From positions 1 to 64,000 of IMG/VR virus record IMGVR_UViG_3300042868_008818: a DNA stretch of 64,000 bases; one strand, 5' to 3'. Origin of the DNA: an uncultured virus (IMG/VR IMGVR_UViG_3300042868_008818) (Duplodnaviria; Heunggongvirae; Uroviricota; Caudoviricetes). The stretch's first letter is position 1; each line of letters opens with the position of its first letter. The position numbers were made by a program, and so were the translations under genes. The notes under the pieces are model-generated. The model made no database searches and had not been told where the DNA came from. It worked only from the letters and a program-made list of their open reading frames with translations. Of the stretch, positions 1 to 64,000 are shown one piece after another.

Positions 1-1817
1 AGGTCTCTTTCACCTGATTCAATTTTATTAATAACCTCATCTCTACGATAAGCGGTATTATCTACAATAAACTCAAGCATTTCTTCATCAGTAATATCTT
101 CAGGTTTAACTGGTTCAGGAATACAATTATGCTCTCTATCAAATAAATCAACATCATCAAAATAAAAACCTGTTTCACCAACTATTTGTTCAAACTTTGG
201 GATCATGGTATCTTCATACCATTCCTCTATTATGCTCGTCACAAAGTTTTTTCTTGCGTTAAAAATTCTCATTATCTTTTCTACTAATGTTTTTGTTATC
301 AGTAATGAACCACTATAAAATTTACCGTCTTCGTAATAGTATATTGCGGTAATAACTTCTTTACCGTTAACACACCAATCCTCACGAAGATTACCATAGT
401 TACGAGATTTTTTACCTATTTCTCTATTACCACCCTCAATATAATCATCAAGAAATAATGTGATAACTTTTCTAAGACTATCTGTAGATTTAAGGTATTT
501 TTGTCTTTTGTCTTCTTCCCTCAATACTTTTATTATGTTATTTTTATATTCATTGGATTCCCACATTTCTCGTTTATTAATATTCTCCTGTTCTTTAATA
601 TTAAAAATAAAACGTATCTTCCATTTACCAATTATTCTATCTGCAATACTATACATAAAATCATCATAATCAATCCCTCCCCAAATACCATTAAGCGTCA
701 GATTTACATCAACTTCAAACATAGGAATTCTACTTATACCTTTTTTTCTTTCTATATTTACAATAGTTATTTTATCTATAGTATCAACAACATCACAACC
801 ATCAAACGACAACCAACCAGGGAAAGTATCCGCATCAGGCACTTCACAAATATTTTTAATTTCATCAAGTGTTTGATCAACGATGTTTTGGAATGTCCCA
901 ATCATTGTTTTTTTATTTAACTTATTATCATTTGATTCTCTCATCAAATCTTTTCCTGTTCCTTCATGTTTTAATGTTATTGCATTTACAGGTATGTTTT
1001 CAAATGTCACTATATGTTTTGATCTTGATTCATAGTGTTTATCTTTGTACCACTTAACATCAGGTATTATTTCAGTATCAATTTCCCATACATCGTCATC
1101 GTATGTGGAATCAAAAGACGCTCTTTTATTTGTTGAGTTGGTTGCAAAGATTGCTGGTACACATTTTTCACCGTAACCTGCATATATTTTATAACATTCT
1201 CCGGCTCTTACTTTTAAACCTTCATTTGTTATTTTATCTCTAACCTTTGGATTAGATTTATGTATAACAATTTTGTTTGGTATTATTTCTTTACCCGCAG
1301 GGCTATATTCATCTTCCCTTAATATTCTTCTTATGGATTCCTGTAGTTTTGTTTTTGTTTTTAGTTTTTTAACTATATTATCTATCTGTGGATTTTTATT
1401 ATCTATAATATCATTAACAACATTAAATGCTTCTCTTGCTGCAAGTTTTCCTTTTTCTTTGTCTTCATAATTAAACACAACATTATACACACCTTTTTGT
1501 CCTTTAACTCCTCTTGTTCTTCCCCATCCTGTATCCATTCCAGCAAGTGTTTGTAATTCTAATGCTACGTGTTCTATAATGTGTCCCATCCAAGTTCCTT
1601 CTTTAATTCTTTTAAAAAATCCTCCTGGTTTTCCTTCTGAACATCTATGACTTTGTAATGACGGTAAATGTTCTTTTATTCTTTCGTAAAATCCTTCTAT
1701 TTTATTTGATGGTTTGTTTTCATAAACACCCAAATCTAAAACCATATGTATAAGTTTATCTTTGGACTCGCTCCATTTGTTTTTTCCATCGATAATATTG
1801 ATTGATTTTATTTTCAT
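1..1817 (-). CDS. Multi-module protein (>605 aa, runs off left edge): cyanophycin synthetase N-domain-like + ART-like + two unknown modules
   Basis: Hand translation, absent from ORF track. ATG at 1817 overlaps the upstream stop (TAATG); open to position 1. Starts MKIKSINIIDGKNKWS...LPSLQSHRCSEGKPGGFFKRIKEGTWMGHIIEHVALELQTLAGMDTGWGRTR; internal joints LQESIRRILRE, LMRES, NIIKVLREE. Confidence 0.9.
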   Translation of the reverse strand, partial: MKIKSINIIDGKNKWSESKDKLIHMVLDLGVYENKPSNKIEGFYERIKEHLPSLQSHRCSEGKPGGFFKRIKEGTWMGHIIEHVALELQTLAGMDTGWGRTRGVKGQKGVYNVVFNYEDKEKGKLAAREAFNVVNDIIDNKNPQIDNIVKKLKTKTKLQESIRRILREDEYSPAGKEIIPNKIVIHKSNPKVRDKITNEGLKVRAGECYKIYAGYGEKCVPAIFATNSTNKRASFDSTYDDDVWEIDTEIIPDVKWYKDKHYESRSKHIVTFENIPVNAITLKHEGTGKDLMRESNDNKLNKKTMIGTFQNIVDQTLDEIKNICEVPDADTFPGWLSFDGCDVVDTIDKITIVNIERKKGISRIPMFEVDVNLTLNGIWGGIDYDDFMYSIADRIIGKWKIRFIFNIKEQENINKREMWESNEYKNNIIKVLREEDKRQKYLKSTDSLRKVITLFLDDYIEGGNREIGKKSRNYGNLREDWCVNGKEVITAIYYYEDGKFYSGSLLITKTLVEKIMRIFNARKNFVTSIIEEWYEDTMIPKFEQIVGETGFYFDDVDLFDREHNCIPEPVKPEDITDEEMLEFIVDNTAYRRDEVINKIESGERD

Positions 1818-2914
1818 TATCTTTGTATTCTCCATAAATCTTTTATCATTTTTTCATACATATCGGAAACGTAGTTTACAAAATCAATTTCTTCTTGTTC
1901 TGGTAATTCATCCCAACCAATTCTATATTCTATCCACATAATCCATTCCACCGCCTTTAAAACAACTTCATATTTAAACTGTTCAAAACTTTCCGCCTCA
2001 TAAAATACTTCTTGTGCATATCTTTTAATTAGTTCTTGAACTTTATCCAAATCTATCCTCCTTTGGAAAAATGCCGATTCATTGATAGTTCCCACAGTTA
2101 ATTGTGATCTTAATGTTTGTTCATTTAAATGAAAGTATTTACCTTCTATGTCAATGTCTCTAACTTCAAGACCTGAGTTATCCTCGAACCATCTTTTAAA
2201 GACAGGAATCCATTTATTTCCAAATAATAATGTTAACCCATTGTTTACCCATTTTGTAATCACTAAAGCATATAAATAATCATACCCATCCCACTCACCA
2301 AGATAAGCATAAGCAAAGAGATCGTTTATCTCAAAGTCATAACTCCCATGTTCATTTACATCATTCCTATAAAAATCATGTAATTCTGGACCCCAATTAT
2401 AATCAGGATGATATTCTTCTTTTAAATATTGATATATAAATTCATTAAGATCTTCTCCATCAAAATCTAATATCTTTATTAATCTTTCTACACTACCAAC
2501 CGCCTTTGCCGTTTTTTTAATTCCTATACTACGAATCATTTGGAACAAATTATCTTGTATTGTTTCTTCCCTCAGTATTTTTATTACTGATTCATTTATA
2601 CCATATTTTGTTTTTATTAGGTCGTATCTTTTTTCTATTCTTTCATCATAAAATTTTCTAAGAACATAAAAAACATCATCATACCATTGTAACTCATTTG
2701 GGAGGGTATATACCAATATATTGTGTATTCCGTCTATGGTCATTGATAATATGGTATTTCTAAATGTAGCCAATGGTACAATACTACCACTTTCTTTAAG
2801 ATTTATTGAACACTTATTTGAAATCGTATCTAAACACTCGGTAAATTCCATTTCTAAATACTCAGGACTTACTCTACGTAAAATTAGATTTAATGTTTTA
2901 TCGTTTATGCTCAT
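1817..2914 (-). CDS. Multi-module hypothetical protein with internal (I/L)xE joints
   Basis: Track ORF 1817..2932; start moved to MSIND, 4 nt after TATTTAT. Internal INESVIKILREE and INESAFFQRRID. Confidence 0.8.
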   Translation of the reverse strand: MSINDKTLNLILRRVSPEYLEMEFTECLDTISNKCSINLKESGSIVPLATFRNTILSMTIDGIHNILVYTLPNELQWYDDVFYVLRKFYDERIEKRYDLIKTKYGINESVIKILREETIQDNLFQMIRSIGIKKTAKAVGSVERLIKILDFDGEDLNEFIYQYLKEEYHPDYNWGPELHDFYRNDVNEHGSYDFEINDLFAYAYLGEWDGYDYLYALVITKWVNNGLTLLFGNKWIPVFKRWFEDNSGLEVRDIDIEGKYFHLNEQTLRSQLTVGTINESAFFQRRIDLDKVQELIKRYAQEVFYEAESFEQFKYEVVLKAVEWIMWIEYRIGWDELPEQEEIDFVNYVSDMYEKMIKDLWRIQR

Positions 2915-2918
2915 ATTA

Positions 2919-2925
2919 ATAAATA
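2919..2925 (-). promoter_or_regulatory. TATTTAT putative phage (late-type) promoter, representative of about 20 copies
   Basis: Coding strand GTATTTATTAAT-ATG; same motif recurs before many genes. Confidence 0.65.
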
Positions 2926-2973
2926 CGACCATAAGATAAAACTGACTATTTTATAATTAACATAGTTGTTGTA

Positions 2974-3267
2974 TTAATAAAAATCATAATTTGTTTTATA
3001 GTACTCTACAAACTCTGATGTAATTTTTATTTTTTTTATATTAATGTTAAGTGTTGAGGATAGAAAACTTTTAATCTTGAATATGTTTGGTGTTTTAGAT
3101 ATTCTACCGAAAATACCATCTACAGGACCTAAAGTTATGACTAATTTTATGACGTATTGATCATCCCCAAAATCTTTAGGTTCTTTTGAAACATTTATTT
3201 GCACATCTTCCATTTCTTGGTAAACATGCGTATTAAGTAATTGTTTTATTAGTTTGGATTTGTCCAT
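2974..3267 (-). CDS. Hypothetical protein
   Basis: Start moved to MDKSK, 4 nt after TATATTTG. Confidence 0.7.
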   Translation of the reverse strand: MDKSKLIKQLLNTHVYQEMEDVQINVSKEPKDFGDDQYVIKLVITLGPVDGIFGRISKTPNIFKIKSFLSSTLNINIKKIKITSEFVEYYKTNYDFY

Positions 3268-3312
3268 ACAACAAATATACAAAATATTTTTTAATTTAAT
3301 AATAATATAAAT

Positions 3313-3341
3313 AAAAAACCCCATCCATGTGATGAGGTTTA
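3313..3341. terminator. Intrinsic terminator-like hairpin
   Basis: aaaaaaccccatc...gatgaggttt stem with A/T tails. Confidence 0.6.
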
Positions 3342-3476
3342 TTTTATTTTGATACCTGTAATTTTTTTGAATCTTCGTTTTAATTTCATTCTCAAATACC
3401 TATCAACAACTTTACTGATGTTCTTTTCTTTTTCTAACAACCTCATCTTTAGATCGTCCTCGGTTTTTATATACAT
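3339..3476 (-). CDS. Small basic hypothetical protein (45 aa)
   Basis: Hand translation MYIKTEDDLKMRLLEKEKNISKVVDRYLRMKLKRRFKKITGIKIK; fills the gap between gene and terminator. Confidence 0.6.
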   Translation of the reverse strand: MYIKTEDDLKMRLLEKEKNISKVVDRYLRMKLKRRFKKITGIKIK

Positions 3477-3477
3477 A

Positions 3478-3711
3478 TTAAATTAATTTAAAATTTTCTG
3501 TAGTTAACAATTTAACTATTCGTTTCTCAGATACTGAGTTAATTGCTGGTCTTGTTGCAACTTCAGTTATCCCCTTGGAAAATACTACTTGAAACTTCTC
3601 TGTGTTTTTAATGTAAAACCTTGATACATGACAGTATTCTCCTTTGTCATTAACAAAATTACCAAAAGATTTGGCCATTAATAGTTGTCCGAGTGTGATT
3701 TTATTTTCCAT
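3478..3711 (-). CDS. Hypothetical protein
   Basis: Start MENKI, 4 nt after TATCTTTG. Confidence 0.7.
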   Translation of the reverse strand: MENKITLGQLLMAKSFGNFVNDKGEYCHVSRFYIKNTEKFQVVFSKGITEVATRPAINSVSEKRIVKLLTTENFKLI

Positions 3712-3715
3712 ACCA

Positions 3716-3723
3716 CAAAGATA
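3716..3723 (-). promoter_or_regulatory. Bacteroidota-type -7 promoter element TAnnTTTG, representative of about 14 copies
   Basis: TATCTTTG-TGGT-ATG; matches the established Bacteroidota housekeeping promoter consensus. Confidence 0.75.
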
Positions 3724-3752
3724 TGTGAAATTTATTAATCCCACAAATAAAT

Positions 3753-4235
3753 TTAGTTATCTATTAAACCAAATGAATATGATTCATCTGACTCTTCTAT
3801 CTGTTCTGAATCTAACACTACCGTTGTATTTCTACCGGCGAATGCTGGTTCGTAAACCGCAACTGATTTAAATGGAAAAAATTTGTTCATTTCATCACGT
3901 AAAGTACTTATAATCCAAGATTCTAAATTACTTGCAAAAAGATTTGTTTTAAAATATATTTTAATACGTACTTTATCTGGTCTATTTCTATTAACCTCAA
4001 GAAAAGATATTTCAACATTATCAAATTCCACAAAATTAATAAAGTTTTTAACTAACATTTCTTGGGTTTCAATGTCGGTAACATCCAAATTTAATATTTT
4101 TACAACATTTTTAAATCCTCCAACAACACTAGATGCAAAATGAATACCTTTGGTTTTAAGTAAATCCCTAACACTTTTTTGAATGTCGGTATCTTCTTCC
4201 CTTAATATTTTTAATATTTTTTGATTGTCAAACAT
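3753..4235 (-). CDS. Leader-bearing hypothetical protein
   Basis: MFDNQKILKILREE; TATTTAT 5 nt upstream; shares the VGG..N..KIL helical module with 6937..7437 and 1817..2914. Confidence 0.8.
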   Translation of the reverse strand: MFDNQKILKILREEDTDIQKSVRDLLKTKGIHFASSVVGGFKNVVKILNLDVTDIETQEMLVKNFINFVEFDNVEISFLEVNRNRPDKVRIKIYFKTNLFASNLESWIISTLRDEMNKFFPFKSVAVYEPAFAGRNTTVVLDSEQIEESDESYSFGLIDN

Positions 4236-4290
4236 ATTAAATAAATACATCGTAATAATAAAAATAAACCCAACTTTTTGGTTAGGTTTA

Positions 4291-4890
4291 TTAATCCAAT
4301 GATTTTGGTAGATACAACAATGTTGGGTTCTTTTTTTGAATATCTACGTCAGGAAACTTCTCACTAAAAGTCTTAACATCAAATCTACCTGTAATCAAAT
4401 GCCACCCGTTTTTTGTTGGTATAACCGCTTCAATTTTTTTACCTTCGGGTCTAAGATAATTAATAAATTGCGATAGTTCAGTGACCGCATGAAAATCAGT
4501 TACGTCAATATCAACAATCCATCTTTTCTCTTGAGTTTTAATTTGTCCAACAACTGAATCAAATAGACCCTTTTGATTTGATACACCATCTCTAATACGT
4601 TCAGCAAGTGATGCCAACATATTTAACGATACATCTTTATGATTTTGTTTTTGTACGTGAATGTATGCTCGCGCTTTAAAGATCTCACATAGTTCTTTAA
4701 TCTCATCATACCTACGTTCCAAGTGTTCAATAGATTCAATACAATATGTTTTAATTGTACGAACTGACTGATGGTTATCTCTTTCTCCTTCAGGTTGATC
4801 TTTCTTACGTTTAAAAACATATAACATATAGAAATCCCCCTGTTCAGAAAAATTCAATAAAGGTTTAATAATTTCTAAATTGTTTATCAT
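4291..4890 (-). CDS. Phage protein with AEP/prim-pol-like motifs
   Basis: WIVDID and TKNGWHLI resemble AEP motifs I and II. Confidence 0.45.
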   Translation of the reverse strand: MINNLEIIKPLLNFSEQGDFYMLYVFKRKKDQPEGERDNHQSVRTIKTYCIESIEHLERRYDEIKELCEIFKARAYIHVQKQNHKDVSLNMLASLAERIRDGVSNQKGLFDSVVGQIKTQEKRWIVDIDVTDFHAVTELSQFINYLRPEGKKIEAVIPTKNGWHLITGRFDVKTFSEKFPDVDIQKKNPTLLYLPKSLD

Positions 4891-5194
4891 TTTTTATAAT
4901 TTTATATCCATTCAATTTCATCCACCCCAAAAAATCAAGTGCGGTCCATTTGTTTGGATCTAATTCACCTAAAGGTCCGTCACCAAACTGATCAATGAAT
5001 CCTTGGAGGATATCTTTTTCTATTTCAAATCCTCTATTTTCACTTTCATTTATTTTAATCTTAACCATTTCAATGGCACATTTTTCACATTGGACTGCCT
5101 TTTTATCTCCTGAAAAAGTATTCTTACATGTAATACAATTACAGTGATAAAATCCAGGTGCAAATCCACCTATTGGATATTTTACTTTTTCCAT
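4865..5194 (-). CDS. Hypothetical protein with Cys-rich zinc-binding motif
   Basis: CNCITC...CEKC. Confidence 0.65.
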   Translation of the reverse strand: MEKVKYPIGGFAPGFYHCNCITCKNTFSGDKKAVQCEKCAIEMVKIKINESENRGFEIEKDILQGFIDQFGDGPLGELDPNKWTALDFLGWMKLNGYKIIKNDKQFRNY

Positions 5195-5251
5195 TTTATT
5201 TAATTAACTTTACTTTCATAGGTCAAAAATACAAAACTTTTTTTAAAAAAC

Positions 5252-5285
5252 AAAATCCCACAACCTGTTAAAGTGTGGGATTTTT
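5252..5285. terminator. Intrinsic terminator-like hairpin
   Basis: aaaatccccaca...tgtgggattttt. Confidence 0.7.
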
Positions 5286-5315
5286 ATTGTTTGGTGTTGT
5301 GTTAATCTTATTGTA

Positions 5316-6524
5316 TTATATTTTTCCAAAATTAATGTAACTTGAGATATCATCTGCTTGGTCTCTTATTTTGTTAAATTCATATTGTAGTTCGTTAACC
5401 TCGTAAGTTATGTTTTTTAATTTTTTATCTAAATTTTCTTTTATTTTTAATAAATTATAGTACTTATCTTTTATCCCGTTAAATTCTAAAAATTGATCAA
5501 AACTTTTTGGTTCTATTTTCATTACTCTATAATAATTCATAACAATATCATACAATTCTAAAGTTTCTTTTACAAATCTTACAGATTTTGTTGCATTATA
5601 ACTTCTTTTTGCGGTGTTCAACACTTTGTATTTTTCTTTAAGTAAATTATCTAACTCTTCATACCTAGACTTATTAAATTCTTGTTCCTTTTTATACTGT
5701 TGATCATAATATTTTAAATAAAGATTATATGTATAATCTCTAATAAGGTTAATGAATACTCCTAAAAGATCTCTACCAATATATTTTCTAATAGTTTCAG
5801 GTTTTACTTCATCATCAATTGCATTCCAAAAAGCAAAATCACCTTTTTTACTATTTGCCAAAAAATTCTCTTTGTACCTCCAATCAGTACTTGTTGGGGG
5901 GTCGTACTGAATTGCAATTTTAAAGTAGTTTTTAGATTTTTTCTTTTCTGGTATTGGTTCTCTTAATTTATCTATAACAAAGAAAAATAAATTTGAGTCA
6001 CTATAGTTATCAAAATAATTGTTTGTGTTTGATGCAATACACCATTTAGTATTTGATCCATATTTACAGGAAGCTTCTTTATTTTTTGGTCTTACCAAAA
6101 CATACTTATCGTCCTCATATAATTTTTCAACACCGGATAATTCAAGTTCTTTTTTTGTGATTTTTGTTATTGCCTCTTCATATTTTTGTACAAATTCCTC
6201 ATAACTATATTGGTAAATGTCTTTTTTTTCAAATTTATGTTGATTTTTATCAAAATAATTAACCATTAACAATAAATCATTAATTTCTATACCTAAATTT
6301 TTTTGATCTCTTTCAATGAATACTTTTGACATCCAATTAAAATATTTTTTGGTTGCGGATGGGTCTCCATCATAAAAGTCTTCTATAACCCCATTGTATT
6401 CGTCATTAAATTTATTTTCATAATATTTAAGTAAATCGTCAAGTTTACTTTCAGATAAAATGGTCTTATTTGACAAGAAATTTGATAAACCATTAATTCT
6501 TTTTATTTCTTCTCTTAAATTCAT
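5316..6524 (-). CDS. Leader-bearing protein with ASCxYGxxTKWC domain and C-terminal coiled coil
   Basis: MNLREEIKRINGL...ILSE; RPKNKEASCKYGSNTKWCI; paralogous to 33933..34973 and 53234..55168. Confidence 0.8.
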   Translation of the reverse strand: MNLREEIKRINGLSNFLSNKTILSESKLDDLLKYYENKFNDEYNGVIEDFYDGDPSATKKYFNWMSKVFIERDQKNLGIEINDLLLMVNYFDKNQHKFEKKDIYQYSYEEFVQKYEEAITKITKKELELSGVEKLYEDDKYVLVRPKNKEASCKYGSNTKWCIASNTNNYFDNYSDSNLFFFVIDKLREPIPEKKKSKNYFKIAIQYDPPTSTDWRYKENFLANSKKGDFAFWNAIDDEVKPETIRKYIGRDLLGVFINLIRDYTYNLYLKYYDQQYKKEQEFNKSRYEELDNLLKEKYKVLNTAKRSYNATKSVRFVKETLELYDIVMNYYRVMKIEPKSFDQFLEFNGIKDKYYNLLKIKENLDKKLKNITYEVNELQYEFNKIRDQADDISSYINFGKI

Positions 6525-6556
6525 ATTAATAAATATCTTTTATATTATAAATTATC

Positions 6557-6934
6557 TTAATAATCATCTTCTTCTTCGTCCCAAGTGATAGGCTCATCAT
6601 CGTCTTCAATAGTCCCTAAATTACTATCTGATTCAACCCAAACTTCAAAAGGTGTTGATAGTCCGCAATTTTCAACATACTGAATAAAAAATTCTTCCAA
6701 ATATGAATCATCTTTAAAAATTCTAGATATTTGGTCATAGATTTCTTTTTGTACCGATAATGATTTATCTGGTTTAACTATTAAAAATATAACAGTGTTT
6801 CCCGGGGTTGCAAGATATTCCATTCCATAACGTTTGTTTTCCCAAGGTCTTAAATCCAACCTTGAGAGGAATAGTTTTGCGATCTCTTGTTTATCTATAG
6901 TTTCTTTTAATATATGTCTTATAATATCTTTCAT
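6557..6934 (-). CDS. Leader-bearing hypothetical protein
   Basis: MKDIIRHILKE. Confidence 0.8.
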   Translation of the reverse strand: MKDIIRHILKETIDKQEIAKLFLSRLDLRPWENKRYGMEYLATPGNTVIFLIVKPDKSLSVQKEIYDQISRIFKDDSYLEEFFIQYVENCGLSTPFEVWVESDSNLGTIEDDDEPITWDEEEDDY

Positions 6935-6936
6935 TT

Positions 6937-7437
6937 TTACATGTTTGTTACATCGGCCGTTAAACCATTAAAAAGGTGATACTTTATCTCTTTTAAATAT
7001 AATCTTAGATACTCATTAACAACGTCCTGTACTTCGTGTTTTATTTCATAATATAGTGGTTCATTTTCAAACAATTCCTCACCTAAAAGATTATAAGTTT
7101 CATTTGTAGTCATTATTAATTCTACCTCACCTTCAATTATTTCAAACATTATATCTAAATAATCATCTCTCATATCATGAACAATTTTGTGTATTTCAAA
7201 AACAAAATCATAACCACCTACTTGTAATGGTAATTCTAAATTACGTGTTGATATACTTTTTCCCACAAATTTTTCTCTAATTAAGGCAACAGGAGTAGTG
7301 TCAAGTATTTTTGCCAAATTATATATTCCACCAACTTTTCTACATACCATAAGAAGACCTTCATTTTCTATCATGTTATGGAACATTTTTTTTGGGTTAT
7401 ATTCTTCTTTTAAAATATTTCTTATTAGATTTTTCAT
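6937..7437 (-). CDS. Leader-bearing hypothetical protein
   Basis: MKNLIRNILKEE. Confidence 0.8.
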   Translation of the reverse strand: MKNLIRNILKEEYNPKKMFHNMIENEGLLMVCRKVGGIYNLAKILDTTPVALIREKFVGKSISTRNLELPLQVGGYDFVFEIHKIVHDMRDDYLDIMFEIIEGEVELIMTTNETYNLLGEELFENEPLYYEIKHEVQDVVNEYLRLYLKEIKYHLFNGLTADVTNM

Positions 7438-8303
7438 CCCTCTGTAATCTCTATATAATTGAAATGTTTATCTATATTAAAACCAAAGGATTCAATAACA
7501 TTATGAACAAACTGTTCAACCAATCCTACAATACCTTCTTTAAATTCATGATAAGAATAAAAATCATCAAATGGGTTATTACCTGTTGAGAAGTTTATGT
7601 CCTGCCCTGATTCTGAATCATAAAAGGTACCTTCTAATACAATAAAATTGACATCTAAATCTATATAATTTTTAGTTGGGTTTAATAGGTGTTTTTCGTC
7701 CTCTTCACTAAATTCAACTTTATCAAATTTAATAGTTAGTTTACCATCAAAAAAATCACCCATGACTTGTATCATTTCTCTTTCAGTAAATGTATTATCC
7801 ATTAGGTATTTAGTTATTATTTCAGTTCTACTATTACCATCATAACCCATATATTCCATAAAAAATAGAATTATCTCATTTTTTTTTGAACCCAATCCAA
7901 GTTTACTTATATCATATATGTTTGGTATTTTACCTTGTTTTTTTTCTTGATCCCATTTATTGAAGAAGAATTTTTTAAGTTGGTTTATATTATTAGACTC
8001 TTGTAATTGATTTTTTCCTGTTTTTCTAAAATTATAATAATACGCCTTTAATACAGGATTATAAATCTCAATCATATATTCTATGTATCCATCAACTTCC
8101 TTGGGTGGTAACTCATCTATATTGATATTGTATTTGTAATATATATAATTTTCTAATGTTTCTTTAACCAATCTCCATTTAAAATTATCAACCCCATTTG
8201 AGTCATAATAAACATATGATATACCTGTCCTCATCATTTTTTCAAATTTATGATGATCAATTCTTCTTACAAAAAAAGGCGAAATATTATGATTGTTATC
8301 CAT
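7434..8303 (-). CDS. Two-module hypothetical protein
   Basis: Start MDNNH after TATTTAT; FFVRRID module, joint LQES, then a module similar to 14488..15054. Confidence 0.8.
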   Translation of the reverse strand: MDNNHNISPFFVRRIDHHKFEKMMRTGISYVYYDSNGVDNFKWRLVKETLENYIYYKYNINIDELPPKEVDGYIEYMIEIYNPVLKAYYYNFRKTGKNQLQESNNINQLKKFFFNKWDQEKKQGKIPNIYDISKLGLGSKKNEIILFFMEYMGYDGNSRTEIITKYLMDNTFTEREMIQVMGDFFDGKLTIKFDKVEFSEEDEKHLLNPTKNYIDLDVNFIVLEGTFYDSESGQDINFSTGNNPFDDFYSYHEFKEGIVGLVEQFVHNVIESFGFNIDKHFNYIEITEG

Positions 8304-8485
8304 ATAGTATATAAATACCTTAATGAATATATTTGTCACCGTGTTTTACTCATAAATCTTTTTAATCAACTAACATGGTAAAAGATAAAAAAGAAGGTAA
8401 AAAAAGTAGAAACCCATCTTAAAGTGGATTTTTTTATTGTGATTATCCTATTGAATTTAATTTATAAAATATCTAATTTTAATTT

Positions 8486-8824
8486 ATGGATGACGTTACA
8501 AAATATTTCCCGATATTTGATAAATTTTTAAATGAAATGTCGTATGAATCTATATCCAATGTTGAGTTTATTAATGTAGAAAAGTTCTTTGACCGCACTG
8601 TTTTTATTGCCGAAACAAAGTTTGGTGAAGAGTTTGTGGTTAACCAAAGACGTATTAATTGTAAAATGGTTATTGGTGTTAATACATGTAATTACGGTTG
8701 GTCTTATAATAAAAGTTTATTAGAAAAACAATTTGTTTCGATGTTTAAAAGACAATTTAAAAGTATAGACTTTGATTATTGCCAGGTTGTTATTGAATCT
8801 GCTAATATGATTTCAAGTTATTAA
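8486..8824 (+). CDS. Hypothetical protein
   Basis: 112 aa ORF filling an otherwise empty interval. Confidence 0.65.
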   Translation: MDDVTKYFPIFDKFLNEMSYESISNVEFINVEKFFDRTVFIAETKFGEEFVVNQRRINCKMVIGVNTCNYGWSYNKSLLEKQFVSMFKRQFKSIDFDYCQVVIESANMISSY

Positions 8825-9275
8825 CAAATCTTTTTATTTCAGGATTTGATATAAATTCCTCAGTGTCTTTTTTTACTTGTTCTTGATCACATTCGTTATT
8901 ATCAAAGAACAAGTTAGGTATCCCATTACTTTCACCTTCTTTAATTGTTAGTTCTATAAAATCAGGAAGATATTTTACTGCTTCTGATTCATATTTTTCT
9001 ATTTTATTGATTACGTCATTATAATCATGTACTCCTTTTGAGTCGATATAATGATCACCTATTTTTATGTAAACGTGTATTAAATGATATTCAATAACTT
9101 CATTTGTGTCCAAGACTAATTCTTCGGCAATAACCAAATAATAAGTTATATCTTTATTGGGTAATAGTTTTTGCAATTTTTCTTTAACATTCATTGCAAA
9201 ATAATGACAAAAACCAAACTGATAATCGTAAAAATTCCGATTTTCTCTTAAAATTTTTACAATTAAGTTTTTCAT
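8802..9275 (-). CDS. Leader-bearing putative papain/transglutaminase-like cysteine hydrolase
   Basis: MKNLIVKILRE; GFCHYFA...HVYIKIGDHYIDSKG gives Cys-His-Asp in catalytic order. Confidence 0.55.
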   Translation of the reverse strand: MKNLIVKILRENRNFYDYQFGFCHYFAMNVKEKLQKLLPNKDITYYLVIAEELVLDTNEVIEYHLIHVYIKIGDHYIDSKGVHDYNDVINKIEKYESEAVKYLPDFIELTIKEGESNGIPNLFFDNNECDQEQVKKDTEEFISNPEIKRFVNNLKSY

Positions 9276-9994
9276 AACTTGGAATCTATTTCTCTCCCTA
9301 TTGTTTCGTATATTTTTAAATTACCGTGTGGATCTGAAACTTTACCAATTGGCGTATTTATAATTTTTGCTCCTTGGTTTTTGAATACGTTATAATACCT
9401 CTCAACATTTGATTCTTTAGTATCTTTGTTTCCTCCCCATCCCCAAGATCCCTGAACAACGTAAAAATTGGCCTTAGGGAAAGTTTTTTCTAAGTTGTCA
9501 AACAACCCACTGATGTCATCATTTGTGTTGAATCCTCCATTGGTACCAATACTTATGATCACATTTTTAACGGTGTTATCCGTCTCATATTTTTTAACCG
9601 CATTTTTTAACCAACTTACACCTATTCCACCTAACCATAAAGACTCTTCGCTACCTTTAGTTGATATTCTACTTGCCTTATCGGTCTTATTATCAATGTA
9701 TGGAACCTGTGAGTCACCAATTATAATGTTTTTATTTTCTATTTTAGAGTTTTCAGACGAAAATGATTTCTTTTCTACTTCTTTTTTTATTTCTTTTTCA
9801 ACCTCATCTTTGGTAGGTTCTTTTCCTTTAAACTTACTCATTATTTTTTTAAGAATATACCCCACCGCGGCACCTCCCAAAACATATTTACCTATTGTAC
9901 CTAAAATACTAAATAAACCTTCATTAATTGGTTGATTTTTTAGCTTGTTATTAACAAGTTTTTTAAATTGTTCTTCTGTTATTTTTATTTTCAT
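9272..9994 (-). CDS. Leader-bearing SGNH/GDSL-like hydrolase
   Basis: MKIKITEEQ...INE; hydrophobic segment; IIGDSQ, IGTNG, DPH. Confidence 0.65.
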   Translation of the reverse strand: MKIKITEEQFKKLVNNKLKNQPINEGLFSILGTIGKYVLGGAAVGYILKKIMSKFKGKEPTKDEVEKEIKKEVEKKSFSSENSKIENKNIIIGDSQVPYIDNKTDKASRISTKGSEESLWLGGIGVSWLKNAVKKYETDNTVKNVIISIGTNGGFNTNDDISGLFDNLEKTFPKANFYVVQGSWGWGGNKDTKESNVERYYNVFKNQGAKIINTPIGKVSDPHGNLKIYETIGREIDSKL

Positions 9995-10153
9995 TTTTTT
10001 ATTTAATAAATATTTGGTTAATCTCTTTAAATACTTTTTTTTGTATAAAATATAATTATGAAAAATTTAGAAAAAGTATTGTATAGAGTTAATGTATATG
10101 TTTTGTATTGTGTGGTAATATATTATATTATGTTAATTATAAAAAACTAACTA

Positions 10154-12685
10154 CTAACCAACAATCTTAGGAGTTTCGGCATCTATAATAAAAGTACCCA
10201 TAGGTGAGCCATCCCATTTTCGTTCTATTACAGATCCAGGTAATTCCATAGTATTAGAACGAAATGGAGTACCATCCAATGGGTTATATTTTATTTTCCC
10301 CCTTTTACCATCTTCACGAACAGTTCTTTCCAATCCTTTTTGTTTTCCCGTTATAATTGTTATACCATTATTTGGATCATAAAATCCCGCTAAATCTATT
10401 TGACTTGGTTTTCCAACTTTTTGTGACATTAATATTTCACACCAATAAGTATTGGTTCCTTTTTTTGGAATCCAATTCCCAGTTCTTTTACCATTAATAA
10501 TTTCAAATTCACCTTCTTCTATTTTTGTTGCGGTTTTTGTTTGTACTGTTTTAACCCCCCCACCAAAAATATTTTTTGTGTCAATAATTATTTGGTCAAT
10601 ACTTAATTGAGTATCTATAGGAGATCCGTTACTTGCGGTGTATTCGACTTTTAATCCATTTTTTTCAAATAATTCATTAACTTTTTGTTCGGAGAAATCA
10701 CCTACCGCTGTATTTTTTTTTATGTTTTTTGTTATATCATCAACCCTATTAATCCAATTTTTTACGTATTTTTCATTTTGATTTAATTTAAGTTTTATAT
10801 TTTCAAATTCTTTGTCTAATTCATTTTTTAATTTTAGTTTTTCTGGGGTATCTTTAACTGCCTTATTATAATCTTGTATTTTTTTAACAAAATCATCATA
10901 TTCATCTTTAGTTAAAATTGTTTTTATAAAAGTTGTCAACTCAAGTGGATTATCTCTATAATTTGTATCTAATTTATTTAAAGGTGACCAATCGCCATTT
11001 TCATCATAAATTCTTTTATAATTGTTTTTAACATCATTAATAAATTCATCTAAAGTCATTTTTTTTGTTCCACCTTCCATTGTGGTGGTGTAAATTTTTT
11101 TGTCCCCAAATTTACTTTTTAATAATTCTAAACCTTTTAAATATTCTTCAATTTCCTGTTTAGAGGCTCCTTCAACATATAATTTTTTATAATCTTTAAG
11201 AAATTTATCCCCCAAATCTCTAATTAAACCTATACCTTTACTATAATATATCCCATTTTTTCCAAAAATATCATGTACTATTTTGTCATTTCCTTTTACC
11301 TCAATCTGAATAACTTCATCGACCAAGTCATCAATAAAATTATCTGTTTTATTCATTTTTTTTAAATAATCCTCCATTGATCCTAAACCCATTAAAGATC
11401 TTTTTTCGTTTAATTTATTTAAAAATTCAACGTCATCTATTAGTCTTTGGGGACTTTCATAGAAATAGATTTTACCATCTAATTCTATTGGTCTTGGGAT
11501 CCATTCCCCATTTTCATTTACTCCTCCTTGTGATCCATATGTTTGTTTACCATTAATTAATTCCCCAAAATCTTCCATCCCACTATCCCTGTAACCAACA
11601 ACACTAGTGTTTGTATTAACCATTACTCTATCTTCTAACATTGCAATACCCATCTTTATATCTTGCGAATTAGTTGAGAATTTTGTTTCTAAGGTTTGTT
11701 GGTTATTTTGTAAAATTTTAAGTATCTCTTTTTGAAATTCTATGTCATTATCTGAATGTTGTATTATGATCCATAAATTTTCTAAATCCTCAAATGTATT
11801 TAGATTTTTTATAAAGTTTTCTTTGTCATTCCCCATTAATTTTTTTAATTCTGTTTGATTGGCAATATCTGTGGTAATATCTAAGTATTCTCCCTGTCTT
11901 ATTGATTGGTCACTATTGGCAAGTACTTTTAGTTTATCGGATATGTCTTTTATTGTTAACACACCTACATTTGTGTCCGCAATTGTTAATGCAGTCTTTA
12001 AGTCATTCATATTAGTTTTTACATCACCACTAATTTGTTTTTCATTACCTCTAAACTCATCAATTTGATTTTTAATGTCTAATAAATATTTACCCATAGG
12101 GTTGTCTGTAGGAATTTCATCTATTAAAGATAAAATTTTACCTTCAAGTTCGTTAATTAACTCTTCAGGTAAATCAGAATTTTTTATTCCTCCTTTATTA
12201 TAAACATATTTTAAGGAATCCAAAAAAGTAGAATTATTAGCATTAATTTGTTGATCCATTATTTTTTTAAACGCATCATTTAATGTAATAACAGAGTTTA
12301 AACCTGCGGTTGCTATATCATTTCTTGTTACTCTTGTTATTACATTATCAAAAAATCTAAAAACATCATTTTCAGGTAAATTGTTAATTATTTTTGTTAA
12401 ATTTGTTCTAATTAAATCTGTCATTTTTCCTTCATCAACCAAATTACCATATTCGTCACCATATTTTTGGTTAAACTCTTCAATAATATTTTTAAGGTAT
12501 CCTTTTTCAATATCTGTAAGATTTTGTGTGGTTTTTTTCACTAAGGATTTAATTATTTGCATCGCATCGCCGTAACCAGTATTCTCATTTAATAAAAATT
12601 TATTATATAAAAAAGATTCATTAATAAAATTTTTCAATCCCATTAACTCATGTATCCTACTTATTTCCGTTAAAAGTTTACTCAT
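10154..12685 (-). CDS. Large leader-bearing multidomain protein (DUF6624-like domain; possible C-terminal PD-(D/E)xK-like nuclease)
   Basis: MSKLLTEISRIHELMGL; LWIIIQHSDND...LEDRV...QTYGSQ...NEKRSLMGL; GDFSE...IDQII...VQTK. Confidence 0.6.
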   Translation of the reverse strand: MSKLLTEISRIHELMGLKNFINESFLYNKFLLNENTGYGDAMQIIKSLVKKTTQNLTDIEKGYLKNIIEEFNQKYGDEYGNLVDEGKMTDLIRTNLTKIINNLPENDVFRFFDNVITRVTRNDIATAGLNSVITLNDAFKKIMDQQINANNSTFLDSLKYVYNKGGIKNSDLPEELINELEGKILSLIDEIPTDNPMGKYLLDIKNQIDEFRGNEKQISGDVKTNMNDLKTALTIADTNVGVLTIKDISDKLKVLANSDQSIRQGEYLDITTDIANQTELKKLMGNDKENFIKNLNTFEDLENLWIIIQHSDNDIEFQKEILKILQNNQQTLETKFSTNSQDIKMGIAMLEDRVMVNTNTSVVGYRDSGMEDFGELINGKQTYGSQGGVNENGEWIPRPIELDGKIYFYESPQRLIDDVEFLNKLNEKRSLMGLGSMEDYLKKMNKTDNFIDDLVDEVIQIEVKGNDKIVHDIFGKNGIYYSKGIGLIRDLGDKFLKDYKKLYVEGASKQEIEEYLKGLELLKSKFGDKKIYTTTMEGGTKKMTLDEFINDVKNNYKRIYDENGDWSPLNKLDTNYRDNPLELTTFIKTILTKDEYDDFVKKIQDYNKAVKDTPEKLKLKNELDKEFENIKLKLNQNEKYVKNWINRVDDITKNIKKNTAVGDFSEQKVNELFEKNGLKVEYTASNGSPIDTQLSIDQIIIDTKNIFGGGVKTVQTKTATKIEEGEFEIINGKRTGNWIPKKGTNTYWCEILMSQKVGKPSQIDLAGFYDPNNGITIITGKQKGLERTVREDGKRGKIKYNPLDGTPFRSNTMELPGSVIERKWDGSPMGTFIIDAETPKIVG

Positions 12686-12872
12686 AACTTTCCCAAAATT
12701 TTAATAATTCTTTGTCTTTATATCTTTTTACTTTTTGATCCCAACCACATATATAACAGATAAAAGGATGATCATCATTTTTTTTCATTTTCCATGAATG
12801 ATCACACTTTTTACAAACTATGTTATCTCCAAATAATTTATCTGACTGTCTTTCTGTAATTATAATTTTCAT
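12678..12872 (-). CDS. Leader-bearing zinc-ribbon protein
   Basis: MKIIITERQ; CKKC...CYIC. Confidence 0.75.
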   Translation of the reverse strand: MKIIITERQSDKLFGDNIVCKKCDHSWKMKKNDDHPFICYICGWDQKVKRYKDKELLKFWESYE

Positions 12873-13369
12873 CTTTTTAAAGTGTTAATTATTTCTTCTT
12901 GGAAGAAGTTTTGAATTTCAGATTCACTGTCTTCACTTTTTAATGTGTCTTGTAATCTTACGTCATCATCATTTAATACACTATAAAAATCATAGTCAGT
13001 TAAATACCCTCTTTTATCTGTAACAATAACGCCAAGAAACTCATCTCCATTGAATGTTATTTCTCCATAATATTCTACCTCATCACCTTTATTAATTTCT
13101 TCGGAGAATTCAAATCTAAATGTCCTACCTTTTAGATTATATTTAAATCTCATTCCCTCTCTTTCATCAACCTTGTGAACATCTTCAATATCAAATATGA
13201 AATCTTCTGGATTACCTCCTCTTTCCGTAAAACTTTTAAAGGCTCTCAATATATCTTTTTCTGATGGTTTTAAATCTTCACCTTTATTCATTTTTGAATA
13301 TAGGTCAAGTACCTGATCAAGATTTTCTTTTAGGTAATTAAACTGTGATTCTGTAAGAATTATTTTCAT
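12869..13369 (-). CDS. Leader-bearing hypothetical protein
   Basis: MKIILTESQFNYLKE. Confidence 0.8.
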   Translation of the reverse strand: MKIILTESQFNYLKENLDQVLDLYSKMNKGEDLKPSEKDILRAFKSFTERGGNPEDFIFDIEDVHKVDEREGMRFKYNLKGRTFRFEFSEEINKGDEVEYYGEITFNGDEFLGVIVTDKRGYLTDYDFYSVLNDDDVRLQDTLKSEDSESEIQNFFQEEIINTLKR

Positions 13370-13373
13370 TTTT

Positions 13374-14060
13374 TTATTTAAAATCGTCTCTTGTGATTAT
13401 TTTTTCCATTCCAGAATCATACCATTCTCTTGATGACCAAATGTGTGAACTACTAATAAATCCATTATTACTTATTTGTAATGTCCCTGATGATCCATCA
13501 TCAAGTTCCCATCCACTATGTTCCGATTCTAAGTAATCATATGCCATGTTTACAATAGGCATAGTTTCCTCATTATGTTCCCAAGTGTAAATACTCTCTT
13601 CTTTACCATCAACAGACACTGAATTTATTTGCCCACTATCACCACCACCATCATATGAAAAATTAATAATTGATATTTTTTTTTCATTCATATATTTTAT
13701 TGTATCTGAAGTTTCAATAGGAAATTTACGTTCATTATATGTATCATGATCAACATATTCTTCAACAGAAACTCTTAATTCAAGTGTTTTATTTTTTGGT
13801 CTAAATATTGCCACTAACTGATACCCTTCAGTTTCACTATATGCGTTATCTAATAAATTGTCAGTTGCAAATTCTTCAATAATACTAACAATAATATTCA
13901 TTATAGATGACGGTATTTTTTTTCTGCCTAAATCATTACTTCCATATTCCCAATCTACATTTTCAATACCTGCCTCCCACATTGTCCATTCAAATCTTAT
14001 CTCATTTTGTTCATAAGATGATAAAAAGTTCATAATATTATCAAAAATTCTTTTTTCCAT
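13374..14060 (-). CDS. DUF6878-like protein
   Basis: FSYDGGGDSGQI...GWELDDGSSG; adjacent to a DUF6915-like gene. Confidence 0.65.
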   Translation of the reverse strand: MEKRIFDNIMNFLSSYEQNEIRFEWTMWEAGIENVDWEYGSNDLGRKKIPSSIMNIIVSIIEEFATDNLLDNAYSETEGYQLVAIFRPKNKTLELRVSVEEYVDHDTYNERKFPIETSDTIKYMNEKKISIINFSYDGGGDSGQINSVSVDGKEESIYTWEHNEETMPIVNMAYDYLESEHSGWELDDGSSGTLQISNNGFISSSHIWSSREWYDSGMEKIITRDDFK

Positions 14061-14072
14061 AGTTATAAATAT

Positions 14073-14426
14073 CTAATCATCAAATTTAAGATCCAAAGTT
14101 CTAATCATCCACATTGGTTTTTCTTTTTCTTGTAATGCTTTTATCCATTCTTTCGCAGATGGTACGTGATTAAAGCAGTCTTCTTTAACATGATCCTCAC
14201 CAACATATCTGGTATAAACCGTTTTTCCATCACTGTTTTGAAATGATGGTCCGAACACTTTTTCACATTCAAATATACCCTCACTATGGTGTCTAAACGC
14301 CCTATGATATGAGTGTCCAATCCATGCTTTTGTTTCATCAAACCATTCATGTATCTTTATGTAATCTTCAACTTTTCCTCCATATTTTTTAACAGAACTT
14401 TTTGCATGTATTTGTGGGTGTGCCAT
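14073..14426 (-). CDS. DUF6915-like His-rich protein
   Basis: MAHPQIHAKSS...HEWFDETK...HRAFRHHSEGI...HVKEDC. Confidence 0.75.
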   Translation of the reverse strand: MAHPQIHAKSSVKKYGGKVEDYIKIHEWFDETKAWIGHSYHRAFRHHSEGIFECEKVFGPSFQNSDGKTVYTRYVGEDHVKEDCFNHVPSAKEWIKALQEKEKPMWMIRTLDLKFDD

Positions 14427-14487
14427 AATTTTTACTTTTTAATAAATATAGTTTTTTACTTCATGTTTTTGTAGTATTTATTTAAAT

Positions 14488-15054
14488 ATGAAAGATCTTG
14501 TTAGGACTATACTTAGAGAAAATTCTCATTTAGAAACGTTAAAAAAATATTTTTGGGATATTTGGACTAACGAAGTAAATTCAGGTAAAATACCTAAAAT
14601 AGGTTACGTAGATATTCGTAGAAAAAACTTATCTAAATATATTAAGCAAATAGATAAGTGGTATAATGAATTTGTTGGTGGTAGTGATGAGTCTTTTAAA
14701 TTATTTGATCGTTACATGACAAATTTAACTGTTACGGATGTTGACATGCGAAAAGCGAATCAACCTATTAACCCTGAAGACAAATTTGAAATTTTGATTA
14801 CTCGTATTTTTAATGAATCTTATGACGAAAACATTGTAAAACAAACTTTAGAATTTGGTTTTATGATTAAAGATGCGACATTATTAACTGATGAAGGTAG
14901 ATTGACTTGGGATGAACTTTGGGACGAAAAGTACGATGATCTTTGGAATGATATTGAGAATTGGTTAAGAGGAGAACTTGAGGGTTATGTTCACACGATT
15001 CAATTAGATTTTGGTTTAGACTACCTATATATTGATTCCCAATGGGATGATTAA
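14488..15054 (+). CDS. Leader-bearing hypothetical protein
   Basis: MKDLVRTILRE; TATTTAT 6 nt upstream on + strand. Confidence 0.8.
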   Translation: MKDLVRTILRENSHLETLKKYFWDIWTNEVNSGKIPKIGYVDIRRKNLSKYIKQIDKWYNEFVGGSDESFKLFDRYMTNLTVTDVDMRKANQPINPEDKFEILITRIFNESYDENIVKQTLEFGFMIKDATLLTDEGRLTWDELWDEKYDDLWNDIENWLRGELEGYVHTIQLDFGLDYLYIDSQWDD

Positions 15055-15060
15055 AAAATA

Positions 15061-15086
15061 AAAAAGTCGAACTTTCATCCGACTTT
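15061..15086. terminator. Bidirectional terminator between convergent genes
   Basis: aaagtcg...cgacttt. Confidence 0.6.
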
Positions 15087-15092
15087 ATCTTT

Positions 15093-15323
15093 TTATTTCT
15101 TTATCATATGGTATTCCATCATTTCGGTTGCTTTAGCCACCGCTTGGTCTTTGGTTTTAAACCCACGTTCTTTAATATTTTTAGCGTGTATGATTTGATA
15201 AGTAGTTGAGGCAACTTCTTTGTTTTCTCCTCTTCCTGGTTTTTTTCTCATTGCATCTGCCGCGTAAACATCTAAAAAACCAACTTTACAAATGTAACGA
15301 CCTTTTGTTGTACCCTTTCCCAT
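15093..15323 (-). CDS. Small basic hypothetical protein
   Basis: 76 aa; TATATTTG upstream. Confidence 0.7.
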   Translation of the reverse strand: MGKGTTKGRYICKVGFLDVYAADAMRKKPGRGENKEVASTTYQIIHAKNIKERGFKTKDQAVAKATEMMEYHMIKK

Positions 15324-15369
15324 TTTTTTATTTTTTTGTTTTAATTAATACTTCTACAAATATAGTATT

Positions 15370-15738
15370 TTATTTTTGATCTGACAATATGAAATTTAAA
15401 AAATTTCTAATTGTTTTCATAAATTTTTGTCTTTCTGGGTTGTTGACATTATTTGAACCAAAAAACCAATCACCAACCATATCAGTTTCCTCAACTAACA
15501 TTTCAATAGTTTTTCTTTCCATATCTTTTTTACTACTGAAACTATTAAAACCAAAACCAGGAAATCCTTCAAATCTATATTCGGTAACTTCTAATGGTTT
15601 TTCATTATACCAATCAGAACCTAAATTTTTTTTTTCTATTTTGACTCTTCTTATTAAGAAGTTTAATAATGAACGATCAATCTCCTCGTGTTGTGAGGAG
15701 ATTTGATCCTTTTCATTTTCATTTATTATTATTTTCAT
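15370..15738 (-). CDS. Leader-bearing hypothetical protein
   Basis: MKIIINENE. Confidence 0.75.
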   Translation of the reverse strand: MKIIINENEKDQISSQHEEIDRSLLNFLIRRVKIEKKNLGSDWYNEKPLEVTEYRFEGFPGFGFNSFSSKKDMERKTIEMLVEETDMVGDWFFGSNNVNNPERQKFMKTIRNFLNFILSDQK

Positions 15739-16268
15739 TTAAGAAATTTCAATTTATAGATTGTTGAGTTAATTAACTCCTGTACCGTATCAATTTGATT
15801 TTGAATATAACTATCTTCAATAGATTCTCTATTTTCATCAATTATATCTAATAATTTTTCAAAATAAGAAATTGTTTTTTTACAGTTTTTATATTGTTCA
15901 ATTTTAAATGTTTTGAAGTTTTTAATAATTCCGTATTTACCTTGGTAAGATTCTATAATCCCATCAAATAAATCAACAACTCCATCATAGTAATTGTTTA
16001 ATGCATTGTGTTCGGCAAATGATTGTGTTTGAAGGTGAAATACGTGTGCTTGGTTTCTTGAATGTAAGATGTTACAAACCATTTCACAAAAATCTTCATT
16101 ACCGTCATCTTCTTGGTCATCCTCATCATCCTCCTCATCATCATCGTCTTCTTCTTGATCGTTATCATCATCGTCTTGATCATCCTCGTCCTCATCTTCT
16201 TCGAACAATCTACGTTTTTTTAATTCTTCAAATAATTTATTGGTTAGATCTTTTTCATTAATTTTCAT
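15735..16268 (-). CDS. Ferritin/Dps-like four-helix protein (DUF5856-like) with acidic linker
   Basis: QAHVFHLQTQSFAEHNALNNYYD...ESYQGKYG...YKLKFL; long D/E tract. Confidence 0.7.
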   Translation of the reverse strand: MKINEKDLTNKLFEELKKRRLFEEDEDEDDQDDDDNDQEEDDDDEEDDEDDQEDDGNEDFCEMVCNILHSRNQAHVFHLQTQSFAEHNALNNYYDGVVDLFDGIIESYQGKYGIIKNFKTFKIEQYKNCKKTISYFEKLLDIIDENRESIEDSYIQNQIDTVQELINSTIYKLKFLK

Positions 16269-16294
16269 AGTTTTTTTTATTATAAATATATTGT

Positions 16295-16978
16295 TTATTT
16301 ATAGTCTTCAGGTTTTATTGTTAAATTTAAATTAGTTGGTTCATATTCTTCAGTATAATCAAATCCACTCATTAAAATATCATCACCCCATAATCTTACT
16401 TCACCTTTAGATCCCACACCTTCATTCCAATATTTACCTTCACGTAAAATCATTAATTCGTTAACAACTGTCCAATAATTTTCATCATCATCAAATTCAT
16501 ATTTATTATTATTAACATAAACTTTTGTGATTGATCCGTCATCCCAATTTCCATAAAATTCTATATCAACAATGTTTTCATTGTTATTTGTTAATACATT
16601 AATAATATTTCTTGTATCTTCTTTTAAGTCATTTAAAATGTATTCCCTTTCAAATTCATCCTCTTTTTCCTGTTTACAGGAACTTCGGAAGTTTATTTCT
16701 TTTACTTCTGTATTAATAAGAATAGTTAAATACCAATATTCATCAATATCGTAATTATTGTATCTATCAAACTTGTATTCGTATTCTTCCAATAGATCTT
16801 CAATTACTTTCACTAAAAAATTTGGTAACTTTCTTGATTGTCTTCGATCTTTTACATCATATATTATTGATTCATCCCAATCCTCAATACGATTTCTATC
16901 CAAAGTCATATTGATTTCACCAAGACTAACCCCCATTTGTTTTAAAAGTTCAAAAAATAATATAAGCCTTTTATTCAT
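16295..16978 (-). CDS. Paralog of 13374..14060 (DUF6878-like)
   Basis: Near-identical length (227 vs 228 aa); FYGNWDDGSI and YWNEGVGSKG align with FSYDGGGDSGQI and GWELDDGSSG. Confidence 0.6.
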   Translation of the reverse strand: MNKRLILFFELLKQMGVSLGEINMTLDRNRIEDWDESIIYDVKDRRQSRKLPNFLVKVIEDLLEEYEYKFDRYNNYDIDEYWYLTILINTEVKEINFRSSCKQEKEDEFEREYILNDLKEDTRNIINVLTNNNENIVDIEFYGNWDDGSITKVYVNNNKYEFDDDENYWTVVNELMILREGKYWNEGVGSKGEVRLWGDDILMSGFDYTEEYEPTNLNLTIKPEDYK

Positions 16979-17007
16979 ATCTCTATAAATATAAGGCTTA
17001 TATTATT

Positions 17008-17700
17008 TTAAATAAATTCAATCTCATTAGTCTCAGAATCCCAATCAATAGTTACTGGTTTGTTTCGGTATTCATATCGACCATTTAAAACCGATGCATT
17101 GATAAAGTGAGTATTACCATCAAACACATATCCATAACCTTCGTGGATGTGTCCAAATACGTGGATTTTTGGTTTTATTTCTTGAACTCGTTTCATAAGT
17201 TCTTCACAACCAACATTTACGTTATCGTAAGGTACGTAATCCAATTTACCGAATGGTGGTCCGTGAGTGATAAGGATATCAGTATTTACTGGAATCATAT
17301 CCCACTTCTCTTTTAACTTCTCACCACGAGGAAGATTGAATGCCCAATTATGAAACTCAGGTTGCCAAGGTGTTCCCCATATTTTTACCATAGTGTCTAC
17401 ATCTTCACCAATACCCATCCAATCATCTTGAAGATAATCTATTGTTTTATAACCTGTAAGTAATCCTTTAACTTTTTCATTATCATCTTGGAATCCAAAA
17501 TCGTGATTTCCTGCAATAAAAACTTTAGTGTCGTAGTTATTGATGTTATCATACCATTTAGCAAAGTTTTCTATTTCAGTAATATAACCACGTCCTGTTA
17601 AGTCACCGGCGTGGACAAGAATATCTCCACCAGTCAAGAACCCACTAAGTTTATCGTGTTTGGTGTGGGTGTCGCTTATAAATGTGATTCTTTTTTTCAT
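17008..17700 (-). CDS. Calcineurin-like metallophosphoesterase (MPPED-like)
   Basis: SDTH, HAGD, AGNHD, THGPP, FGHIHE. Confidence 0.9.
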   Translation of the reverse strand: MKKRITFISDTHTKHDKLSGFLTGGDILVHAGDLTGRGYITEIENFAKWYDNINNYDTKVFIAGNHDFGFQDDNEKVKGLLTGYKTIDYLQDDWMGIGEDVDTMVKIWGTPWQPEFHNWAFNLPRGEKLKEKWDMIPVNTDILITHGPPFGKLDYVPYDNVNVGCEELMKRVQEIKPKIHVFGHIHEGYGYVFDGNTHFINASVLNGRYEYRNKPVTIDWDSETNEIEFI

Positions 17701-17736
17701 AGTACAAATATAAGGAATTTTATTAAATAAAAAAAA

Positions 17737-17973
17737 TTAACTTATAATTTTAATTTCACTTTCTGTTTCAATAACCACTCTTGCACCACAACTAATAATT
17801 GGTTTTTTATCTCCACTACCACAATACTTTATTTTACTTGGTCCAAGTATTTCTACTTCATTACAGTACGTATTTGTTTTACCCTCCTTAATTGTGATAA
17901 CAGGAAGATCTGTGTCCTTTGTTTTATTGGACCTGACGTGGTGTTGGTTAACGTGGATTCTTTTTATCCCCAC
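17737..17973 (-). CDS. Small phage hypothetical protein
   Basis: IHVNQH...SCGARVVIET; GTG start. Confidence 0.7.
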   Translation of the reverse strand: MGIKRIHVNQHHVRSNKTKDTDLPVITIKEGKTNTYCNEVEILGPSKIKYCGSGDKKPIISCGARVVIETESEIKIIS

Positions 17974-18046
17974 CCTCTATTAGATTGTGACATCGCGTTT
18001 ATTCTTTGTTGTTCTAACCAACCTAAAAAATTAAATAGTTTTTTAA

Positions 18047-18259
18047 TCATTTTTTAAATCTATCAAATGGTTCTTTTTTAAAAACGTATCCTGAAATATC
18101 TAAGTATCTCAATAACTCTCTATCCCCCTCAATTATTGAGTGAGGTATGAAAGATTTTCCTCTATCCTGTTTATTATTACCATCAATTTTAATCATTCCT
18201 ATTTTGTATCCAAAACGGTTCGCCAACCATTTAATGAATAATGCGGGATATCTTTTCAT
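18047..18259 (-). CDS. Hypothetical protein
   Basis: ORF track; operon context. Confidence 0.6.
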   Translation of the reverse strand: MKRYPALFIKWLANRFGYKIGMIKIDGNNKQDRGKSFIPHSIIEGDRELLRYLDISGYVFKKEPFDRFKK

Positions 18260-18359
18260 AATTTATATTGTTTTATTTTAAATATATAAAAAAAATTTTG
18301 GTTATCTAAGTTTTCTTAAAATATATTTTAATAATTTGTATCTTAATTTGTATAACATA

Positions 18360-18740
18360 TCAATTTATTTTAATCCATTTATTATCGTGATTATATTTAA
18401 AAGACCCAATGTGTTCACGATTCCATTCTTTTGGACCTATCAAAGATAAAAAAACATTTCCTTCTTTACCATAATAAAGATGATATATTTTTCCAATTAC
18501 AGGTTCAAAACTAAACTTTGCTTTATAAACTAAATCATTCCATTTATATTCATCAATTAGTTTTTGATATTCTTTCTTTAACTCATTAAACTTATCTTGG
18601 AATTGTTGATTAACATTAACAATTCTTGGTTCTTTCCAATTTTGTATATTAGGAACATATATTGCAGGTGCCCCAATATTACTACCATAAGGTAATAGAG
18701 CTGCATTATCTACAAAACTATCAGGTTTTTTATTCGACAT
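18360..18740 (-). CDS. DUF2452-like protein
   Basis: LPYGSNIGAPAI...FEPVIGKIYHLY...FLSLIGPKEW. Confidence 0.7.
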   Translation of the reverse strand: MSNKKPDSFVDNAALLPYGSNIGAPAIYVPNIQNWKEPRIVNVNQQFQDKFNELKKEYQKLIDEYKWNDLVYKAKFSFEPVIGKIYHLYYGKEGNVFLSLIGPKEWNREHIGSFKYNHDNKWIKIN

Positions 18741-19108
18741 TAACTTATTATTTTTTCAACATATGTGCAAGTTTCACCTTCAGTAAAACCTTTTTCTAAA
18801 AGTAATGGTAAAGATCCTGGTTTACACCAAGCATATACAGTGAAACCTTTATACCTCTCTCTTACATATTCCCACCTTGTATCCCATAACCTCCTGAAGA
18901 TACCTTTGAGTCTATGCTCTTCGTGTACCCAAGCATCTAAGAATTTAATTTTATTGTTTTCTTCTCGCTCCATGTATATGTGACCTACAATATCTCCATT
19001 CAACATAGCAATCCAAGTCTCTAACTGCTGTGCATTGCTTTTTAAGTGGATGATTTTTATGTCTTCTATCATAGATTGTTTATTTAATTGACTTAACCGC
19101 TCTAGCAT
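18740..19108 (-). CDS. GNAT-family acetyltransferase
   Basis: WVHEEHRLKGIF motif A and C-terminal KGF; true start may be 19072. Confidence 0.8.
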   Translation of the reverse strand: MLERLSQLNKQSMIEDIKIIHLKSNAQQLETWIAMLNGDIVGHIYMEREENNKIKFLDAWVHEEHRLKGIFRRLWDTRWEYVRERYKGFTVYAWCKPGSLPLLLEKGFTEGETCTYVEKIIS

Positions 19109-19454
19109 TAATATGTCCTTCTTTTAAGGTTATTGCAATAAGTTTATGTGTAAACACTTGCATCCAAACATAATCAGAATTATACTCTGTAGAACTCCAA
19201 TAATTGGTATTAATAAAATTACCTATAAGGTCCTTATTATCATACATTTTATCTAATTCATCTTTAGTTGGTAATCTCCAACCTTTACCTAATTCTTTAC
19301 ACTCCCTTTTAGCGTTATACCATGTTACCTCTGTTGGTAAATCATATTGTGCAATTTCTATACTATCAAGTTTATATGTTGTTCCTATTATCTGAGATAC
19401 AGATGTAAATGTATTAAAAAACAAAAGGATGGTTAATATTAGACTTGATTTCAT
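19080..19454 (-). CDS. Secreted DUF1566/Lcl C-type-lectin-like protein
   Basis: Signal peptide; GWRLPTKDEL, YWSSTE. Confidence 0.8.
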   Translation of the reverse strand: MKSSLILTILLFFNTFTSVSQIIGTTYKLDSIEIAQYDLPTEVTWYNAKRECKELGKGWRLPTKDELDKMYDNKDLIGNFINTNYWSSTEYNSDYVWMQVFTHKLIAITLKEGHINARAVKSIK

Positions 19455-19457
19455 TAT

Positions 19458-19712
19458 TTAATTGTTTGTCGTAACAGTTTTATCAATTTCTTTTAATAAA
19501 ACATCAATCATCTCATCAACTAAACTAACACCGTTTGACACCAACGCAACTTTATAATCATTAAGATTAATTTTACCCTTTGTTTTTTTATCACCATCTG
19601 TAATGGTAATTTTAATTTCAAAATCTTGTTTCGGTTTTGTTTTTTTATCTACCGGTGGTTTGTAACCAAATTCTTTCTCTTGTCTTATTTCGTTGAGCGT
19701 TCTTTTTTTCAT
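19458..19712 (-). CDS. Hypothetical protein
   Basis: ORF track; operon context. Confidence 0.65.
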   Translation of the reverse strand: MKKRTLNEIRQEKEFGYKPPVDKKTKPKQDFEIKITITDGDKKTKGKINLNDYKVALVSNGVSLVDEMIDVLLKEIDKTVTTNN

Positions 19713-19742
19713 TTTTAATTATTTATTTGTTTAATTTATTTG

Positions 19743-19982
19743 TTATTCAATACCATCTTCTAATTCTTTTTCCGCAAGAACACTACCTAAAAACTGTGTT
19801 TCATTTTCTAAGAAAACTATGTAATTGTTTAATAAATTAATAGAATCTTTTTTATTTTTAATTTGGGATTCAAGAGAGTCCGTTTGTTTTTTTAAAAATT
19901 GTGAGTAAGCATCACAATTAGATTTTGTTTTACACGAAGTTACAATAAGTAACAAACATATAATAGATAATAGTTTTTTCAT
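19743..19982 (-). CDS. Small lipoprotein
   Basis: MKKLLSIICLLLIVTSC lipobox. Confidence 0.7.
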   Translation of the reverse strand: MKKLLSIICLLLIVTSCKTKSNCDAYSQFLKKQTDSLESQIKNKKDSINLLNNYIVFLENETQFLGSVLAEKELEDGIE

Positions 19983-19983
19983 A

Positions 19984-21009
19984 TTATTTAATATTATTTT
20001 TTAATTGACTTATAACTTTATTCATATATCCCTCAAGAAGAAAAAGTTTTCTTCTAATACCAATATTATCCATATCAGCTAATAACCTCAAATAGTCGTT
20101 TAGTTCTTCAAGTTGTGTTTGTGGTTCAACTTCCTTTTGGATTTCCATATCAGGAAATGTATTTTTAAGTGCGTTCTGTTGTCTGATTGGCATATCACCA
20201 TCTGATAATTGTGGATCATCCCACGATGTGTCTCTTTCCATAGTTTTTTCTTTTATAAAGTTTTCTATCTCTTCTGTTGTTGCGGTAGCAATACCACCAT
20301 TGTCCGTAAATCTTTTAATAAATTCATCTTTTAGGTGTTTTGGTATTGGTTTACTTTTTAATGTTAAACTAAGTTGATTTGGTGTTTGATCTAACGTTTT
20401 TTCCATATAATACGCCATATAACTATTAGGTTCCATAGGTGTTCCTGTTAAATATGGTGGTTGTTTTCTATCAACATTTTTAGTTTTAAAAACACCTCTT
20501 ACCATTATACCTCTCTCACCTTTTACTTTATATTCTTCAGGATTGTCCAATACGTCATCTAATAACTTGTGAATATCATTTCTCAATGTTAATTCATCAT
20601 TAGCTCCTGATACATCTTGAACCATTTCAGGCGAAAAAGTTAATACAATTTTTTTTGTTGGTTCAAATGTTATTGGATTATATAATGCTGGTGTGATTAA
20701 TGCACCATTCTTAGCCGGTGTATGTAATGAGTTTGGGTCAAACATTTCAGGAGTAAAACTTAAATTATATAAGAAAACTTTCCCATCAAATTTTGTATTA
20801 TCCCCAAGTTTCATTGTTTGTGCGGAATATGATTTCCCTTCAATTAATTGAACTGGGAATTCCATAAATTCAATTCCCTCACATTCAGAAAATTCATCAC
20901 ATTTTAATAGTTCTTCTTTTAGTGGTTCCAATTCTAATTTTCTAAATTGATCGTTTGGATAAGATACATTTTCACCAAATGTGTTAGTTAGTAATTCTTT
21001 TAGTTTCAT
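19984..21009 (-). CDS. Hypothetical protein
   Basis: 341 aa ORF. Confidence 0.75.
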   Translation of the reverse strand: MKLKELLTNTFGENVSYPNDQFRKLELEPLKEELLKCDEFSECEGIEFMEFPVQLIEGKSYSAQTMKLGDNTKFDGKVFLYNLSFTPEMFDPNSLHTPAKNGALITPALYNPITFEPTKKIVLTFSPEMVQDVSGANDELTLRNDIHKLLDDVLDNPEEYKVKGERGIMVRGVFKTKNVDRKQPPYLTGTPMEPNSYMAYYMEKTLDQTPNQLSLTLKSKPIPKHLKDEFIKRFTDNGGIATATTEEIENFIKEKTMERDTSWDDPQLSDGDMPIRQQNALKNTFPDMEIQKEVEPQTQLEELNDYLRLLADMDNIGIRRKLFLLEGYMNKVISQLKNNIK

Positions 21010-21244
21010 AATTTAATCCCCATTTTTCACTTATTTCGGTGAATTTATCGTTTATTATTTCTTCTTTAATTCCATTTAAATATGAGAAATCATTCTCAAA
21101 TTGTAAACCGTGTTCCTTGTTTGCATCCATAATTTTTTGTCTAAGAATGGAAAGTTCGTTTGAGGTAAAGAATTCCGTACCATAGTCAACAATTCTAACC
21201 TCCACAAGAATATTACCATCAAAGGTTTTTATTTGGTGTATCAT
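20984..21244 (-). CDS. Hypothetical protein
   Basis: ORF track. Confidence 0.6.
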   Translation of the reverse strand: MIHQIKTFDGNILVEVRIVDYGTEFFTSNELSILRQKIMDANKEHGLQFENDFSYLNGIKEEIINDKFTEISEKWGLNYETKRITN

Positions 21245-21249
21245 AATTT

Positions 21250-22074
21250 TTAATTTATTCTTTTTAATATATCACTAAGTCTTGAGTACATTTCAACTGC
21301 CACAGGTACGGATAATAAAGATATTAAAAAATTATTAACATATGAATAAACCGTAACAACACTACCTATTGTAATATTTTTAGTGGTAGTAACAAGTAAA
21401 ATAACAGATAAAAATAAAAATATATTTTTAATGAATCCAACCAAAAACCAATTCTTACCTTGTAATGTTGATTCAAAAATTTCTAATTTTCTTTTTCTAT
21501 TAAAAAACGAAACAGATTGTTCATACCCCAATTGTATTGCACCATTCTTTTTTTCATATTGATTATTTTTAATCTTAATTGCCTGTTTAATTTTTTTATA
21601 ATAAACCGATACACCAAGTAATATTAGAACAAAAGACAAAGTCACCAGTAAACCAACCCTCCAATTTTCCGAATAAATAAACCCTATAGATCCAACTATT
21701 GTTACTATTGTTGCAATATAATAATGTACATATCCTTCTAACACATCAACAATTTGATGAGCCATATCCGTTCTTGCCATTTTTGTTGACACATCGTCAT
21801 TGTTATTTTTTAAAAACCTAAAGACAATAGTATTGTAAATTCTTGTATAAACTTTTGTATCATAAACCATCCTTTTATAGTTAAAAAAATTAGATGTAAA
21901 ATATGATATCCCAAGAAATATTAACCAAAACCATGTACCATCTATTAACCCGTCAATACTTTTTCCAAGTAAAAAAGGAGTTGCTAAATTTGACAATTCC
22001 GTTACTAACATAAAAAAATATATCCAAGTCAACTCAATTTTGAACTGTTTAAATATTTCAATAATTTTTTTCAT
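21250..22074 (-). CDS. ABC exporter-like transmembrane domain protein (no ATPase domain)
   Basis: About six hydrophobic segments; PFLLGKSIDGL; ITIGSVVTVYSYV. Confidence 0.7.
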   Translation of the reverse strand: MKKIIEIFKQFKIELTWIYFFMLVTELSNLATPFLLGKSIDGLIDGTWFWLIFLGISYFTSNFFNYKRMVYDTKVYTRIYNTIVFRFLKNNNDDVSTKMARTDMAHQIVDVLEGYVHYYIATIVTIVGSIGFIYSENWRVGLLVTLSFVLILLGVSVYYKKIKQAIKIKNNQYEKKNGAIQLGYEQSVSFFNRKRKLEIFESTLQGKNWFLVGFIKNIFLFLSVILLVTTTKNITIGSVVTVYSYVNNFLISLLSVPVAVEMYSRLSDILKRIN

Positions 22075-22077
22075 CTA

Positions 22078-23373
22078 CTAATTAGAAAGTGGTGCTTTAA
22101 TATGTGGGTGTGATTGGTAGTTACTTAATTGGATGTCATCTTCTAATAAACATTTACAAAAATTATCATCTTTAAATGATTCAAATACCTTAACGGCATC
22201 TATAGATCCTACACCGCACTCACCTGATTCAGTTGGCCAAAACTCAGTGTTGATGTTTAGGATTGGTAGTGTATATGGTTCTCTTGTTCGGGTTGGTACA
22301 TTCCATTGATCAATTTCAGAATGTGATAATGTGCTACTGTCTCCACCATTATAGATTTGATTAAACATTTCTTGAGTAACCATTTCTCTTCTTTCATCTA
22401 AATCTAGTTTTCTGCCAATCTGTTCTTTTGCTTGTTCAATATGATTCAAATACAAATGTGTATCACCCAAATTACCAATCAATTCATCAGGAACCATATT
22501 AACTGACTTTGCAATGATTTCTAGTAGTAATCCGTAAGACGCAATATTGAATGGCAAACCTAAAAAAGTGTCGCCGGATCTTTGCAACCACATTAAAGAG
22601 ATTGCTCTGGTTGGGATATTAAATTTGTCACATTCTTTATGAACCTCATTATCTAAATCTATACTAACATTACTTTTTATAAAATCAAACAATTCATTTG
22701 AATCCAATAAATTAATTTGTTTAGTGTTTTTATACGTGATTCTTTCACTAGCACTCAACTCTCTTGTATAAACTTGAAATCCATAATGACAGGGTGGTAG
22801 AGTCATTTTGTCAATTTCTGCAACATTCCATGCGTTAACCATTAATCGTCTTGAATCTGGATTTGTTTTAAGGTCGTGGATTAGGTTCGCAATTTGGTCA
22901 TTCTTAGGGACTTCTTTATAATGGGTTACAGAACCATGATTCCAACCAGAAGGGACTTTTTTATAACCACCCCAACTTCTCCATTGCTTACCGTAGATTA
23001 GTCCCATATCAAACATTGAATCGTGGAAAGAATGATTACCGTCTTTTACTTTCTGTTTAACCTCTTCAAGTGTATATGGTTCAGAACAAGTTGTTTTATA
23101 CTTTTTGTGCCAGTCCCCATCCCAAATAGAACAATTATTTTCCCATAAAAACCTAATATCTGAATCACCCCTTAAAAACCATAACAACTCTGTTACCATT
23201 GTCTTCCAAGCCATCTTCTTTGTTGTAAGTAAAGGAAATCCTTCTGACATCTTGTGTCTAATCTGTCTTCCAAATACAGATAGTGTTCCTGTACCAGTAC
23301 GATCCATTTTTGTAACCCCATTATCTAAAATGTCCTGGAGTAAATCTGTGTATTGTTTATCTAAATTATTCAT
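22078..23373 (-). CDS. thyA: Thymidylate synthase with insertions
   Basis: DRTGTGT, ELLWFLRG, YGKQWR, PDSRR, LPPCH, QRSGD, PFNIASY, GDTHLYLNH. Confidence 0.97.
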   Translation of the reverse strand: MNNLDKQYTDLLQDILDNGVTKMDRTGTGTLSVFGRQIRHKMSEGFPLLTTKKMAWKTMVTELLWFLRGDSDIRFLWENNCSIWDGDWHKKYKTTCSEPYTLEEVKQKVKDGNHSFHDSMFDMGLIYGKQWRSWGGYKKVPSGWNHGSVTHYKEVPKNDQIANLIHDLKTNPDSRRLMVNAWNVAEIDKMTLPPCHYGFQVYTRELSASERITYKNTKQINLLDSNELFDFIKSNVSIDLDNEVHKECDKFNIPTRAISLMWLQRSGDTFLGLPFNIASYGLLLEIIAKSVNMVPDELIGNLGDTHLYLNHIEQAKEQIGRKLDLDERREMVTQEMFNQIYNGGDSSTLSHSEIDQWNVPTRTREPYTLPILNINTEFWPTESGECGVGSIDAVKVFESFKDDNFCKCLLEDDIQLSNYQSHPHIKAPLSN

Positions 23374-23680
23374 AATGTTCTAATTGATTTTCGTTGAAGA
23401 TGTGTAATAATCCGTATTCGTCCATTTCACCAATCACCCGGACTTCACCAGCAATTGTTTCAAATACACCTACGATTGTGCAAGGAAATTTATAACCTTT
23501 TGGTTTGTGAGCCTTGTCTCCCACTTTAAATTTTGTTTCCGTTTGATTAATGATACCTTTGAGTCGTTTAATTTCCTCAATTACATCATCACCCAATTCA
23601 ATCTTGGACATCATTGTTAGATCAATTACTTGACCATATAACACATTAATTAACTCGTCTTTTGATTGTTCTTTATTCAT
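23366..23680 (-). CDS. Protein with C-terminal SH3-like domain resembling type II (DfrB/R67) dihydrofolate reductase
   Basis: FKVGDKAHKPKGYKFPCTIVGVFET...LLHIFNENQLE; overlaps the thyA start. Confidence 0.45.
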   Translation of the reverse strand: MNKEQSKDELINVLYGQVIDLTMMSKIELGDDVIEEIKRLKGIINQTETKFKVGDKAHKPKGYKFPCTIVGVFETIAGEVRVIGEMDEYGLLHIFNENQLEHYE

Positions 23681-23925
23681 CTTTGTTTTTATTTAATCTC
23701 CTTTCAATTATAGATTCAAGTTCTACAGTTATTTCATTTTCAATATCACCACTTAAATTATTCCACCAATCATCAAATCCGTCGTTTCTAACATATAATG
23801 TATCTAAAATTTCTAAAACACATTTTTTGATTTCTCGTTTACTCATCTTTGTTTTGATTTAATTTTCATCCAAACTATTTCTGGATAATTCCGTAACCAC
23901 CAAAAAAATATATAAACTTTTTTCA

Positions 23926-24210
23926 TCAGTCAATTGTTTTATAAGTTGTTGATTTAACTTCGTTATCTTTCTCCACCTGATGTTTATTTTTATAACTCTC
24001 AATAACTTTCAATGCGTCTTCCTCATTACCATATTTAGCAGTAATTGTAGTTGATATACCAAAGGCTACCCCAATCTTATGGATATTATACCAGACAAGT
24101 TCTTGTGTTTGTTTGAACAATCTTTTTTTAATTTCTAATTTACAAACTTGTGGTATATAAAGTTTTTGTCCGTTGTTACGTTCTTCAATTTTAATTCTAT
24201 AGTAAGACAT
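23926..24210 (-). CDS. Hypothetical protein
   Basis: ORF track. Confidence 0.65.
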   Translation of the reverse strand: MSYYRIKIEERNNGQKLYIPQVCKLEIKKRLFKQTQELVWYNIHKIGVAFGISTTITAKYGNEEDALKVIESYKNKHQVEKDNEVKSTTYKTID

Positions 24211-24532
24211 AACTTATTGTTTTTCAATATCAATTTCTTTTTTAACCTTTGGTTTACGTCCTCGTTTTTTTACTGGTTCGTCATTAACCTCATCTTCAAT
24301 AACAATCGTTACCGGTTCAGGAAAAAACATATTCATCCCGACTCCTAAATTCACTTCAATTTTTTTCATTTCCATATTTTTTTCTTAAGTATTCTGCCCA
24401 CGCAGCTTGTTTCCTACCATTAACGAAGAACCACCCAAAGTTCATCTCAAACCATTTTACAATTTTTCTCATATTATTATTTATTTATTTAAGTCATTGA
24501 TCAATTAAATAATGTGTATTCTAATCTAACTT

Positions 24533-24715
24533 TCATTTATTTTTATTTATGTAATCCATTATTTCTTCTTCAGTTTTTCCTTCATTAAATAACTTATAAA
24601 CTTCCCTTGAGAATTCGTCAGTCAGATAAACCGCATCTGAGTCCAAATATTTCATAATATTGTCAACGTTTAACAATATTCCTTCTTTTCTTAAAAATCT
24701 TTTATTAAAACCCAT
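24533..24715 (-). CDS. Hypothetical protein
   Basis: ORF track, 60 aa. Confidence 0.65.
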   Translation of the reverse strand: MGFNKRFLRKEGILLNVDNIMKYLDSDAVYLTDEFSREVYKLFNEGKTEEEIMDYINKNK

Positions 24716-24754
24716 TTGGTAAAAAATAACAATAATTTAAATTAAATTCAATTA

Positions 24755-26023
24755 TTAAGAAAATATTTTCTTAGATTGTTTTTGTCTGTGGAATTTAATG
24801 GCAAATCTGTGTACTTCTTCTTGTATTTTACCAAAAAGTGTAAAGTTCTTATGATCCTTTATATTAAATTCCGTACCGTCTATCTTATGAATAACTGAAG
24901 ACTTATGATTAGAGTCCTTAGATATTGAAATTAAGTCTATCTTATCAGTTAAATTAAGTTTTTCAAATACTCTTTTTGCAACACCTAATTGTCCTTTACC
25001 TCCATCAATTAAAATAAGATCAGGTAGTTTTTGTTTTTCATCAATAAGTCTTTTTAATCTTCTTTGTAAGACCTCATCAAAAGATGCGTAGTCATCAATA
25101 CCAACAAAACTTTTAATATTGTACTTACGATACTCAGATTTTAATGGTACCCCATCATCAAACCTAACTGAAGCCGCAACATTAGAATCTCCTTGGTTAT
25201 GTGAATTATCAAAAGCCTCAATAACCTGTGGTATATTTTTCAGATTTAAAATATCCTTTATTTCAAAGATATTTTTTTTGCGTTTCTGAATTCTTATTAC
25301 CTCTAACTTATTATCAATTGTTTCCAATACTGTAAGTTTTGATAATATAGTCTGAGCTTTTTCATATTCCGTATTATTTGAATAATGTTTCATTAATTTT
25401 TTTATCTTTGACTTTAGTCCATCCAAATCAAGAGAAAGAACTTTTTTAACGTCACGAACTATTTCATTATAGTAAAACTTTTTAATACCATTTACGCAAG
25501 GGGCATTACATCTACCAAGATGAAATTCTAAACAATTTTTAAATTTTTCTTTTAGAATATTTTCTTCTGTAAGATCGTAAGAACAACTACGAAGTTCAAA
25601 GATATCATGAATAAGATCATATACTTCACGACACAACATTCCTGAAGTAAAATCAAGACTTACTCTATCGTCTTGTTTATCTCTTACTATTTCAAGTTTA
25701 GGAAATTCTTCGTCCGTAAAACATAAGGACCATTTTCTGGTCTTATCATCTTTACCCTTGATATTAAACTTTGGTTTGTATAGTTTAATTAATTCTTCTT
25801 CAAGGATTATTGCCTCTTGTTCTGATGAGGTAATTTTAAACTCAACATCGTGAATGTTCTCAACAAGGGTTTTTGTTTTACCAGTTTGATTTTTTTGGAA
25901 ATATGAAGAGACTCTTTTTGGTAAGAACTTTGACATACCAACATAAATTATTTGCCCTTTGTTGTTTTTAAACAAATAGCAACCTGAATTTTTTGGTATG
26001 TCCTTAAGTCTTTCTAAAATCAT
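24755..26023 (-). CDS. uvrC: UvrC excinuclease (GIY-YIG + Cys-rich + RNase H-like; no C-terminal HhH)
   Basis: GCYLFKN...IIYVG, KPKFN, C..PC, EAFDNSH, DDYAS, PDLILIDGGKGQL, EVHRFAI. Start MILER, 4 nt after TATCTTTG. Confidence 0.93.
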   Translation of the reverse strand: MILERLKDIPKNSGCYLFKNNKGQIIYVGMSKFLPKRVSSYFQKNQTGKTKTLVENIHDVEFKITSSEQEAIILEEELIKLYKPKFNIKGKDDKTRKWSLCFTDEEFPKLEIVRDKQDDRVSLDFTSGMLCREVYDLIHDIFELRSCSYDLTEENILKEKFKNCLEFHLGRCNAPCVNGIKKFYYNEIVRDVKKVLSLDLDGLKSKIKKLMKHYSNNTEYEKAQTILSKLTVLETIDNKLEVIRIQKRKKNIFEIKDILNLKNIPQVIEAFDNSHNQGDSNVAASVRFDDGVPLKSEYRKYNIKSFVGIDDYASFDEVLQRRLKRLIDEKQKLPDLILIDGGKGQLGVAKRVFEKLNLTDKIDLISISKDSNHKSSVIHKIDGTEFNIKDHKNFTLFGKIQEEVHRFAIKFHRQKQSKKIFS

Positions 26024-26044
26024 ATCACAAAGATACAATTTTTT

Positions 26045-26290
26045 TTAGATACTATCAAATAATTTTTCGGGATCTGTGTACATAGTTCCACATTGGGTAC
26101 AAACTAAAATGTCCAAAGGTTTTACTTTATTTCCGTCAATTCTTCTTAGACTTTGGATTTTTATTTTATTGTTTTCCCCACAAGAAGGGCAATTCATTAG
26201 ATCAATCTTTGATACTTCTTCTTGCTCGTTTTCTTGAGTCTCTTGGTTTAATTCTTCATTTTGATTTTCAGGGGTAGTGTTTTCTTCCAT
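26045..26290 (-). CDS. Zinc-ribbon protein
   Basis: CPSCG...CTQCG. Confidence 0.7.
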   Translation of the reverse strand: MEENTTPENQNEELNQETQENEQEEVSKIDLMNCPSCGENNKIKIQSLRRIDGNKVKPLDILVCTQCGTMYTDPEKLFDSI

Positions 26291-26293
26291 TTT

Positions 26294-27391
26294 TTAGTTA
26301 TTAAAGGTATTATTTATTTCCACAAGTTCTTTACGTTTTAAAGTAATCTTATAGTTTAAATCAACAATATAAGGTAAGGATATCATATCATCATAATCAC
26401 ACTTACTCATTTGTGTTTTGAAATTTTTTATTAGTTTTTCACAAGTAGTTATTTGATCCCAAGTATTACAGGACTTAATAACCTTTTCTATCCATTTTTT
26501 TGTTTTACTAAAATCTGTCATTTATTAATAATTTATAAATACACAATTCTCTAATTCATAAAGGTGATTTCTTCCTCTTGTCGATCTTACATATAAATTT
26601 ACTATATGTCCACATATTTCAAACTTTTTACGTTCTTCACCTTCTTTAACAGGTTTTAATGATTCCTTAAAATTGGCATGAATTCCCATTATTGTTTCAA
26701 CATTTTTAACCTTGTCGGTCCAATTGGATAACCCGTACTTACCGTCATATCTAAACTCTTTACCAATGAGTGATGACAAATCAAAACAATAGTTATCATC
26801 CTTGTTATCGGATATTAATGGATTTTTTTTACCTGTTAATTCCTCATAGTACGGATTTAACTCACCAGTATATGGATCATGTGTAGGTATTTCTGTTTTC
26901 ATTATTTATAAAGATTATATAAACTATTTGCAATTAACTTTAATTCTCTTTCAAGTTGTGCAATTTTTTTTCTATCTTCTTCTAAAGTGGTTTCAGTACT
27001 AGCTGCTCTTATTTCAGAAACCTCATTTAATATAAGTCTATGGGTATTCATTAATTTACCCTGTAATATTTTTTTATCTTCACTCATGTTTTTTATTTAT
27101 TTTTTATCATTTAACTATAGCCAGTGTGAGTTGATTTATTAAACCTTGAACCTGTCCGAAACTATCGAATCGAACCAATGGATCCGTATTAAAAAACTCA
27201 ACATACCAATTCCCTTCTTTTATTTCCTCGTTAGTTGGTGTAATGAATGTCAACCCATCAACAATGTCCAACACGTAGTAATAAGAGTCATCTTCATCGT
27301 GCTCTTCTATTAGTTCACTTTTAAATCCTAAAAGGATTAGTTCTTTTTCTGTCATATTATTTAGTTTCAATAATTGTATATGTTCCTTCAA
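26294..27391 (-). CDS. Run of four small hypothetical genes (26294-26521, 26525-26902, 26902-27087, 27107-27391)
   Basis: ORF track; tightly packed, same strand. Confidence 0.65.
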
Positions 27392-27620
27392 TTACTCCCC
27401 AAGAAGATTCTTCGTGAAATTTATAAATCTGACAAGAATCTTGTGGTGACATTTCTCTTGTCAAATACCAAACTTGGGTTTCCTTCCAAGTAACATTAAT
27501 TAATTTTTGTCCTTTTGGTAATGTAATTGTTCCGTCTCCGCCCCAACTTTTTACTCTTGAGTTCTCTGTACAAGATGTTACCATAACACCCAACATAATC
27601 GCTAAAAATACTTTTTTCAT
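27357..27620 (-). CDS. Small lipoprotein
   Basis: MKKVFLAIMLGVMVTSC. Confidence 0.75.
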   Translation of the reverse strand: MKKVFLAIMLGVMVTSCTENSRVKSWGGDGTITLPKGQKLINVTWKETQVWYLTREMSPQDSCQIYKFHEESSWGVIEGTYTIIETK

Positions 27621-27865
27621 TTTATTAGTTTTACTTTTGTTATTTCCCCTATTTTATTTTTTTTAACATTCATCTTTAAAGTATCATCAACACAGTATAA
27701 TCCTTCTTCCATAACCAAACAACTCCACTCACACGTATTGTGATCATAAAAATGAACGTGTAGAGTTTCTAAATATAATTCTTTATCATATGGAATGCTA
27801 ACCTCTTTCCAATTACCACAACTTGTTAGTAATATTAATACAAGTATATAAAAATACCTAATCAT
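27617..27865 (-). CDS. Small lipoprotein
   Basis: ILVLILLTSCG. Confidence 0.7.
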   Translation of the reverse strand: MIRYFYILVLILLTSCGNWKEVSIPYDKELYLETLHVHFYDHNTCEWSCLVMEEGLYCVDDTLKMNVKKNKIGEITKVKLIK

Positions 27866-28089
27866 TAGAAATTTTCTTTTAGAATATATGGTGGATAGAT
27901 TCTTACCTCAGATCCGTCACTATTAAAGTAATATACGGTATCGCCATCAAAACTAATTGTATCTGTATACCAAATAGCCGGATGAGGACCTTTATTGGTA
28001 ATAACACTACCTTTTATTTTATACCTATAATCGTTTCTTCCACAGGAAACTACGAGTAATACTATAAGAACACTAATTAACTTTTTCAT
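27865..28089 (-). CDS. Small lipoprotein
   Basis: MKKLISVLIVLLVVSCG. Confidence 0.75.
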   Translation of the reverse strand: MKKLISVLIVLLVVSCGRNDYRYKIKGSVITNKGPHPAIWYTDTISFDGDTVYYFNSDGSEVRIYPPYILKENF

Positions 28090-28928
28090 CTTTCATTATT
28101 TTATCTGTAAACATATTATTTTCAGGATCATGTTTCCCTAAGTTATATGTTGTAAATGTACCATTTTCAAAGTATATTCTCAACATTAGATAACCTAATT
28201 CAGAAACATAAATTTTATCAACCGTACCTAATCCTTTAATTGTTTCTATTAGAACCGGATCTTTCATATTATTCAACAATTATTTTTACTTTTTTGGTTG
28301 GTGCAAATGATACTCCCCAATCTTTTTTAACTTCGTCTTTACTTTCTTCTTCATCTATTTGACAAAACCATTGATTTTGTTCGATTATTACCATTTCTTG
28401 ATCTGTTATGTCAAGTTGTTCAGGTAAAGCGACAATTTTAAATGCCTTTGTTAGTGATAATTTTGAATCGATAATTAAGTTCAAGACTTGTTCGTTTTCA
28501 CATTTAACCACACTTGGGAATTCTCCTCCTACGGTAACAACCGCATTGTCCCCTACTTTTATTGGATCAGCAGAAACTAAATAAGTTTTTTGATCTATGT
28601 TGAATAATCTTACTGTTTTTTTCATTTATTTTTTATTATATACGTATTTATGGTTGTAGTTTCCGCATTGATTGCAAGATGTTCCTTCATCGGATTCCTC
28701 AACATTATATTCATATTCATCAGACAAATTAACAATAATTTCGGCAATCACAGTCCAATCATTCATCCCCATTCCACCTTTTAATTCGTGTAGTCTTGAG
28801 ATTAACTCATCTTGTATGTCCTCAACTACCTTTGGATCTCTATTGTCGTATTCGTGTATGAACAAAGATTCTCCATCAATTTCTACGTCAGGACCAAAAC
28901 AATTTTCCTTTAAAATAATTTCTTTCAT
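28073..28928 (-). CDS. Three small hypothetical genes (28073-28279, 28269-28625, 28626-28928)
   Basis: ORF track; coupled. Confidence 0.65.
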
Positions 28929-29305
28929 TTTTTAAAGTTTAATAAAATACCAACTTCTTGGTTTTTTGTTTCCGTTATCGGTCCCCATTCGCCTTTATAG
29001 GTAATACCTCTTACTGGTTTATTATCAATCCAAACATATTCTTCATCCTCTAAACATCTTGGTTTATCTGTAATCAAGTCATGAAACTTGAATCCGTGTC
29101 TCCATAACCAAGCAAGAGTGGTCCCTTTATCTTTATACTCTCTAGCGGTAAAAAAAACAATTTTGTTTCCTTCATCGTAAAGTTTATTTATCTCTTCCTT
29201 GGATCCTTCGTATGGTTTTGCAATTGAGTATAGATCGCTATCCTCGTTTTTTATGTCATCACATACCGTTCCGTCAATATCAATCAAATAAACTCTTTTT
29301 TTCAT
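28925..29305 (-). CDS. HAD-superfamily phosphatase
   Basis: LIDIDGT, FTAR, KP, WIDN. Confidence 0.85.
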   Translation of the reverse strand: MKKRVYLIDIDGTVCDDIKNEDSDLYSIAKPYEGSKEEINKLYDEGNKIVFFTAREYKDKGTTLAWLWRHGFKFHDLITDKPRCLEDEEYVWIDNKPVRGITYKGEWGPITETKNQEVGILLNFKK

Positions 29306-29616
29306 AAACTTAAATTATTCATAAAACTCATATCTAAAATATAATCTTTTAAATTTTTTACTAAAGATTCTGCATCACTTTTTTCATACATACCAGGGTA
29401 TCTTTCAGCAAGTTTGTTTGTTTCCTCCATATCACGACAACTATTTAATATATCCTGCAACATAGATTTTAACATATGTTCCTTACTATAATTGTCCTCA
29501 ATGTTTTTTTCAAACACCTTACCTTCAAGTTCTTGAGTATAATCAATTAACTCTTCAACAGGAGTTAGATCCATTAGATGTTCATTATTTTTGAATATTT
29601 GTCTTATATTTTTCAT
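29302..29616 (-). CDS. Hypothetical protein
   Basis: ORF track. Confidence 0.65.
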   Translation of the reverse strand: MKNIRQIFKNNEHLMDLTPVEELIDYTQELEGKVFEKNIEDNYSKEHMLKSMLQDILNSCRDMEETNKLAERYPGMYEKSDAESLVKNLKDYILDMSFMNNLSL

Positions 29617-29709
29617 TTAAAAAATTTTATAGTTCCCAAATACTTTTTTTTCTTTTTTTATTAGGGAATTTATAATAAAACCATAACATTAATTTTAATA
29701 TCTGTCTTT

Positions 29710-30060
29710 TCACTTCCAAAGTAGTTGTATTATTAATATCATAAATGATAAAAATAAACAAACGTATGTTTTTGTTGTTAGAGGTTCACTAAATACCGCC
29801 CAACTTAACCACGTAAATACCATTGCCCCTATACTAAAACCTATTAATCTGGAGGGCCACATTTCACCACCAAACGCAGAAATCATATTTTTTACTGAAA
29901 ACATAAATAACATAGATATTGGTATACCTGTTAATACTGTCAACCAATAGTGATCTTTAATCCAATCAAATTTTAGTTGTCCTTGTAGTTGAAAAAATGT
30001 TAGTATCTGAGCCAAACCCCCAAAAACAATACCGATTAAAAGATTATTTATATTTACCAT
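29710..30060 (-). CDS. Small four-TM membrane protein (DMT/SMR-like)
   Basis: Four hydrophobic helices; C-terminal F.EP motif. Confidence 0.6.
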   Translation of the reverse strand: MVNINNLLIGIVFGGLAQILTFFQLQGQLKFDWIKDHYWLTVLTGIPISMLFMFSVKNMISAFGGEMWPSRLIGFSIGAMVFTWLSWAVFSEPLTTKTYVCLFLSFMILIIQLLWK

Positions 30061-30120
30061 ATTTTAATTACCTCAATTATTCTTTTAAAAAAAGTTTTTA
30101 ATTTATTATTTTTTTATTTT

Positions 30121-30699
30121 TCATCCTAAGTAGTTTAAAATCTTTTCTTTAACTCCTGATTGTTTAATACCTTCATTTGATTTTGGTGTTAATACAAAAT
30201 TATCAATTGCCCATTCATCCTTCCAAGGCTCCCCAATCTTACCCATATTTAAATCATCTATAGAAACCCAATGAGTTATTTCAGGGTGATCGTGAAGATA
30301 TTGTTTAATTTCAATAGTTCGTAATTGTTCTGACTCCCATCGTGGTGACCACATAAATAAATTACCATGAACGGTACAATGTTGTATGTTAGGTGTCAAA
30401 GCAATTGGTCGTTTGATAATACCCTGACTTTCGTAGTAATCTCCAAGTTCTTCAAGAGTTGCGTGTAATTTCCAATCTGAACTTACAACAATTTCAGCTC
30501 CCGTTTCTTCAAGTATCTCATTAAGTACCTTAATAGCCTTTGTGTCAAAATCATCAAAACGATATTCAACAGGTGAGTCTTTTTTTTCTTTACTACCATC
30601 AGGGTTTTCACTACGGTATTTTGCCCATTTCTTAGTTCGTCCACCCCAATTGTTGGAGAGACATATAACTCCGTCGTTGTCTAAAAATATAACCTTCAT
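30121..30699 (-). CDS. HAD domain protein (RNA-repair 'Swiss army knife' type)
   Basis: KVIFLDNDGV, IVVSSDW, WVSIDD. Confidence 0.8.
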   Translation of the reverse strand: MKVIFLDNDGVICLSNNWGGRTKKWAKYRSENPDGSKEKKDSPVEYRFDDFDTKAIKVLNEILEETGAEIVVSSDWKLHATLEELGDYYESQGIIKRPIALTPNIQHCTVHGNLFMWSPRWESEQLRTIEIKQYLHDHPEITHWVSIDDLNMGKIGEPWKDEWAIDNFVLTPKSNEGIKQSGVKEKILNYLG

Positions 30700-30744
30700 A
30701 GATACAAATATAATAAAAAAATTTTGATTTTACAAATAAAATAA

Positions 30745-31347
30745 TTACGAATGTTTTTCGTTATAACTTTTTGCCTTTTTAAAATACTCCTTTGCGGACA
30801 TTTTAACTATTTTTGGGTATTCGTTTAAATACCAAGATATTACCTGATCTAAAGTTTTAAACTCAATGTCACTCATATCGTATGTGAATTCAAGATGAAA
30901 TTCATCTTCTTCAATATAATCATTATCAGGTTCTTTCCAATCACCTCTCGTATAGTATTCAAAACGAAAACTAATTATCATTGACCGCCTACTTGAACAT
31001 AAAAATGGTTGAGCATATCCATAAGTAGTTTCTACAACCTCAGACCCATTAATAATTGATGTATTCCAATGAAATCCATTACCATCATATTCTTCATTTG
31101 TTATTTCTATTTCATCAACTTTTAATATTTCTGGTATATCTTTAGTTTGAAAAATGTAATAAAACATTATCTCAGTTAGTTCTTGACAACTAAAGTTATT
31201 TCCATTTTTTGGTTTTAAAAAAATCTTAGCCGCAGATAAAGGTAATTTAAATCCCCTTAATGTTTCATAATAACCAACATTATCTGACATTTTAATTAGT
31301 TGTTTTGATATCTCATTTGCTTGTGATTCATTAAGAACATATTTCAT
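30745..31347 (-). CDS. Leader-bearing hypothetical protein
   Basis: MKYVLNESQ; TATTTAT 4 nt upstream. Confidence 0.75.
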   Translation of the reverse strand: MKYVLNESQANEISKQLIKMSDNVGYYETLRGFKLPLSAAKIFLKPKNGNNFSCQELTEIMFYYIFQTKDIPEILKVDEIEITNEEYDGNGFHWNTSIINGSEVVETTYGYAQPFLCSSRRSMIISFRFEYYTRGDWKEPDNDYIEEDEFHLEFTYDMSDIEFKTLDQVISWYLNEYPKIVKMSAKEYFKKAKSYNEKHS

Positions 31348-31370
31348 AACAATAAATATGGTATAAAATT

Positions 31371-31395
31371 AAAAACCCCACCTAAGTGGGGTTTT
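31371..31395. terminator. Intrinsic terminator
   Basis: aaaaccccac-ctaa-gtggggtttt perfect stem. Confidence 0.8.
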
Positions 31396-31401
31396 ATATA
31401 A

Positions 31402-31567
31402 TTTGATTCAAAGATTAAAAACCACAAAAATAAAGAAGTTTAAATAATGAGAGTAATGAATTTTCAAGAGTTGATTATTGAGTTTGGGACTATACATTAT
31501 CAGAATCATTCACCTAACCATTCGGTTTTCTAAGTAGATACAGTTTAACTTTAATCTTATCCTCAAA
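31402..31567 (-). ncRNA. Candidate structured RNA / long 3' UTR
   Basis: 166 nt gap between stop codon and terminator with complementary ends (TTTGA..AAGATTAAAG / TTTTAATCTT..TCAAA). Confidence 0.4.
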
Positions 31568-32023
31568 TTATATTTCTGTATTTGAATTGAACACATCCAT
31601 TTCATCTTGGAGTTCCTCAATTCTATCTTCCATTTCTCTAATAATTTCATTTCTTTCAACCAAAGAAACTTCCGACGTTAATACTAATTCACTTTCCATT
31701 CGGTAACGATCTCTATTAGATTTACCTTCAGTACAATCCAACTTTTGAAGTGCTTTGATGTTTGATTTTAATTCAGACATTTCAAAAATCTTTTCAAACA
31801 TCGGAGCGTTTGATCTATGAATTTTTGATTTTAATTCAATCAACTCATATGTTGATTTTGTTATATTACCCATCAATAATACAGGTGAATATGGTCTTTC
31901 ATTTCCGACTTCAACCGTATTATACTCTTGAAGTAATTTTGTGTTATCACTAATTGATTTAATCAATTTGTTTTTTAACTTAAGTGCTTGTTTAATATTC
32001 ATAATTTCATTAATTGTTTTCAA
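31568..32023 (-). CDS. DIP1984-like (DUF6847-like) coiled-coil protein
   Basis: MNIKQALKLKNKL...LKSKIHRSN...ELQDEMDVFNSNTEI; probable start 32002. Confidence 0.6.
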   Translation of the reverse strand: MKTINEIMNIKQALKLKNKLIKSISDNTKLLQEYNTVEVGNERPYSPVLLMGNITKSTYELIELKSKIHRSNAPMFEKIFEMSELKSNIKALQKLDCTEGKSNRDRYRMESELVLTSEVSLVERNEIIREMEDRIEELQDEMDVFNSNTEI

Positions 32024-32069
32024 AACATATACTATTTTTTAATATGTGTCAAGTATTTTGTTAATATTT

Positions 32070-32624
32070 TTATTTTATAACTTCATGGGCTTTTAAAGAC
32101 CAAGGATCAAAAAAATTATTAACATCACAAACCATAATTTCATTAGTCTTGGCGTTGTAATATAAATCACCATTATTTATTGGTTCCAATAATTTTGTCA
32201 AATATGTTTTTCCTTGGTATTCAATATATAGTTTTTCGTCTCTATGATTTTCACATAAAGTATAAACCCAACCTTTAATACTATTTTGTTCTCCCGGTTC
32301 TCCACAAACTTCACAAACAGAAAATGTTTCTTTTTCCGCTTCCACCACAAAGTAAAACCCATTTTCTGGTAGGTTATCCAAAAATATGCTCATACCACCA
32401 AATTTTTCTTTAACGTTAATAAAACTTTTGTCCCATCCCATTTTTATTAATACCTCAAAAAGTCTTTGGAGTATCCCTAACCATCCATTTCCAACACCAA
32501 ATCGTTTTCTTTCTGTTATTGATTCCAAGTGTGGTTTATGTGAAATTTTTATACCACCAATATTTTTCAAAAAGTTTTCAAATTCCTGATCTGTCCTGTG
32601 ATTATCATTCATTCTTACCCCCAT
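32070..32624 (-). CDS. Phage hypothetical protein with zinc finger
   Basis: VKEKFGG...CEVCGEPG...LCENH. Confidence 0.7.
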   Translation of the reverse strand: MGVRMNDNHRTDQEFENFLKNIGGIKISHKPHLESITERKRFGVGNGWLGILQRLFEVLIKMGWDKSFINVKEKFGGMSIFLDNLPENGFYFVVEAEKETFSVCEVCGEPGEQNSIKGWVYTLCENHRDEKLYIEYQGKTYLTKLLEPINNGDLYYNAKTNEIMVCDVNNFFDPWSLKAHEVIK

Positions 32625-33033
32625 TTTTTCTTTCTATTTTAACCATGGTTAAAGCGTTTGTCAATATCCAATAAGTGTCCCAAAAACCACCTCTATCATC
32701 AAGGAATATATTAGCGTATATCTTACCATTTACGCCATATGGTTTATCCCATTCAGGATGCATTTTATTTACTCCGTGTACGGTGATCCCAAGTTCTTCA
32801 ACTTGTTCTTTTGCTTTTTCTAATTGGTATTCACTTCTTGCGGTATTGATTAAAAATATAATACCTTCCTTTTGGCATTCCAAAATTAAATCGACCATTT
32901 TTTTACAGTTGTCTTTAATTTCTTCATTATAAGGAATAATTGTATCATCAAGATCACAACCAATTATAATCTTACCATTTTTTAACCATTCGGTAACTAA
33001 CCTATTCGTGTAAAAGTTTACGTGATGTCTCAT
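32605..33033 (-). CDS. HAD-like protein
   Basis: CDLDDTI, NTAR, KIYANIFLDDR. Confidence 0.75.
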   Translation of the reverse strand: MRHHVNFYTNRLVTEWLKNGKIIIGCDLDDTIIPYNEEIKDNCKKMVDLILECQKEGIIFLINTARSEYQLEKAKEQVEELGITVHGVNKMHPEWDKPYGVNGKIYANIFLDDRGGFWDTYWILTNALTMVKIERKNGGKNE

Positions 33034-33186
33034 TTAATCAATTTTAATAACTCCCATAATTCTTAATTGTGCAAGTAATGCACAACCCCAACCTCCAATA
33101 GCAATCCAATTCTCTAATACAATACACATTCCAACGTTTAATACATAAAGTATTGCCAAAAATGTTTCAATTTTTCTATTCATAAT

Positions 33187-33720
33187 TTAAAGATAATGTT
33201 TATTTTCTTCGAACCAAAGTTCTTTTATTTTTTTGACCGATATTTTTTCTTTTGTTGTATCACAAACCAATTCTTTGATCCCAACAGATTCTAATTTTTT
33301 ATCCCATTCAATACAGGACTCTATATTATCGTAATTAAAATTCCATTCATGTTTGAATATTTTACTGTTATTCAATGCCTTTTCTATCGGTAATAAAACA
33401 TTTAAAGCCTTTAAAGTTTTCTTAAAGTCTTCTACCGATTTCCATTTTTTATGTAAACCTTTTTTGTGTATATATAAAACAATATTACTCATTCCAATCA
33501 GGTGATCATCCGTTTCTTTTTCCATATTCTCAACATGGAATGGTAATTTTGATTTAACCTCTTTAACGTTATTATCAAATATAATAGGGTTTCTTAACAT
33601 TGTGGCACAAGTCTCCAAGATTTGATGGTTATCATTAAAGTCCTCAGTTAATGAATCCATAACTGACATCAATCTTCTAACACATTGATATCTATTTTCC
33701 CATTCTTCTTTAGTCCTCAT
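33187..33720 (-). CDS. Hypothetical protein
   Basis: ORF track. Confidence 0.7.
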   Translation of the reverse strand: MRTKEEWENRYQCVRRLMSVMDSLTEDFNDNHQILETCATMLRNPIIFDNNVKEVKSKLPFHVENMEKETDDHLIGMSNIVLYIHKKGLHKKWKSVEDFKKTLKALNVLLPIEKALNNSKIFKHEWNFNYDNIESCIEWDKKLESVGIKELVCDTTKEKISVKKIKELWFEENKHYL

Positions 33721-33916
33721 TTGTATTTTCTATTAATGTTTCTTCCTTTATTAATTTAACACTACCCATAGTTCTTGAGTAATGTTCTTCAAGATCATAA
33801 CCACTTTTACCGCAGTCACATATTTGCATGTCCCAACGTCTATTTGAGAATGACTCGTGTTGTGTTTTACATTCACCACATTCCCAAGTTACTTTTTTAT
33901 ATGTATTATTTTCCAT
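33710..33916 (-). CDS. Small zinc-binding protein
   Basis: CGEC...CDCG. Confidence 0.7.
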   Translation of the reverse strand: MENNTYKKVTWECGECKTQHESFSNRRWDMQICDCGKSGYDLEEHYSRTMGSVKLIKEETLIENTNED

Positions 33917-33932
33917 TCTTTATTTCAATTAT

Positions 33933-34973
33933 TTAATCATCATTGTCCTCGTTAATATGGTCAACGATACATTTGGTTAGATATTCTTCCGTTGTTTCTT
34001 CTCTTCTAACAATAGTAGGAAAAGGAATCATTGATCCAGCATGTCTTCTTAATCTTGGTACAACTCGTAGTCGTGGTGCAAAGTCTTCCACCTGTGTCGG
34101 CATTGGTAATTCATCAACCAATTCTTCTGTTACAGTATCATAACCATTGTATTTTCTAAAAATAATTTTTTCCTCTTCCGAAAATAACTTATAGTTAGGT
34201 AATGTTGTTGGTAAACTAGTGTCCGCCTCCATTAAAATGATCTTAATAATATTAATTGGTAGACCTGTTTGGATTGTGTCTATTTGTTTATCTTCTTGAT
34301 TATACGTTTTAAATACAAGATTTTCATGTGAATCCATGTCGTAAAATTCTTTAACAGGACTATGGAATGCAAATTTTCTATTTTCTTTTTTATCAATTAA
34401 ATAAATTAAAACTCCTCTTGAATGACTGTAGAAATACGATGCGTCATTAACCATTGCAGTACACCATTTTGTTTGATACCCGTAAGAACAAGATGCCATA
34501 TAACTTAATGGTCTAAAAATTAAATAATTCTCGTCCTCAAAAATAATACTAATTTCTTTTTTTGACTTTTTGAACATGTCTTTATTCTTAGCCTCAAAAA
34601 GTTGCATTTCTAACATATCCCAAGAATCGTATTTACTAATGTCTTTTTCATCAACTAATCCTTTATCCATTAATTTACAAAATTCAACAAATCTTTCCAT
34701 AGCATCATGACTAAAAAGACTATCACAAACATAATGTCTTATCATATTATTATCAAAATCAGAACTAGGAATAACTTCATCCAAATGATTATTTTGTAAA
34801 TTACGTATGTAATTTTCTTTAGTTTCATTATTAAAAATCTCCCTTCTTTTATTTATCATTTTAACCAAAAATTGAGTATATTTTTTGGTCTTACTTGTAT
34901 CGAACTTTCCTAACATTTCAACTAATGTCATGTTAAGATAATCATTTTCTTTTTTTAATTGTTTAATTCCCAT
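33933..34973 (-). CDS. ASCxYGxxTKWC-domain protein
   Basis: RPLSYMASCSYGYQTKWCTA; SKTKKY..F; KDISKY; paralog of 5316..6524. Confidence 0.8.
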   Translation of the reverse strand: MGIKQLKKENDYLNMTLVEMLGKFDTSKTKKYTQFLVKMINKRREIFNNETKENYIRNLQNNHLDEVIPSSDFDNNMIRHYVCDSLFSHDAMERFVEFCKLMDKGLVDEKDISKYDSWDMLEMQLFEAKNKDMFKKSKKEISIIFEDENYLIFRPLSYMASCSYGYQTKWCTAMVNDASYFYSHSRGVLIYLIDKKENRKFAFHSPVKEFYDMDSHENLVFKTYNQEDKQIDTIQTGLPINIIKIILMEADTSLPTTLPNYKLFSEEEKIIFRKYNGYDTVTEELVDELPMPTQVEDFAPRLRVVPRLRRHAGSMIPFPTIVRREETTEEYLTKCIVDHINEDNDD

Positions 34974-35411
34974 TTTCTTCTTTATTTTCTATTAGACATG
35001 AACTAAATATAAAAAATTCAAATATAACAAACAATACCCCACCCCAAAAATATTGGGAGATCCACCAATCTATTGGGTTAAATGATTTATTAACTAATAC
35101 CATGATGGAATACCAAAAAAGGTTTTTTGATAGGAACGGTATTAGATCTAAGTTAAATTTTTTATTCATCATCTTAAAACAAAATTATGTATAACGATTA
35201 ATAACTCCTCTACTCTATCTGTTTTCAGTATAACGGCTCTATCTTCTTTAACCACAATGTCCATATATCCAAGATCTTCTTTTAATCTGTTTGCTTGGAT
35301 TTTAATTTCTTTTTTTGCATCATCTTCATTTTTGAAGAATCCAAAGTACGAATCACATTTTCCTGTTTTATCGCACACACCATAAATGATGTCTCTTGCC
35401 GTTTGTATCAT
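34963..35411 (-). CDS. Two small hypothetical genes (34963-35172 membrane; 35169-35411)
   Basis: ORF track. Confidence 0.6.
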
Positions 35412-35444
35412 AATTGTTTATTTATATATTTTTATAAAGTTAAT

Positions 35445-35474
35445 AAAAAAAGGTGACTCTTAGTGAGAGTCACC
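35445..35474 (-). terminator. Intrinsic terminator overlapping the ligase stop codon
   Basis: ggtgactct...agagtcacc with T tail on the minus strand. Confidence 0.7.
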
Positions 35475-36587
35475 AACATTATTTTTTTCACCGTATATTA
35501 AGTAGTCGGGATTTATCACTTTGGATACTTTTCTACGATCACCAGTTACTGATTTAACTACTATACCTTCGTGTGGTACTTTGGTACCTTCTATGTTATT
35601 ATTGAACACAAACTTATCTTGTTCCTCCTTATTCCAATTACCTTGGTATAATAATTCTACTTGTGGTAATTGTAGGCAATCAAAGTGTACAGTTTCATTT
35701 ATGTATGGTTGGTATTCACCATCAACTTCAACATCAAACCCAACAAACTTAACATCAGTTAAACCGTATTCATAGTTTTTTTGTATACCGGCACCGTATA
35801 TCTCACCATATATAACAACACCTTCAGTTAACTTATCTGGATAGTAAGTATCTTTTACGTGATCCCATAATTTTTGACGTATGTTGTATTTGTTTGATAT
35901 GTTTTCCCATACGTTAGTATCATAAAACCCTTGTGAGTCTGAACCTTTTTCAACGTTATGGGAACCATAAACATACTCAAATGCCACCCACTCATTTCCA
36001 AAAAACATTTTAACTCGGTCCCACAAAGAAAGTGTTTTCTTTCTAACTATCCCGTAACGAGCATTGGTTCCGTGTAACTTACGAGTTATAACAACCTCAT
36101 CTTCCTCACTGAACATATCAGGTACGTTCTTTTGATTAGGAAACTTGTAGTAAACTTTGAAGTTAGGATTTTGGTGGTATTTCACTTTACGTCCACCTAC
36201 ACTTAACTGTATAGTTTTTACAGGTGGTTCATACTTATGTATTCCCATTTTTTCCATTAAGTCCATCCCCACATAATATACATCCCCAAAACCTGGTATG
36301 TATTTGTTAGGTATTAAAAGACATTCAGAATAAACCCCGCGAAGTTTTACAGTCCTAACTCTTTGACCTTTACGTAAATAATTAGTAACCCCCAATTTAT
36401 CTGATAATTCTTTTGGTATTACCGCATCAGTAGTTGCAACAACTACAAGATCATCAACCTTATATTCACCTTTTTTAGTTATGGCATTCCAACCACCAAC
36501 AGTTACTAATTCTATGTTGTCGGCACCTGGTATTTCAGATACTGAACCTATTACCCCTACGTATGATACACTATTTTGATTTTCCAT
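35460..36587 (-). CDS. RNA ligase, DRB0094/Rnl2-like family
   Basis: N-terminal IPGADNIE...RTVKLRGVYSE; KLHGTN motif I, YGEIYG, FD, EGIVVK, KVI. Confidence 0.9.
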   Translation of the reverse strand: MENQNSVSYVGVIGSVSEIPGADNIELVTVGGWNAITKKGEYKVDDLVVVATTDAVIPKELSDKLGVTNYLRKGQRVRTVKLRGVYSECLLIPNKYIPGFGDVYYVGMDLMEKMGIHKYEPPVKTIQLSVGGRKVKYHQNPNFKVYYKFPNQKNVPDMFSEEDEVVITRKLHGTNARYGIVRKKTLSLWDRVKMFFGNEWVAFEYVYGSHNVEKGSDSQGFYDTNVWENISNKYNIRQKLWDHVKDTYYPDKLTEGVVIYGEIYGAGIQKNYEYGLTDVKFVGFDVEVDGEYQPYINETVHFDCLQLPQVELLYQGNWNKEEQDKFVFNNNIEGTKVPHEGIVVKSVTGDRRKVSKVINPDYLIYGEKNNVGDSH

Positions 36588-36589
36588 AT

Positions 36590-36850
36590 TTATATATTTT
36601 CAAATTCTTTGTTCACTAACTCTATTTCCCCATTTATTCTCTCAAGTTCTTTAGTTAACATCCCCCTAATTGCTCCTGTGTCATAAAGATTGATTTCACC
36701 TTTACTTCGGAATTCTCCACCTCTTGAGTATGCAATTGTTGCCCCCAAAGAACAAGATTTAAGTGCATATTCTAATTTAGATTTTTGTGTTTCCAACCTA
36801 TCAAGTGTTTCTTTTATTTTTTTTGCTTGTTCAAATTTTTCTAATTCCAT
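36590..36850 (-). CDS. Hypothetical protein
   Basis: TACCTTTG 4 nt upstream. Confidence 0.7.
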   Translation of the reverse strand: MELEKFEQAKKIKETLDRLETQKSKLEYALKSCSLGATIAYSRGGEFRSKGEINLYDTGAIRGMLTKELERINGEIELVNKEFENI

Positions 36851-36874
36851 AATACAAAGGTATAAATTATTTTT

Positions 36875-38099
36875 TTAATTATCACCATCTTCTTCAAGAT
36901 AATTTATCTTCATAGATCTTGGTTCAGTAAAATCCCACTTCTTACTTTCAAACTCTGTAACCCATTCACTAACATCTTCTCTTGTCCAATGTGGAGCAAA
37001 AGAAGGACGGTACTTAAATGGTAAATTTTTACTTTCATCCCATTCATCAAGTCGTTTTGTTACATCTTCAATAAGGTTTTTAGTCTTAGTATGTTTAATC
37101 CACTCTCTGTAATCATCCTCGGATTTAATAAACATAACGTCACCATAATTTTCAAACTCCATCTCAGGAAATTCCAAATTTGGGTTGTTAGTATAAACAT
37201 CAACAATACCATTGTCTCCGTAATATGAATCACAAAGTTCTTTCAAACCATATAAACTACTTGGGGTTTCTTCCCATACACTACCGAACTGACGGACAGA
37301 ACAGATATACAAATACCCATCTGTGTAGGAATGTATTCTTCCTTGTATCTCATTTCTTAATGAAATAAGTTCGTCCATTGTTAATTTGTCTAAATTCATA
37401 TTGTTCGTGTACTGTTTGCGTTTTTAATCATTTTAATTTTTACAATAATTTCTTCTGGGGTTTCTTTAACTCTAAACCCACCATTATTATGTGTTGTTAC
37501 ACCAACTGTGGTAAATTTTTCCGGTTTGAATACACCATTAGAATTCATTTTGGATACTTCTCCTTCGTTGAAATGTCCGATTTCATCTATGTTAATATAG
37601 ATGGGACTATTGTCACTATGTGATGTTAATTTAATTAGTTTCATTTGTATATTTTCTTAATAGTTTGAATATCTCTGTAATATCTGTAAAATTAGATGGT
37701 GGACTATCGTTTCTTCCAGGAAGAAAGATTATTGTAAATCCGTGATTTCCTTCAAACTTTTCAGTTACTCTTTTACCACAGATCTCAGTAATATAAACCC
37801 AAGGAAAGTTCCCTGATAGTTTTACATCAATTCCAATTTTTTTCAATCTTTCTACAAATACTGTGATTTTATCACCAGTTAGTTTTGTACTTGTTTCTGT
37901 TTCCATTTTTATATATGTTCCAAATTTAGTTTTTACTTCCATAACATTCTAATTTTTTATCTTTAACATTCCACAAATCTTTTTTTCCCTCTGTCATATG
38001 ACAATTGTGTTTCTTACCGGTTCTCTCAGCAAAATCAACAATAGTATCGTTGTGACGATTACGAATGAAGTGGGGGCATTCTTTACAAGGCTTTTTCAC
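36875..38099 (-). CDS. Four small hypothetical genes (36875-37399, 37396-37644, 37631-37942, 37926-38099)
   Basis: ORF track; the first gene transcribed likely starts at GTG 38099, 4 nt after TATCTTTG (CKECP). Confidence 0.65.
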
Positions 38100-38163
38100 C
38101 TTACAAAGATATAAAAGTTTTTTTAATAAAACAAAAAATCCCTCCGTAAAGAAGGGATTTAAT

Positions 38164-38529
38164 TTATTTTTTAATTGGTACCGTATCCACAATTTCAAGT
38201 GAGACTGGTATTACTCCTCTTCTTAAGAAATCCATTTGTTTGGCGGTACCGTAGGATAGATCAATAATGTGACTTGATGATTTAGGTAATCTGTCATTAA
38301 TTTTAACATATCTAATAGAGTCATTGATGAGGTTTGTTACTTTCACGACAGTTCCAAACTTGAATGTCTTGTGTGCAGCAGTTAGACTATCTTTATGGAA
38401 TCTTTCTCCTGATGCGGTTAATCTACCTGTATAGTTTTTACCATAATATGTTGCGGTTCCTTTATATATTTTAGGGGTACTAATAAATGATAATGTAAAT
38501 AACGATATAACTAATATAATTTTTCTCAT
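38164..38529 (-). CDS. rlpA: RlpA-like lytic transglycosylase (DPBB domain)
   Basis: Signal peptide; GTATYYG, TASGERF, TAAHKT, VKINDR, IIDLS. Confidence 0.9.
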   Translation of the reverse strand: MRKIILVISLFTLSFISTPKIYKGTATYYGKNYTGRLTASGERFHKDSLTAAHKTFKFGTVVKVTNLINDSIRYVKINDRLPKSSSHIIDLSYGTAKQMDFLRRGVIPVSLEIVDTVPIKK

Positions 38530-38574
38530 ATAGTTAAAATAAAAAATCCCTTACAAAAAGTAAAGGATTTTAAT

Positions 38575-39825
38575 TTAACGTTTGAATTTAAACTCGGTTT
38601 CTATTTTTCTTTTTCCATGTTTTTTCTCCATCATTTTTTGGTGTAGATCCCAATCAATTATTGATTCATTTGTGGTTTCCTTTTCGTCAGGAATAAGTGA
38701 ATAAATTTTAGAAAGTCTTTTAATTAATTTTGTTGCAACATAATTAAATCTTTCACACTCGTCAACAAAGAACTGTTCTTCTTTATTTCGGTATCTAGCA
38801 ATGTGGTTTAAAAACTTATTTCTAACTTTCTCCAATCCTTCACTATTATTATCTTTAACCATATGCCCCATACCCATCATTCTCATAAATGCCGCGGCTC
38901 TATCATTCATATCCTCTGTCATTCTATCAAAAATATCTTTTTTAGCACTTATTAGATTAATATAAACCAAATCCATAAGTACATATATTTTTTTATCTTC
39001 AGACATATCTTCATAAGGTACTCCAGCATGTGATAATAAAGAATCAATTCTATCCATTTGTTCGTGTAGTTTTTTAACTAAATTAGTATAACTAAAATCT
39101 CTAATTTCTTTTAGTTCTTTAACTACTTTATCGTTTTCAAAAAATTCTCTAAACTTTTCTTTTGTAATACCGGTTAATTTCATTCTTGTTGCAATTTCAG
39201 TTGGTCTAACAAGGTTCTCAACGTGTTGAATAAAATAACTGTGTCTCATAAATTCATTAATCACTGGAATTCCAAAGTTTAATCCTGAACTAGTGTATGC
39301 TTGGTAATCAGCATCTTTACCTATCAAATCCGTTTCTTTTTTTTGTTTATCAAACTTATGTTTAATTTCGTGAGCAATTACAGATATAAATTCAACCTTA
39401 TCTTTACTAAAATAGTTATAAATGTCTTCAGAATCCCAATTATCCTCATTTGATCCAAAATTTAAAGATAATTCAATACTATTATCTAATTTATGTACCT
39501 TCATTAATATTTTTTTATCAAAATTAAATTGGCTTGCAACTCCAGCAGACATCATAACAAGAGGTCCATCATAATCATCCATTTCGTTAATTTCAACTCG
39601 TAATTCTAACTCGTGTATTTTATAATCAGATATTGTTAAATCTAAATTGTTTTCAGTAAATGTTTGTGTGGTATTGTAATCGTCCATACCTTTTAATAGA
39701 TTCAAAATGATTTCATATAATTTTTCTGCCGATTCAATAATACCTTCTGGAACACCAACTGCCTCACTTAATAGATTTTTTACTATCAAATCCATTTGTC
39801 TTTCTGTAATAATAATTTTTGTCAT
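38575..39825 (-). CDS. Leader-bearing putative zincin metallopeptidase
   Basis: MTKIIITERQMDLIVKNLLSE; IAHEIKH with downstream Y....E. Confidence 0.6.
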   Translation of the reverse strand: MTKIIITERQMDLIVKNLLSEAVGVPEGIIESAEKLYEIILNLLKGMDDYNTTQTFTENNLDLTISDYKIHELELRVEINEMDDYDGPLVMMSAGVASQFNFDKKILMKVHKLDNSIELSLNFGSNEDNWDSEDIYNYFSKDKVEFISVIAHEIKHKFDKQKKETDLIGKDADYQAYTSSGLNFGIPVINEFMRHSYFIQHVENLVRPTEIATRMKLTGITKEKFREFFENDKVVKELKEIRDFSYTNLVKKLHEQMDRIDSLLSHAGVPYEDMSEDKKIYVLMDLVYINLISAKKDIFDRMTEDMNDRAAAFMRMMGMGHMVKDNNSEGLEKVRNKFLNHIARYRNKEEQFFVDECERFNYVATKLIKRLSKIYSLIPDEKETTNESIIDWDLHQKMMEKKHGKRKIETEFKFKR

Positions 39826-39851
39826 ACATATAAATATTATGGTGTTGCAAT

Positions 39852-40505
39852 TTAACCCACAACACCAACTAATCCATCCAAGTGATGATCTCCTGACATA
39901 TCAGAACCAACTGTTCTTTTATCCATTATTTTAATGATATCAGAAATACTATATGGATCCATCCCATTACCATCAACACCAACGTCCATTCTTCTACCAT
40001 TACCAAATTTTCTATTTTCCGGTAAGTGAACGTGCCCATGAAGGTGTATTACACCTTTGTTTAGTCCATTCCAACTTTGTAGTGGGTAGTGACATAACAC
40101 AAAATCTTTACCTTCAATGTTCACTTCCAAATAATGTTGAACACTTAAAAACCTTTTTTGAACAAAATCATAGTTTCTGTTAATATGGTGATCGTGATTC
40201 CCTAATATTAAGTGAATGTTGTGACAAACCAACCTTTCAAGAAAGATTCCAATATTATCAAATCCACCAAATGAAACATCACCCAACATAATTAGAGTGT
40301 CTTCCTGACCCACAAAATGATTTATACCATCAATCAAACGTTCGTTCATCTGTTCAATAGTTTGAAAGTCACGAGTAGAATCCACCGGTACTTCACCATC
40401 TTGTGTTCTCCAATTGGTAGTTCCTCTTACAATATTTTTGTGACCGTAGTGTGTGTCACTTGTAACCCACACTTTTCCTGTTGTCAATATTTTTTTAAAA
40501 CTCAT
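39852..40505 (-). CDS. Calcineurin-like phosphoesterase
   Basis: SDTHYGH, LGD, GNHD, CHYP, HGHVH, DVGVD. Confidence 0.9.
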   Translation of the reverse strand: MSFKKILTTGKVWVTSDTHYGHKNIVRGTTNWRTQDGEVPVDSTRDFQTIEQMNERLIDGINHFVGQEDTLIMLGDVSFGGFDNIGIFLERLVCHNIHLILGNHDHHINRNYDFVQKRFLSVQHYLEVNIEGKDFVLCHYPLQSWNGLNKGVIHLHGHVHLPENRKFGNGRRMDVGVDGNGMDPYSISDIIKIMDKRTVGSDMSGDHHLDGLVGVVG

Positions 40506-40891
40506 AATTTTATATTAAAACGATTACGCATTTGTTCTAACTTATCTTCAGGTACTCCATGTTGGTTTACTCCCCCATGCCTGTTTTCAACTACCACTGA
40601 AAAAACAGTATACCCATATTCTTTTGCCAATTCAAAGTATACTTCAAGTTCCCACTCTTGTGTTGAGGTATTGGAAACCACAATCTTTGGGTACTCCAAT
40701 ATCATGTCTGTTTTAACCATTCCTTGGCACCATTGGTGAGCATCTTTGATTTTAGTAAAATCAAAATTATATTCCCCATTCTCATTAATGAAGAACATAT
40801 CCGCTTCATAATGTTGTCCCCCCAAAGTTTTTGCAAATGTTGATTTTCCTGATCCCGGAATTCCTCTAACAATATATAATACTTTTTCCAT
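40502..40891 (-). CDS. P-loop kinase (polynucleotide-kinase-like, AAA_33)
   Basis: RGIPGSGKST, EADMFF, VSNT, HGVP. Confidence 0.85.
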   Translation of the reverse strand: MEKVLYIVRGIPGSGKSTFAKTLGGQHYEADMFFINENGEYNFDFTKIKDAHQWCQGMVKTDMILEYPKIVVSNTSTQEWELEVYFELAKEYGYTVFSVVVENRHGGVNQHGVPEDKLEQMRNRFNIKL

Positions 40892-40924
40892 ACCACAAAG
40901 ATATGATAAAAATTTTAATAAAAC

Positions 40925-40952
40925 AAAAAACCCACCTTTATGGGGTGGGTTT
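40925..40952. terminator. Intrinsic terminator
   Basis: aaacccacc...ggtgggttt. Confidence 0.75.
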
Positions 40953-40971
40953 AAAATATTATAATATTTTT

Positions 40972-41475
40972 TTATCTATTTCCGTCAAAGAAAAACATTT
41001 TTTGACGACAAAATAATTGATATCTTTGTTTTTTTCCGTCAGTCATTACCATTATTGTTTGGTCATAATCTACAACACCATTTTGGTCCATATTTTCTGT
41101 TGAAGTACCACCCTTTTGTAATAGCTGTTCAGCGGTAAAACCAAAACTGTCACCAGGTTTTAAGATAAAAGGGGTTTGTCTATCAATAATTTTCATGTTG
41201 TCATTCATAGGCATAATTTTCGTTATAGTGAGTGGTGCAGTTCCAGCGTTTCTAAGACCCCTGAATTTAAATTGAATTTTTTTTCCAAATTCAACTTCAC
41301 CATCTGGGTTACGCACAACCATTGTTCCTACTAAAGGCCCCTTACTCATTTCAGCCTGCTGAGCTCCCTGTGTTGAAGGATTTGGCATACCTATAGGTTC
41401 TTCACCTTGTTCATTAATAACTCGTCTAACGATACGAGCTAAATCTGACTCAGTTAATCTTACTATTCTTTTCAT
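40972..41475 (-). CDS. Leader-bearing Ig-like (DUF1573-like) protein
   Basis: MKRIVRLTESDLARIVRRVINE; F..RNAGTAPLTI...ILKPGDS. Confidence 0.6.
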   Translation of the reverse strand: MKRIVRLTESDLARIVRRVINEQGEEPIGMPNPSTQGAQQAEMSKGPLVGTMVVRNPDGEVEFGKKIQFKFRGLRNAGTAPLTITKIMPMNDNMKIIDRQTPFILKPGDSFGFTAEQLLQKGGTSTENMDQNGVVDYDQTIMVMTDGKKQRYQLFCRQKMFFFDGNR

Positions 41476-41628
41476 ATTAAAATGTATTTTTTTCTTTATT
41501 TATTATATAAATACCAACCTTCCTTAAAAAAATCAAAAAAAAAAAAGAAATCATTTCTAATTTCTTTTTAGGGTCGCACAAAGATTGTGTCGATCTTCCA
41601 CCACTTTGTTTTAAAGTTAACAAAGAAA

Positions 41629-41904
41629 CTATTTTGTTACAAGTGCTTCAATTTTACTCTTAACTTGTTCTACCATTGTTATTTCCTTTATGTTTGTAAC
41701 AATAACAGAGTCTTTTAGAATTCTATTAGGTATGTTAACAAAAAATGTATCCCCATTGAAGAATGTAAGGTCTTCTCCTAATTCAACACACCCGTGTATC
41801 ATTTTAAGGAACAATTTAAATTGTATTTGGTCCATGAAAGTTTCGTTGATAAGATCACCAAACTTTTCATTCATAACTCTAATATTAAAACCCGTCTTAT
41901 TCAT
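41629..41904 (-). CDS. Hypothetical protein
   Basis: Start MNKTG, 4 nt after TATATTTG. Confidence 0.7.
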   Translation of the reverse strand: MNKTGFNIRVMNEKFGDLINETFMDQIQFKLFLKMIHGCVELGEDLTFFNGDTFFVNIPNRILKDSVIVTNIKEITMVEQVKSKIEALVTK

Positions 41905-41951
41905 ACCACAAATATACATTATTTATTTAAAAACCACAAATTTTATTATAA

Positions 41952-42143
41952 TTAATTTTTCATTTCTAACCAAATTTCATTCAACTTGTCAATTGAGATC
42001 TCCTGACTAAGGTCTTCGTATCTGTTTGTTAGGATTTTAACAAACCGAATTCTTTCTTTAGCCAACTCAGGATTAAATCCCATTTCAATCAATGCGTCGC
42101 TAAGATGACTATTCACGGCAATATACAATTTAGTGCTTCTCAT
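41952..42143 (-). CDS. Hypothetical protein
   Basis: TATATTTG upstream. Confidence 0.65.
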   Translation of the reverse strand: MRSTKLYIAVNSHLSDALIEMGFNPELAKERIRFVKILTNRYEDLSQEISIDKLNEIWLEMKN

Positions 42144-42299
42144 ATTTTTTATTTAGACAAATATAAAAGAAAATATTAGATAAAAAAAATCCACAAAGAA
42201 ATTTTACAATTTTGTGGATTTAATTTTGATAAACCATTACTATTTTTGAAAGGGGTAATGTTTTTTGTGTTAAATAAATATATGGTACTTTAACAAAAA

Positions 42300-42725
42300 T
42301 CAATCTTTATTAAAGATATTTATAATTATTTTCTTAAAATCTTTGTTTTTTTCATTTAATGGGTTATTTGTTTTTGTAAAATACCCACATTTGGTATGTT
42401 CAAACCCATCTCTAGCCTTTTTTAGATCCGGATTAATTTCTTGATTTGTATTATATTGATATACATACATAAGACCTTTTTTAGTTTCTCCATCTCTTTT
42501 GTACATATTAAGAATGTCAACAATATTTAAATCACCTTTTAATTTAATATTAGTTTCCTCATAAAACTCCCTTATAGCCGCCTCTTTTGGGGTTTCATTT
42601 CCTTCAACCTTACCAGATGGTATGGACCATTCATTTGGTAAAGTTTTATTCGGTGACCTTTTACAAAGTAAAACTTTATCTTTGTTTTTTACCACCACAC
42701 CTGAATATCTGTTAAATTCTGCCAT
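42300..42725 (-). CDS. NUDIX hydrolase
   Basis: GKVEGNETPKEAAIREFYEETNI Nudix box; start MAEFN. Confidence 0.9.
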   Translation of the reverse strand: MAEFNRYSGVVVKNKDKVLLCKRSPNKTLPNEWSIPSGKVEGNETPKEAAIREFYEETNIKLKGDLNIVDILNMYKRDGETKKGLMYVYQYNTNQEINPDLKKARDGFEHTKCGYFTKTNNPLNEKNKDFKKIIINIFNKD

Positions 42726-42731
42726 GTTAAT

Positions 42732-42745
42732 ATATTTATAAATAT
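42732..42745. promoter_or_regulatory. Palindromic bidirectional TATTTAT promoter
   Basis: ATATTTATAAATAT lies between divergent ATGs only 18 nt apart. Confidence 0.6.
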
Positions 42746-43091
42746 GGATATAATCATAAATAATAACAAATACACAGTTAAACCTGTTATCACACAAAAA
42801 GATATCTCAAATGGAATGATGAATAAAAAATTCAATAATTCTTTTGATGGTATGTTATTTATTATGGAAGATGGTGATCATAGTTTTTGGATGAAAAACT
42901 GTATAATCCCTTTAGATATTATATTCATAAAAAATAACGAAGTAACGGAAATACACCACAACTGTCTTCCTTGTAAAGAAGAAGAGTGTGAAAGATTTGA
43001 AGGGTATGGTGATATGATATTAGAAATACCGGCAGGACATTGTGAAGAATATAATATCGTTGAGGGTAATAAGATTACTTTTCACTATTAA
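42744..43091 (+). CDS. DUF192 family protein
   Basis: GMLF, FWMKNC.IPLDIIF, LEIPAG. Confidence 0.85.
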   Translation: MDIIINNNKYTVKPVITQKDISNGMMNKKFNNSFDGMLFIMEDGDHSFWMKNCIIPLDIIFIKNNEVTEIHHNCLPCKEEECERFEGYGDMILEIPAGHCEEYNIVEGNKITFHY

Positions 43092-44454
43092 TCTTTGTTT
43101 GTAAAATTTCGTAAAACTTCTGTTGTATTTCTTTTGTTAGATCAACATAACTTTTTTGTCCATTCCCATCTTTTTTTCTATATAAAGAATTAATACCTGA
43201 AATATTAGTAATACATTTATGTCCACCTGAATTAGCATTTATGATGTCTCTACCATTTAACACAACTTTGTCCAATAGTGCAACTTGTTTTACACTTAAA
43301 TTTCTGTAAGGTCTATCCATTATATTTTCTATAATCGGGAACAATGTCTCTTTTCTACCAAAAACTTTTAAGGAAGGACTTTTGCCATATATCGCCATAA
43401 AGTCTTTGAATGTAAATCCGACTGATTTGAATGTTGCTTTTTGTTCTGAAACAACTTTTAATGTTGATAATGGGACTATAATACTTTCTAATTCTGGATT
43501 CATCTCATCCAAAACCTCATTTTTTATTTCACCTAAATCAACACCTTTAAGTGCTCTTTCTTTTTTATATGGGTTACAGGAAGCCTGAACTAATCCCATT
43601 GGCCAAGCAATAACTAAAAAGTCAGCGTCAGGATTATTTTTAAAAGGTGTGTATCTATCGTAAGATCCTTGTGGTGTCATATAACCTCCACCGTATTGTA
43701 CTAATATGTTTCCACTAACATTTACGTTAGGGCTAACATTCATACTTTGAATATATTTTTGTTGGTTTTGTGTTAGTTTTTCTTCATTATCAAAACCTTC
43801 TCTTTTCATTATAGATTTTATCTTAAGTAGTATATTAAGTAAAGAAGGTTTACAATCTAAAACTAATTCCTCTAAGAATCCTGGTTTGTTTTTAAATGCC
43901 AATAGTAATTTGTTTGCAACTAATCCCATTAACATTTTATTTCTTTTAACGTCAGAATTTCTATCTATCTTAAATAGATAATTTATAACTTCATCAACAG
44001 AAATATTATATTGAGCAAAATTTGCGGAGTCTACGGTAGAAATTAATGTAATATCTTCATTAGGGAATATTTCTTTAGGTGAAACACTTTGAGATATTGT
44101 CTCTACATTAGATCTTGAACTTCTAAAAGAAGTTGCAGTTCCGTCCTCAACTCCGGCTTGAGTGTCGTGGTGATCTGTATGAATAACAAACATTGGTTTA
44201 CCGTGAGCAAAATCAACTAAAACAGGCATTATATCACCTTTAGCGTCTAATTTTTTAATTGCAAACTCTTTATCTCCATATTGAATAATTTCAGCATCCA
44301 CAACATTTATGTTATTTGACTCTAAATATTCTTTCATCGCAATGGCGGTTGTTACACCATCTAAATCTTGATGAAAATAAATTTTTGCTTTAGGGTATCT
44401 TTTTGATAAATTTTTGATGTCTCTAATCCCCGATTCTTTAATTAGTCTTTTCAT
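43075..44454 (-). CDS. Leader-bearing DHH-family phosphoesterase
   Basis: MKRLIKE; HQDLDG, VDF, TDHH, GGH. Confidence 0.75.
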   Translation of the reverse strand: MKRLIKESGIRDIKNLSKRYPKAKIYFHQDLDGVTTAIAMKEYLESNNINVVDAEIIQYGDKEFAIKKLDAKGDIMPVLVDFAHGKPMFVIHTDHHDTQAGVEDGTATSFRSSRSNVETISQSVSPKEIFPNEDITLISTVDSANFAQYNISVDEVINYLFKIDRNSDVKRNKMLMGLVANKLLLAFKNKPGFLEELVLDCKPSLLNILLKIKSIMKREGFDNEEKLTQNQQKYIQSMNVSPNVNVSGNILVQYGGGYMTPQGSYDRYTPFKNNPDADFLVIAWPMGLVQASCNPYKKERALKGVDLGEIKNEVLDEMNPELESIIVPLSTLKVVSEQKATFKSVGFTFKDFMAIYGKSPSLKVFGRKETLFPIIENIMDRPYRNLSVKQVALLDKVVLNGRDIINANSGGHKCITNISGINSLYRKKDGNGQKSYVDLTKEIQQKFYEILQTKINSEK

Positions 44455-44489
44455 ACTAAATAAATACCATATAAAATAAAAAATCCCAT

Positions 44490-45341
44490 TTATGAAAATG
44501 GGATTTCTTTTATTTGACCTAATGTTTTAAAATATTCAACTCTTGTTTTGGCAATCTCAGTATAATTTGGCGATAACTCAATACCCAACCATCTACGCCC
44601 CAATATCTCTGCAGCTACCAAACTTGTTCCTGACCCAGCAAATGGGTCTAATACTACATCGTTTTTGTAGGACAATATTTTAATCGCCTTTGTTGGGATG
44701 TCCATTGAGAAGGTCGCCTTGGTGAGTGATTTAGTATCTGCAAAGTAATTCCACTGACCAAAAACAAGTTCCATAAATTCTTTCTTATCTTGTTCTTCAT
44801 ATACCACTTTATTTTTTATGGTTCCATCCTCCTGAATAATTTCAGTTGGTGTTCCCTTCCACTGTGGTTCTCCTTTAACCTTTTTTATGTGTAATTTTTT
44901 ATACGCCAAAATAACACATTCTTTTGGATTATATATATAAGGACTTGACGGTGACATCCAAGATCCCCACGCAGTTGTTTTACTACGATGAGGTGATTGT
45001 TCTTCAAGGTCAACAATACCAAAGAACCCAAACCCTATCTCTTTCATTATTTGATACATCTCAGAAACAAAAAAGATTCTTCCTCCTTTCTTTTGTCTGT
45101 TAATTTCATACGGTATGTTTAACGCAATTCTACCATCATCTTTTAACACATTATAGGCTTCAGTTAACCAATTCCTTGCAAAGACCAAGTATTCTTGAAA
45201 CTCCACGTCATCATCATGAGTATCATAAGCAATACCAACACCGTATGGTGGTGAGGTAACAATTAAATCAACACAACCTTCAGGTAAGGTTTTCATCACT
45301 TCAACACAATCTCCAGTTATTATTTTTCCTGTTTCTATCAT
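44490..45341 (-). CDS. DNA methyltransferase, beta class (N4-C/N6-A)
   Basis: VTSPPY, VLDPFAGSGTS, GIELS. Confidence 0.92.
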   Translation of the reverse strand: MIETGKIITGDCVEVMKTLPEGCVDLIVTSPPYGVGIAYDTHDDDVEFQEYLVFARNWLTEAYNVLKDDGRIALNIPYEINRQKKGGRIFFVSEMYQIMKEIGFGFFGIVDLEEQSPHRSKTTAWGSWMSPSSPYIYNPKECVILAYKKLHIKKVKGEPQWKGTPTEIIQEDGTIKNKVVYEEQDKKEFMELVFGQWNYFADTKSLTKATFSMDIPTKAIKILSYKNDVVLDPFAGSGTSLVAAEILGRRWLGIELSPNYTEIAKTRVEYFKTLGQIKEIPFS

Positions 45342-45342
45342 A

Positions 45343-46272
45343 TTATTTTTTATATTGTCTTTCCAAGTAATCGAACAAATTTAAAAACTTTGGTGTTTCT
45401 CCATCTTTTTTAAGGTAATAATCCCCCATTTTAAAACAATTAAGTCCGTACTTTCTATCATGACCTAACCTATCCTCAACGTGTTTAATTTCAACTTCTT
45501 TATTTAGAATATAAGAAATCTTTTTAATAATGTCCAAATTTGTTAATCTAAAAGTTGTCCCAATATTATATATGTCATTTACAACCTCATCATCAAATAA
45601 AAGATCACAAATAACTTTAACATTATCATAAACATACATCCACTCCCTTACTTGTTTACCATCACCGTATACCGGTATTGAGTTTCCATTATTAATGGAT
45701 CTAGCAATTGTTGGTAAAAATTTCTCCTCAAACTGGTGTTCGCCAAAATTATTACATGTTCTTGTAATTAAGTATGGTAACCCATAAGTCCTATTTGCTG
45801 CCAAAACCAACATATCTGATGCGGTTTTAGTTGCGGAATAATATGAACTTGGTTTTAAATGGTCAGTTTCTAACGCAGTATGGTTAATTGCAATATGTTC
45901 ATCCATATCACCATATACCTCATCGGTTGAGATATGTATAAACTTTTTAAGTTTTTTATTTTTTCTTGATATCTCAAGTAGATTAAAGGTTCCTTCAACA
46001 TTTGTTCTAACAAACGGTAACCCATTAGTAATTGAGTTATCTACATGTGATTCGGCAGCAAAGTGAACAATGTAATCAAACTCACCAAGATCCTCACTTG
46101 TAACATTACATATGTCTTTATGTAAAAATGGTACATTGTGTTTAAGGTTTTTTCTACGACCAGCATATGTAAGTTTATCAACACAAAGAACATCACATTC
46201 AAAGTTATCTAATAGGTGATTTATAAATGCGGAACCTATAAATCCGGCACCTCCTGTTACTACTATTCTCAT
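45343..46272 (-). CDS. rmlB: dTDP-glucose 4,6-dehydratase
   Basis: GGAGFIG, DKLTYAG, FAAESHVD, STDEVYG, YSATK, GHDRKY. Confidence 0.93.
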   Translation of the reverse strand: MRIVVTGGAGFIGSAFINHLLDNFECDVLCVDKLTYAGRRKNLKHNVPFLHKDICNVTSEDLGEFDYIVHFAAESHVDNSITNGLPFVRTNVEGTFNLLEISRKNKKLKKFIHISTDEVYGDMDEHIAINHTALETDHLKPSSYYSATKTASDMLVLAANRTYGLPYLITRTCNNFGEHQFEEKFLPTIARSINNGNSIPVYGDGKQVREWMYVYDNVKVICDLLFDDEVVNDIYNIGTTFRLTNLDIIKKISYILNKEVEIKHVEDRLGHDRKYGLNCFKMGDYYLKKDGETPKFLNLFDYLERQYKK

Positions 46273-46484
46273 TTTTTCTCTAATGTTTCAATATGATGTT
46301 GCAAATACCAAAGAGCCTTTTTAAGGTCCTCAAGTTCTTTGTCTTTATTTTTTTTACCTGCTCTTGATATGTATTTTACGGTGTTCCCTAAACTAAAACC
46401 CAAATCCCAAGCATCAATGACTTTGATTGCTTCGTATGGATTTTCTTCACCACCGTAATGGTTGGGGTGATTAACTTGTTCCAT
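46269..46484 (-). CDS. DUF3310 protein (T7 gp1.7-like nucleotide kinase family)
   Basis: VNHPNHY, GNTVKYISRAGKK, EDLKKALWYL. Confidence 0.88.
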   Translation of the reverse strand: MEQVNHPNHYGGEENPYEAIKVIDAWDLGFSLGNTVKYISRAGKKNKDKELEDLKKALWYLQHHIETLEKK

Positions 46485-47255
46485 TTAAATCGTTTCTTTT
46501 TCTTTTTTAAAATTTTCTGAGATTTTTTTCTGATTAATATATGAAATCAGTTTTCTTTTAAAGATAGGTAACAATGTTTCCTGTATTGGAAAAATCCCTT
46601 TACTTGTCATTTCAAAAACCGGTAACTTATTATTTTCAGAATTCCATATTGAAAAATTATTAATTATTTTCGTAAATGTCAAATCTTTAACGTCAGAATA
46701 AATTAAATTTACCTTTGTTTTACTTTCCATGGAACCTTTGGCCGCCGGTTTTATGTTATATTCCCAAACATGTATTTTATTATCTGATGTGTTGTTGAAG
46801 TAGAAGTACCCGGTGTCTGACAGGGTTTCTTTTGCTCTTCTATTTGGTTTTATGTCCACATTCTCATAAACTATTGTCCAAACAGATTTTGCTATGTTAA
46901 AATACTCTAACATTCTAGGGGCACTATAACTTAATATTTGTATAAATTCTTTTGATTCATCATCATTTAGTTCGGGTATCTCTTTTAACTTTAGATCCTT
47001 AACTAATAACTCATCGTCTACTGAGTCTAATTTCTTATTTGTGTAGATAATTTTTTTATCTTTAATAAGTGTCTGCAAATTTGCGAGATGTAATGAAAGT
47101 TCTATAAACCCAGGATAAAGTTCCATCTTATCGAGTTTATCTCCCATTTTTTGAAAGTACGACAATAATTTATATTCTTTGTGTTCTCTGTCAATTGGTT
47201 TTTCGAACATCCAATCGGTGTCCATCAAAAATTCTATTTTCTTTTTTCTTCTCAT
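46485..47255 (-). CDS. Hypothetical protein
   Basis: 256 aa ORF. Confidence 0.75.
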   Translation of the reverse strand: MRRKKKIEFLMDTDWMFEKPIDREHKEYKLLSYFQKMGDKLDKMELYPGFIELSLHLANLQTLIKDKKIIYTNKKLDSVDDELLVKDLKLKEIPELNDDESKEFIQILSYSAPRMLEYFNIAKSVWTIVYENVDIKPNRRAKETLSDTGYFYFNNTSDNKIHVWEYNIKPAAKGSMESKTKVNLIYSDVKDLTFTKIINNFSIWNSENNKLPVFEMTSKGIFPIQETLLPIFKRKLISYINQKKISENFKKEKETI

Positions 47256-47294
47256 TTGACATAATAATAATCATAATTTGTTAATCAGTAAATA

Positions 47295-48800
47295 TTAGTC
47301 TATTCTCATTACAACATAATCAGTACCATTGATGTTAACTGTATCATAAGTACCATCATAACCATTTAAATCACCATAATCCCCATTTCTAACTAAATCA
47401 TCTAATAACTCTCTTGTATCAATAAAATCGAAAATATCCCCACCCATATTATCTAACCATCCGGCTGGATCATAACCTATCTCATTTTCTAAGTAATTAT
47501 CAACCGCCTCTTCAATACTACTTTCGTCAGGATCCCCATCAGGACTTTCTTTTATATCATCTATCTCTGAGTCTATTTCACTAATCCTATTTTCACGATC
47601 GGTTTCATGTTCTTCGGTGTCCTCATCGTCATATAATTGTCTTGGTGGAACAACTTGACCCTCCTTATATAATATCGAATTATTTCCTTCTCTTCTATAT
47701 TGTAATTCATTATCCTCAGAATCATAAAAATCAAATGTTCCGTCTTTTTCTTTTGATGGGTACATAATTGGAGCCCTTACTCCTTCGTTTTCGTAAACCC
47801 ATTTTTCCATTTCTAGTAACCAAATTTCTTCTTCTTGAGAATTACTTAATTCTTTTTCAACCCCGTAACTATCAGGTTCATCTCTTATCCATTCTTCTAC
47901 AGAATCCCTATAATATTCTTTTATTTTATCTTCATCAACATAACTTGATAGAGTTTCTTTAGAAAAATAATTATCAAGGTCATCAATTTGTTGTTCATAA
48001 TAATCCTCCAATGAATCATCGGCTTCCCTATATTCACCAACCGCAAATCTCATTTGTGTTGACAATGACTCAAACTCGGCCAAATTATAATGGGAACCTG
48101 CCGGATATAGATCATATACATCAACTCTATCTGATAATAAATCATCTCTTTCTTCTTCAAGTTCTGATTGTTTGTCTGTAATCTCATCAAATTTTTCACT
48201 ATAGTTTTCGTCACCAGAATCTAAATTTTCTTGTTCTTCCTCAAGTGATTGTATTTCTTCTTCTATTTCTCTTACCCTTTCTTTATCATCATCATCAAGA
48301 GATTGTAAATGACCGTCATTTACCGCATATTGAAAAACCGCATTGGCTCTTGGACTTTCGTAACCAGTATTTTCTATATCCCAATCACCATCTTCTCTTT
48401 TTTCATTTTGTTCATTATATTTGGCTTGTAGTTGTCTTCTTTCAATAACCTTTTCGTAAGGGGTTTGCCAAAAAGTTTTATGTCCCGTAACCTTAACATC
48501 ATCCAATGATTTAACATTTGTGTATGAAACATTCAAACCTCCTTCAACCTCAATGTCCCCAATTTTATAAATCTTTTGTTTACCATCAACATTACTAAGA
48601 TTAAGGTCACCTTTAACAACAAGTTTTTTACCCCTAAATTTTGGTAAATAAGGTATTGCATGAGCCATAAAACCAACTTGTCTTAAATATTGCATATATT
48701 GTTCAGGTGAAATATAAACTTTTTCAATTTCATCTTCTTTAATTAATTTAAGAATAATACTAACAAGTTTATTTTCAGTAAGTCTTATTTTCTTTTTCAT
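47295..48800 (-). CDS. Leader-bearing highly acidic protein
   Basis: MKKKIRLTENKLVSIILKLIKE; V.G.LN.S repeats; coiled coils; TATTTAT 6 nt upstream. Confidence 0.8.
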   Translation of the reverse strand: MKKKIRLTENKLVSIILKLIKEDEIEKVYISPEQYMQYLRQVGFMAHAIPYLPKFRGKKLVVKGDLNLSNVDGKQKIYKIGDIEVEGGLNVSYTNVKSLDDVKVTGHKTFWQTPYEKVIERRQLQAKYNEQNEKREDGDWDIENTGYESPRANAVFQYAVNDGHLQSLDDDDKERVREIEEEIQSLEEEQENLDSGDENYSEKFDEITDKQSELEEERDDLLSDRVDVYDLYPAGSHYNLAEFESLSTQMRFAVGEYREADDSLEDYYEQQIDDLDNYFSKETLSSYVDEDKIKEYYRDSVEEWIRDEPDSYGVEKELSNSQEEEIWLLEMEKWVYENEGVRAPIMYPSKEKDGTFDFYDSEDNELQYRREGNNSILYKEGQVVPPRQLYDDEDTEEHETDRENRISEIDSEIDDIKESPDGDPDESSIEEAVDNYLENEIGYDPAGWLDNMGGDIFDFIDTRELLDDLVRNGDYGDLNGYDGTYDTVNINGTDYVVMRID

Positions 48801-48881
48801 ATAACAATAAATATGAAACATTTACAAATAAGACAATAGACTGATATTTATGTTTAAATAAACATTAAAAAACAATTTGTT

Positions 48882-49025
48882 ATGGGATGTGGTTGTAAAA
48901 ATAAAGGAAATCAACAAGCTTCAGCTCCTCAACAGGCGGCAAGACCTCAAAATGAACAGGTTAAAAATCAATCAGTTCAAGAGTCAGTAAAGAAGATAGT
49001 TGAAAAATATTATAATAAAAAGTAA
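48882..49025 (+). CDS. Small MGCGCK-type protein (47 aa)
   Basis: Hand translation MGCGCKNKGNQQASAPQQAARPQNEQVKNQSVQESVKKIVEKYYNKK; TATTTAT upstream, hairpin downstream. Confidence 0.7.
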   Translation: MGCGCKNKGNQQASAPQQAARPQNEQVKNQSVQESVKKIVEKYYNKK

Positions 49026-49089
49026 TTAATTTCCTTTGGCCAAAGAAATTAAGGTGGATTTTTTTTCCACCTTTTTTGTATTTATAATT

Positions 49090-50202
49090 ATGGACAATTC
49101 AAACTTAAAAGAACTAATTGAACTATTCAATAATGGGTATTGGGAAAAGAGCGTAAAACCATACTTTAAAAGAGTCCGTACTTTTTTAAAGTACGTTGCA
49201 GTAAAAGGTTTATCTGAAGAAATTAGTGTTGAGGTATTAGATAGTGAAGATTATAATGAAGGTCCTGATTTTTTTGGGTTTTTAAATGAGAATGGTTATT
49301 TAAAAGGAAAAGAATATGATGACTTTGATAATGAACTTAGAAATTACTTTTTATCTTATTGGATTTCAGTTGCTCCAAATAACGCATTTAAATATATAAC
49401 GGATAATATTATAACCGATGTAGAAATTAGAGATGATGGATTTTGGTTATATTTAAGGGATCGAGATGAATTGGCCCCTCTTTTTGATGGTAGAGGTCGT
49501 AATGCGACGGCTAGAAATGTTGCCGAACATGTTTTTGGTGAAGATATGTGGGAACCTTATTGGGACACAACATCTGACGTATATAGTGATGTAATTGAGG
49601 AACTTGATGAATCTAACTATAGACATTTAGAAAATTATATTTTAAAAATGATCGGTAATCAGGATTTGGTTGTTGACGATTATAGTTCTGATTTTTTTCA
49701 TGATTTGGCAAAGTCTCAAAATAGAGGCGAGTTTTTTATGATAACCCAAAATGATGTTAATGAGTTACTAAAGGATTCTGAGGCAATGAACGAACTTCTT
49801 GATGGTGATCTATCCGATTTAAAAAGTGAATTATATTCTATACATAATAACGCCTATAATAATGCATATCAAGATGAATGTTACGAACTTGTTTATGGTG
49901 GTCTTGAGGAATTTTTTTCCTCTAAGATTGAGGACGTTCAGATTAAGTCAGGAGATAAAACAAAATGGTCATCGTATATTAAGATCGGGGATTTTAAAAG
50001 GGATATTATGGAATTTATTGGCCTTGAGGGTGGTAGTGGATATAATGAATCAAATTTAGAATACTGGGGTGGTTATGTTAATATGTTAGGACATCTAATG
50101 GATAATGATGTATATGACGAAATTGACTTTAGAGTACCTGATTATGCAGATTGGACCTATATTAGAAAAAATATAAACGATCTTTTTACAGACTATATAT
50201 AA
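49090..50202 (+). CDS. Acidic hypothetical protein
   Basis: Start MDNSN, 4 nt after TATTTAT. Confidence 0.8.
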   Translation: MDNSNLKELIELFNNGYWEKSVKPYFKRVRTFLKYVAVKGLSEEISVEVLDSEDYNEGPDFFGFLNENGYLKGKEYDDFDNELRNYFLSYWISVAPNNAFKYITDNIITDVEIRDDGFWLYLRDRDELAPLFDGRGRNATARNVAEHVFGEDMWEPYWDTTSDVYSDVIEELDESNYRHLENYILKMIGNQDLVVDDYSSDFFHDLAKSQNRGEFFMITQNDVNELLKDSEAMNELLDGDLSDLKSELYSIHNNAYNNAYQDECYELVYGGLEEFFSSKIEDVQIKSGDKTKWSSYIKIGDFKRDIMEFIGLEGGSGYNESNLEYWGGYVNMLGHLMDNDVYDEIDFRVPDYADWTYIRKNINDLFTDYI

Positions 50203-50277
50203 TACGTTTTTTAAACTAAATCACTTAACTATTTATATATTAAAATAAAACTCATATCCATTATAAAAAAATAGATT

Positions 50278-50973
50278 ATGAGATTATTAAACAAAAATTC
50301 AAAAAGATTTATAGTAAATTTATTTTCTGATTTTATTCTTTCAAAGATAGATAAAACAGAAAAAACTATAATACAAGTTTCTGACTGTAATAGCTTTATT
50401 GTTGTCGCAGGTAAAAGTACCAGTAAGGAGATACTTGATCTACAATCAATAAAAGGAGAGTTCTTTATTAAATTTAAATCTTATTTAGATGACGTTGGTA
50501 TTGATCACATGAATATAATTGATATAATCACCTATGGTGCAACTTTAGAACCATTAGAATGTGGTTGGGTGAATGTTACTAAAGATCTGTATTATAATGT
50601 TCCTGAACCTGTGACAAACATTATAACGACTTCAGAATTTCCTTACGGACATAGTTTAAGTTGTGGTAGATCTATGGTGTATTACTCTAACTACATATTC
50701 AATCATATGTATAGTTTGCTTGGTGTAAAAGATTTAAAATTTTATTTCACAACTGAGGTTGACTCTGATGAAGATTTTAAAATTGAAATTTTATCTAAAT
50801 CTAAAGTTAGTCCTAATGAAATTAAATCTTTGATTTTGGATGTTTTTGATTTTAACCTAAATGAGTTCAATAATAAATTAACTAACTATAACCTTATTGA
50901 AGACATTTTATATCAAGATAACAATAAGCCATACATGGTACAGGACAGATTAGAACATGTAGTTTTATTATAA
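50278..50973 (+). CDS. Hypothetical protein
   Basis: 231 aa ORF. Confidence 0.75.
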   Translation: MRLLNKNSKRFIVNLFSDFILSKIDKTEKTIIQVSDCNSFIVVAGKSTSKEILDLQSIKGEFFIKFKSYLDDVGIDHMNIIDIITYGATLEPLECGWVNVTKDLYYNVPEPVTNIITTSEFPYGHSLSCGRSMVYYSNYIFNHMYSLLGVKDLKFYFTTEVDSDEDFKIEILSKSKVSPNEIKSLILDVFDFNLNEFNNKLTNYNLIEDILYQDNNKPYMVQDRLEHVVLL

Positions 50974-50975
50974 AG

Positions 50976-51000
50976 AAAAACCACCATTAGGTGGTTTTTT
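50976..51000. terminator. Bidirectional terminator
   Basis: aaaaaccacc-atta-ggtggttttt between convergent genes. Confidence 0.8.
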
Positions 51001-51287
51001 TATTTCTTAAAAAATTCTTTTATTATTTTCACCCCATCTTCAATTTCGTCAAAATCTCTTTCAGGAGCAAATAATTTAGTTTTTGGTCTTTTTGAGTTTG
51101 GGTCCTCTATTGTCATAAAAGATGGTACGTATTCATTCTTTGTTATTTCTGTAAAAATATCATACTCCTCTTTATAATCGTCAATATCCCTATCAAAGTA
51201 TTTAATATTTTCTTTATCCAACATATTTTTTAAGTCGTGACAATAAGAACAACTTTTCATGGTATATAGTACAACTATCTTATCCAT
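51000..51287 (-). CDS. Glutaredoxin-like protein
   Basis: LYTMKSCSYC...VP. Confidence 0.8.
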   Translation of the reverse strand: MDKIVVLYTMKSCSYCHDLKNMLDKENIKYFDRDIDDYKEEYDIFTEITKNEYVPSFMTIEDPNSKRPKTKLFAPERDFDEIEDGVKIIKEFFKK

Positions 51288-51290
51288 ATT

Positions 51291-51431
51291 TTATTTATTT
51301 AAGTAATTTATACTATCATTATAATAGTTTTTATTTTGGTTCGACCCATAAGCATCGCAATTAGCGGATTTTGTTGTCTTACATGAAAATAAAACAAAGG
51401 TTAACAAAACTGATAAAATTATTCTATACAT
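51291..51431 (-). CDS. Small lipoprotein (46 aa)
   Basis: Hand translation MYRIILSVLLTFVLFSCKTTKSANCDAYGS... Confidence 0.65.
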   Translation of the reverse strand: MYRIILSVLLTFVLFSCKTTKSANCDAYGSNQNKNYYNDSINYLNK

Positions 51432-51432
51432 A

Positions 51433-51747
51433 TTAATTTAATAAAAGATTTTTAACTAAACTTTTTATGTTGTTTTCAGCCATAACACCAACTCGTGTAT
51501 CAACAACATTTCCCTCATTGAAAATTTTTACAGTAGGGATGCTTCTAATCCCTAGAGTTGAACTAATCTCTTTATTAAGATCCACATTCATCGTATACAT
51601 TTCAACTTCTGTTTCATTTTCCGTTGATACTTTTTCAAAAACTGGTTTCATCATCTTACATGGTCCACACCATTCCGCCCAAAACTCAACAATAACTTTT
51701 TTACCTGAGTTTATTTTTTTTGTTAGTTCATCACCACTAATTTCCAT
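51433..51747 (-). CDS. trxA: Thioredoxin
   Basis: FWAEWCGPCK, IRSIPT. Confidence 0.93.
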   Translation of the reverse strand: MEISGDELTKKINSGKKVIVEFWAEWCGPCKMMKPVFEKVSTENETEVEMYTMNVDLNKEISSTLGIRSIPTVKIFNEGNVVDTRVGVMAENNIKSLVKNLLLN

Positions 51748-52085
51748 TATTTTAATTTTATTAAATTTTTTATGAAGAATTTTATTTCTTCTAATCTTTC
51801 AGGGTCAAAATATATCATGGTTTGATAACCAACTTCATTTGTTTCCTTTTTTGATAAATATATGAATATGTCAGACTTATTTCTAAAAATGGTATCCGTA
51901 TAAAAAAACCCATTTTCATATGTTAACATATCACAATACTCTATCTTAAAATTTTTTTCAAGTAATAATTCAGGAGTTAAATTAAGAGTTCCCTGTATCC
52001 TATTTTTAGATAATAGTTTACCTTCTTTATCGTAAATTGATTTTAAGAACTCATCTTCCTTTCCAAAATAATCTTTTTTATCCAT
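51747..52085 (-). CDS. Hypothetical protein
   Basis: ORF track. Confidence 0.65.
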   Translation of the reverse strand: MDKKDYFGKEDEFLKSIYDKEGKLLSKNRIQGTLNLTPELLLEKNFKIEYCDMLTYENGFFYTDTIFRNKSDIFIYLSKKETNEVGYQTMIYFDPERLEEIKFFIKNLIKLK

Positions 52086-52129
52086 AATATAAGAATAAAA
52101 AAAGTGGTGAAAAAGTCACCACTTCTTTA

Positions 52130-52885
52130 TTAAATCATTTCTTCGGCCAATTCCCAAAGTTTTGTATTGATTGTGTTTTGTGCGATTATGTTATCTATTT
52201 TTCGCATCTTTGCCATTTTACCTCTTTGGTTTGACACTTGTACCCCACCACGGATAAATTTCTCTTGTACGGTGTTAAAAACTCTCCAAAGGTCATCTCC
52301 TTCATCTTCTTGTCGATTAGGTGTTAGAAGACCCAAGATTTCCATATCATTTAATGTTTTTTCAGCATTAAATCTAATTTTTGCAGATTCACGTACAAAA
52401 TTTATTTTTTCATCAACCGTTAGTTCTCGAGACATCATACGACCAACAGATTGTTCAATAAATGGAAGTTTTTTAGAAAAGTTGTCTGCCAACTCTTTAA
52501 CGTCGTCTAATTGAAAGTGGTTATGTCTCATTGTGAATCTCTCAGCGACTGCGGTTGGTACTGTTAATCCGTTTGAACACACAAGTCTGAATAGTCCTGC
52601 ACTCAATGAAAATGCCGATGAACCGTTGTGTGAGTTTTTTACGATCGCCTCAACCAAAGTGTCACCTACTTTTGGTAGTTCACTATTACGGAATCTGATC
52701 TCGTGTAGAGAATGTACTCCCTTCCCTGTTTGTTTTACTGATGCGATTTGCCAACCTTCTCTATCAAAGAATTCCAAAACCTGGTCTGTTGGTACAAATG
52801 TGTACTTTTCTGTCATCTTAGGTGAGGCTGAAGTTGCAAATACTGAAGGTGCTTGTGTTTTAATAAGTTCTGGTGTGTAGATCAT
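52130..52885 (-). CDS. DUF932/DUF945 family protein
   Basis: APSVFA, YTFVPT, NSHNGSS, GLFRLVCSNGL, LWRVFNTVQE, NTKLWELAE. Confidence 0.85.
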   Translation of the reverse strand: MIYTPELIKTQAPSVFATSASPKMTEKYTFVPTDQVLEFFDREGWQIASVKQTGKGVHSLHEIRFRNSELPKVGDTLVEAIVKNSHNGSSAFSLSAGLFRLVCSNGLTVPTAVAERFTMRHNHFQLDDVKELADNFSKKLPFIEQSVGRMMSRELTVDEKINFVRESAKIRFNAEKTLNDMEILGLLTPNRQEDEGDDLWRVFNTVQEKFIRGGVQVSNQRGKMAKMRKIDNIIAQNTINTKLWELAEEMI

Positions 52886-52941
52886 GTCTTTAGATTTAAA
52901 ATTATAAAACAAATGTAATGGTTTATTTTAAATAAACAAAA

Positions 52942-53232
52942 TTAATTTAAAATAATATCACCAAATTTTGTTCTTTGTATTATCTTATCAATATAAGGTT
53001 TTTTTTCTCCCTTAATGATAGGTAATTTTAATTCCAATACCACCTCAACAATTTGTGACTTTGTTAAAATATAATCCTGACCCTTTTCAAAATTAGAAAT
53101 AGCTCTTTCTTTTAATTTTACATAGAATTCATCCTTTTGTAAGTCACCTATTAAAACAAGCAAATCATTAGGATTTTTTTCAAAAAAATTAATGAGGTTA
53201 CTAATATAAACCTCTATGTCTACGTTTTTCAT
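52942..53232 (-). CDS. Hypothetical protein
   Basis: Start moved to MKNVD to remove the overlap with the upstream gene. Confidence 0.7.
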   Translation of the reverse strand: MKNVDIEVYISNLINFFEKNPNDLLVLIGDLQKDEFYVKLKERAISNFEKGQDYILTKSQIVEVVLELKLPIIKGEKKPYIDKIIQRTKFGDIILN

Positions 53233-53233
53233 T

Positions 53234-55168
53234 TTAGTCTTCGCTTTTACAACCTCTTTTCTTTTTAAGTTCCGGTGGGAAATTAACAATAAAGAAGTCT
53301 TCGGTTGGTATCATGTATTTAAATAACTCTTTAGGTAGTCTATCAACATCAATACCAGAATCTAACACTGACACAAATGTCAGACAGTATAATGTTGATA
53401 ATGATTTTGGTAAAGTTTTAAGTTCCTTATTCCCGGTAACGTTTAGGAATGATAATACTCCACACTCACCAATAGATTCAGGTAAACTTTTTATTATGTT
53501 GTCAGCAACAAAGGTCTTTAAATTTTTAAATCTTGATATATTTGCTGGCACATCAAATGGTTTTACTTTATCTGATTTGTTTTCTAAGTTAATAAACTGA
53601 GTATCTTTAGGTAACATTTCGAATAAAGTTTCTAACCCAAACATCATAGCAAATTTGGCAACAGAATCATTAGGGAAAGAAATAGGTAAATATGACAGGT
53701 CAAGATTTTTCTTAGCCAATTGTTTTGCGTATGAATTAATAAGTGCCTCATGGTAAGGAGCCATCTCATCACTCATAATTAAGGAAACATCCGCTTCACT
53801 TAATTTGTCAATATCTGTTAACAACAACGATTTTCTTTTCTTTGAAAGGTAATAATCCTTACTTTCTTTGTCACTTACTTTAAGCATTTCACCATTAATC
53901 TTACCATCCATACCAATGTATTTGTGTCTTAAGTATGGTGTAAAGTTTGCCCATATTTGATCACCATTACCAACAGTTGTTAAGTCAGGTGTTCTTAATT
54001 CTAACCATAATTCAACATTCTCTTCTGATCCTAATTCCTTTATCGCATCGTCTGTTGTTAAATTTTTTCTTTCAAAAGTCATCATCATACTTTGTTGTTC
54101 ACTTGAGTATGGATTAGGTTTGAAGTATTTTTCTTTTCCGTTTAGGTTTGGTATTTTTTGTACAATCTCACTAAAAGGCATAATCGTAGATCCTGCGAAT
54201 CTACCTGAGTTAGTTCCATCCGCCAATCTAAATTGTGTGTTATTTCTCCAATCGTTATCGACTAAGATTACCACCGCATAATTAACATCACTTTCTTTTA
54301 AATTTTTATTAATTACATAGTATAAAGTTAAATTCTGTCTTAATCTATAATTGTAATAATAGTTTGAGGATCCCTCCCAAGATGTACACCATCTTCTATC
54401 AGGAGCGAATTTTTTTCTAATATTAATACACTTATGTTTTTGATCAGGTGCAAATATTAATATAGTGTCATCCTCATATGTGACATCAACATCATTAACA
54501 TCAACTTCAGGCATTTTATATTCATCCTGCATAGGTAAAACGTCAACAACATGTTCAAACTCAATAAAAGTCATCATACCCGCCGGTTTAGTATTAATAG
54601 GGACCAAAGGATAGTTTGCAATATACCTATCAACCCTATTAACAACTTGTTCTATATTTTCTTGGGGATTTTCTTTAACCAACTTTTCAGTTAACTTTTC
54701 TTTCATAAAATTTTCAAAGTCTCTTCTTATTAAAGCAGAAAGTTCTATGGATGTCATAGTTAAAATGTCTTTTCTGAACTTCTTAGAATCCAAAGCTTTC
54801 ATTTCAAAAAATTTCTTAATGTTTAACTTTGTTAATCTTTTATCTGCTCCGGCATTTTTTTCCATGAAAGTCTTATAAATGTCATCGAAAGATTTTTTAG
54901 ACTTTTGACTCTCAGACTTAGAGTTTACAACATCTTTTAGTTTTTGATAGTCATAAGTAAAGATATCTCTCTCATTACCCTGTAAAGTGCCTTTAAATCT
55001 TTCAAAATCAGATATTGTTTGTTTAATAACCTCAATCGAATCTTCTGTTTGGCCAGAAAATTTTCCAACAAGTTTTTTAACGGTAGATTCTGGATATTCA
55101 AGTAATAACCTATTTTTTTTATTCGTATTTTCTTTAACTATATTTGATAATAATTTAACAAGTTCCAT
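53234..55168 (-). CDS. Leader-bearing WC-domain protein with C-terminal leucine-rich repeats
   Basis: MELVKLLSNIVKE...LLLE; RRWCTSW; IKSLPESIGECGVLSFLNVTGNKELKTLPKSL. Confidence 0.75.
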   Translation of the reverse strand: MELVKLLSNIVKENTNKKNRLLLEYPESTVKKLVGKFSGQTEDSIEVIKQTISDFERFKGTLQGNERDIFTYDYQKLKDVVNSKSESQKSKKSFDDIYKTFMEKNAGADKRLTKLNIKKFFEMKALDSKKFRKDILTMTSIELSALIRRDFENFMKEKLTEKLVKENPQENIEQVVNRVDRYIANYPLVPINTKPAGMMTFIEFEHVVDVLPMQDEYKMPEVDVNDVDVTYEDDTILIFAPDQKHKCINIRKKFAPDRRWCTSWEGSSNYYYNYRLRQNLTLYYVINKNLKESDVNYAVVILVDNDWRNNTQFRLADGTNSGRFAGSTIMPFSEIVQKIPNLNGKEKYFKPNPYSSEQQSMMMTFERKNLTTDDAIKELGSEENVELWLELRTPDLTTVGNGDQIWANFTPYLRHKYIGMDGKINGEMLKVSDKESKDYYLSKKRKSLLLTDIDKLSEADVSLIMSDEMAPYHEALINSYAKQLAKKNLDLSYLPISFPNDSVAKFAMMFGLETLFEMLPKDTQFINLENKSDKVKPFDVPANISRFKNLKTFVADNIIKSLPESIGECGVLSFLNVTGNKELKTLPKSLSTLYCLTFVSVLDSGIDVDRLPKELFKYMIPTEDFFIVNFPPELKKKRGCKSED

Positions 55169-55211
55169 GATATTTTTTTATTAATAAATATTAGAATTAT
55201 GAAAAAAAATC

Positions 55212-56057
55212 TTAATAGTTCATTATTAATATCTCTTCTCCCATATTTTGTTTTTTACCTTTTTTTGCTGCCGCGGCCTTTGCAAACTCCTTTGATTCCC
55301 ATCTGTATTCATTTTTAGGGAACCATTCGGATAATAAAGGGAAATCATAATACGATAAAGAAAACTTACCTTCAATGTTTTTCAACGTGTTTGCCAATCT
55401 TTCATGGTCTTGTCTATCAAAATCATGGTTAGAATAATAGTTTTCTGTTTTCCAATATGGTGGATCCAAATAAATGTATGTGGATGGTGAGTCATATTTT
55501 TCAATTACATCCGCAAAGTCCATATTTTCCACTTCTGTGATCTTAATAAAATGATCAATCCAATCAGGCTTTGATAGTTTATCTCTAAACGTCAAATACT
55601 TTGACTTGTACTTACCTTTAAGGTCAATAAAAGAACTTGTTTCAGGTTTTGATCCACTAAATACTTGAGTTAAAACGTAAACATATTTTGCCGCAACTTC
55701 ATAATCGCCAGGTTTTACGCTGAAACCTTCATTAAATATTTCAGCTTGGAACCTGATAAATTGTTCTTTATATAATGGTGGAGTTGTCACCTCACCAAAT
55801 TTTTGACAATCAATTGAGTTGATTGCCTTCAATAACTCCGTTGGGTTTTGGATACACTTAAATAAGTTGTAGTTTAATGGGTTAAAGTCGTTGTAAACAA
55901 CTTTCTTTAGGTTGGGGAACTCTTTTAAGTCCATATTATAAAAACACCAAAACATCCCTCCAAACGTCTCAACATACGTTTCCATATTCTTATCATAGAA
56001 AGGGACGATCCACTTTCCTATTTTACTTTTTCCTCCGATATAACTTAACATATTCAA
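55212..56057 (-). CDS. DNA adenine methyltransferase, D12/Dam-like
   Basis: YIGGKS, YVETFGG, VYND, YLDPPY, EILIMNY. Confidence 0.9.
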   Translation of the reverse strand: MNMLSYIGGKSKIGKWIVPFYDKNMETYVETFGGMFWCFYNMDLKEFPNLKKVVYNDFNPLNYNLFKCIQNPTELLKAINSIDCQKFGEVTTPPLYKEQFIRFQAEIFNEGFSVKPGDYEVAAKYVYVLTQVFSGSKPETSSFIDLKGKYKSKYLTFRDKLSKPDWIDHFIKITEVENMDFADVIEKYDSPSTYIYLDPPYWKTENYYSNHDFDRQDHERLANTLKNIEGKFSLSYYDFPLLSEWFPKNEYRWESKEFAKAAAAKKGKKQNMGEEILIMNY

Positions 56058-56170
56058 AAAATAATAAACTTATCGTAATTAATCAACAAGAAAAAAATAT
56101 AAAAAAACTTTGGTGGATAAATATAAAACAACTATATTTGTATTGTGGATGTGGTTAACCACTAAACAAA

Positions 56171-56269
56171 ATGGATGATTTGGTACACCATTTAAAAAAC
56201 GCAAGTCGTGATGTCATCTTACGGTTATTAGAGACAGGTCAAAATACCTTCCTAACAGGAAAAATATAA
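56171..56269 (+). CDS. Possible 32-aa peptide, or small RNA, in its own transcription unit
   Basis: MDDLVHHLKNASRDVILRLLETGQNTFLTGKI between TATATTTG (56133-56140) and a terminator. Confidence 0.4.
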   Translation: MDDLVHHLKNASRDVILRLLETGQNTFLTGKI

Positions 56270-56296
56270 AGAGGGGACTTTTGGTCCCCTTTTTTT
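56270..56296 (+). terminator. Intrinsic terminator
   Basis: aggggac-ttttg-gtcccct followed by a T run. Confidence 0.8.
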
Positions 56297-56317
56297 ATTT
56301 CATTATATTTATTAATA

Positions 56318-56824
56318 ATGAAAACATTAAATATTCTTAAAAATTTAATTTTAGAAAATAGGGGTAAATACCATAGGTTATTTACTTCTCCTGAAGGAGT
56401 TAAATTTATCGCAACAACTCATCAAACAGAAGATAGAAAAAGTAATTTAAGTTATGACGAAATAAAAGACATAATTCTAACCGCAATTAACTCAAATAGT
56501 AATACACATACACGAGTTGGGGTTCCTAACCTTATGATTTCAAAACTAATAAGAGACAAATATAGAAAAATACTTAATGAATTTTCCTTAAATTCGGAAG
56601 AGAAAAAAATAAAATTTGTACACAAAAGAAATAATAATGAAGATGAGGAAGTTTTTGACTACATTGAATTTATCCTTAGTCGTGATGAAGATAATACTTT
56701 TTTAGTGGTGTCAAGTACTTTTTCCGATAATGGTAATTATTTAAAACTTTACGGTAGAGATGCTGTCCAAGCAAGAAAAGTTATAATAGAAAAGTATTTT
56801 CATTTAAGAACCGTGTTATTATAA
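56318..56824 (+). CDS. Leader-bearing hypothetical protein
   Basis: MKTLNILKNLILE; TATTTAT 5 nt upstream. Confidence 0.8.
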   Translation: MKTLNILKNLILENRGKYHRLFTSPEGVKFIATTHQTEDRKSNLSYDEIKDIILTAINSNSNTHTRVGVPNLMISKLIRDKYRKILNEFSLNSEEKKIKFVHKRNNNEDEEVFDYIEFILSRDEDNTFLVVSSTFSDNGNYLKLYGRDAVQARKVIIEKYFHLRTVLL

Positions 56825-56831
56825 TTAATTT

Positions 56832-56990
56832 ATGGAAAAGAAAGAAGCAACTAAAGTCACAGGATGTCGTAAATGTAATAAAGGACAAGAAAATTTACAA
56901 ATGTTTTTAGTAATCTCAGGTGGATTATTATTTTCTTTGGCGATTTACGGAGCCGTTAGATTGGTTCAAGACATCATATCTTGGTTTTAA
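56832..56990 (+). CDS. Small membrane protein (52 aa) with CxxC
   Basis: Hand translation MEKKEATKVTGCRKCNK...LVISGGLLFSLAIYGAV. Confidence 0.6.
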   Translation: MEKKEATKVTGCRKCNKGQENLQMFLVISGGLLFSLAIYGAVRLVQDIISWF

Positions 56991-57910
56991 TCCCTATCAT
57001 ATTTCAAATATGGTCTTATTAACAGATCTCCTATAACAGTCTGCAATCTAAATCCTTTACTCTTAATTCTCAATGGTTTAGATGTATCCATATGTTTTGG
57101 GAAATTGACCGATATGTCCCCATCAGGGTGTGGAACTATAAAATTATCCTTGTTAATCTCTTCTAAATTAAAAAACTTATTATAAATTAAATGTTCCCCA
57201 AATTTTTCAAATCCACTCTCATTTGTTAAACTAATTTTTAATAATAAATCCCCGTATATTCCATTACCATAATCGCCCATATCATTTAGTCTCAACATTT
57301 GTCCATCATCAATACCATGTGGTACTTTAACTTCAACTGACTTTACCTCATCTTTTGTACCAGATCCATGACAAGCATAACAAGCATTCGTTATAATTGT
57401 TCCAAATCCTCGACAAGAGTCACATGGAGATTGTACCATTTGTACGAACATTCCACTCCCCATTTGTTTCCAAGTAATCCCTTCTCCTTTACATGTTTCA
57501 CAAACTTTTTTATCACCACCAGTACCATTACAAGGATCACACTTTTCTTTTCTTTTATAATTTAACGAAACTTTTTCATTAGTGAAACTTTTTAAAACAT
57601 CCACACTTAAGTTGATTACTCTTGATGGTTTTCTTTGTTGTCTAAATTGATTATTAAACATCTCATACATATCCGAAAATTGATTGAACTTTGAATTACC
57701 AAATGGGTTCTTTCTTTGGATGTCGTACTCTCTACGTTTATTGTCATCTCCAATCACATCATAAGCACCAGATATTTTCTTAAACAATTCTTCATCCCCG
57801 CCTTTATCTGGGTGGTTTTCCTTTGCTAAACTTCTATAGGCCTTCTTAATTTCGTCTTGTGTTGCCGTCTCCTCAACGCCTAATATGTTATAATAATTTT
57901 CAGAGTTCAT
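56987..57910 (-). CDS. dnaJ: DnaJ chaperone
   Basis: J domain HPD; four CxxCxGxG repeats; C-terminal domain. Confidence 0.95.
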   Translation of the reverse strand: MNSENYYNILGVEETATQDEIKKAYRSLAKENHPDKGGDEELFKKISGAYDVIGDDNKRREYDIQRKNPFGNSKFNQFSDMYEMFNNQFRQQRKPSRVINLSVDVLKSFTNEKVSLNYKRKEKCDPCNGTGGDKKVCETCKGEGITWKQMGSGMFVQMVQSPCDSCRGFGTIITNACYACHGSGTKDEVKSVEVKVPHGIDDGQMLRLNDMGDYGNGIYGDLLLKISLTNESGFEKFGEHLIYNKFFNLEEINKDNFIVPHPDGDISVNFPKHMDTSKPLRIKSKGFRLQTVIGDLLIRPYLKYDRD

Positions 57911-57954
57911 TTATTAATTTTTTGTTGTATTATTTGTAATATAGGATAAAAAAT

Positions 57955-58593
57955 ATGAAATATCTAATAGTCTTATTTAAAAATAAGAAAAGAAAAAAGA
58001 TTTTAAATAAATTTAAAACATTAGAGAGGGCAAACAAATATTTTAACGATACCCTTAAAACAAGTAACAATGTTTTATTTTCAAAATCATTCGAGAATGG
58101 TAAACCTTGTAAGTATGAGATTGGGTTTTTAGAATCCGGTTCAACAGACTTTAATTTATATTTCGTTAAAGACGAACTAGGAAGACAAATAAAAGTGGAT
58201 ATTGACGATCCTGATTACCGTCTTACTAAGATTGTTGATTATAACATTGAAGAGTTACTATATGATGTTGATGAAAAGAATAAAATATCTTTCGGTGGTT
58301 TTATTAAAAAGTATCTAACAAGGTCAGGAATAAAATTAATATCTAAACTTAATAATAAAGTCGCAATACAAAATGATGATAAGGTAAATTTGGTTTCTTT
58401 AAAATCTATTGATGAATGTTCAAGATTTATAGATGTTCTTGAGGATTATTTAATAAAAAATGGTAGGTTGGATTGTATCTTGGTTAAGGATACCTCTAAA
58501 CAACAAAAAAAATACCTTTATACTATTTTAGAGTCTAAAGGTATTGATAAATCATTTCTTTATAGAAGGTTTACTACGTTTACTAGGGAATAG
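57955..58593 (+). CDS. Hypothetical protein
   Basis: 212 aa ORF. Confidence 0.75.
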   Translation: MKYLIVLFKNKKRKKILNKFKTLERANKYFNDTLKTSNNVLFSKSFENGKPCKYEIGFLESGSTDFNLYFVKDELGRQIKVDIDDPDYRLTKIVDYNIEELLYDVDEKNKISFGGFIKKYLTRSGIKLISKLNNKVAIQNDDKVNLVSLKSIDECSRFIDVLEDYLIKNGRLDCILVKDTSKQQKKYLYTILESKGIDKSFLYRRFTTFTRE

Positions 58594-59621
58594 TCTTTCC
58601 CAAAAACTTATTTTTTTCTTTTCAATAACTTCTTCTTCAAGAACTTCTTCCTCGTAAATTTTATTATTGATAAAAACAATTTCTGTCCCTGAAATTTCAA
58701 CTTTAAATCTTAATCTATTACTATCAACTTTTCTAAAATTTTTTTGTACTTCTTTAAAATCTTCATTGTCTAATTCATACACCAAAATTGTTTTTCCTGA
58801 AGGAAAAATATTATTAGCGGCATCAGTAACAATAACTAATTTTTCTAAGATATCATTAATATTTTTTTCAGTTTCTCCCATAAAGTAAGTTTCTTAGGTT
58901 TTTTTGGTAATATATCCTCTTTTTTTAATTCTTTGATCTTATTGATAAAGTTATTTTTTTCAAAATTTAAATCTTTAGAGTCTCTTTCTATTTCATTTTT
59001 TAACCAATCAATCTCAGCCTCCAATTTGCTTTTCTTCTTCATCATCTTCTAACTCAATTTTAGGTGATTTTATTTCAAATTTCAATCCTTGTAGATCATT
59101 TAATTTTTGTTTTTCAAAAATATGTTTTAGTTCGTCTATCTTTTGTTGGAATAGTTTGTCTTTGTCTTCTCTTTCCTTATTGTAAGCAATTATATTTTTT
59201 ATATTAGTGATCTGATTATCAATTAATTGTTCATTAAATTCACTAACAAAAGAAAACAACCTTACGTTAGGGTTTTGGGTTTTACTTTCTAGTACGCTTT
59301 TTTCATCGACAAATTTTTTAGGTAATTTCCAAGTGTCTGGAAATTCTATGTCAAATGATAGATAATTTTTTAATTTTCTTACCGATTGTAAGTACGGAAA
59401 TAAGATATTAAATTCTTGGAACATGCTCATTCGTTTGTTTGTATTAAAAATGTTATTATATAAGTTAAAGATAAACCATACAAAAATATTTCCCTACCAC
59501 TTAAATCAATTGGTTTAGGATTACTATGTAGTAGGGAAATAACAAATTTTAGAAAAATTCTAAATATTGATAATATTGAAAATATAAATACAAAAAGATA
59601 TAATGTATTAATGTTTGTCAT
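58552..59621 (-). CDS. Four small hypothetical genes (58552-58881, 58845-59045, 59014-59430, 59427-59621 membrane)
   Basis: ORF track; coupled. Confidence 0.65.
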
Positions 59622-59622
59622 A

Positions 59623-59793
59623 TTATACTTTTTTACTTTCTAAAATTTCACCTCTTAGTTGTTGCATTAAAGCCTTTAACTCCTGAGCCGATTTTCTTGC
59701 TCTTGTTCCCGCACTTTTATTACCCTCAAAAAATTTTGTGGTATCTACGCTAAGTTGTTCTGTTAAAACTTTGATTTTTTCAAGTGTTTCCAT
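59623..59793 (-). CDS. Histone H1-like (Hc1-family) small nucleoid protein, 56 aa
   Basis: Hand translation METLEKIKVLTEQLSVDTTKFFEGNKSAGTRARKSAQELKALMQQLRGEILESKKV; GNKxAGTRARK signature. Confidence 0.8.
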   Translation of the reverse strand: METLEKIKVLTEQLSVDTTKFFEGNKSAGTRARKSAQELKALMQQLRGEILESKKV

Positions 59794-59853
59794 TTTTTAT
59801 TATTATATGTTTATTTAATATTAAAAATATCAATTTTAAGATCTTAGTAAATA

Positions 59854-60327
59854 TTAAACAGTTAAATTGTTATCTAATGATTTGTATATATTTAACATTA
59901 TGTCAAGATCTGATTGTGTGAAAGTTTTTTCTATGCTGAATATGTCATCAAAAAACTCCCCTATTGATTCTTTAATTTTTTTATCGTTTTGATTATAAAA
60001 GATCTCTATAAAAAATAATACGAAGTATTCGTAGTGTTTTCCCTCGTTGGTAAAAAATATACCTTCTTTACCAAAATTATCTATTGTTTTATTCCAACAC
60101 CATTTAAAATGATTGACTATATCTTCTTCCGACATTTTTATTTTGGTTTCAGAATTATCTTCCTCCCCTAAAAATGTTTTTTTAATTAAATCATATAATG
60201 AATATGAAAAATCATAATACAATTCTAATTTTTCCGGTAAAATATTGTTAATTTTAAACCAAGTATCAATATCTTCTTTATTGATAGGTTTAGAGATATA
60301 GTTAAAAAAATTATCCATAGAGTTCAT
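59854..60327 (-). CDS. Hypothetical protein
   Basis: ORF track. Confidence 0.75.
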   Translation of the reverse strand: MNSMDNFFNYISKPINKEDIDTWFKINNILPEKLELYYDFSYSLYDLIKKTFLGEEDNSETKIKMSEEDIVNHFKWCWNKTIDNFGKEGIFFTNEGKHYEYFVLFFIEIFYNQNDKKIKESIGEFFDDIFSIEKTFTQSDLDIMLNIYKSLDNNLTV

Positions 60328-60364
60328 CTATGGATAATTATAGGTTATTATATTTTTATGTAAA

Positions 60365-61471
60365 TTATTGTGTTTTTCTACCGTATGAAATTAAATTTCC
60401 GATTCTTTCTAAATCCTCGTTAATTTTTTTAGACTTTTTACTACTTCTTTTACTTCTTTTTTCCCCACTTTCAACTTTATTTAAAAGATCAGAAGCATCA
60501 TCACTTCCTGGTCTATCTTTAACAATAGGTTGTGGAGATTTATTATAAGCCTTTTTCTTAATTTGACCTAACAAATTCTTTTCTCTAATTTCATTTCTTC
60601 TTTTGTTTGTTGGTGTTTCTACCGCATTTGCCCATTTAGGGTTGTTTCCTGTTCTTGACGATCCAAGAACATTATCTTCAACCCACTCTTTATTAGGTGC
60701 GAATTCATCGTATTCAATATTTTCTAATGCTGCGGCAGTAAAGTTTTCAACGTATTCTGCAACACTATCTGAAGGAACATAAGCCATCTTATCCATTTCT
60801 TCTATCTCCCCATTACCCATTGGGAAATGTTTAGGTTCCATAGTAAATGACTCTTTAGATCCATCTTTCATATAATCTTTCATTTTTTTAGAGACTTCTT
60901 TGTAGTAATCTTGATTTTCTTTTCCTGATTTATCAAAAGATCTTTCATATTCAGAATAACCTCTTGTTTTTTTAGATGGTTTTAATTTCTCTTCAGCTAA
61001 AGTCTCAATTAAATTAACAACTTGTTCTTCACTTAATCTTACAGTTCTACCTAATTTATCGTTGAATATTTCGTACTCATACATTTTTGTTCTAAATGTT
61101 TTTTCTCCCTTATTCCAAAAATCAGATGTTTTTTCCATATTGTCATACATGTCTTCTTCAATTTCTAAAAGACTAGATTCGTTCATTCCACACTCAGAAC
61201 ATTCTCCCTCCATTTTTAATCCACCACACTCACAGATGTCACTTTCATTAACTTCAAATTCGTAGATTGTCTCATCCTCCTCTAAAGAAGATCTATCCAT
61301 ATATTCTTTATTTCCTAATTTAAATTTTTCACCTTTTTTTGTTTTTCTAAGAGCATCAGTAAAAGCGTTTCCTTCTTCCATCTCTTCCTCAACATAATCA
61401 AAAGAATTCCCTGCTTTATTGAATTTCATTGTATCGTATTTTTTGGACATTTCTCCTCTATAGTTTTTCAT
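60365..61471 (-). CDS. Charged low-complexity protein with many (L/I/M/V)xE sites; possible head core/scaffold-like protein
   Basis: MEE, LEE, VNE, MNE, IEE, RLSEEQVVNLIETLAEE, INEDLERI; TATTTAT upstream. Confidence 0.5.
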   Translation of the reverse strand: MKNYRGEMSKKYDTMKFNKAGNSFDYVEEEMEEGNAFTDALRKTKKGEKFKLGNKEYMDRSSLEEDETIYEFEVNESDICECGGLKMEGECSECGMNESSLLEIEEDMYDNMEKTSDFWNKGEKTFRTKMYEYEIFNDKLGRTVRLSEEQVVNLIETLAEEKLKPSKKTRGYSEYERSFDKSGKENQDYYKEVSKKMKDYMKDGSKESFTMEPKHFPMGNGEIEEMDKMAYVPSDSVAEYVENFTAAALENIEYDEFAPNKEWVEDNVLGSSRTGNNPKWANAVETPTNKRRNEIREKNLLGQIKKKAYNKSPQPIVKDRPGSDDASDLLNKVESGEKRSKRSSKKSKKINEDLERIGNLISYGRKTQ

Positions 61472-61496
61472 TTCTTTTTTTATTATAAATATATGA

Positions 61497-62222
61497 TTAT
61501 CCAAGTTTATTCATTTCACTTAAGATAATATCTTTAATAATATCCTCATGAATTTTATATTTACCACTTATCTTTTTTATTACATTTTCTACCGATTGAT
61601 TCTCAAAAATGTTAAGAGCTTTAATATCGCCTTGGTTACAATATGGAAAACGTTTACATTTTTTTTTAACCTGAACGAATTTTCCTCCAGGTAATTGTGT
61701 TTTGGATTTACCTCTCCAATCTTTCTTACTCATAGATTTGGCCCAAGCTCCTGTTGTTTCATATGATCCTGAAGATGAAGATGAAGTCGCTTCCGTGGCC
61801 TCAATTTTTTTAGGTTCTTCACCTGAAAATAAAGGTTCAAAGGATCCTGATCCTCCTGTTGCGGTTGCCTCTTTGGTTTCCGTATTATTTTTTTTAGTAG
61901 TAACTACCATTTCTAAAAAATCCTTTAATTCTTCAGGATCTTTTAAATATTTTTTCATCTCCTGTTTTATCTTGTTTTTTGATAACTTTTTGTTTCTAAT
62001 AAGTTTGTACATTTCAATTATATCCTTCTTATCTTTTAAAAAATCCATATAATGATTTTTTGTATTTTCTCCGTTATCTTCTTCTGTTTGTATTGTTGAT
62101 AATAAATCGTTTTTTGATTGGATGGCAGAGGTAGGGTCTAATTGACCTCCACCCTCATAACCTCTAGCATTTGCAATTACTTCGGAAAAACTTTTTTGTA
62201 TTGCCCCTTTCCAATCTTCCAT
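61497..62222 (-). CDS. Hypothetical protein with duplicated EAT(x)4SGS(F/Y)E motif
   Basis: EATATGGSGSFE and EATSSSSSGSYE; C-terminal IIKDIILSE. Confidence 0.7.
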   Translation of the reverse strand: MEDWKGAIQKSFSEVIANARGYEGGGQLDPTSAIQSKNDLLSTIQTEEDNGENTKNHYMDFLKDKKDIIEMYKLIRNKKLSKNKIKQEMKKYLKDPEELKDFLEMVVTTKKNNTETKEATATGGSGSFEPLFSGEEPKKIEATEATSSSSSGSYETTGAWAKSMSKKDWRGKSKTQLPGGKFVQVKKKCKRFPYCNQGDIKALNIFENQSVENVIKKISGKYKIHEDIIKDIILSEMNKLG

Positions 62223-62224
62223 TT

Positions 62225-62641
62225 TTATTTAAAAATTAAAATATATGTTAATGCTCCAACTATTGATCCTGAAACTATTTCAATAATTGTGTTTTTTGTT
62301 TTTATTTTTTTAATATCTTTTCTTAACTCTTTGTTTTCAGTATCTAATAGTGTTACCTTTTCTTCGGTATCTTTTATTATTATTTCACTATTTTTATCTT
62401 TTTGTTCCAAAAATTTAACAACACCCTCTTCTTTAATTACTTTGGTTTCTAATTCTTTTATTTCTTTTTGATCTAAAATAGATTGTTTTTTTAATTTATC
62501 TAAGTCATTAAGATCTAATAGTATTTGTTTCCCCACATTAACAGGAAAACATATTGTAGTGGTATCTTCTTTTTGTGGTTTAGTTTGACTAAAACCTATA
62601 AAAGACACCATAAAAAATGTTAATAAAATAATTTTTTTCAT
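62225..62641 (-). CDS. Exported coiled-coil protein with C-terminal TM (possible spanin-like)
   Basis: Signal peptide, coiled coil, C-terminal hydrophobic helix. Confidence 0.45.
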   Translation of the reverse strand: MKKIILLTFFMVSFIGFSQTKPQKEDTTTICFPVNVGKQILLDLNDLDKLKKQSILDQKEIKELETKVIKEEGVVKFLEQKDKNSEIIIKDTEEKVTLLDTENKELRKDIKKIKTKNTIIEIVSGSIVGALTYILIFK

Positions 62642-62643
62642 AA

Positions 62644-62997
62644 TTAATATTTGTATCTTTGTTTGAACGAACTGTCAATTTCTTTTTTGTCCATTCCTTT
62701 TATTTGATCTTTCTTTTGTTCGTAATAATTATTTACGGTTGTTTTTTCACTTTTTATTTTTAATATATTTTCATCAATCTTTTCAATATCTTTTTTATAT
62801 GATGTGATAGAATCATTTAATTGTAGTTGTAAGTTTTTAACTTTACTAATGTTTTGATCTAATTGATCTAACTTATAATTTAATAATTCAGACCTATCTT
62901 CAATTGGTTTAAATATCTTAATTAGAATTATTGTTAATAATAATGTTAATACTACTAATAAGATTTCTTTATAATATTTAACTAAAAAATTTTTCAT
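62644..62997 (-). CDS. N-terminal TM coiled-coil protein (possible i-spanin-like)
   Basis: One TM followed by heptad repeats. Confidence 0.45.
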   Translation of the reverse strand: MKNFLVKYYKEILLVVLTLLLTIILIKIFKPIEDRSELLNYKLDQLDQNISKVKNLQLQLNDSITSYKKDIEKIDENILKIKSEKTTVNNYYEQKKDQIKGMDKKEIDSSFKQRYKY

Positions 62998-63569
62998 TTT
63001 TCTTTTGGTGTTTTTTTTCTGTTAGCGATAACTTTTGACCATTTTGCCTTAAACTTTTCGTAATAAGTTCTTAACTTAGTGGTAAATTCAACAAATTCAT
63101 CATTAATGTTTATCATATCTCCGTTTATGTAAACCCCATTTGTTTCACCAATAGAGAAGAAAAATTCAATATCTAAGTCTTGTATTTTACCTGACCATTC
63201 TACGTTATTTGGGTATAAATTAAGAGTATTAAAATCAACTAATTCAGATACTTCACCAACAAACTCGTCCATTGATTCCTGAAATGCGTTTTTATCGTCT
63301 GTTGTTAATTGTAATTCTTTTTTATCTTTACCATTTATTGTCATAAGTCCTCCTGAAATCCTATAGGTTGTTTTCTTTTCAAACTTTCTATCTTCAGGAG
63401 TTTCTTCATTATCTTCGTCGTTGGGTTCTGCGGTTTCATATTCATCATCAGATTCCTTAATTATACCGTAATACTTATTAAGTATGTCTGTTGATTCCTT
63501 CACCATATCTTTGTTAAGAAGATTTCTTGATGCTGACAATAATTTTTTTATTTCTTCCTGTCTATTCAT
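62994..63569 (-). CDS. Hypothetical protein with xxE-rich N-terminal region
   Basis: MNRQEEIKKLL...MVKES...IIKES. Confidence 0.7.
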   Translation of the reverse strand: MNRQEEIKKLLSASRNLLNKDMVKESTDILNKYYGIIKESDDEYETAEPNDEDNEETPEDRKFEKKTTYRISGGLMTINGKDKKELQLTTDDKNAFQESMDEFVGEVSELVDFNTLNLYPNNVEWSGKIQDLDIEFFFSIGETNGVYINGDMININDEFVEFTTKLRTYYEKFKAKWSKVIANRKKTPKEK

Positions 63570-64000
63570 TTTCTAATAATTTACTAAATAATTCAAAATT
63601 AAAGGCCGGACTTAAGTCTGTAATCTCACTTAAATAATTACTTTTTGTGACAATACCTTCAAAATTTTCAATACCATTTATTTTTGTGTTGTTTCCCAAA
63701 ATTTTGACCTCAATATTGTTATCACCACATAATTTTAAACATAAGTCTGAAGTAGATTTCATCTGATCTTCAGTATATGGTTGCCAATAATAATAATCTC
63801 TCCATCTTCTTTGGAAAACTTCACTATTATAAATATTGCCAATCCAGTTAATGTAACCAGTTTTTAATGGTTGTTTTTCTAACCAACCTAAATTTTCTAA
63901 ACAAACAAAAATTGCGTTTTTATTTAAATCATTTTTATTAAAAAATTTTGAGTATTCTTGATCCTCCAATAACTTAACTATTTTACCTTCCCGATCAATA
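63562..64000 (-). CDS. N-acetylmuramoyl-L-alanine amidase-like protein (5' partial)
   Basis: Frame continues to the window edge (IDREGKI); AIFVCLEN, YTEDQ, DLSPAF resemble the amidase_2 fold. Confidence 0.55.
   Translation of the reverse strand, partial: IDREGKIVKLLEDQEYSKFFNKNDLNKNAIFVCLENLGWLEKQPLKTGYINWIGNIYNSEVFQRRWRDYYYWQPYTEDQMKSTSDLCLKLCGDNNIEVKILGNNTKINGIENFEGIVTKSNYLSEITDLSPAFNFELFSKLLENE

Follow-up and report, generated by a model that had tools for sequence, protein, structure and literature searches.

A free-standing CphA1-type N domain in leader-jointed phage proteins: a candidate endo-cyanophycinase

The left end of this virus record raises the question of whether a phage encodes the N domain of cyanophycin synthetase (CphA1) separately from the synthetase and, if so, which role such a domain may play in infection. 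The window, i.e. the whole stretch of 64,000 nucleotides analysed, begins at base 1 of the 76,219-base virus record IMGVR_UViG_3300042868_008818, and for this reason the ORF that carries the N domain at its start (minus strand, 3..1835, 611 codons) is open at the contig end. Its true start is probably M7 (base 1817), since homologues align from this residue and its ATG shares bases with the stop codon of the preceding gene (TAATG). A first-pass annotation had proposed a captured CphA1 N domain with an intact Cx19HxxEH motif plus R70 and R100, followed by a leader-like joint and not by the ATP-grasp and Mur-ligase domains, and had considered this undescribed in phages.

Identity and stand-alone form of the N domain

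The following features were assigned to the N domain:
1347..1817, minus strand: CphA1-type N domain, stand-alone, residues 1–157 from M7 (PF18921, 7lg5, AF2/Foldseek)
1569..1643, minus strand: Cx19HxxEH metal/catalytic motif (C59...H79, E82, H83), translation CSEGKPGGFFKRIKEGTWMGHIIEH
1761..1787, minus strand: remodelled loop 11–19, GKNKWSESK; in CphA1 this is a hydrophobic loop in contact with the M domain

The Pfam family PF18921 (Cyanophycin_syn) matches the ORF over residues 31–144 with an E-value of 1.7e-44 (150.9 bits, cut-off 27), and it exceeds its curated cut-off in 11 of 11 phage-type relatives scanned as well; the stretch 1400–1817, to which the domain had initially been assigned, corresponds to domain residues 1–139. 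TIGR02068, the CphA1 equivalog model, is matched at model positions 1–153 of 862 only (180 bits, cut-off 850), and the remaining 450 residues of the ORF match no ATP-grasp or Mur-ligase family in Pfam. The ATP-grasp G domain and the Mur-ligase M domain of a full-length CphA1 are thus absent from the ORF, as the first-pass annotation had stated. A phmmer search against the PDB retrieved 7lg5 (SuCphA1; E 2e-37), with an alignment that is gapless over residues 2–103, hence numbering from M7 equals SuCphA1 numbering (C59, H79, E82, H83, H57, R70, R100), and the motif residues, R70 and R100 all lie at SuCphA1-equivalent positions. Identity to the SuCphA1 N domain amounts to 46–47%. The AF2 model of the domain (pLDDT 90.6, pTM 0.87) retrieves 7txv_A in Foldseek (TMq 0.88, rmsd 1.3 Å, 155 columns), so that profile search and predicted fold both bear out the initial assignment.

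According to the part of PMC9262961 that deals with this domain, the CphA1 N domain is a small metal-dependent endopeptidase with a C-H-H site, probably for zinc, which cuts cyanophycin chains. In the Cx19HxxEH motif defined there, C59, H79 and H83 are metal ligands and E82 is the base, while H57, F67 and E87 are described as second-shell residues and S60, R70 and Y110 as polymer contacts. This motif is invariant in 10/10 phage-type proteins, 7/7 viral loci and 80/80 bacterial loci. Twelve residues (H57, C59, S60, F67, R70, H79, E82, H83, E87, R100, R102 and Y111) are conserved between the window and all seven viral loci and show no variation among the ten aligned phage-type proteins; the second-shell and polymer-contact set H57, S60, F67, R70, E87, R100 and Y110 is present in the window and the seven viral loci, too. 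Compared with the SuCphA1 N domain (7LG5/7TXV), as far as it is described by Sharon et al. (2022, PMC9262961), the phage copy is alike in fold, motif, second shell and polymer contacts; it differs in having neither G nor M domain, in its charged M-contact loop, and in being joined to unrelated modules via a leader-like joint.

In the window, positions 12, 14 and 17 of this loop are K, K and E. Bacterial copies have P12 (79/80), Y, I, F or L at position 14 (80/80) and I or V at position 17 (75/80), whereas phage-type copies have K at 12, K, R, E or D at 14, and E, D, G or K at 17. All 80 bacterial relatives have a hydrophobic M-contact loop, and all 15 phage-type copies aligned have a charged one. 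The isolated SuCphA1 N domain was made soluble by the substitutions Y14S and I17T and was then active in trans (PMC9262961, in its part on the engineered domain). This engineered, 'extruded' version (Fig. 2b legend of PMC9262961) is likewise free and polar at positions 14 and 17; the phage version differs from it in being natural, in being changed at P12, R18 and R19 as well, and in being known from its sequence. With these changes, the phage N domain looks adapted to standing alone. We give a rough probability of 0.5 to the reading that the gene encodes a phage-adapted, free-standing CphA1 N domain, which would act as an endo-cyanophycinase cutting host cyanophycin.

Origin of the phage copies

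The phage-type rows of the tree (n = 14) form a single clade (SH-aLRT 99), in line with the initial proposal of a captured N domain, for which the full residue set and the missing synthetase domains also speak. The clade attaches among Bacteroidota with a support of only 60, resolving no donor family, and the representative CphA rows in this tree sit on very long branches. Among labelled relatives, the phage copies are by sequence nearest to Bacteroidota CphA1, and 77 of the best 80 genome loci belong to Bacteroidota, in a scan with one pattern (GTW[ML]GH…) that leaves out cyanobacterial-type sequences. Identity of phage-type copies to any bacterial copy found is 47–59%, and dN/dS is 0.08–0.30 in 8 of 10 pairs, namely those with unsaturated dS, which indicates purifying selection. 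The first-pass annotation had raised the matter of a chimeric assembly; a chimera of bacterial cphA and phage DNA is excluded by this identity range, by the single clade, by its own loop changes and by purifying selection.

None of 50,697 GenBank phage records matches the N domain, and a megablast search of window positions 1–4000 against GenBank phages gave no match. In the literature, we came across neither an account of the CphA1 N domain in phages nor a phage-encoded cyanophycin enzyme, which agrees with the initial view of its novelty. Of 15 scanned N domains with seemingly other architectures, six also carry an ATP-grasp part and are hence CphA fragments, and in the remaining nine the scan showed just the N domain. 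No tRNA genes were found in the window.

Joints, leaders and the module chain

Downstream of the N domain, the ORF consists of the following parts:
1311..1346, minus strand: joint 1, LQESIRRILRED; identical in sequence to the leader at the N-terminus of neighbouring genes, with L-x-E at its end
921..1304, minus strand: module B1, putative ADP-ribosyltransferase/Tpt1-like fold (AF2 pLDDT 82.5; Foldseek)
543..920, minus strand: module B2, no Pfam family; tied to B1 by the decayed joint DLMRES
510..542, minus strand: joint 2, NNIIKVLREED; the next module is in relatives a separate gene starting MRDLIKKILKEED
3..509, minus strand: module C, no Pfam family; truncated at the contig end, with some 20 residues missing up to the stop

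The neighbouring genes include:
1817..2932, minus strand: upstream gene of the same module family, with internal joint INESVIKILREE at 2564–2599; its stop overlaps the N-domain start
3753..4250, minus strand: leader-bearing neighbour with …KILKILREED near its N-terminus (from sequence)
5316..6524, minus strand: neighbour with a second leader type, MNLREEIKRI… (compare the type-2 leaders in the B1 homologue alignment)
6557..7437, minus strand: two more leader-bearing genes, MKDIIRHILKE… and MKNLIRNILKEE… (from sequence)

The conserved peptide LQESIRRILRE, which had been noticed as a leader-like joint after the N domain and lies within joint 1, is found both between modules and as N-terminal leader of many neighbouring genes. 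Module B1 has no Pfam match; its best Foldseek matches are Tpt1/KptA (TMq 0.50–0.55, E 3e-4 to 2e-3). Protein-atlas hits for module B, all with scores below 0.9 or TM below 0.5, were set aside as mere leads. The modules also appear in other settings: B1 alone, as leader-tagged proteins of about 134 aa; B2 directly after a canonical joint (P0005); and C as separate 200-aa genes in two loci (L002 and L010, 83% identical in the latter). The C-terminal part of the upstream gene 1817..2932 is fused directly to B1-B2 in L002. At least 9 different modules come after the pair of N domain and joint in the proteins compared, and one 383-aa architecture has been assembled independently at least 5 times. 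In P0013, the closest N-domain variant (94%), the protein continues into a different module, the domain of neighbour 3753..4250 coming after N domain and joint. An independent copy of the N-B1 link of the window was found in no other assembly, and among the public contigs of four runs none listed spans the joint; since the short Logan contigs break off at the 36-base repeat, they neither support nor refute this link. In PHROGs, the first eleven proteins of the leader region had no match other than a single unnamed family. Its sequence places the protein in a family of leader-jointed modules from T4-type jumbo phages, and the probable mode of deployment of the N domain changes accordingly.

The T4-type nature is drawn from relatives, since the window's own 76-kb record (26% complete) holds no terminase, protease or capsid gene and shares only 4–7 ORFs with the contigs G001, G005 and G007. 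Contig G007 has genes for a prohead protease (Peptidase_S77) and a Gp23 capsid protein, together with an N-domain-joint gene that is 83% identical to that of the window and sits within an array of 10 leader genes. T4-type prohead protease and gp23-type capsid genes occur in five relatives (G001, G002, G005, G007 and G010). In G007 and G001, I-N-E stands directly before the conserved mature start of the capsid protein, and the N-domain gene of G005 is 2.3 kb away from a T4-type portal gene. The capsid-targeting sequence of T4 and its processing by gp21 have been described (PMC3012670, PMC9026906), and joint 1 ends in the T4 head-protease motif, a match at the level of sequence. As in T4 IPI-III and Alt (PMC3012670, PMC9026906), diverse small proteins have just one short N-terminal peptide in common, with the head-protease motif at its end; the relatives carry genes for an S77 protease and a capsid protein of the gp23 type, and a putative ADP-ribosyltransferase-like enzyme (B1, compare Alt) is among the tagged modules. 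The system differs from the T4 internal proteins in the sequence of its leader and in having an internal joint as well, and what is known of it here comes from sequence. Such leader stretches number 57 in about 40 viral contigs. To our knowledge, T4 has no such multi-module chains.

By analogy, the N domain may form the leading bead of a modular chain that would be loaded into the prohead, cut at its joints and delivered with the DNA, a tentative reading to which we give somewhat less than an even chance. The beads would be linked by the conserved amphipathic peptide ending in (L/I)-x-E, which is the cleavage motif of T4-type prohead proteases; the chain would be loaded into the prohead like the T4 internal proteins and cleaved at the joints, and module B1 would travel along with the N domain. 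The full combination, in which a capsid-packed N domain freed by the head protease opens host cyanophycin from the first minute and leader and joint form a recombination-prone platform for swapping cargo, appears unlikely.

A rather unlikely but substantial alternative is that the same enzyme is an ordinary cytoplasmic auxiliary product, the chains remaining uncut and leader and joint being either a conserved 5' cassette for the shuffling of modules by recombination or an N-terminal helix with another role. At the DNA level, the joint is a repeat of about 36 bases: contig depth rises 5–20 fold at 1301–1400, with a multitude of alternative flanks converging at 1312 and at 1345–1347. Array genes are tightly packed and have common bases just before the ATG (…TTAAT ATG AAC CTA CAA GAA), contigs often end inside the arrays, and in G007 and G001 the arrays are at least 40 kb away from the head genes, all of which would fit such a cassette. 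The lineage of G005 even has an N domain with no joint at all; there, a search for a shared C-terminal tag gave a tail motif that occurs just once in G005. The T4-type late promoter TATAAATA was found upstream of none of ten leader genes. Against a DNA-level explanation, however, the joint and leader copies of the window differ at synonymous sites while the peptide is kept, and the three different leader types share one amphipathic pattern and a terminal (L/I)-x-E. Furthermore, fusions that lack the canonical joint still have L-N-E or I-N-E immediately before the B1 domain. An N-terminal leader is present in 76 of the 93 B1 homologues with anchor, and [LIVM]-x-E stands just before the B1 domain in at least 82 of these 93, in five different upstream contexts.

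Presumed substrate and possible role in infection

Cyanophycinase works from chain ends. In the reading of the phage N domain as an endo-cyanophycinase, infection of a cyanophycin-storing host, most likely one of the freshwater Bacteroidota, would lead to internal cuts in cyanophycin, by which long or insoluble chains would become short soluble ones with many new ends. From these, host cyanophycinase would free Asp-Arg faster, and the nitrogen gained may feed a phage genome of roughly 290 kb; or the infected cell may be kept from locking arginine and aspartate away. A cyanophycinase has been reported for all 86 cphA1-bearing Bacteroidota genomes covered in PMC10206079. A phage cyanophycinase (PF03575, Peptidase_S51) was found on none of the five N-domain-bearing phage contigs, each a fragment; the host would hence be needed for complete degradation. 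The cyanophycinases CphB and CphE (Peptidase_S51) share the presumed substrate with the phage N domain but belong to an unrelated serine-peptidase family and release dipeptides.

It is improbable, though conceivable, that the peptidase has been neofunctionalised, with fold and metal site kept and the substrate now being a host protein or another polymer. The clade-specific changes, among them F98W and a one-residue insertion at position 105, near the cleft, could reflect a shifted substrate. The M-domain residues S603 and E607, which also contact the polymer in CphA1 according to the structural part of PMC9262961, have no equivalents in the phage protein, as it has no M domain, and the N domain keeps company with effector-like modules such as the ADP-ribosyltransferase-like B1. 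On the other hand, the polymer-contacting S60, R70 and Y110/111 are invariant, T90 is in the Bacteroidota state, 62 of 84 bacterially conserved positions are retained in the phage clade, and the isolated SuCphA1 N domain works without its M domain, as noted above.

Considerably less probable still is a non-catalytic binder or decoy that holds cyanophycin or host CphA1 and blocks synthesis or granule use by binding, with no cutting. The N domain does anchor the polymer during synthesis as well (PMC9262961, in its account of the domain), but E82 and the three metal ligands are invariant in 15 phage-type sequences, down to 59–70% identity, and the genes are under purifying selection. The motif is lost in about 17% of CphA1 sequences (same account in PMC9262961), so it can disappear wherever catalysis is dispensable. 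That the N domain is itself the protease cutting the Arg/Glu-rich joints of the chains is hardly credible, despite the direct attachment of joint or leader to the N domain in 12 of 16 phage-type proteins seen, given that no N domain lies near most of the leader-tagged genes and chains, that relatives encode a head protease of the T4 type with a motif matching the joints, and that the joints are ordinary alpha-peptides, in contrast to the branched polymer bound by the cleft.

The net effect of an endo-cyanophycinase in an infected cell is not obvious, since N-domain activity within CphA1 raises cyanophycin yield about 2-fold (PMC9262961, in its part on N-domain activity). Nevertheless, a free-standing N domain in a giant freshwater phage suggests that the phage may tap or block the nitrogen reserve of its host. 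It represents a natural experiment, in which the cryptic third active site of CphA1 has been excised and changed at the same loop positions that its discoverers engineered, and this argues that endo-cyanophycinase activity may be useful on its own. A well-defined enzyme among the leader-jointed modules of giant T4-type phages would provide a concrete, assayable cargo. If true, the gene would represent a novel type of auxiliary gene, whose target would be a nitrogen-storage polymer in freshwater Bacteroidota.

The phage gene and its N-terminal domain

The virus record is 76,219 bases long, the window being its first 64 kb, and is rated 26% complete by CheckV, corresponding to a full genome of close to 290 kb. 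The window has a G+C content of about 29%, and carries nearly all of its genes on the minus strand; its DNA turns up in lake and freshwater metagenomes. The gene studied here runs off the contig end:

3..1835, minus strand, open reading frame (ORF) of 611 codons with the N domain
1347-1817, minus strand, stand-alone CphA1-type N domain
921-1304, minus strand, module B1
543-920, minus strand, module B2
3-509, minus strand, module C

Alignment of homologues begins at ORF residue 7 (M7), and the ATG of M7 (base 1817) shares bases with the upstream gene's stop codon (TAATG); residues are therefore counted from M7.

Other minus-strand genes of the window encode a UvrC-like phage protein that combines a GIY-YIG domain with a UvrC RNase H domain (24755-26038), a 431-aa thymidylate synthase whose Pfam match falls in two stretches, suggesting a large insertion (22078-23373), two DNA methyltransferases, one of N6_N4 type and one Dam-like of D12 type (44490-45341 and 55212-56057), and a full-length DnaJ with J, zinc-finger and C-terminal domains (56987-57910). 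A possible RNA-repair gene set on the same strand (28925-29305, 30121-30699, 35460-36587, 40502-40891) has as candidates a PNKP-like HAD phosphatase, HAD_SAK_2, an RNA ligase with OB fold and an AAA_33 kinase. Thioredoxin and glutaredoxin genes lie at 51000-51747.

The first-pass annotation had described a cyanophycin synthetase N domain lacking the synthetase domains and retaining an intact Cx19HxxEH site, and both points are borne out. The ORF matches Pfam PF18921 (Cyanophycin_syn, E 1.7e-44), a Pfam search of the remainder of the protein found no ATP-grasp or Mur-ligase family, and the cyanophycin-synthetase equivalog TIGR02068 matches at model positions 1-153 of 862 alone, far under its cut-off. 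In a phmmer search against the PDB, the cyanophycin synthetase SuCphA1 (7lg5) is matched with E 2e-37; residues 2-103 align without gaps, so that window residue numbering equals SuCphA1 numbering. Structure prediction, which the annotation had proposed as a check of the metal site, returned the N-domain fold: the AlphaFold model, computed from an input alignment of ten phage-type sequences (pLDDT 90.6), fits the 7txv_A N domain at an rmsd of 1.3 A (TMq 0.88).

The SuCphA1 N domain has the metal ligands C59, H79 and H83 and the base E82 (Sharon et al., 2022, PMC9262961). According to the same paper, H83 is supported by H57, F67 and E87, the polymer is touched by the side chains of S60, R70, E90 and Y110, and Cx19HxxEH occurs in 83% of CphA1 sequences. 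The window keeps all of these residues but E90, thus including C59, R70, H79, E82 and H83 as annotated; position 90 is T, also found in 76/80 bacterial relatives. This active-site set is invariant in 10/10 aligned phage-type proteins and 7/7 viral loci.

A remodelled loop and a phage clade

Y14 and I17 of SuCphA1 sit in a hydrophobic loop contacting the M domain, and the SuCphA1 N domain with the solubilising mutations Y14S and I17T gave primer independence in trans (PMC9262961). All 80 bacterial CphA loci compared have Y, I, F or L at position 14; 75 have I or V at position 17 and 79 have P at position 12. Phage-type sequences (the window, 7 viral loci and 10 metagenome proteins) have K at 12, K, R, E or D at 14, and E, D, G or K at 17. 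When 15 phage-type sequences are set systematically against 80 bacterial ones, the whole loop 11-19 proves remodelled, from GPNYWSIRR-like to GKNKWSESK, a few further phage-clade changes appear (E30G, F98W, an insertion of one residue at 105, A136D, Y143P), and 62 of the 84 bacterially conserved positions are retained.

HMMER analysis of 1.84 billion representatives gave 1,414 hits. Each of the ten best (59-93% identity, 179-456 aa) carries the phage-type loop, and none has a synthetase part; ordinary CphA starts at about 50% identity and below in this ranking. Seven viral contigs bear the N domain. A 110-row tree groups the 14 phage-type rows in a single clade (SH-aLRT 99), which joins among Bacteroidota sequences with no resolved sister (support 60). 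Of 599 confirmed genome loci, the top 80 comprise 77 from Bacteroidota, 1 from Balneolota and 2 from Pseudomonadota MAGs, in a scan that is biased since it used a single pattern leaving out cyanobacterial-type sequences. Among cultured phages, the related viral contig G007 comes closest, by its capsid protein, to a Microcystis phage (43%) and to Flavobacterium phages (42%). Compared pairwise, five phage N-domain genes display dN/dS of 0.08-0.30 (Nei-Gojobori), with dS saturated in 2/10 pairs. These data show the phage N domain as a selected, free-standing domain with a complete site.

Joints, modules and head genes

The 611-residue chain consists of the N domain, a joint (LQESIRRILRED), B1, a decayed joint, B2, a joint (NNIIKVLREED) and C. 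Related viral contigs encode B1-B2 and C in separate genes; there, C opens with the joint sequence as an N-terminal leader and stops about 20 residues beyond the window edge. On one contig (L002), B1-B2 is fused to the domain that is the C-terminus of the window's upstream gene. Close N-domain relatives share the joint that follows the N domain, and at least nine different modules occur downstream of it; three of these relatives also carry the leader ahead of the N domain. A 383-aa architecture was found in at least five independent assemblies, hence such fusions are in general no assembly accidents. In the more distant G005 lineage of viral contigs (36.7% G+C), the N domain is followed, with no joint, by an 85-residue low-complexity tail rich in Gly and Ser. 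Within its last 14 residues lies a short motif that we take to resemble the T4 internal-protein leader; a search across G005 found this one occurrence only.

The joint is also a DNA repeat. In contigs of four runs, depth spikes 5-20 fold at window 1301-1400, and the joint is flanked by 7-12 different sequences at 1312 and by 3-4 at 1345-1347. These contigs stop at the repeat and thus cannot bridge the joint, and no second instance of the window's N-B1 link was found among the N-domain relatives compared. We rate the chance that assembly created this link at the repeat as about one in four; the N domain and its joint are real, whatever the status of the link. A contig of run X7 connects 1346 straight to 2101, which is a natural variant without the N domain and without the end of the upstream gene.

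About 40 viral contigs, several of which measure 257-308 kb, contain the strict leader, in 57 stretches altogether. The G007 N-domain gene, 83% identical and with the joint, lies inside an array of tightly packed leader genes (…TAAT ATG) with common bases before the start codon. The array and the G005 gene are placed as follows:

G007 (L132) 200-8400, ten consecutive genes, each starting MNLQE.IRRI.RE, the N-domain gene within
G005 lineage (L022) 5001-5738 and 8049-9773, N-domain gene 2.3 kb from a T4-type portal gene

The G007 contig has genes for a prohead protease of the Peptidase_S77 family and for a Gp23 capsid protein, as do G001, G002, G005 and G010; a T4-type terminase is present in G001 and G002 (2/2, only these two of the relatives being searched). 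No head genes were found in the window's own 26%-complete record, which has few genes in common with the head-gene-bearing relatives. A third type of leader (…RLTESDLARIVRRVINE…), placed about 15 residues into the protein, occurs at window 40972-41475 and 47295-48821 (minus strand), on four G007 ORFs and on one G001 ORF.

Stand-alone B1 proteins (about 134 aa) start with MNLQESIRRILREE or a second leader type, directly ahead of the domain. An N-terminal leader is present in 76 of the 93 anchored B1 homologues (from 120 listed), and at least 82 carry [LIVM]-x-E 1-3 residues before B1; B1 fusions without canonical joint also carry it (…ELNEN, …GINEN), and I-N-E directly precedes the conserved mature start of the G007 and G001 capsid proteins. 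T4 has a capsid-targeting sequence, diverse internal proteins and gp21 cleavage after Glu (PMC3012670, PMC9026906). The B1 model (pLDDT 82.5) has the NAD-binding lobe of Tpt1/KptA as its closest fold (TMq 0.50-0.55), with PARPs and other ADP-ribosyltransferases as lower-ranked matches of weak score, a fold-level lead. In its predicted fold, B1 recalls T4 Alt, a packaged ADP-ribosyltransferase.

A possible role in cyanophycin turnover

Neither the N domain nor B1 has a match in 50,697 GenBank phage records, and cluster members come from metagenome sources only, named "hypothetical protein" or nameless. Literature searches and passages of PMC10206079 and PMC11265339 yielded no phage-encoded cyanophycin enzyme.

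The isolated SuCphA1 N domain is active (PMC9262961), and cyanophycinase is present in 86/86 cphA1-bearing Bacteroidota surveyed (PMC10206079). Within CphA1, N-domain activity raises net synthesis (PMC9262961), and no phage cyanophycinase was found in 5 N-domain-bearing phage contigs, all fragments; both points are counted against a simple story. We infer that the phage enzyme would cut cyanophycin internally and, with less confidence, that the N domain would arrive as capsid cargo. Such internal cuts would hasten the mobilisation of cyanophycin by host enzymes, or stop its storage.

Follow-up and report, generated by a model that had tools for sequence, protein, structure and literature searches.

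A block of small genes and multi-module reading frames joined at a shared leader motif in a giant T4-like phage

The window analysed here is a stretch of 64,000 nucleotides from an uncultured virus (IMG/VR IMGVR_UViG_3300042868_008818), a fragment of a giant T4-like phage whose own record is 76 kb long (CheckV completeness 26%), near-complete related records being 290–304 kb. Its first 15.7 kb contain small genes and longer multi-module ORFs built from one kind of unit, here termed a cassette, that comprises an amphipathic leader of ∼13 residues and a single small domain, usually acidic (pI 4.1–5.4 in 11 of 14 modules). The small domains have no match in Pfam or PDB. The genes neighbouring the cassettes in the window are non-structural, and a full DnaJ homologue is encoded at 56987–57910. 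The type-1 leader reads M-N-L-Q-E-S-I-R-R-I-L-R-E-E, with variants, and the type-2 leader ..L-Q-E-Q-I-S-R-I-K-E-M-M-G-x-I-N-E-S; every leader class ends in [IVL][IL][KR]E (hydrophobic-hydrophobic-K/R-Glu). Of the matches to a regular expression for the leader core, eight fall in the first 15.8 kb (25 ORFs, 5208 aa), for which 2000 residue shuffles gave 0.107 on average and at most 3; the remaining 116 ORFs of the record add only two. N-terminal copies number five in the window and 22 in a complete relative (G001), where two leader-bearing ORFs (128996–130345 and 141671–142969) lie within the head-gene block.

Stand-alone leader genes were identified by the regular expression on the minus strand at 6557..6934 (MKDIIRHILKE) and 8802..9275 (MKNLIVKILRE), the module of the latter being fused behind another module in a relative (L050). 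Two further minus-strand genes couple a leader to a B-type N-terminal subdomain, 3753..4250 (likely start ATG at 4235) and 6937..7437, whose leader is MKNLIRNILKEE and whose assignment draws on the leader-core regular expression, BLASTP and relatives. Upstream of the start of 3753..4250 lie a terminator-like hairpin (4292–4263) and then the motif TATTTATTTA (4247–4238), an upstream motif that is weakly enriched (8 found versus 3.4 expected; 2 of 100 shuffles reach 8). On the plus strand, 14488..15054 joins a type-1 leader (MKDLVRTILRE) to a module termed G. An 843-aa minus-strand ORF (10154..12685) begins with an N-terminal type-2 leader (..EISRIHELMGL..INES), and a small ORF on the same strand (15370..15738) has an MKIIINE-type N-terminus.

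Three multi-module ORFs, all on the minus strand, carry the leader or a decayed copy at their internal joints and none at the N-terminus. ORF 1817..2932 (likely start ATG at 2914) has the module order A-B-C and has lost its own N-terminal leader, which relatives of module A possess. Module A (2603..2914) is helical, begins ..LILRRV, occurs alone in two relatives (L006 and L007) and forms a confident domain at aa 10–110 of an AlphaFold2 model. An internal type-1 leader, INESVIKILREE (2564..2599), joins it to module B (2129..2563; G..VG..L.KIL, then YHPDYNWGPE...), which is found alone as genes of 161 and 167 aa. Module B is followed by an internal type-2 leader, LNEQTLRSQLTVGTINES (LNEQ...INES; 2075..2128), and by module C (1820..2074; FFQRRID...), alone as 108 aa in L007. 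Boundaries of BLASTP high-scoring segments (HSPs) fall at the A/B joint, and the B/C joint is the C-terminal end of 30 relatives on the same measure; its leader aligns with the N-terminal MNLQEQISRI..MMG.INES of P0039/P0042. The model (mean pLDDT 76.9) predicts three confident domains with both joints in low-confidence linkers, pLDDT falling below 50 internally at aa 113–123, at aa 269–272 and 275–286, and elsewhere only at aa 216–218. The joints proposed in the earlier note are predicted to lie between, not inside, confident domains of this ORF.

ORF 3..1835 (likely true start ATG at 1817) is cut by the contig end and consists of a Cyanophycin synthase-like N-terminal domain (Cyn; 1341..1835; PF18921, E 1.7e-44), a leader, module D, a decayed leader, module E, a leader and module F. 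The type-1 leader LQESIRRILRE (1314..1346) forms the Cyn/D joint, with 77 HSP starts clustered at aa 163–177. In L007 module D (933..1301) is a gene of its own (143 aa, with a leader), and in L011 it is fused behind module C. The decayed leader at the D/E joint (918..947; 53 HSP starts at aa 298–307) contains LMRES at 933–947, close to the earlier estimate of about 930–945. Module E (537..917), the best-modelled part of a second predicted structure that is poor overall, comes after an N-terminal leader in P0048/P0050 and straight after Cyn in P0049/P0067. The E/F joint is the type-1 leader NIIKVLREE (513..539; 81 HSP ends at aa 423–434), and module F (3..500), whose 3′ part is cut by the contig end, is delimited by HSP boundaries and relatives' architectures. 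Among 178 relatives of this ORF the architectures are D+E (54), E (54), D (28), Cyn (21) and Cyn+D (6), together with 11 rarer combinations. The third ORF, 7434..8339 (likely start ATG at 8303), comprises a C-type module, a decayed leader (LQES, 7995..8006; 122 HSP ends at aa 86–113 and 31 HSP starts at aa 93–109) and module G. The positions originally given for the LQESIRRILRE and NIIKVLREE joints were confirmed, and the INESVIKILREE, LNEQ...INES and LQES joints lie in the ORFs originally named for them. Since the leaders of the LMRES and LQES joints have decayed, not every joint retains a working tag; with D+E fused in 54 relatives, at least these joints need none.

Four modules had been claimed from short motifs to recur in different positions, and all-versus-all BLASTP of the 117 window ORFs supports three of them. 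The FFxRRID module links aa 284–364 of ORF 1817..2932 to aa 6–86 of ORF 7434..8303 (E 8.5e-10; hhalign Prob 96.8%), and the LKKFF...GKIP module links aa 100–276 of the latter to aa 9–178 of ORF 14488..15054 (E 6.5e-7). The G..VG..L.KIL module of ORF 1817..2932 (aa 113–162) matches ORF 3753..4250 (E 3e-5); its claimed third occurrence, in ORF 6937..7437, is weak within the window (E 0.08) and is established through relatives, L007_2256 bridging the three ORFs with E values of 3.9e-7, 1.2e-6 and 2e-35. The fourth similarity, L..L.RRV between module A and ORF 15370..15738, was not supported: there was no BLASTP match, hhalign aligned 13 columns (E 0.017, Prob 2.7%), and the latter ORF has the short motif alone.

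Comparison of module order across relatives, as the earlier note had suggested, shows modules alone, reordered or fused. The gene content of the locus differs between close relatives, that is, the locus is hypervariable; A, B and D each occur alone, C occurs alone directly upstream of B, and C+D are fused. HSP boundaries pile up at every claimed joint. In a set of 262 proteins, the distance from an internal homology breakpoint to a leader core is 12 aa or less ∼4 times as often as for random positions (404 of 1669 versus a null of 99; 504 of 2065 versus a null of 132); many other breakpoints, which weigh against the shuffling model, lie far from any leader detected by the regular expression. 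Fusions with open frames and 45–96% identity are found repeatedly in metagenome clusters of independent origin (A+B in over 15 clusters; B+C in P0001, P0005, P0010 and P0011; D+E in 54 relatives), so assembly artefacts do not explain the fused ORFs. Modules are swapped, lost, inserted or fused in frame exactly at the leader, giving stand-alone genes and ORFs of 2–4 modules in which the leader persists as a flexible interdomain joint.

Conservation of the leader's coding DNA extends to its synonymous sites, and this DNA recurs both inside single genomes and from one genome to another. Rare codons are frozen across 19 distinct copies of the leader: AAC (13 of 14; background 0.26), CTA (13 of 17; 0.08), TCC (7 of 9; 0.06), AGG (12 of 14; 0.11) and ATA (31 of 31; 0.35). 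An exact 35-nt leader string occurs in 30 copies on 21 IMG/VR viral contigs (at most four per contig), directly behind the start codon in 28 and internally in two. It precedes 17 unrelated downstream clusters, and through it one upstream module is fused to two different downstream modules (L050, L066). Among Cyn-bearing relatives the type-1 leader directly follows Cyn in 27 of 28, with 17 different downstream clusters. The frozen codons, the string before 17 families and the 17 partners of Cyn together support recombination at the leader DNA well. The earlier proposal that cassettes fuse and recombine there, generating diversity, is thus strengthened by breakpoints, codons, the repeated string and reordered modules, and the leader DNA probably serves as a recombination joint. 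Homologous recombination or gene conversion within ∼40 nt of leader DNA would drive the shuffling, and the same process would keep the leaders alike. An RNA-level function could also account for the frozen codons.

The leader peptide invites comparison with the T-even internal proteins. In T4 a capsid targeting sequence (CTS) is carried by IPI, IPII, IPIII, Alt and the gp24 propeptide (Repoila et al. 1994, via the available portions of PMC12373910, PMC3012670 and PMC2839356), and T-even internal proteins are described there as having the leader alone in common and hypervariable loci. As in those accounts, a short N-terminal leader is here the sole common part of many otherwise unrelated small proteins, and the locus is hypervariable between related phages; head genes of the gp21 and gp23 types are present in some related records. 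The leader also ends in hydrophobic-x-Glu, the cut site of the gp21 protease in T4, a match of pattern alone. Unlike the T4 CTS as given in these portions (∼10 residues), the leader is ∼13 residues long, has no detectable homology to it and occurs in far more families; unlike the leader of the T4-type internal protein (ip) genes, it has DNA with frozen synonymous sites and also occurs internally as an in-frame joint. The literature searched contains no description of a T4-type ip leader as an in-frame joint within ORFs. By analogy, the block can be regarded as a variation on the T-even internal-protein/capsid-targeting theme.

In T4, gp24 loses a stretch of 10 aa, gp23 one of 65 aa and gp21 one of 9 aa, and IPII and IPIII have a CTS of ∼10 aa (available portions of PMC9958956). 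The T4 propeptides, read on NC_000866, end in ..LLRE, ..FLTE, ..LLIE and ..FIAE, and the hydrophobic-hydrophobic-K/R-Glu ending of the leader resembles that of the propeptide removed from gp24. Placed side by side, leader and T4 CTS have pattern alone in common, 10–13 residues being too short to test homology. The gp21 cleavage consensus is L/I-x-E. Because K, E, I and L abound in the proteome, the leader's ending is not very informative. Peptidase_S77 (E 1e-23) and Gp23 (E 1e-64) are encoded in three of five related records, or three of the four that are at least 90% complete, with a T4-like head-gene order of terminase, portal, protease, an acidic ORF and capsid protein. There was no match to the protease in the window's own 76-kb record (26% complete) or in two of the five related records (one a 26% fragment), and none to a gp23-type capsid protein in the window's own record. 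Tentatively, and with rather less than even confidence, we suggest that the leader is a T4-like capsid targeting sequence, after whose terminal Glu a gp21-type protease cuts in the prohead. The leader would load cassette proteins into the prohead; a protease cutting after the leader Glu would also cut the multi-module ORFs into separate modules inside the head, to be delivered with the DNA. The proteolytic release and the cargo role put forward in the earlier note draw on this analogy and on the protease of relatives. The three multi-module ORFs lack a leader at the N-terminus, where accounts of T4 place the CTS, and this counts against targeting. Module acidity neither fits nor excludes head cargo. 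Taken whole, the reading of 1–15.7 kb as a hyperplastic block of leader cassettes, shuffled by recombination at the leader DNA and bearing a capsid-targeting-like, cleaved leader, is in our view evenly poised between right and wrong.

An unlikely but serious alternative treats the leader as a shared helix that does another protein-level job (docking to a partner such as a chaperone, oligomerization, or a tolerated linker), the ORFs acting intact in the infected cell with neither head loading nor cleavage. It accommodates the absence of N-terminal leaders from the multi-module ORFs, the acidic modules, the non-structural neighbours and the phage's own DnaJ, as well as the model of ORF 1817..2932, in which the leader is helical and continuous with the first helix of module B (H114–136). 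The internal leaders are also kept as peptides: across A+B relatives at 45–96% identity they show R/K and I/V swaps, which we count towards the best explanation as suggesting selection at the peptide level. A shared helix leaves unexplained why every leader class ends in Glu, as T4 propeptides do, and why two leader-bearing ORFs lie in the head-gene block of G001, and its docking partner is only hypothetical. It is improbable that the conserved element instead acts as nucleic acid, as a translation-initiation region or a regulator site on mRNA or DNA; the peptide would then be a by-product, and the fusions would stem from accidental recombination between such sites. The frozen synonymous sites and the purine-rich 35-nt string, identical before 17 unrelated families and mostly placed right at the ATG, would suit such a role. 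However, the MNLQES.. and MKELIRH.. variants agree in the peptide pattern I-R-x-I-L-[KR]-E-E and differ in codons, diverged internal copies such as INESVIKILREE keep the peptide while codons drift, and the predicted folding energy around the start codon (−20 to +45) showed no difference between the 21 leader genes and 411 other genes (Mann–Whitney p 0.35). It is very improbable that artefacts, or decaying and functionless read-through fusions of adjacent small genes, account for the long ORFs: some joints have decayed leaders, and the fused ORF 53511–54218 of G001 keeps an internal ATG, so that its downstream part could still be made alone, but the window's three internal type-1 leaders lack an ATG, the leader is kept while the linkers preceding it vary, and the recurrent open-frame fusions described above speak against decay.

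Cassette exchange at a short motif has parallels elsewhere. CdiA-CT and Rhs-CT regions are exchanged at VENN and PxxxxDPxGL motifs, respectively, and orphan modules carry the motif, at which deletion can fuse them to an upstream gene (available portion of PMC3150448). Cyn, the leader and 17 partners likewise combine a constant N-terminal part with variable C-terminal modules at a short motif. Unlike these bacterial secretion systems, as described there, the present system belongs to a phage, its modules are also free genes with their own start codon, and several joints per ORF are possible. A Pfam scan of the region revealed no toxin, immunity or secretion families, and no relatives were found in 185,579 prokaryotic genomes. 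Polyvalent proteins carry unrelated domains in one polypeptide, for which packaging, joint delivery with DNA and processing into units have been proposed (Iyer et al. 2017; available portion of PMC5512222). The phage polypeptides here similarly contain 2 to 4 unrelated modules, whereas, compared with that account, their joints are one repeated leader motif and their modules are small and without known fold. The three multi-module ORFs contain no embedded MPTase or other peptidase and no typical polyvalent or conflict domains, Cyanophycin_syn being their only Pfam match, and have no match in PHROGs. In the PeSL mobile promoter/stem-loop cassettes of T4-type phages, short conserved boundary sequences are put forward as mediators of module shuffling within hyperplastic regions (available portions of PMC2839356 and PMC4122927). 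Some leader genes similarly lie behind a terminator-like hairpin and TATTTATTTA; unlike PeSLs as presented there, the main conserved joint is coding, and exchange is therefore in frame and able to fuse proteins.

It may be, though we regard it as doubtful, that a coding string of ∼40 nt has two jobs, as an in-frame DNA recombination joint and as a peptide address tag and cut site, throughout a lineage of giant T4-like phages. If so, phage populations would build, exchange and string together dozens of small effector modules in many combinations; this would be the viral equivalent of polymorphic-toxin or integron-like cassettes and would yield ever-changing cocktails of injected proteins.

Three long minus-strand ORFs at the left end of the window are built from small modules (A–G) separated by copies of a ∼13-residue leader. 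ORF 1817..2932 runs A, leader (joint 1), B, type-2 leader (joint 2) and C; ORF 3..1835 begins with a Cyanophycin synthase-like domain (Cyn) followed by leader, D, decayed leader, E, leader and F; and ORF 7434..8303 (listed also as 7434..8339) joins a C-type module to module G. All of the joint motifs quoted by the earlier note, which had described polyprotein-like ORFs of shuffled modules, were found where it placed them. Among the 25 ORFs left of 15.8 kb, a leader-core regular expression has eight matches (2,000 residue shuffles averaged 0.107 and never exceeded 3); the record's other 116 ORFs contain two. Five of the eight cores are N-terminal (ORFs 3753..4250, 6557..6934, 6937..7437, 8802..9275 and 14488..15054) and three are internal (two in ORF 3..1835, one in ORF 1817..2932). 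Alignment identifies the 'LNEQ ... INES' joint as an internal copy of a second leader type, MNLQEQISRI..MMG.INES, which is N-terminal in two protein relatives (P0039 and P0042) and also starts window ORF 10154..12685; the leader has decayed at 'LMRES' and at the 'LQES' of ORF 7434..8303. The claim that modules recur in different positions held in three of four cases when all 117 window ORFs were compared with one another by BLASTP. The FFxRRID module (E 8.5e-10) and the LKKFF..GKIP module (E 6.5e-7 across 180 residues) were recovered, as was the G..VG..L.KIL module in ORF 3753..4250 (E 3e-5), its match to ORF 6937..7437 being weak within the window (E 0.08) and bridged via relatives. The L..L.RRV link to ORF 15370..15738 was unsupported (hhalign, 13 columns, E 0.017), and with that exception the observation is confirmed. 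A distant homology between modules A and C was also considered and is suggestive only (hhalign Prob 22%, E 1e-3, 76 columns).

Comparison of module order across relatives, as the earlier note had proposed, finds the modules separate, reordered or fused. On related viral contigs, B stands alone as proteins of 161 and 167 aa with the leader at the start, C stands alone (108 aa) directly upstream of B (the order in the window being A-B-C), A is a separate gene, D stands alone (143 aa), and C and D are fused in a protein of 426 aa. ORF 1817..2932 has 50 database relatives, which match it blockwise (A+B, B+C, or C first or last); those with A+B stop exactly before joint 2, and C is either first, with other sequence after it, or last, behind other domains. 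Sixteen architectures were counted among the 178 relatives of ORF 3..1835 that have HSPs at E below 1e-6 (D+E 54, E 54, D 28, Cyn 21, Cyn+D 6, Cyn+D+E 2, and others).

In query coordinates, HSP boundaries cluster at the joints. For ORF 3..1835, 77 start at aa 163–177, 53 start at aa 298–307 and 81 end at aa 423–434; for ORF 1817..2932, 124 start at aa 280–288 and 32 end at aa 258–270, 30 of the latter at the relative's own C-terminus; and for ORF 7434..8303, 122 end at aa 86–113 and 31 start at aa 93–109. Over 262 proteins, counting only breakpoints internal to both partners, 404 of 1,669 left and 504 of 2,065 right breakpoints lie within 12 aa of a leader core (99 and 132 under a random-position null), and many homology breakpoints are distant from any leader detected by the regular expression. 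Of 28 proteins with the Cyn domain (PF18921 in Pfam, E 1.7e-44), 27 have a type-1 leader behind it and one has a type-2 leader; 17 different clusters come after the leader. The family is large, with 4,835 proteins at E 1e-5 or better among 8,000 candidates scored. Shuffling and fusion of modules at the leader DNA are strongly supported. In the complete related genome, G001, a fused ORF at 53511-54218 retains, at its internal leader (..NNMNLQEN..), the ATG together with the bases upstream of it, and the downstream module might consequently be translated separately too.

The leader is conserved at the DNA level as well. In 19 distinct leader copies from seven records synonymous choices are near-fixed and several of the codons are rare: AAC in 13 of 14 (genome background 0.26), CTA in 13 of 17 (0.08), TCC in 7 of 9 (0.06), ATA in 31 of 31 (0.35) and AGG in 12 of 14 (0.11). 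Thirty exact copies of a 35-nt leader string are found on 21 IMG/VR contigs, as many as four of them within ∼5 kb of a single contig; 28 of the 30 follow a start codon plus one codon, two are internal, and the sequences downstream form 17 BLAST clusters. Two of the related contigs (L050 and L066) have an upstream module (..RLVEN) in common, and behind the identical string each carries a different downstream module. Identical DNA repeated at this length offers a T4-like phage an evident target for homologous recombination and gene conversion, and we propose that these processes would move cassettes about in frame and hold the leaders similar to one another. The MKELIRHILKEE variant uses other codons for the common I-R-x-I-L-[KR]-E-E pattern, and in old internal copies, whose codons drift, the peptide persists with R/K and I/V substitutions. 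Besides the DNA, the leader peptide is itself under selection. Predicted RNA folding around leader starts did not differ from that of other genes. A terminator-like hairpin followed by TATTTATTTA precedes the ATG of some leader genes by a few bases (window 4292-4235, 15086-15063 and 44466-44454; related contig L006 about 1890-1950), a motif that is weakly enriched (8 found versus 3.4 expected) and an arrangement that recalls PeSL promoter/stem-loop cassettes.

An AlphaFold2 model of ORF 1817..2932, built from 31 sequences (mean pLDDT 76.9), contains three confident domains, and pLDDT falls below 50 at aa 1–9, 113–123 (joint 1), 216–218, and 269–272 and 275–286 (joint 2). Since both joints lie in these low-confidence stretches, the objection that joints might fall inside folded domains does not apply to this ORF. 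The model of ORF 3..1835, from a mosaic alignment, has a mean pLDDT of 45.7 with only module E moderately modelled, and is too poor for placing its three joints. Foldseek of the ORF 1817..2932 model against PDB and BFVD gave nothing at E 1e-3 or better, the best matches being uncharacterised proteins of uncultured Caudovirales, and the ESM Atlas returned only unnamed viral clusters. No informative fold or family match for module function was obtained from Pfam, PHROGs, Foldseek or the ESM Atlas; the modules are mostly acidic. A tblastn search of a phage isolate database with ORF 7434..8339 gave no match, and no relative of ORF 1817..2932 was found in the prokaryote genomes searched.

The parent record (76,219 bp, 26% complete by CheckV), whose bases 1-64000 form the window, includes no protease match; the window has a GC content of ∼28% with nearly all genes on the minus strand. 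Three of five related records searched encode both a prohead protease of the Peptidase_S77 (T4 gp21-type) family (E about 1e-23) and a capsid protein of Gp23 type (E about 1e-64), and four relatives of 274–304 kb (93–100% complete) are among the records found with ORF 1817..2932. Gene order in G001 is terminase, portal, protease (135771-136499), an acidic 466-aa ORF and the major head protein. The capsid protein is only 27% identical to those of Straboviridae and 42–43% identical to those of an uncultured 484-kb phage and a Microcystis phage; the phage is therefore a giant, distant member of the T4 head lineage. Auxiliary phage-type genes in the window (Pfam) encode thymidylate synthase, a UvrC-like nuclease (24755-26038, GIY-YIG plus RNase H-fold), RNA ligase, DnaJ (56987-57910, full-length with J, zinc-finger and C-terminal domains), methylases and NUDIX. 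The Pfam match of the 431-aa thymidylate synthase ORF (22078-23373) is in two stretches, so that the domain carries a large insertion. Elsewhere in the record are SbcCD-like genes, a primase-like gene and a sigma-70-like factor (L004, the rest of the record, 2927-3754; 275 aa), all assigned from translations alone, and a membrane-protein-like ORF with about five tandem (T/I)PQV units (L004 158-1315; record 64158-65315). A run of small window ORFs (19080-19454, 19743-19982, 27357-27620, 27617-27865, 27865-28089 and 62225-62641) have N-termini resembling those of lipoproteins or signal peptides (..SC.., ..FSQ), and no Shine-Dalgarno sequence is seen in start regions, a style that we take to suggest a Bacteroidota host.

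The earlier note had also proposed that the cassettes are released by proteolysis. Accounts of T4 head assembly describe a ∼10-residue capsid targeting sequence (CTS), placed N-terminally, that loads IPII and IPIII into the prohead core, and removal by gp21 of 10 gp24 residues, 65 gp23 residues and 9 of its own (PMC9958956, PMC5694885). The T4 propeptides on NC_000866 are MAKINELLRE|S, ..GSFLTE|A, MNEPQLLIE|T and MKTYQEFIAE|A, and the Alt N-terminus is MELITELFDE; all leader classes here are short amphipathic stretches with an [IVL][IL][KR]E end, the gp24 propeptide being closest. In the T-even internal proteins, as described, the leader is the sole common feature and the loci are hypervariable (PMC12373910, PMC3012670, PMC2839356), and the head-gene block of G001 contains two leader-bearing ORFs. 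From these parallels it is possible, though somewhat doubtful, that the leader acts like a CTS and is cut behind its terminal Glu, and proteolytic release of head cargo is plausible to a similarly tentative degree; internal leader copies would then serve as piggy-back tags plus cut sites. Against this role, the three long ORFs of the window lack an N-terminal leader, two joints are decayed, an [IVL][IL][KR]E-type ending is cheap given the amino-acid composition, and the prohead protease is known from relatives only. A complex prediction of the G001 protease (aa 40–242) with the N-terminal 40 aa of a G001 leader protein gave no verdict (score 0.00, without controls) and weighs neither way. A 432-aa leader-bearing ORF beside the G001 capsid gene was considered as a gp24-like capsid paralogue, for which no relationship was detectable (BLASTP E 0.096, with no head family matched in Pfam or PHROGs).

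Further N-terminal tag families that the earlier note's motif does not cover, among them MKI(I/K)ITE(S/E)Q... and MK..(I/V)(K/R)LTESDL.RIVRRVI(K/N)E, occur at window 9272-9994, 12678-12872, 12869-13369, 15370-15738, 38575-39825, 40972-41475 and 47295-48821; the second is carried by six small paralogues in G001, several behind TATAAATA-like strings. Three larger ORFs have a module in common (5316-6524 aa 121–186, 33933-34973 aa 135–195 and 53234-55168 aa 221–325; BLASTP E 2e-8, 8e-4), and ORFs 5316..6524 and 62994..63569 agree over their first ∼115 residues (E 0.003). Two DUF6878-type paralogues (13374-14060 and 16295-16978; E 0.001 mutually, Pfam E 1.5e-10) lie on either side of a DUF6915 gene and a DUF5856 (Dps-like, PHROG 858) gene with a long Asp/Glu run.

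The nearest known system to the leader cassettes is the T-even ip/CTS system; unlike it, the leader here also joins modules in frame within ORFs, and its DNA is frozen. The arrangement is comparable in its workings to CdiA-CT exchange at VENN and Rhs-CT exchange at PxxxxDPxGL, where motif-bearing orphan modules are described as becoming fused to the upstream gene (PMC3150448). It is also like the polyvalent proteins outlined by Iyer et al. (PMC5512222), but without their peptidase and domain repertoire as judged by Pfam. In a literature search that covered few subscription journals, no paper contained the leader strings and none described leader-jointed fusions; polyprotein, prohead-protease and conserved-leader themes led only to work on T4, SPN3US and polyvalent proteins. 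If the targeting role is true, the T4 practice of injecting a few tagged proteins would be scaled up to a combinatorial system in which a single conserved coding joint makes any module portable, stackable and deliverable. Leader and joint would then provide a sequence signature in metagenomes for injected phage proteins, which are likely anti-defence factors and almost none of which can be annotated, and would suggest a natural scheme by which large capsids could be loaded with foreign proteins. Leaving targeting aside, in-frame domain shuffling through a codon-frozen linker is, for a virus, an unusually clear example of protein evolution resembling exon shuffling.
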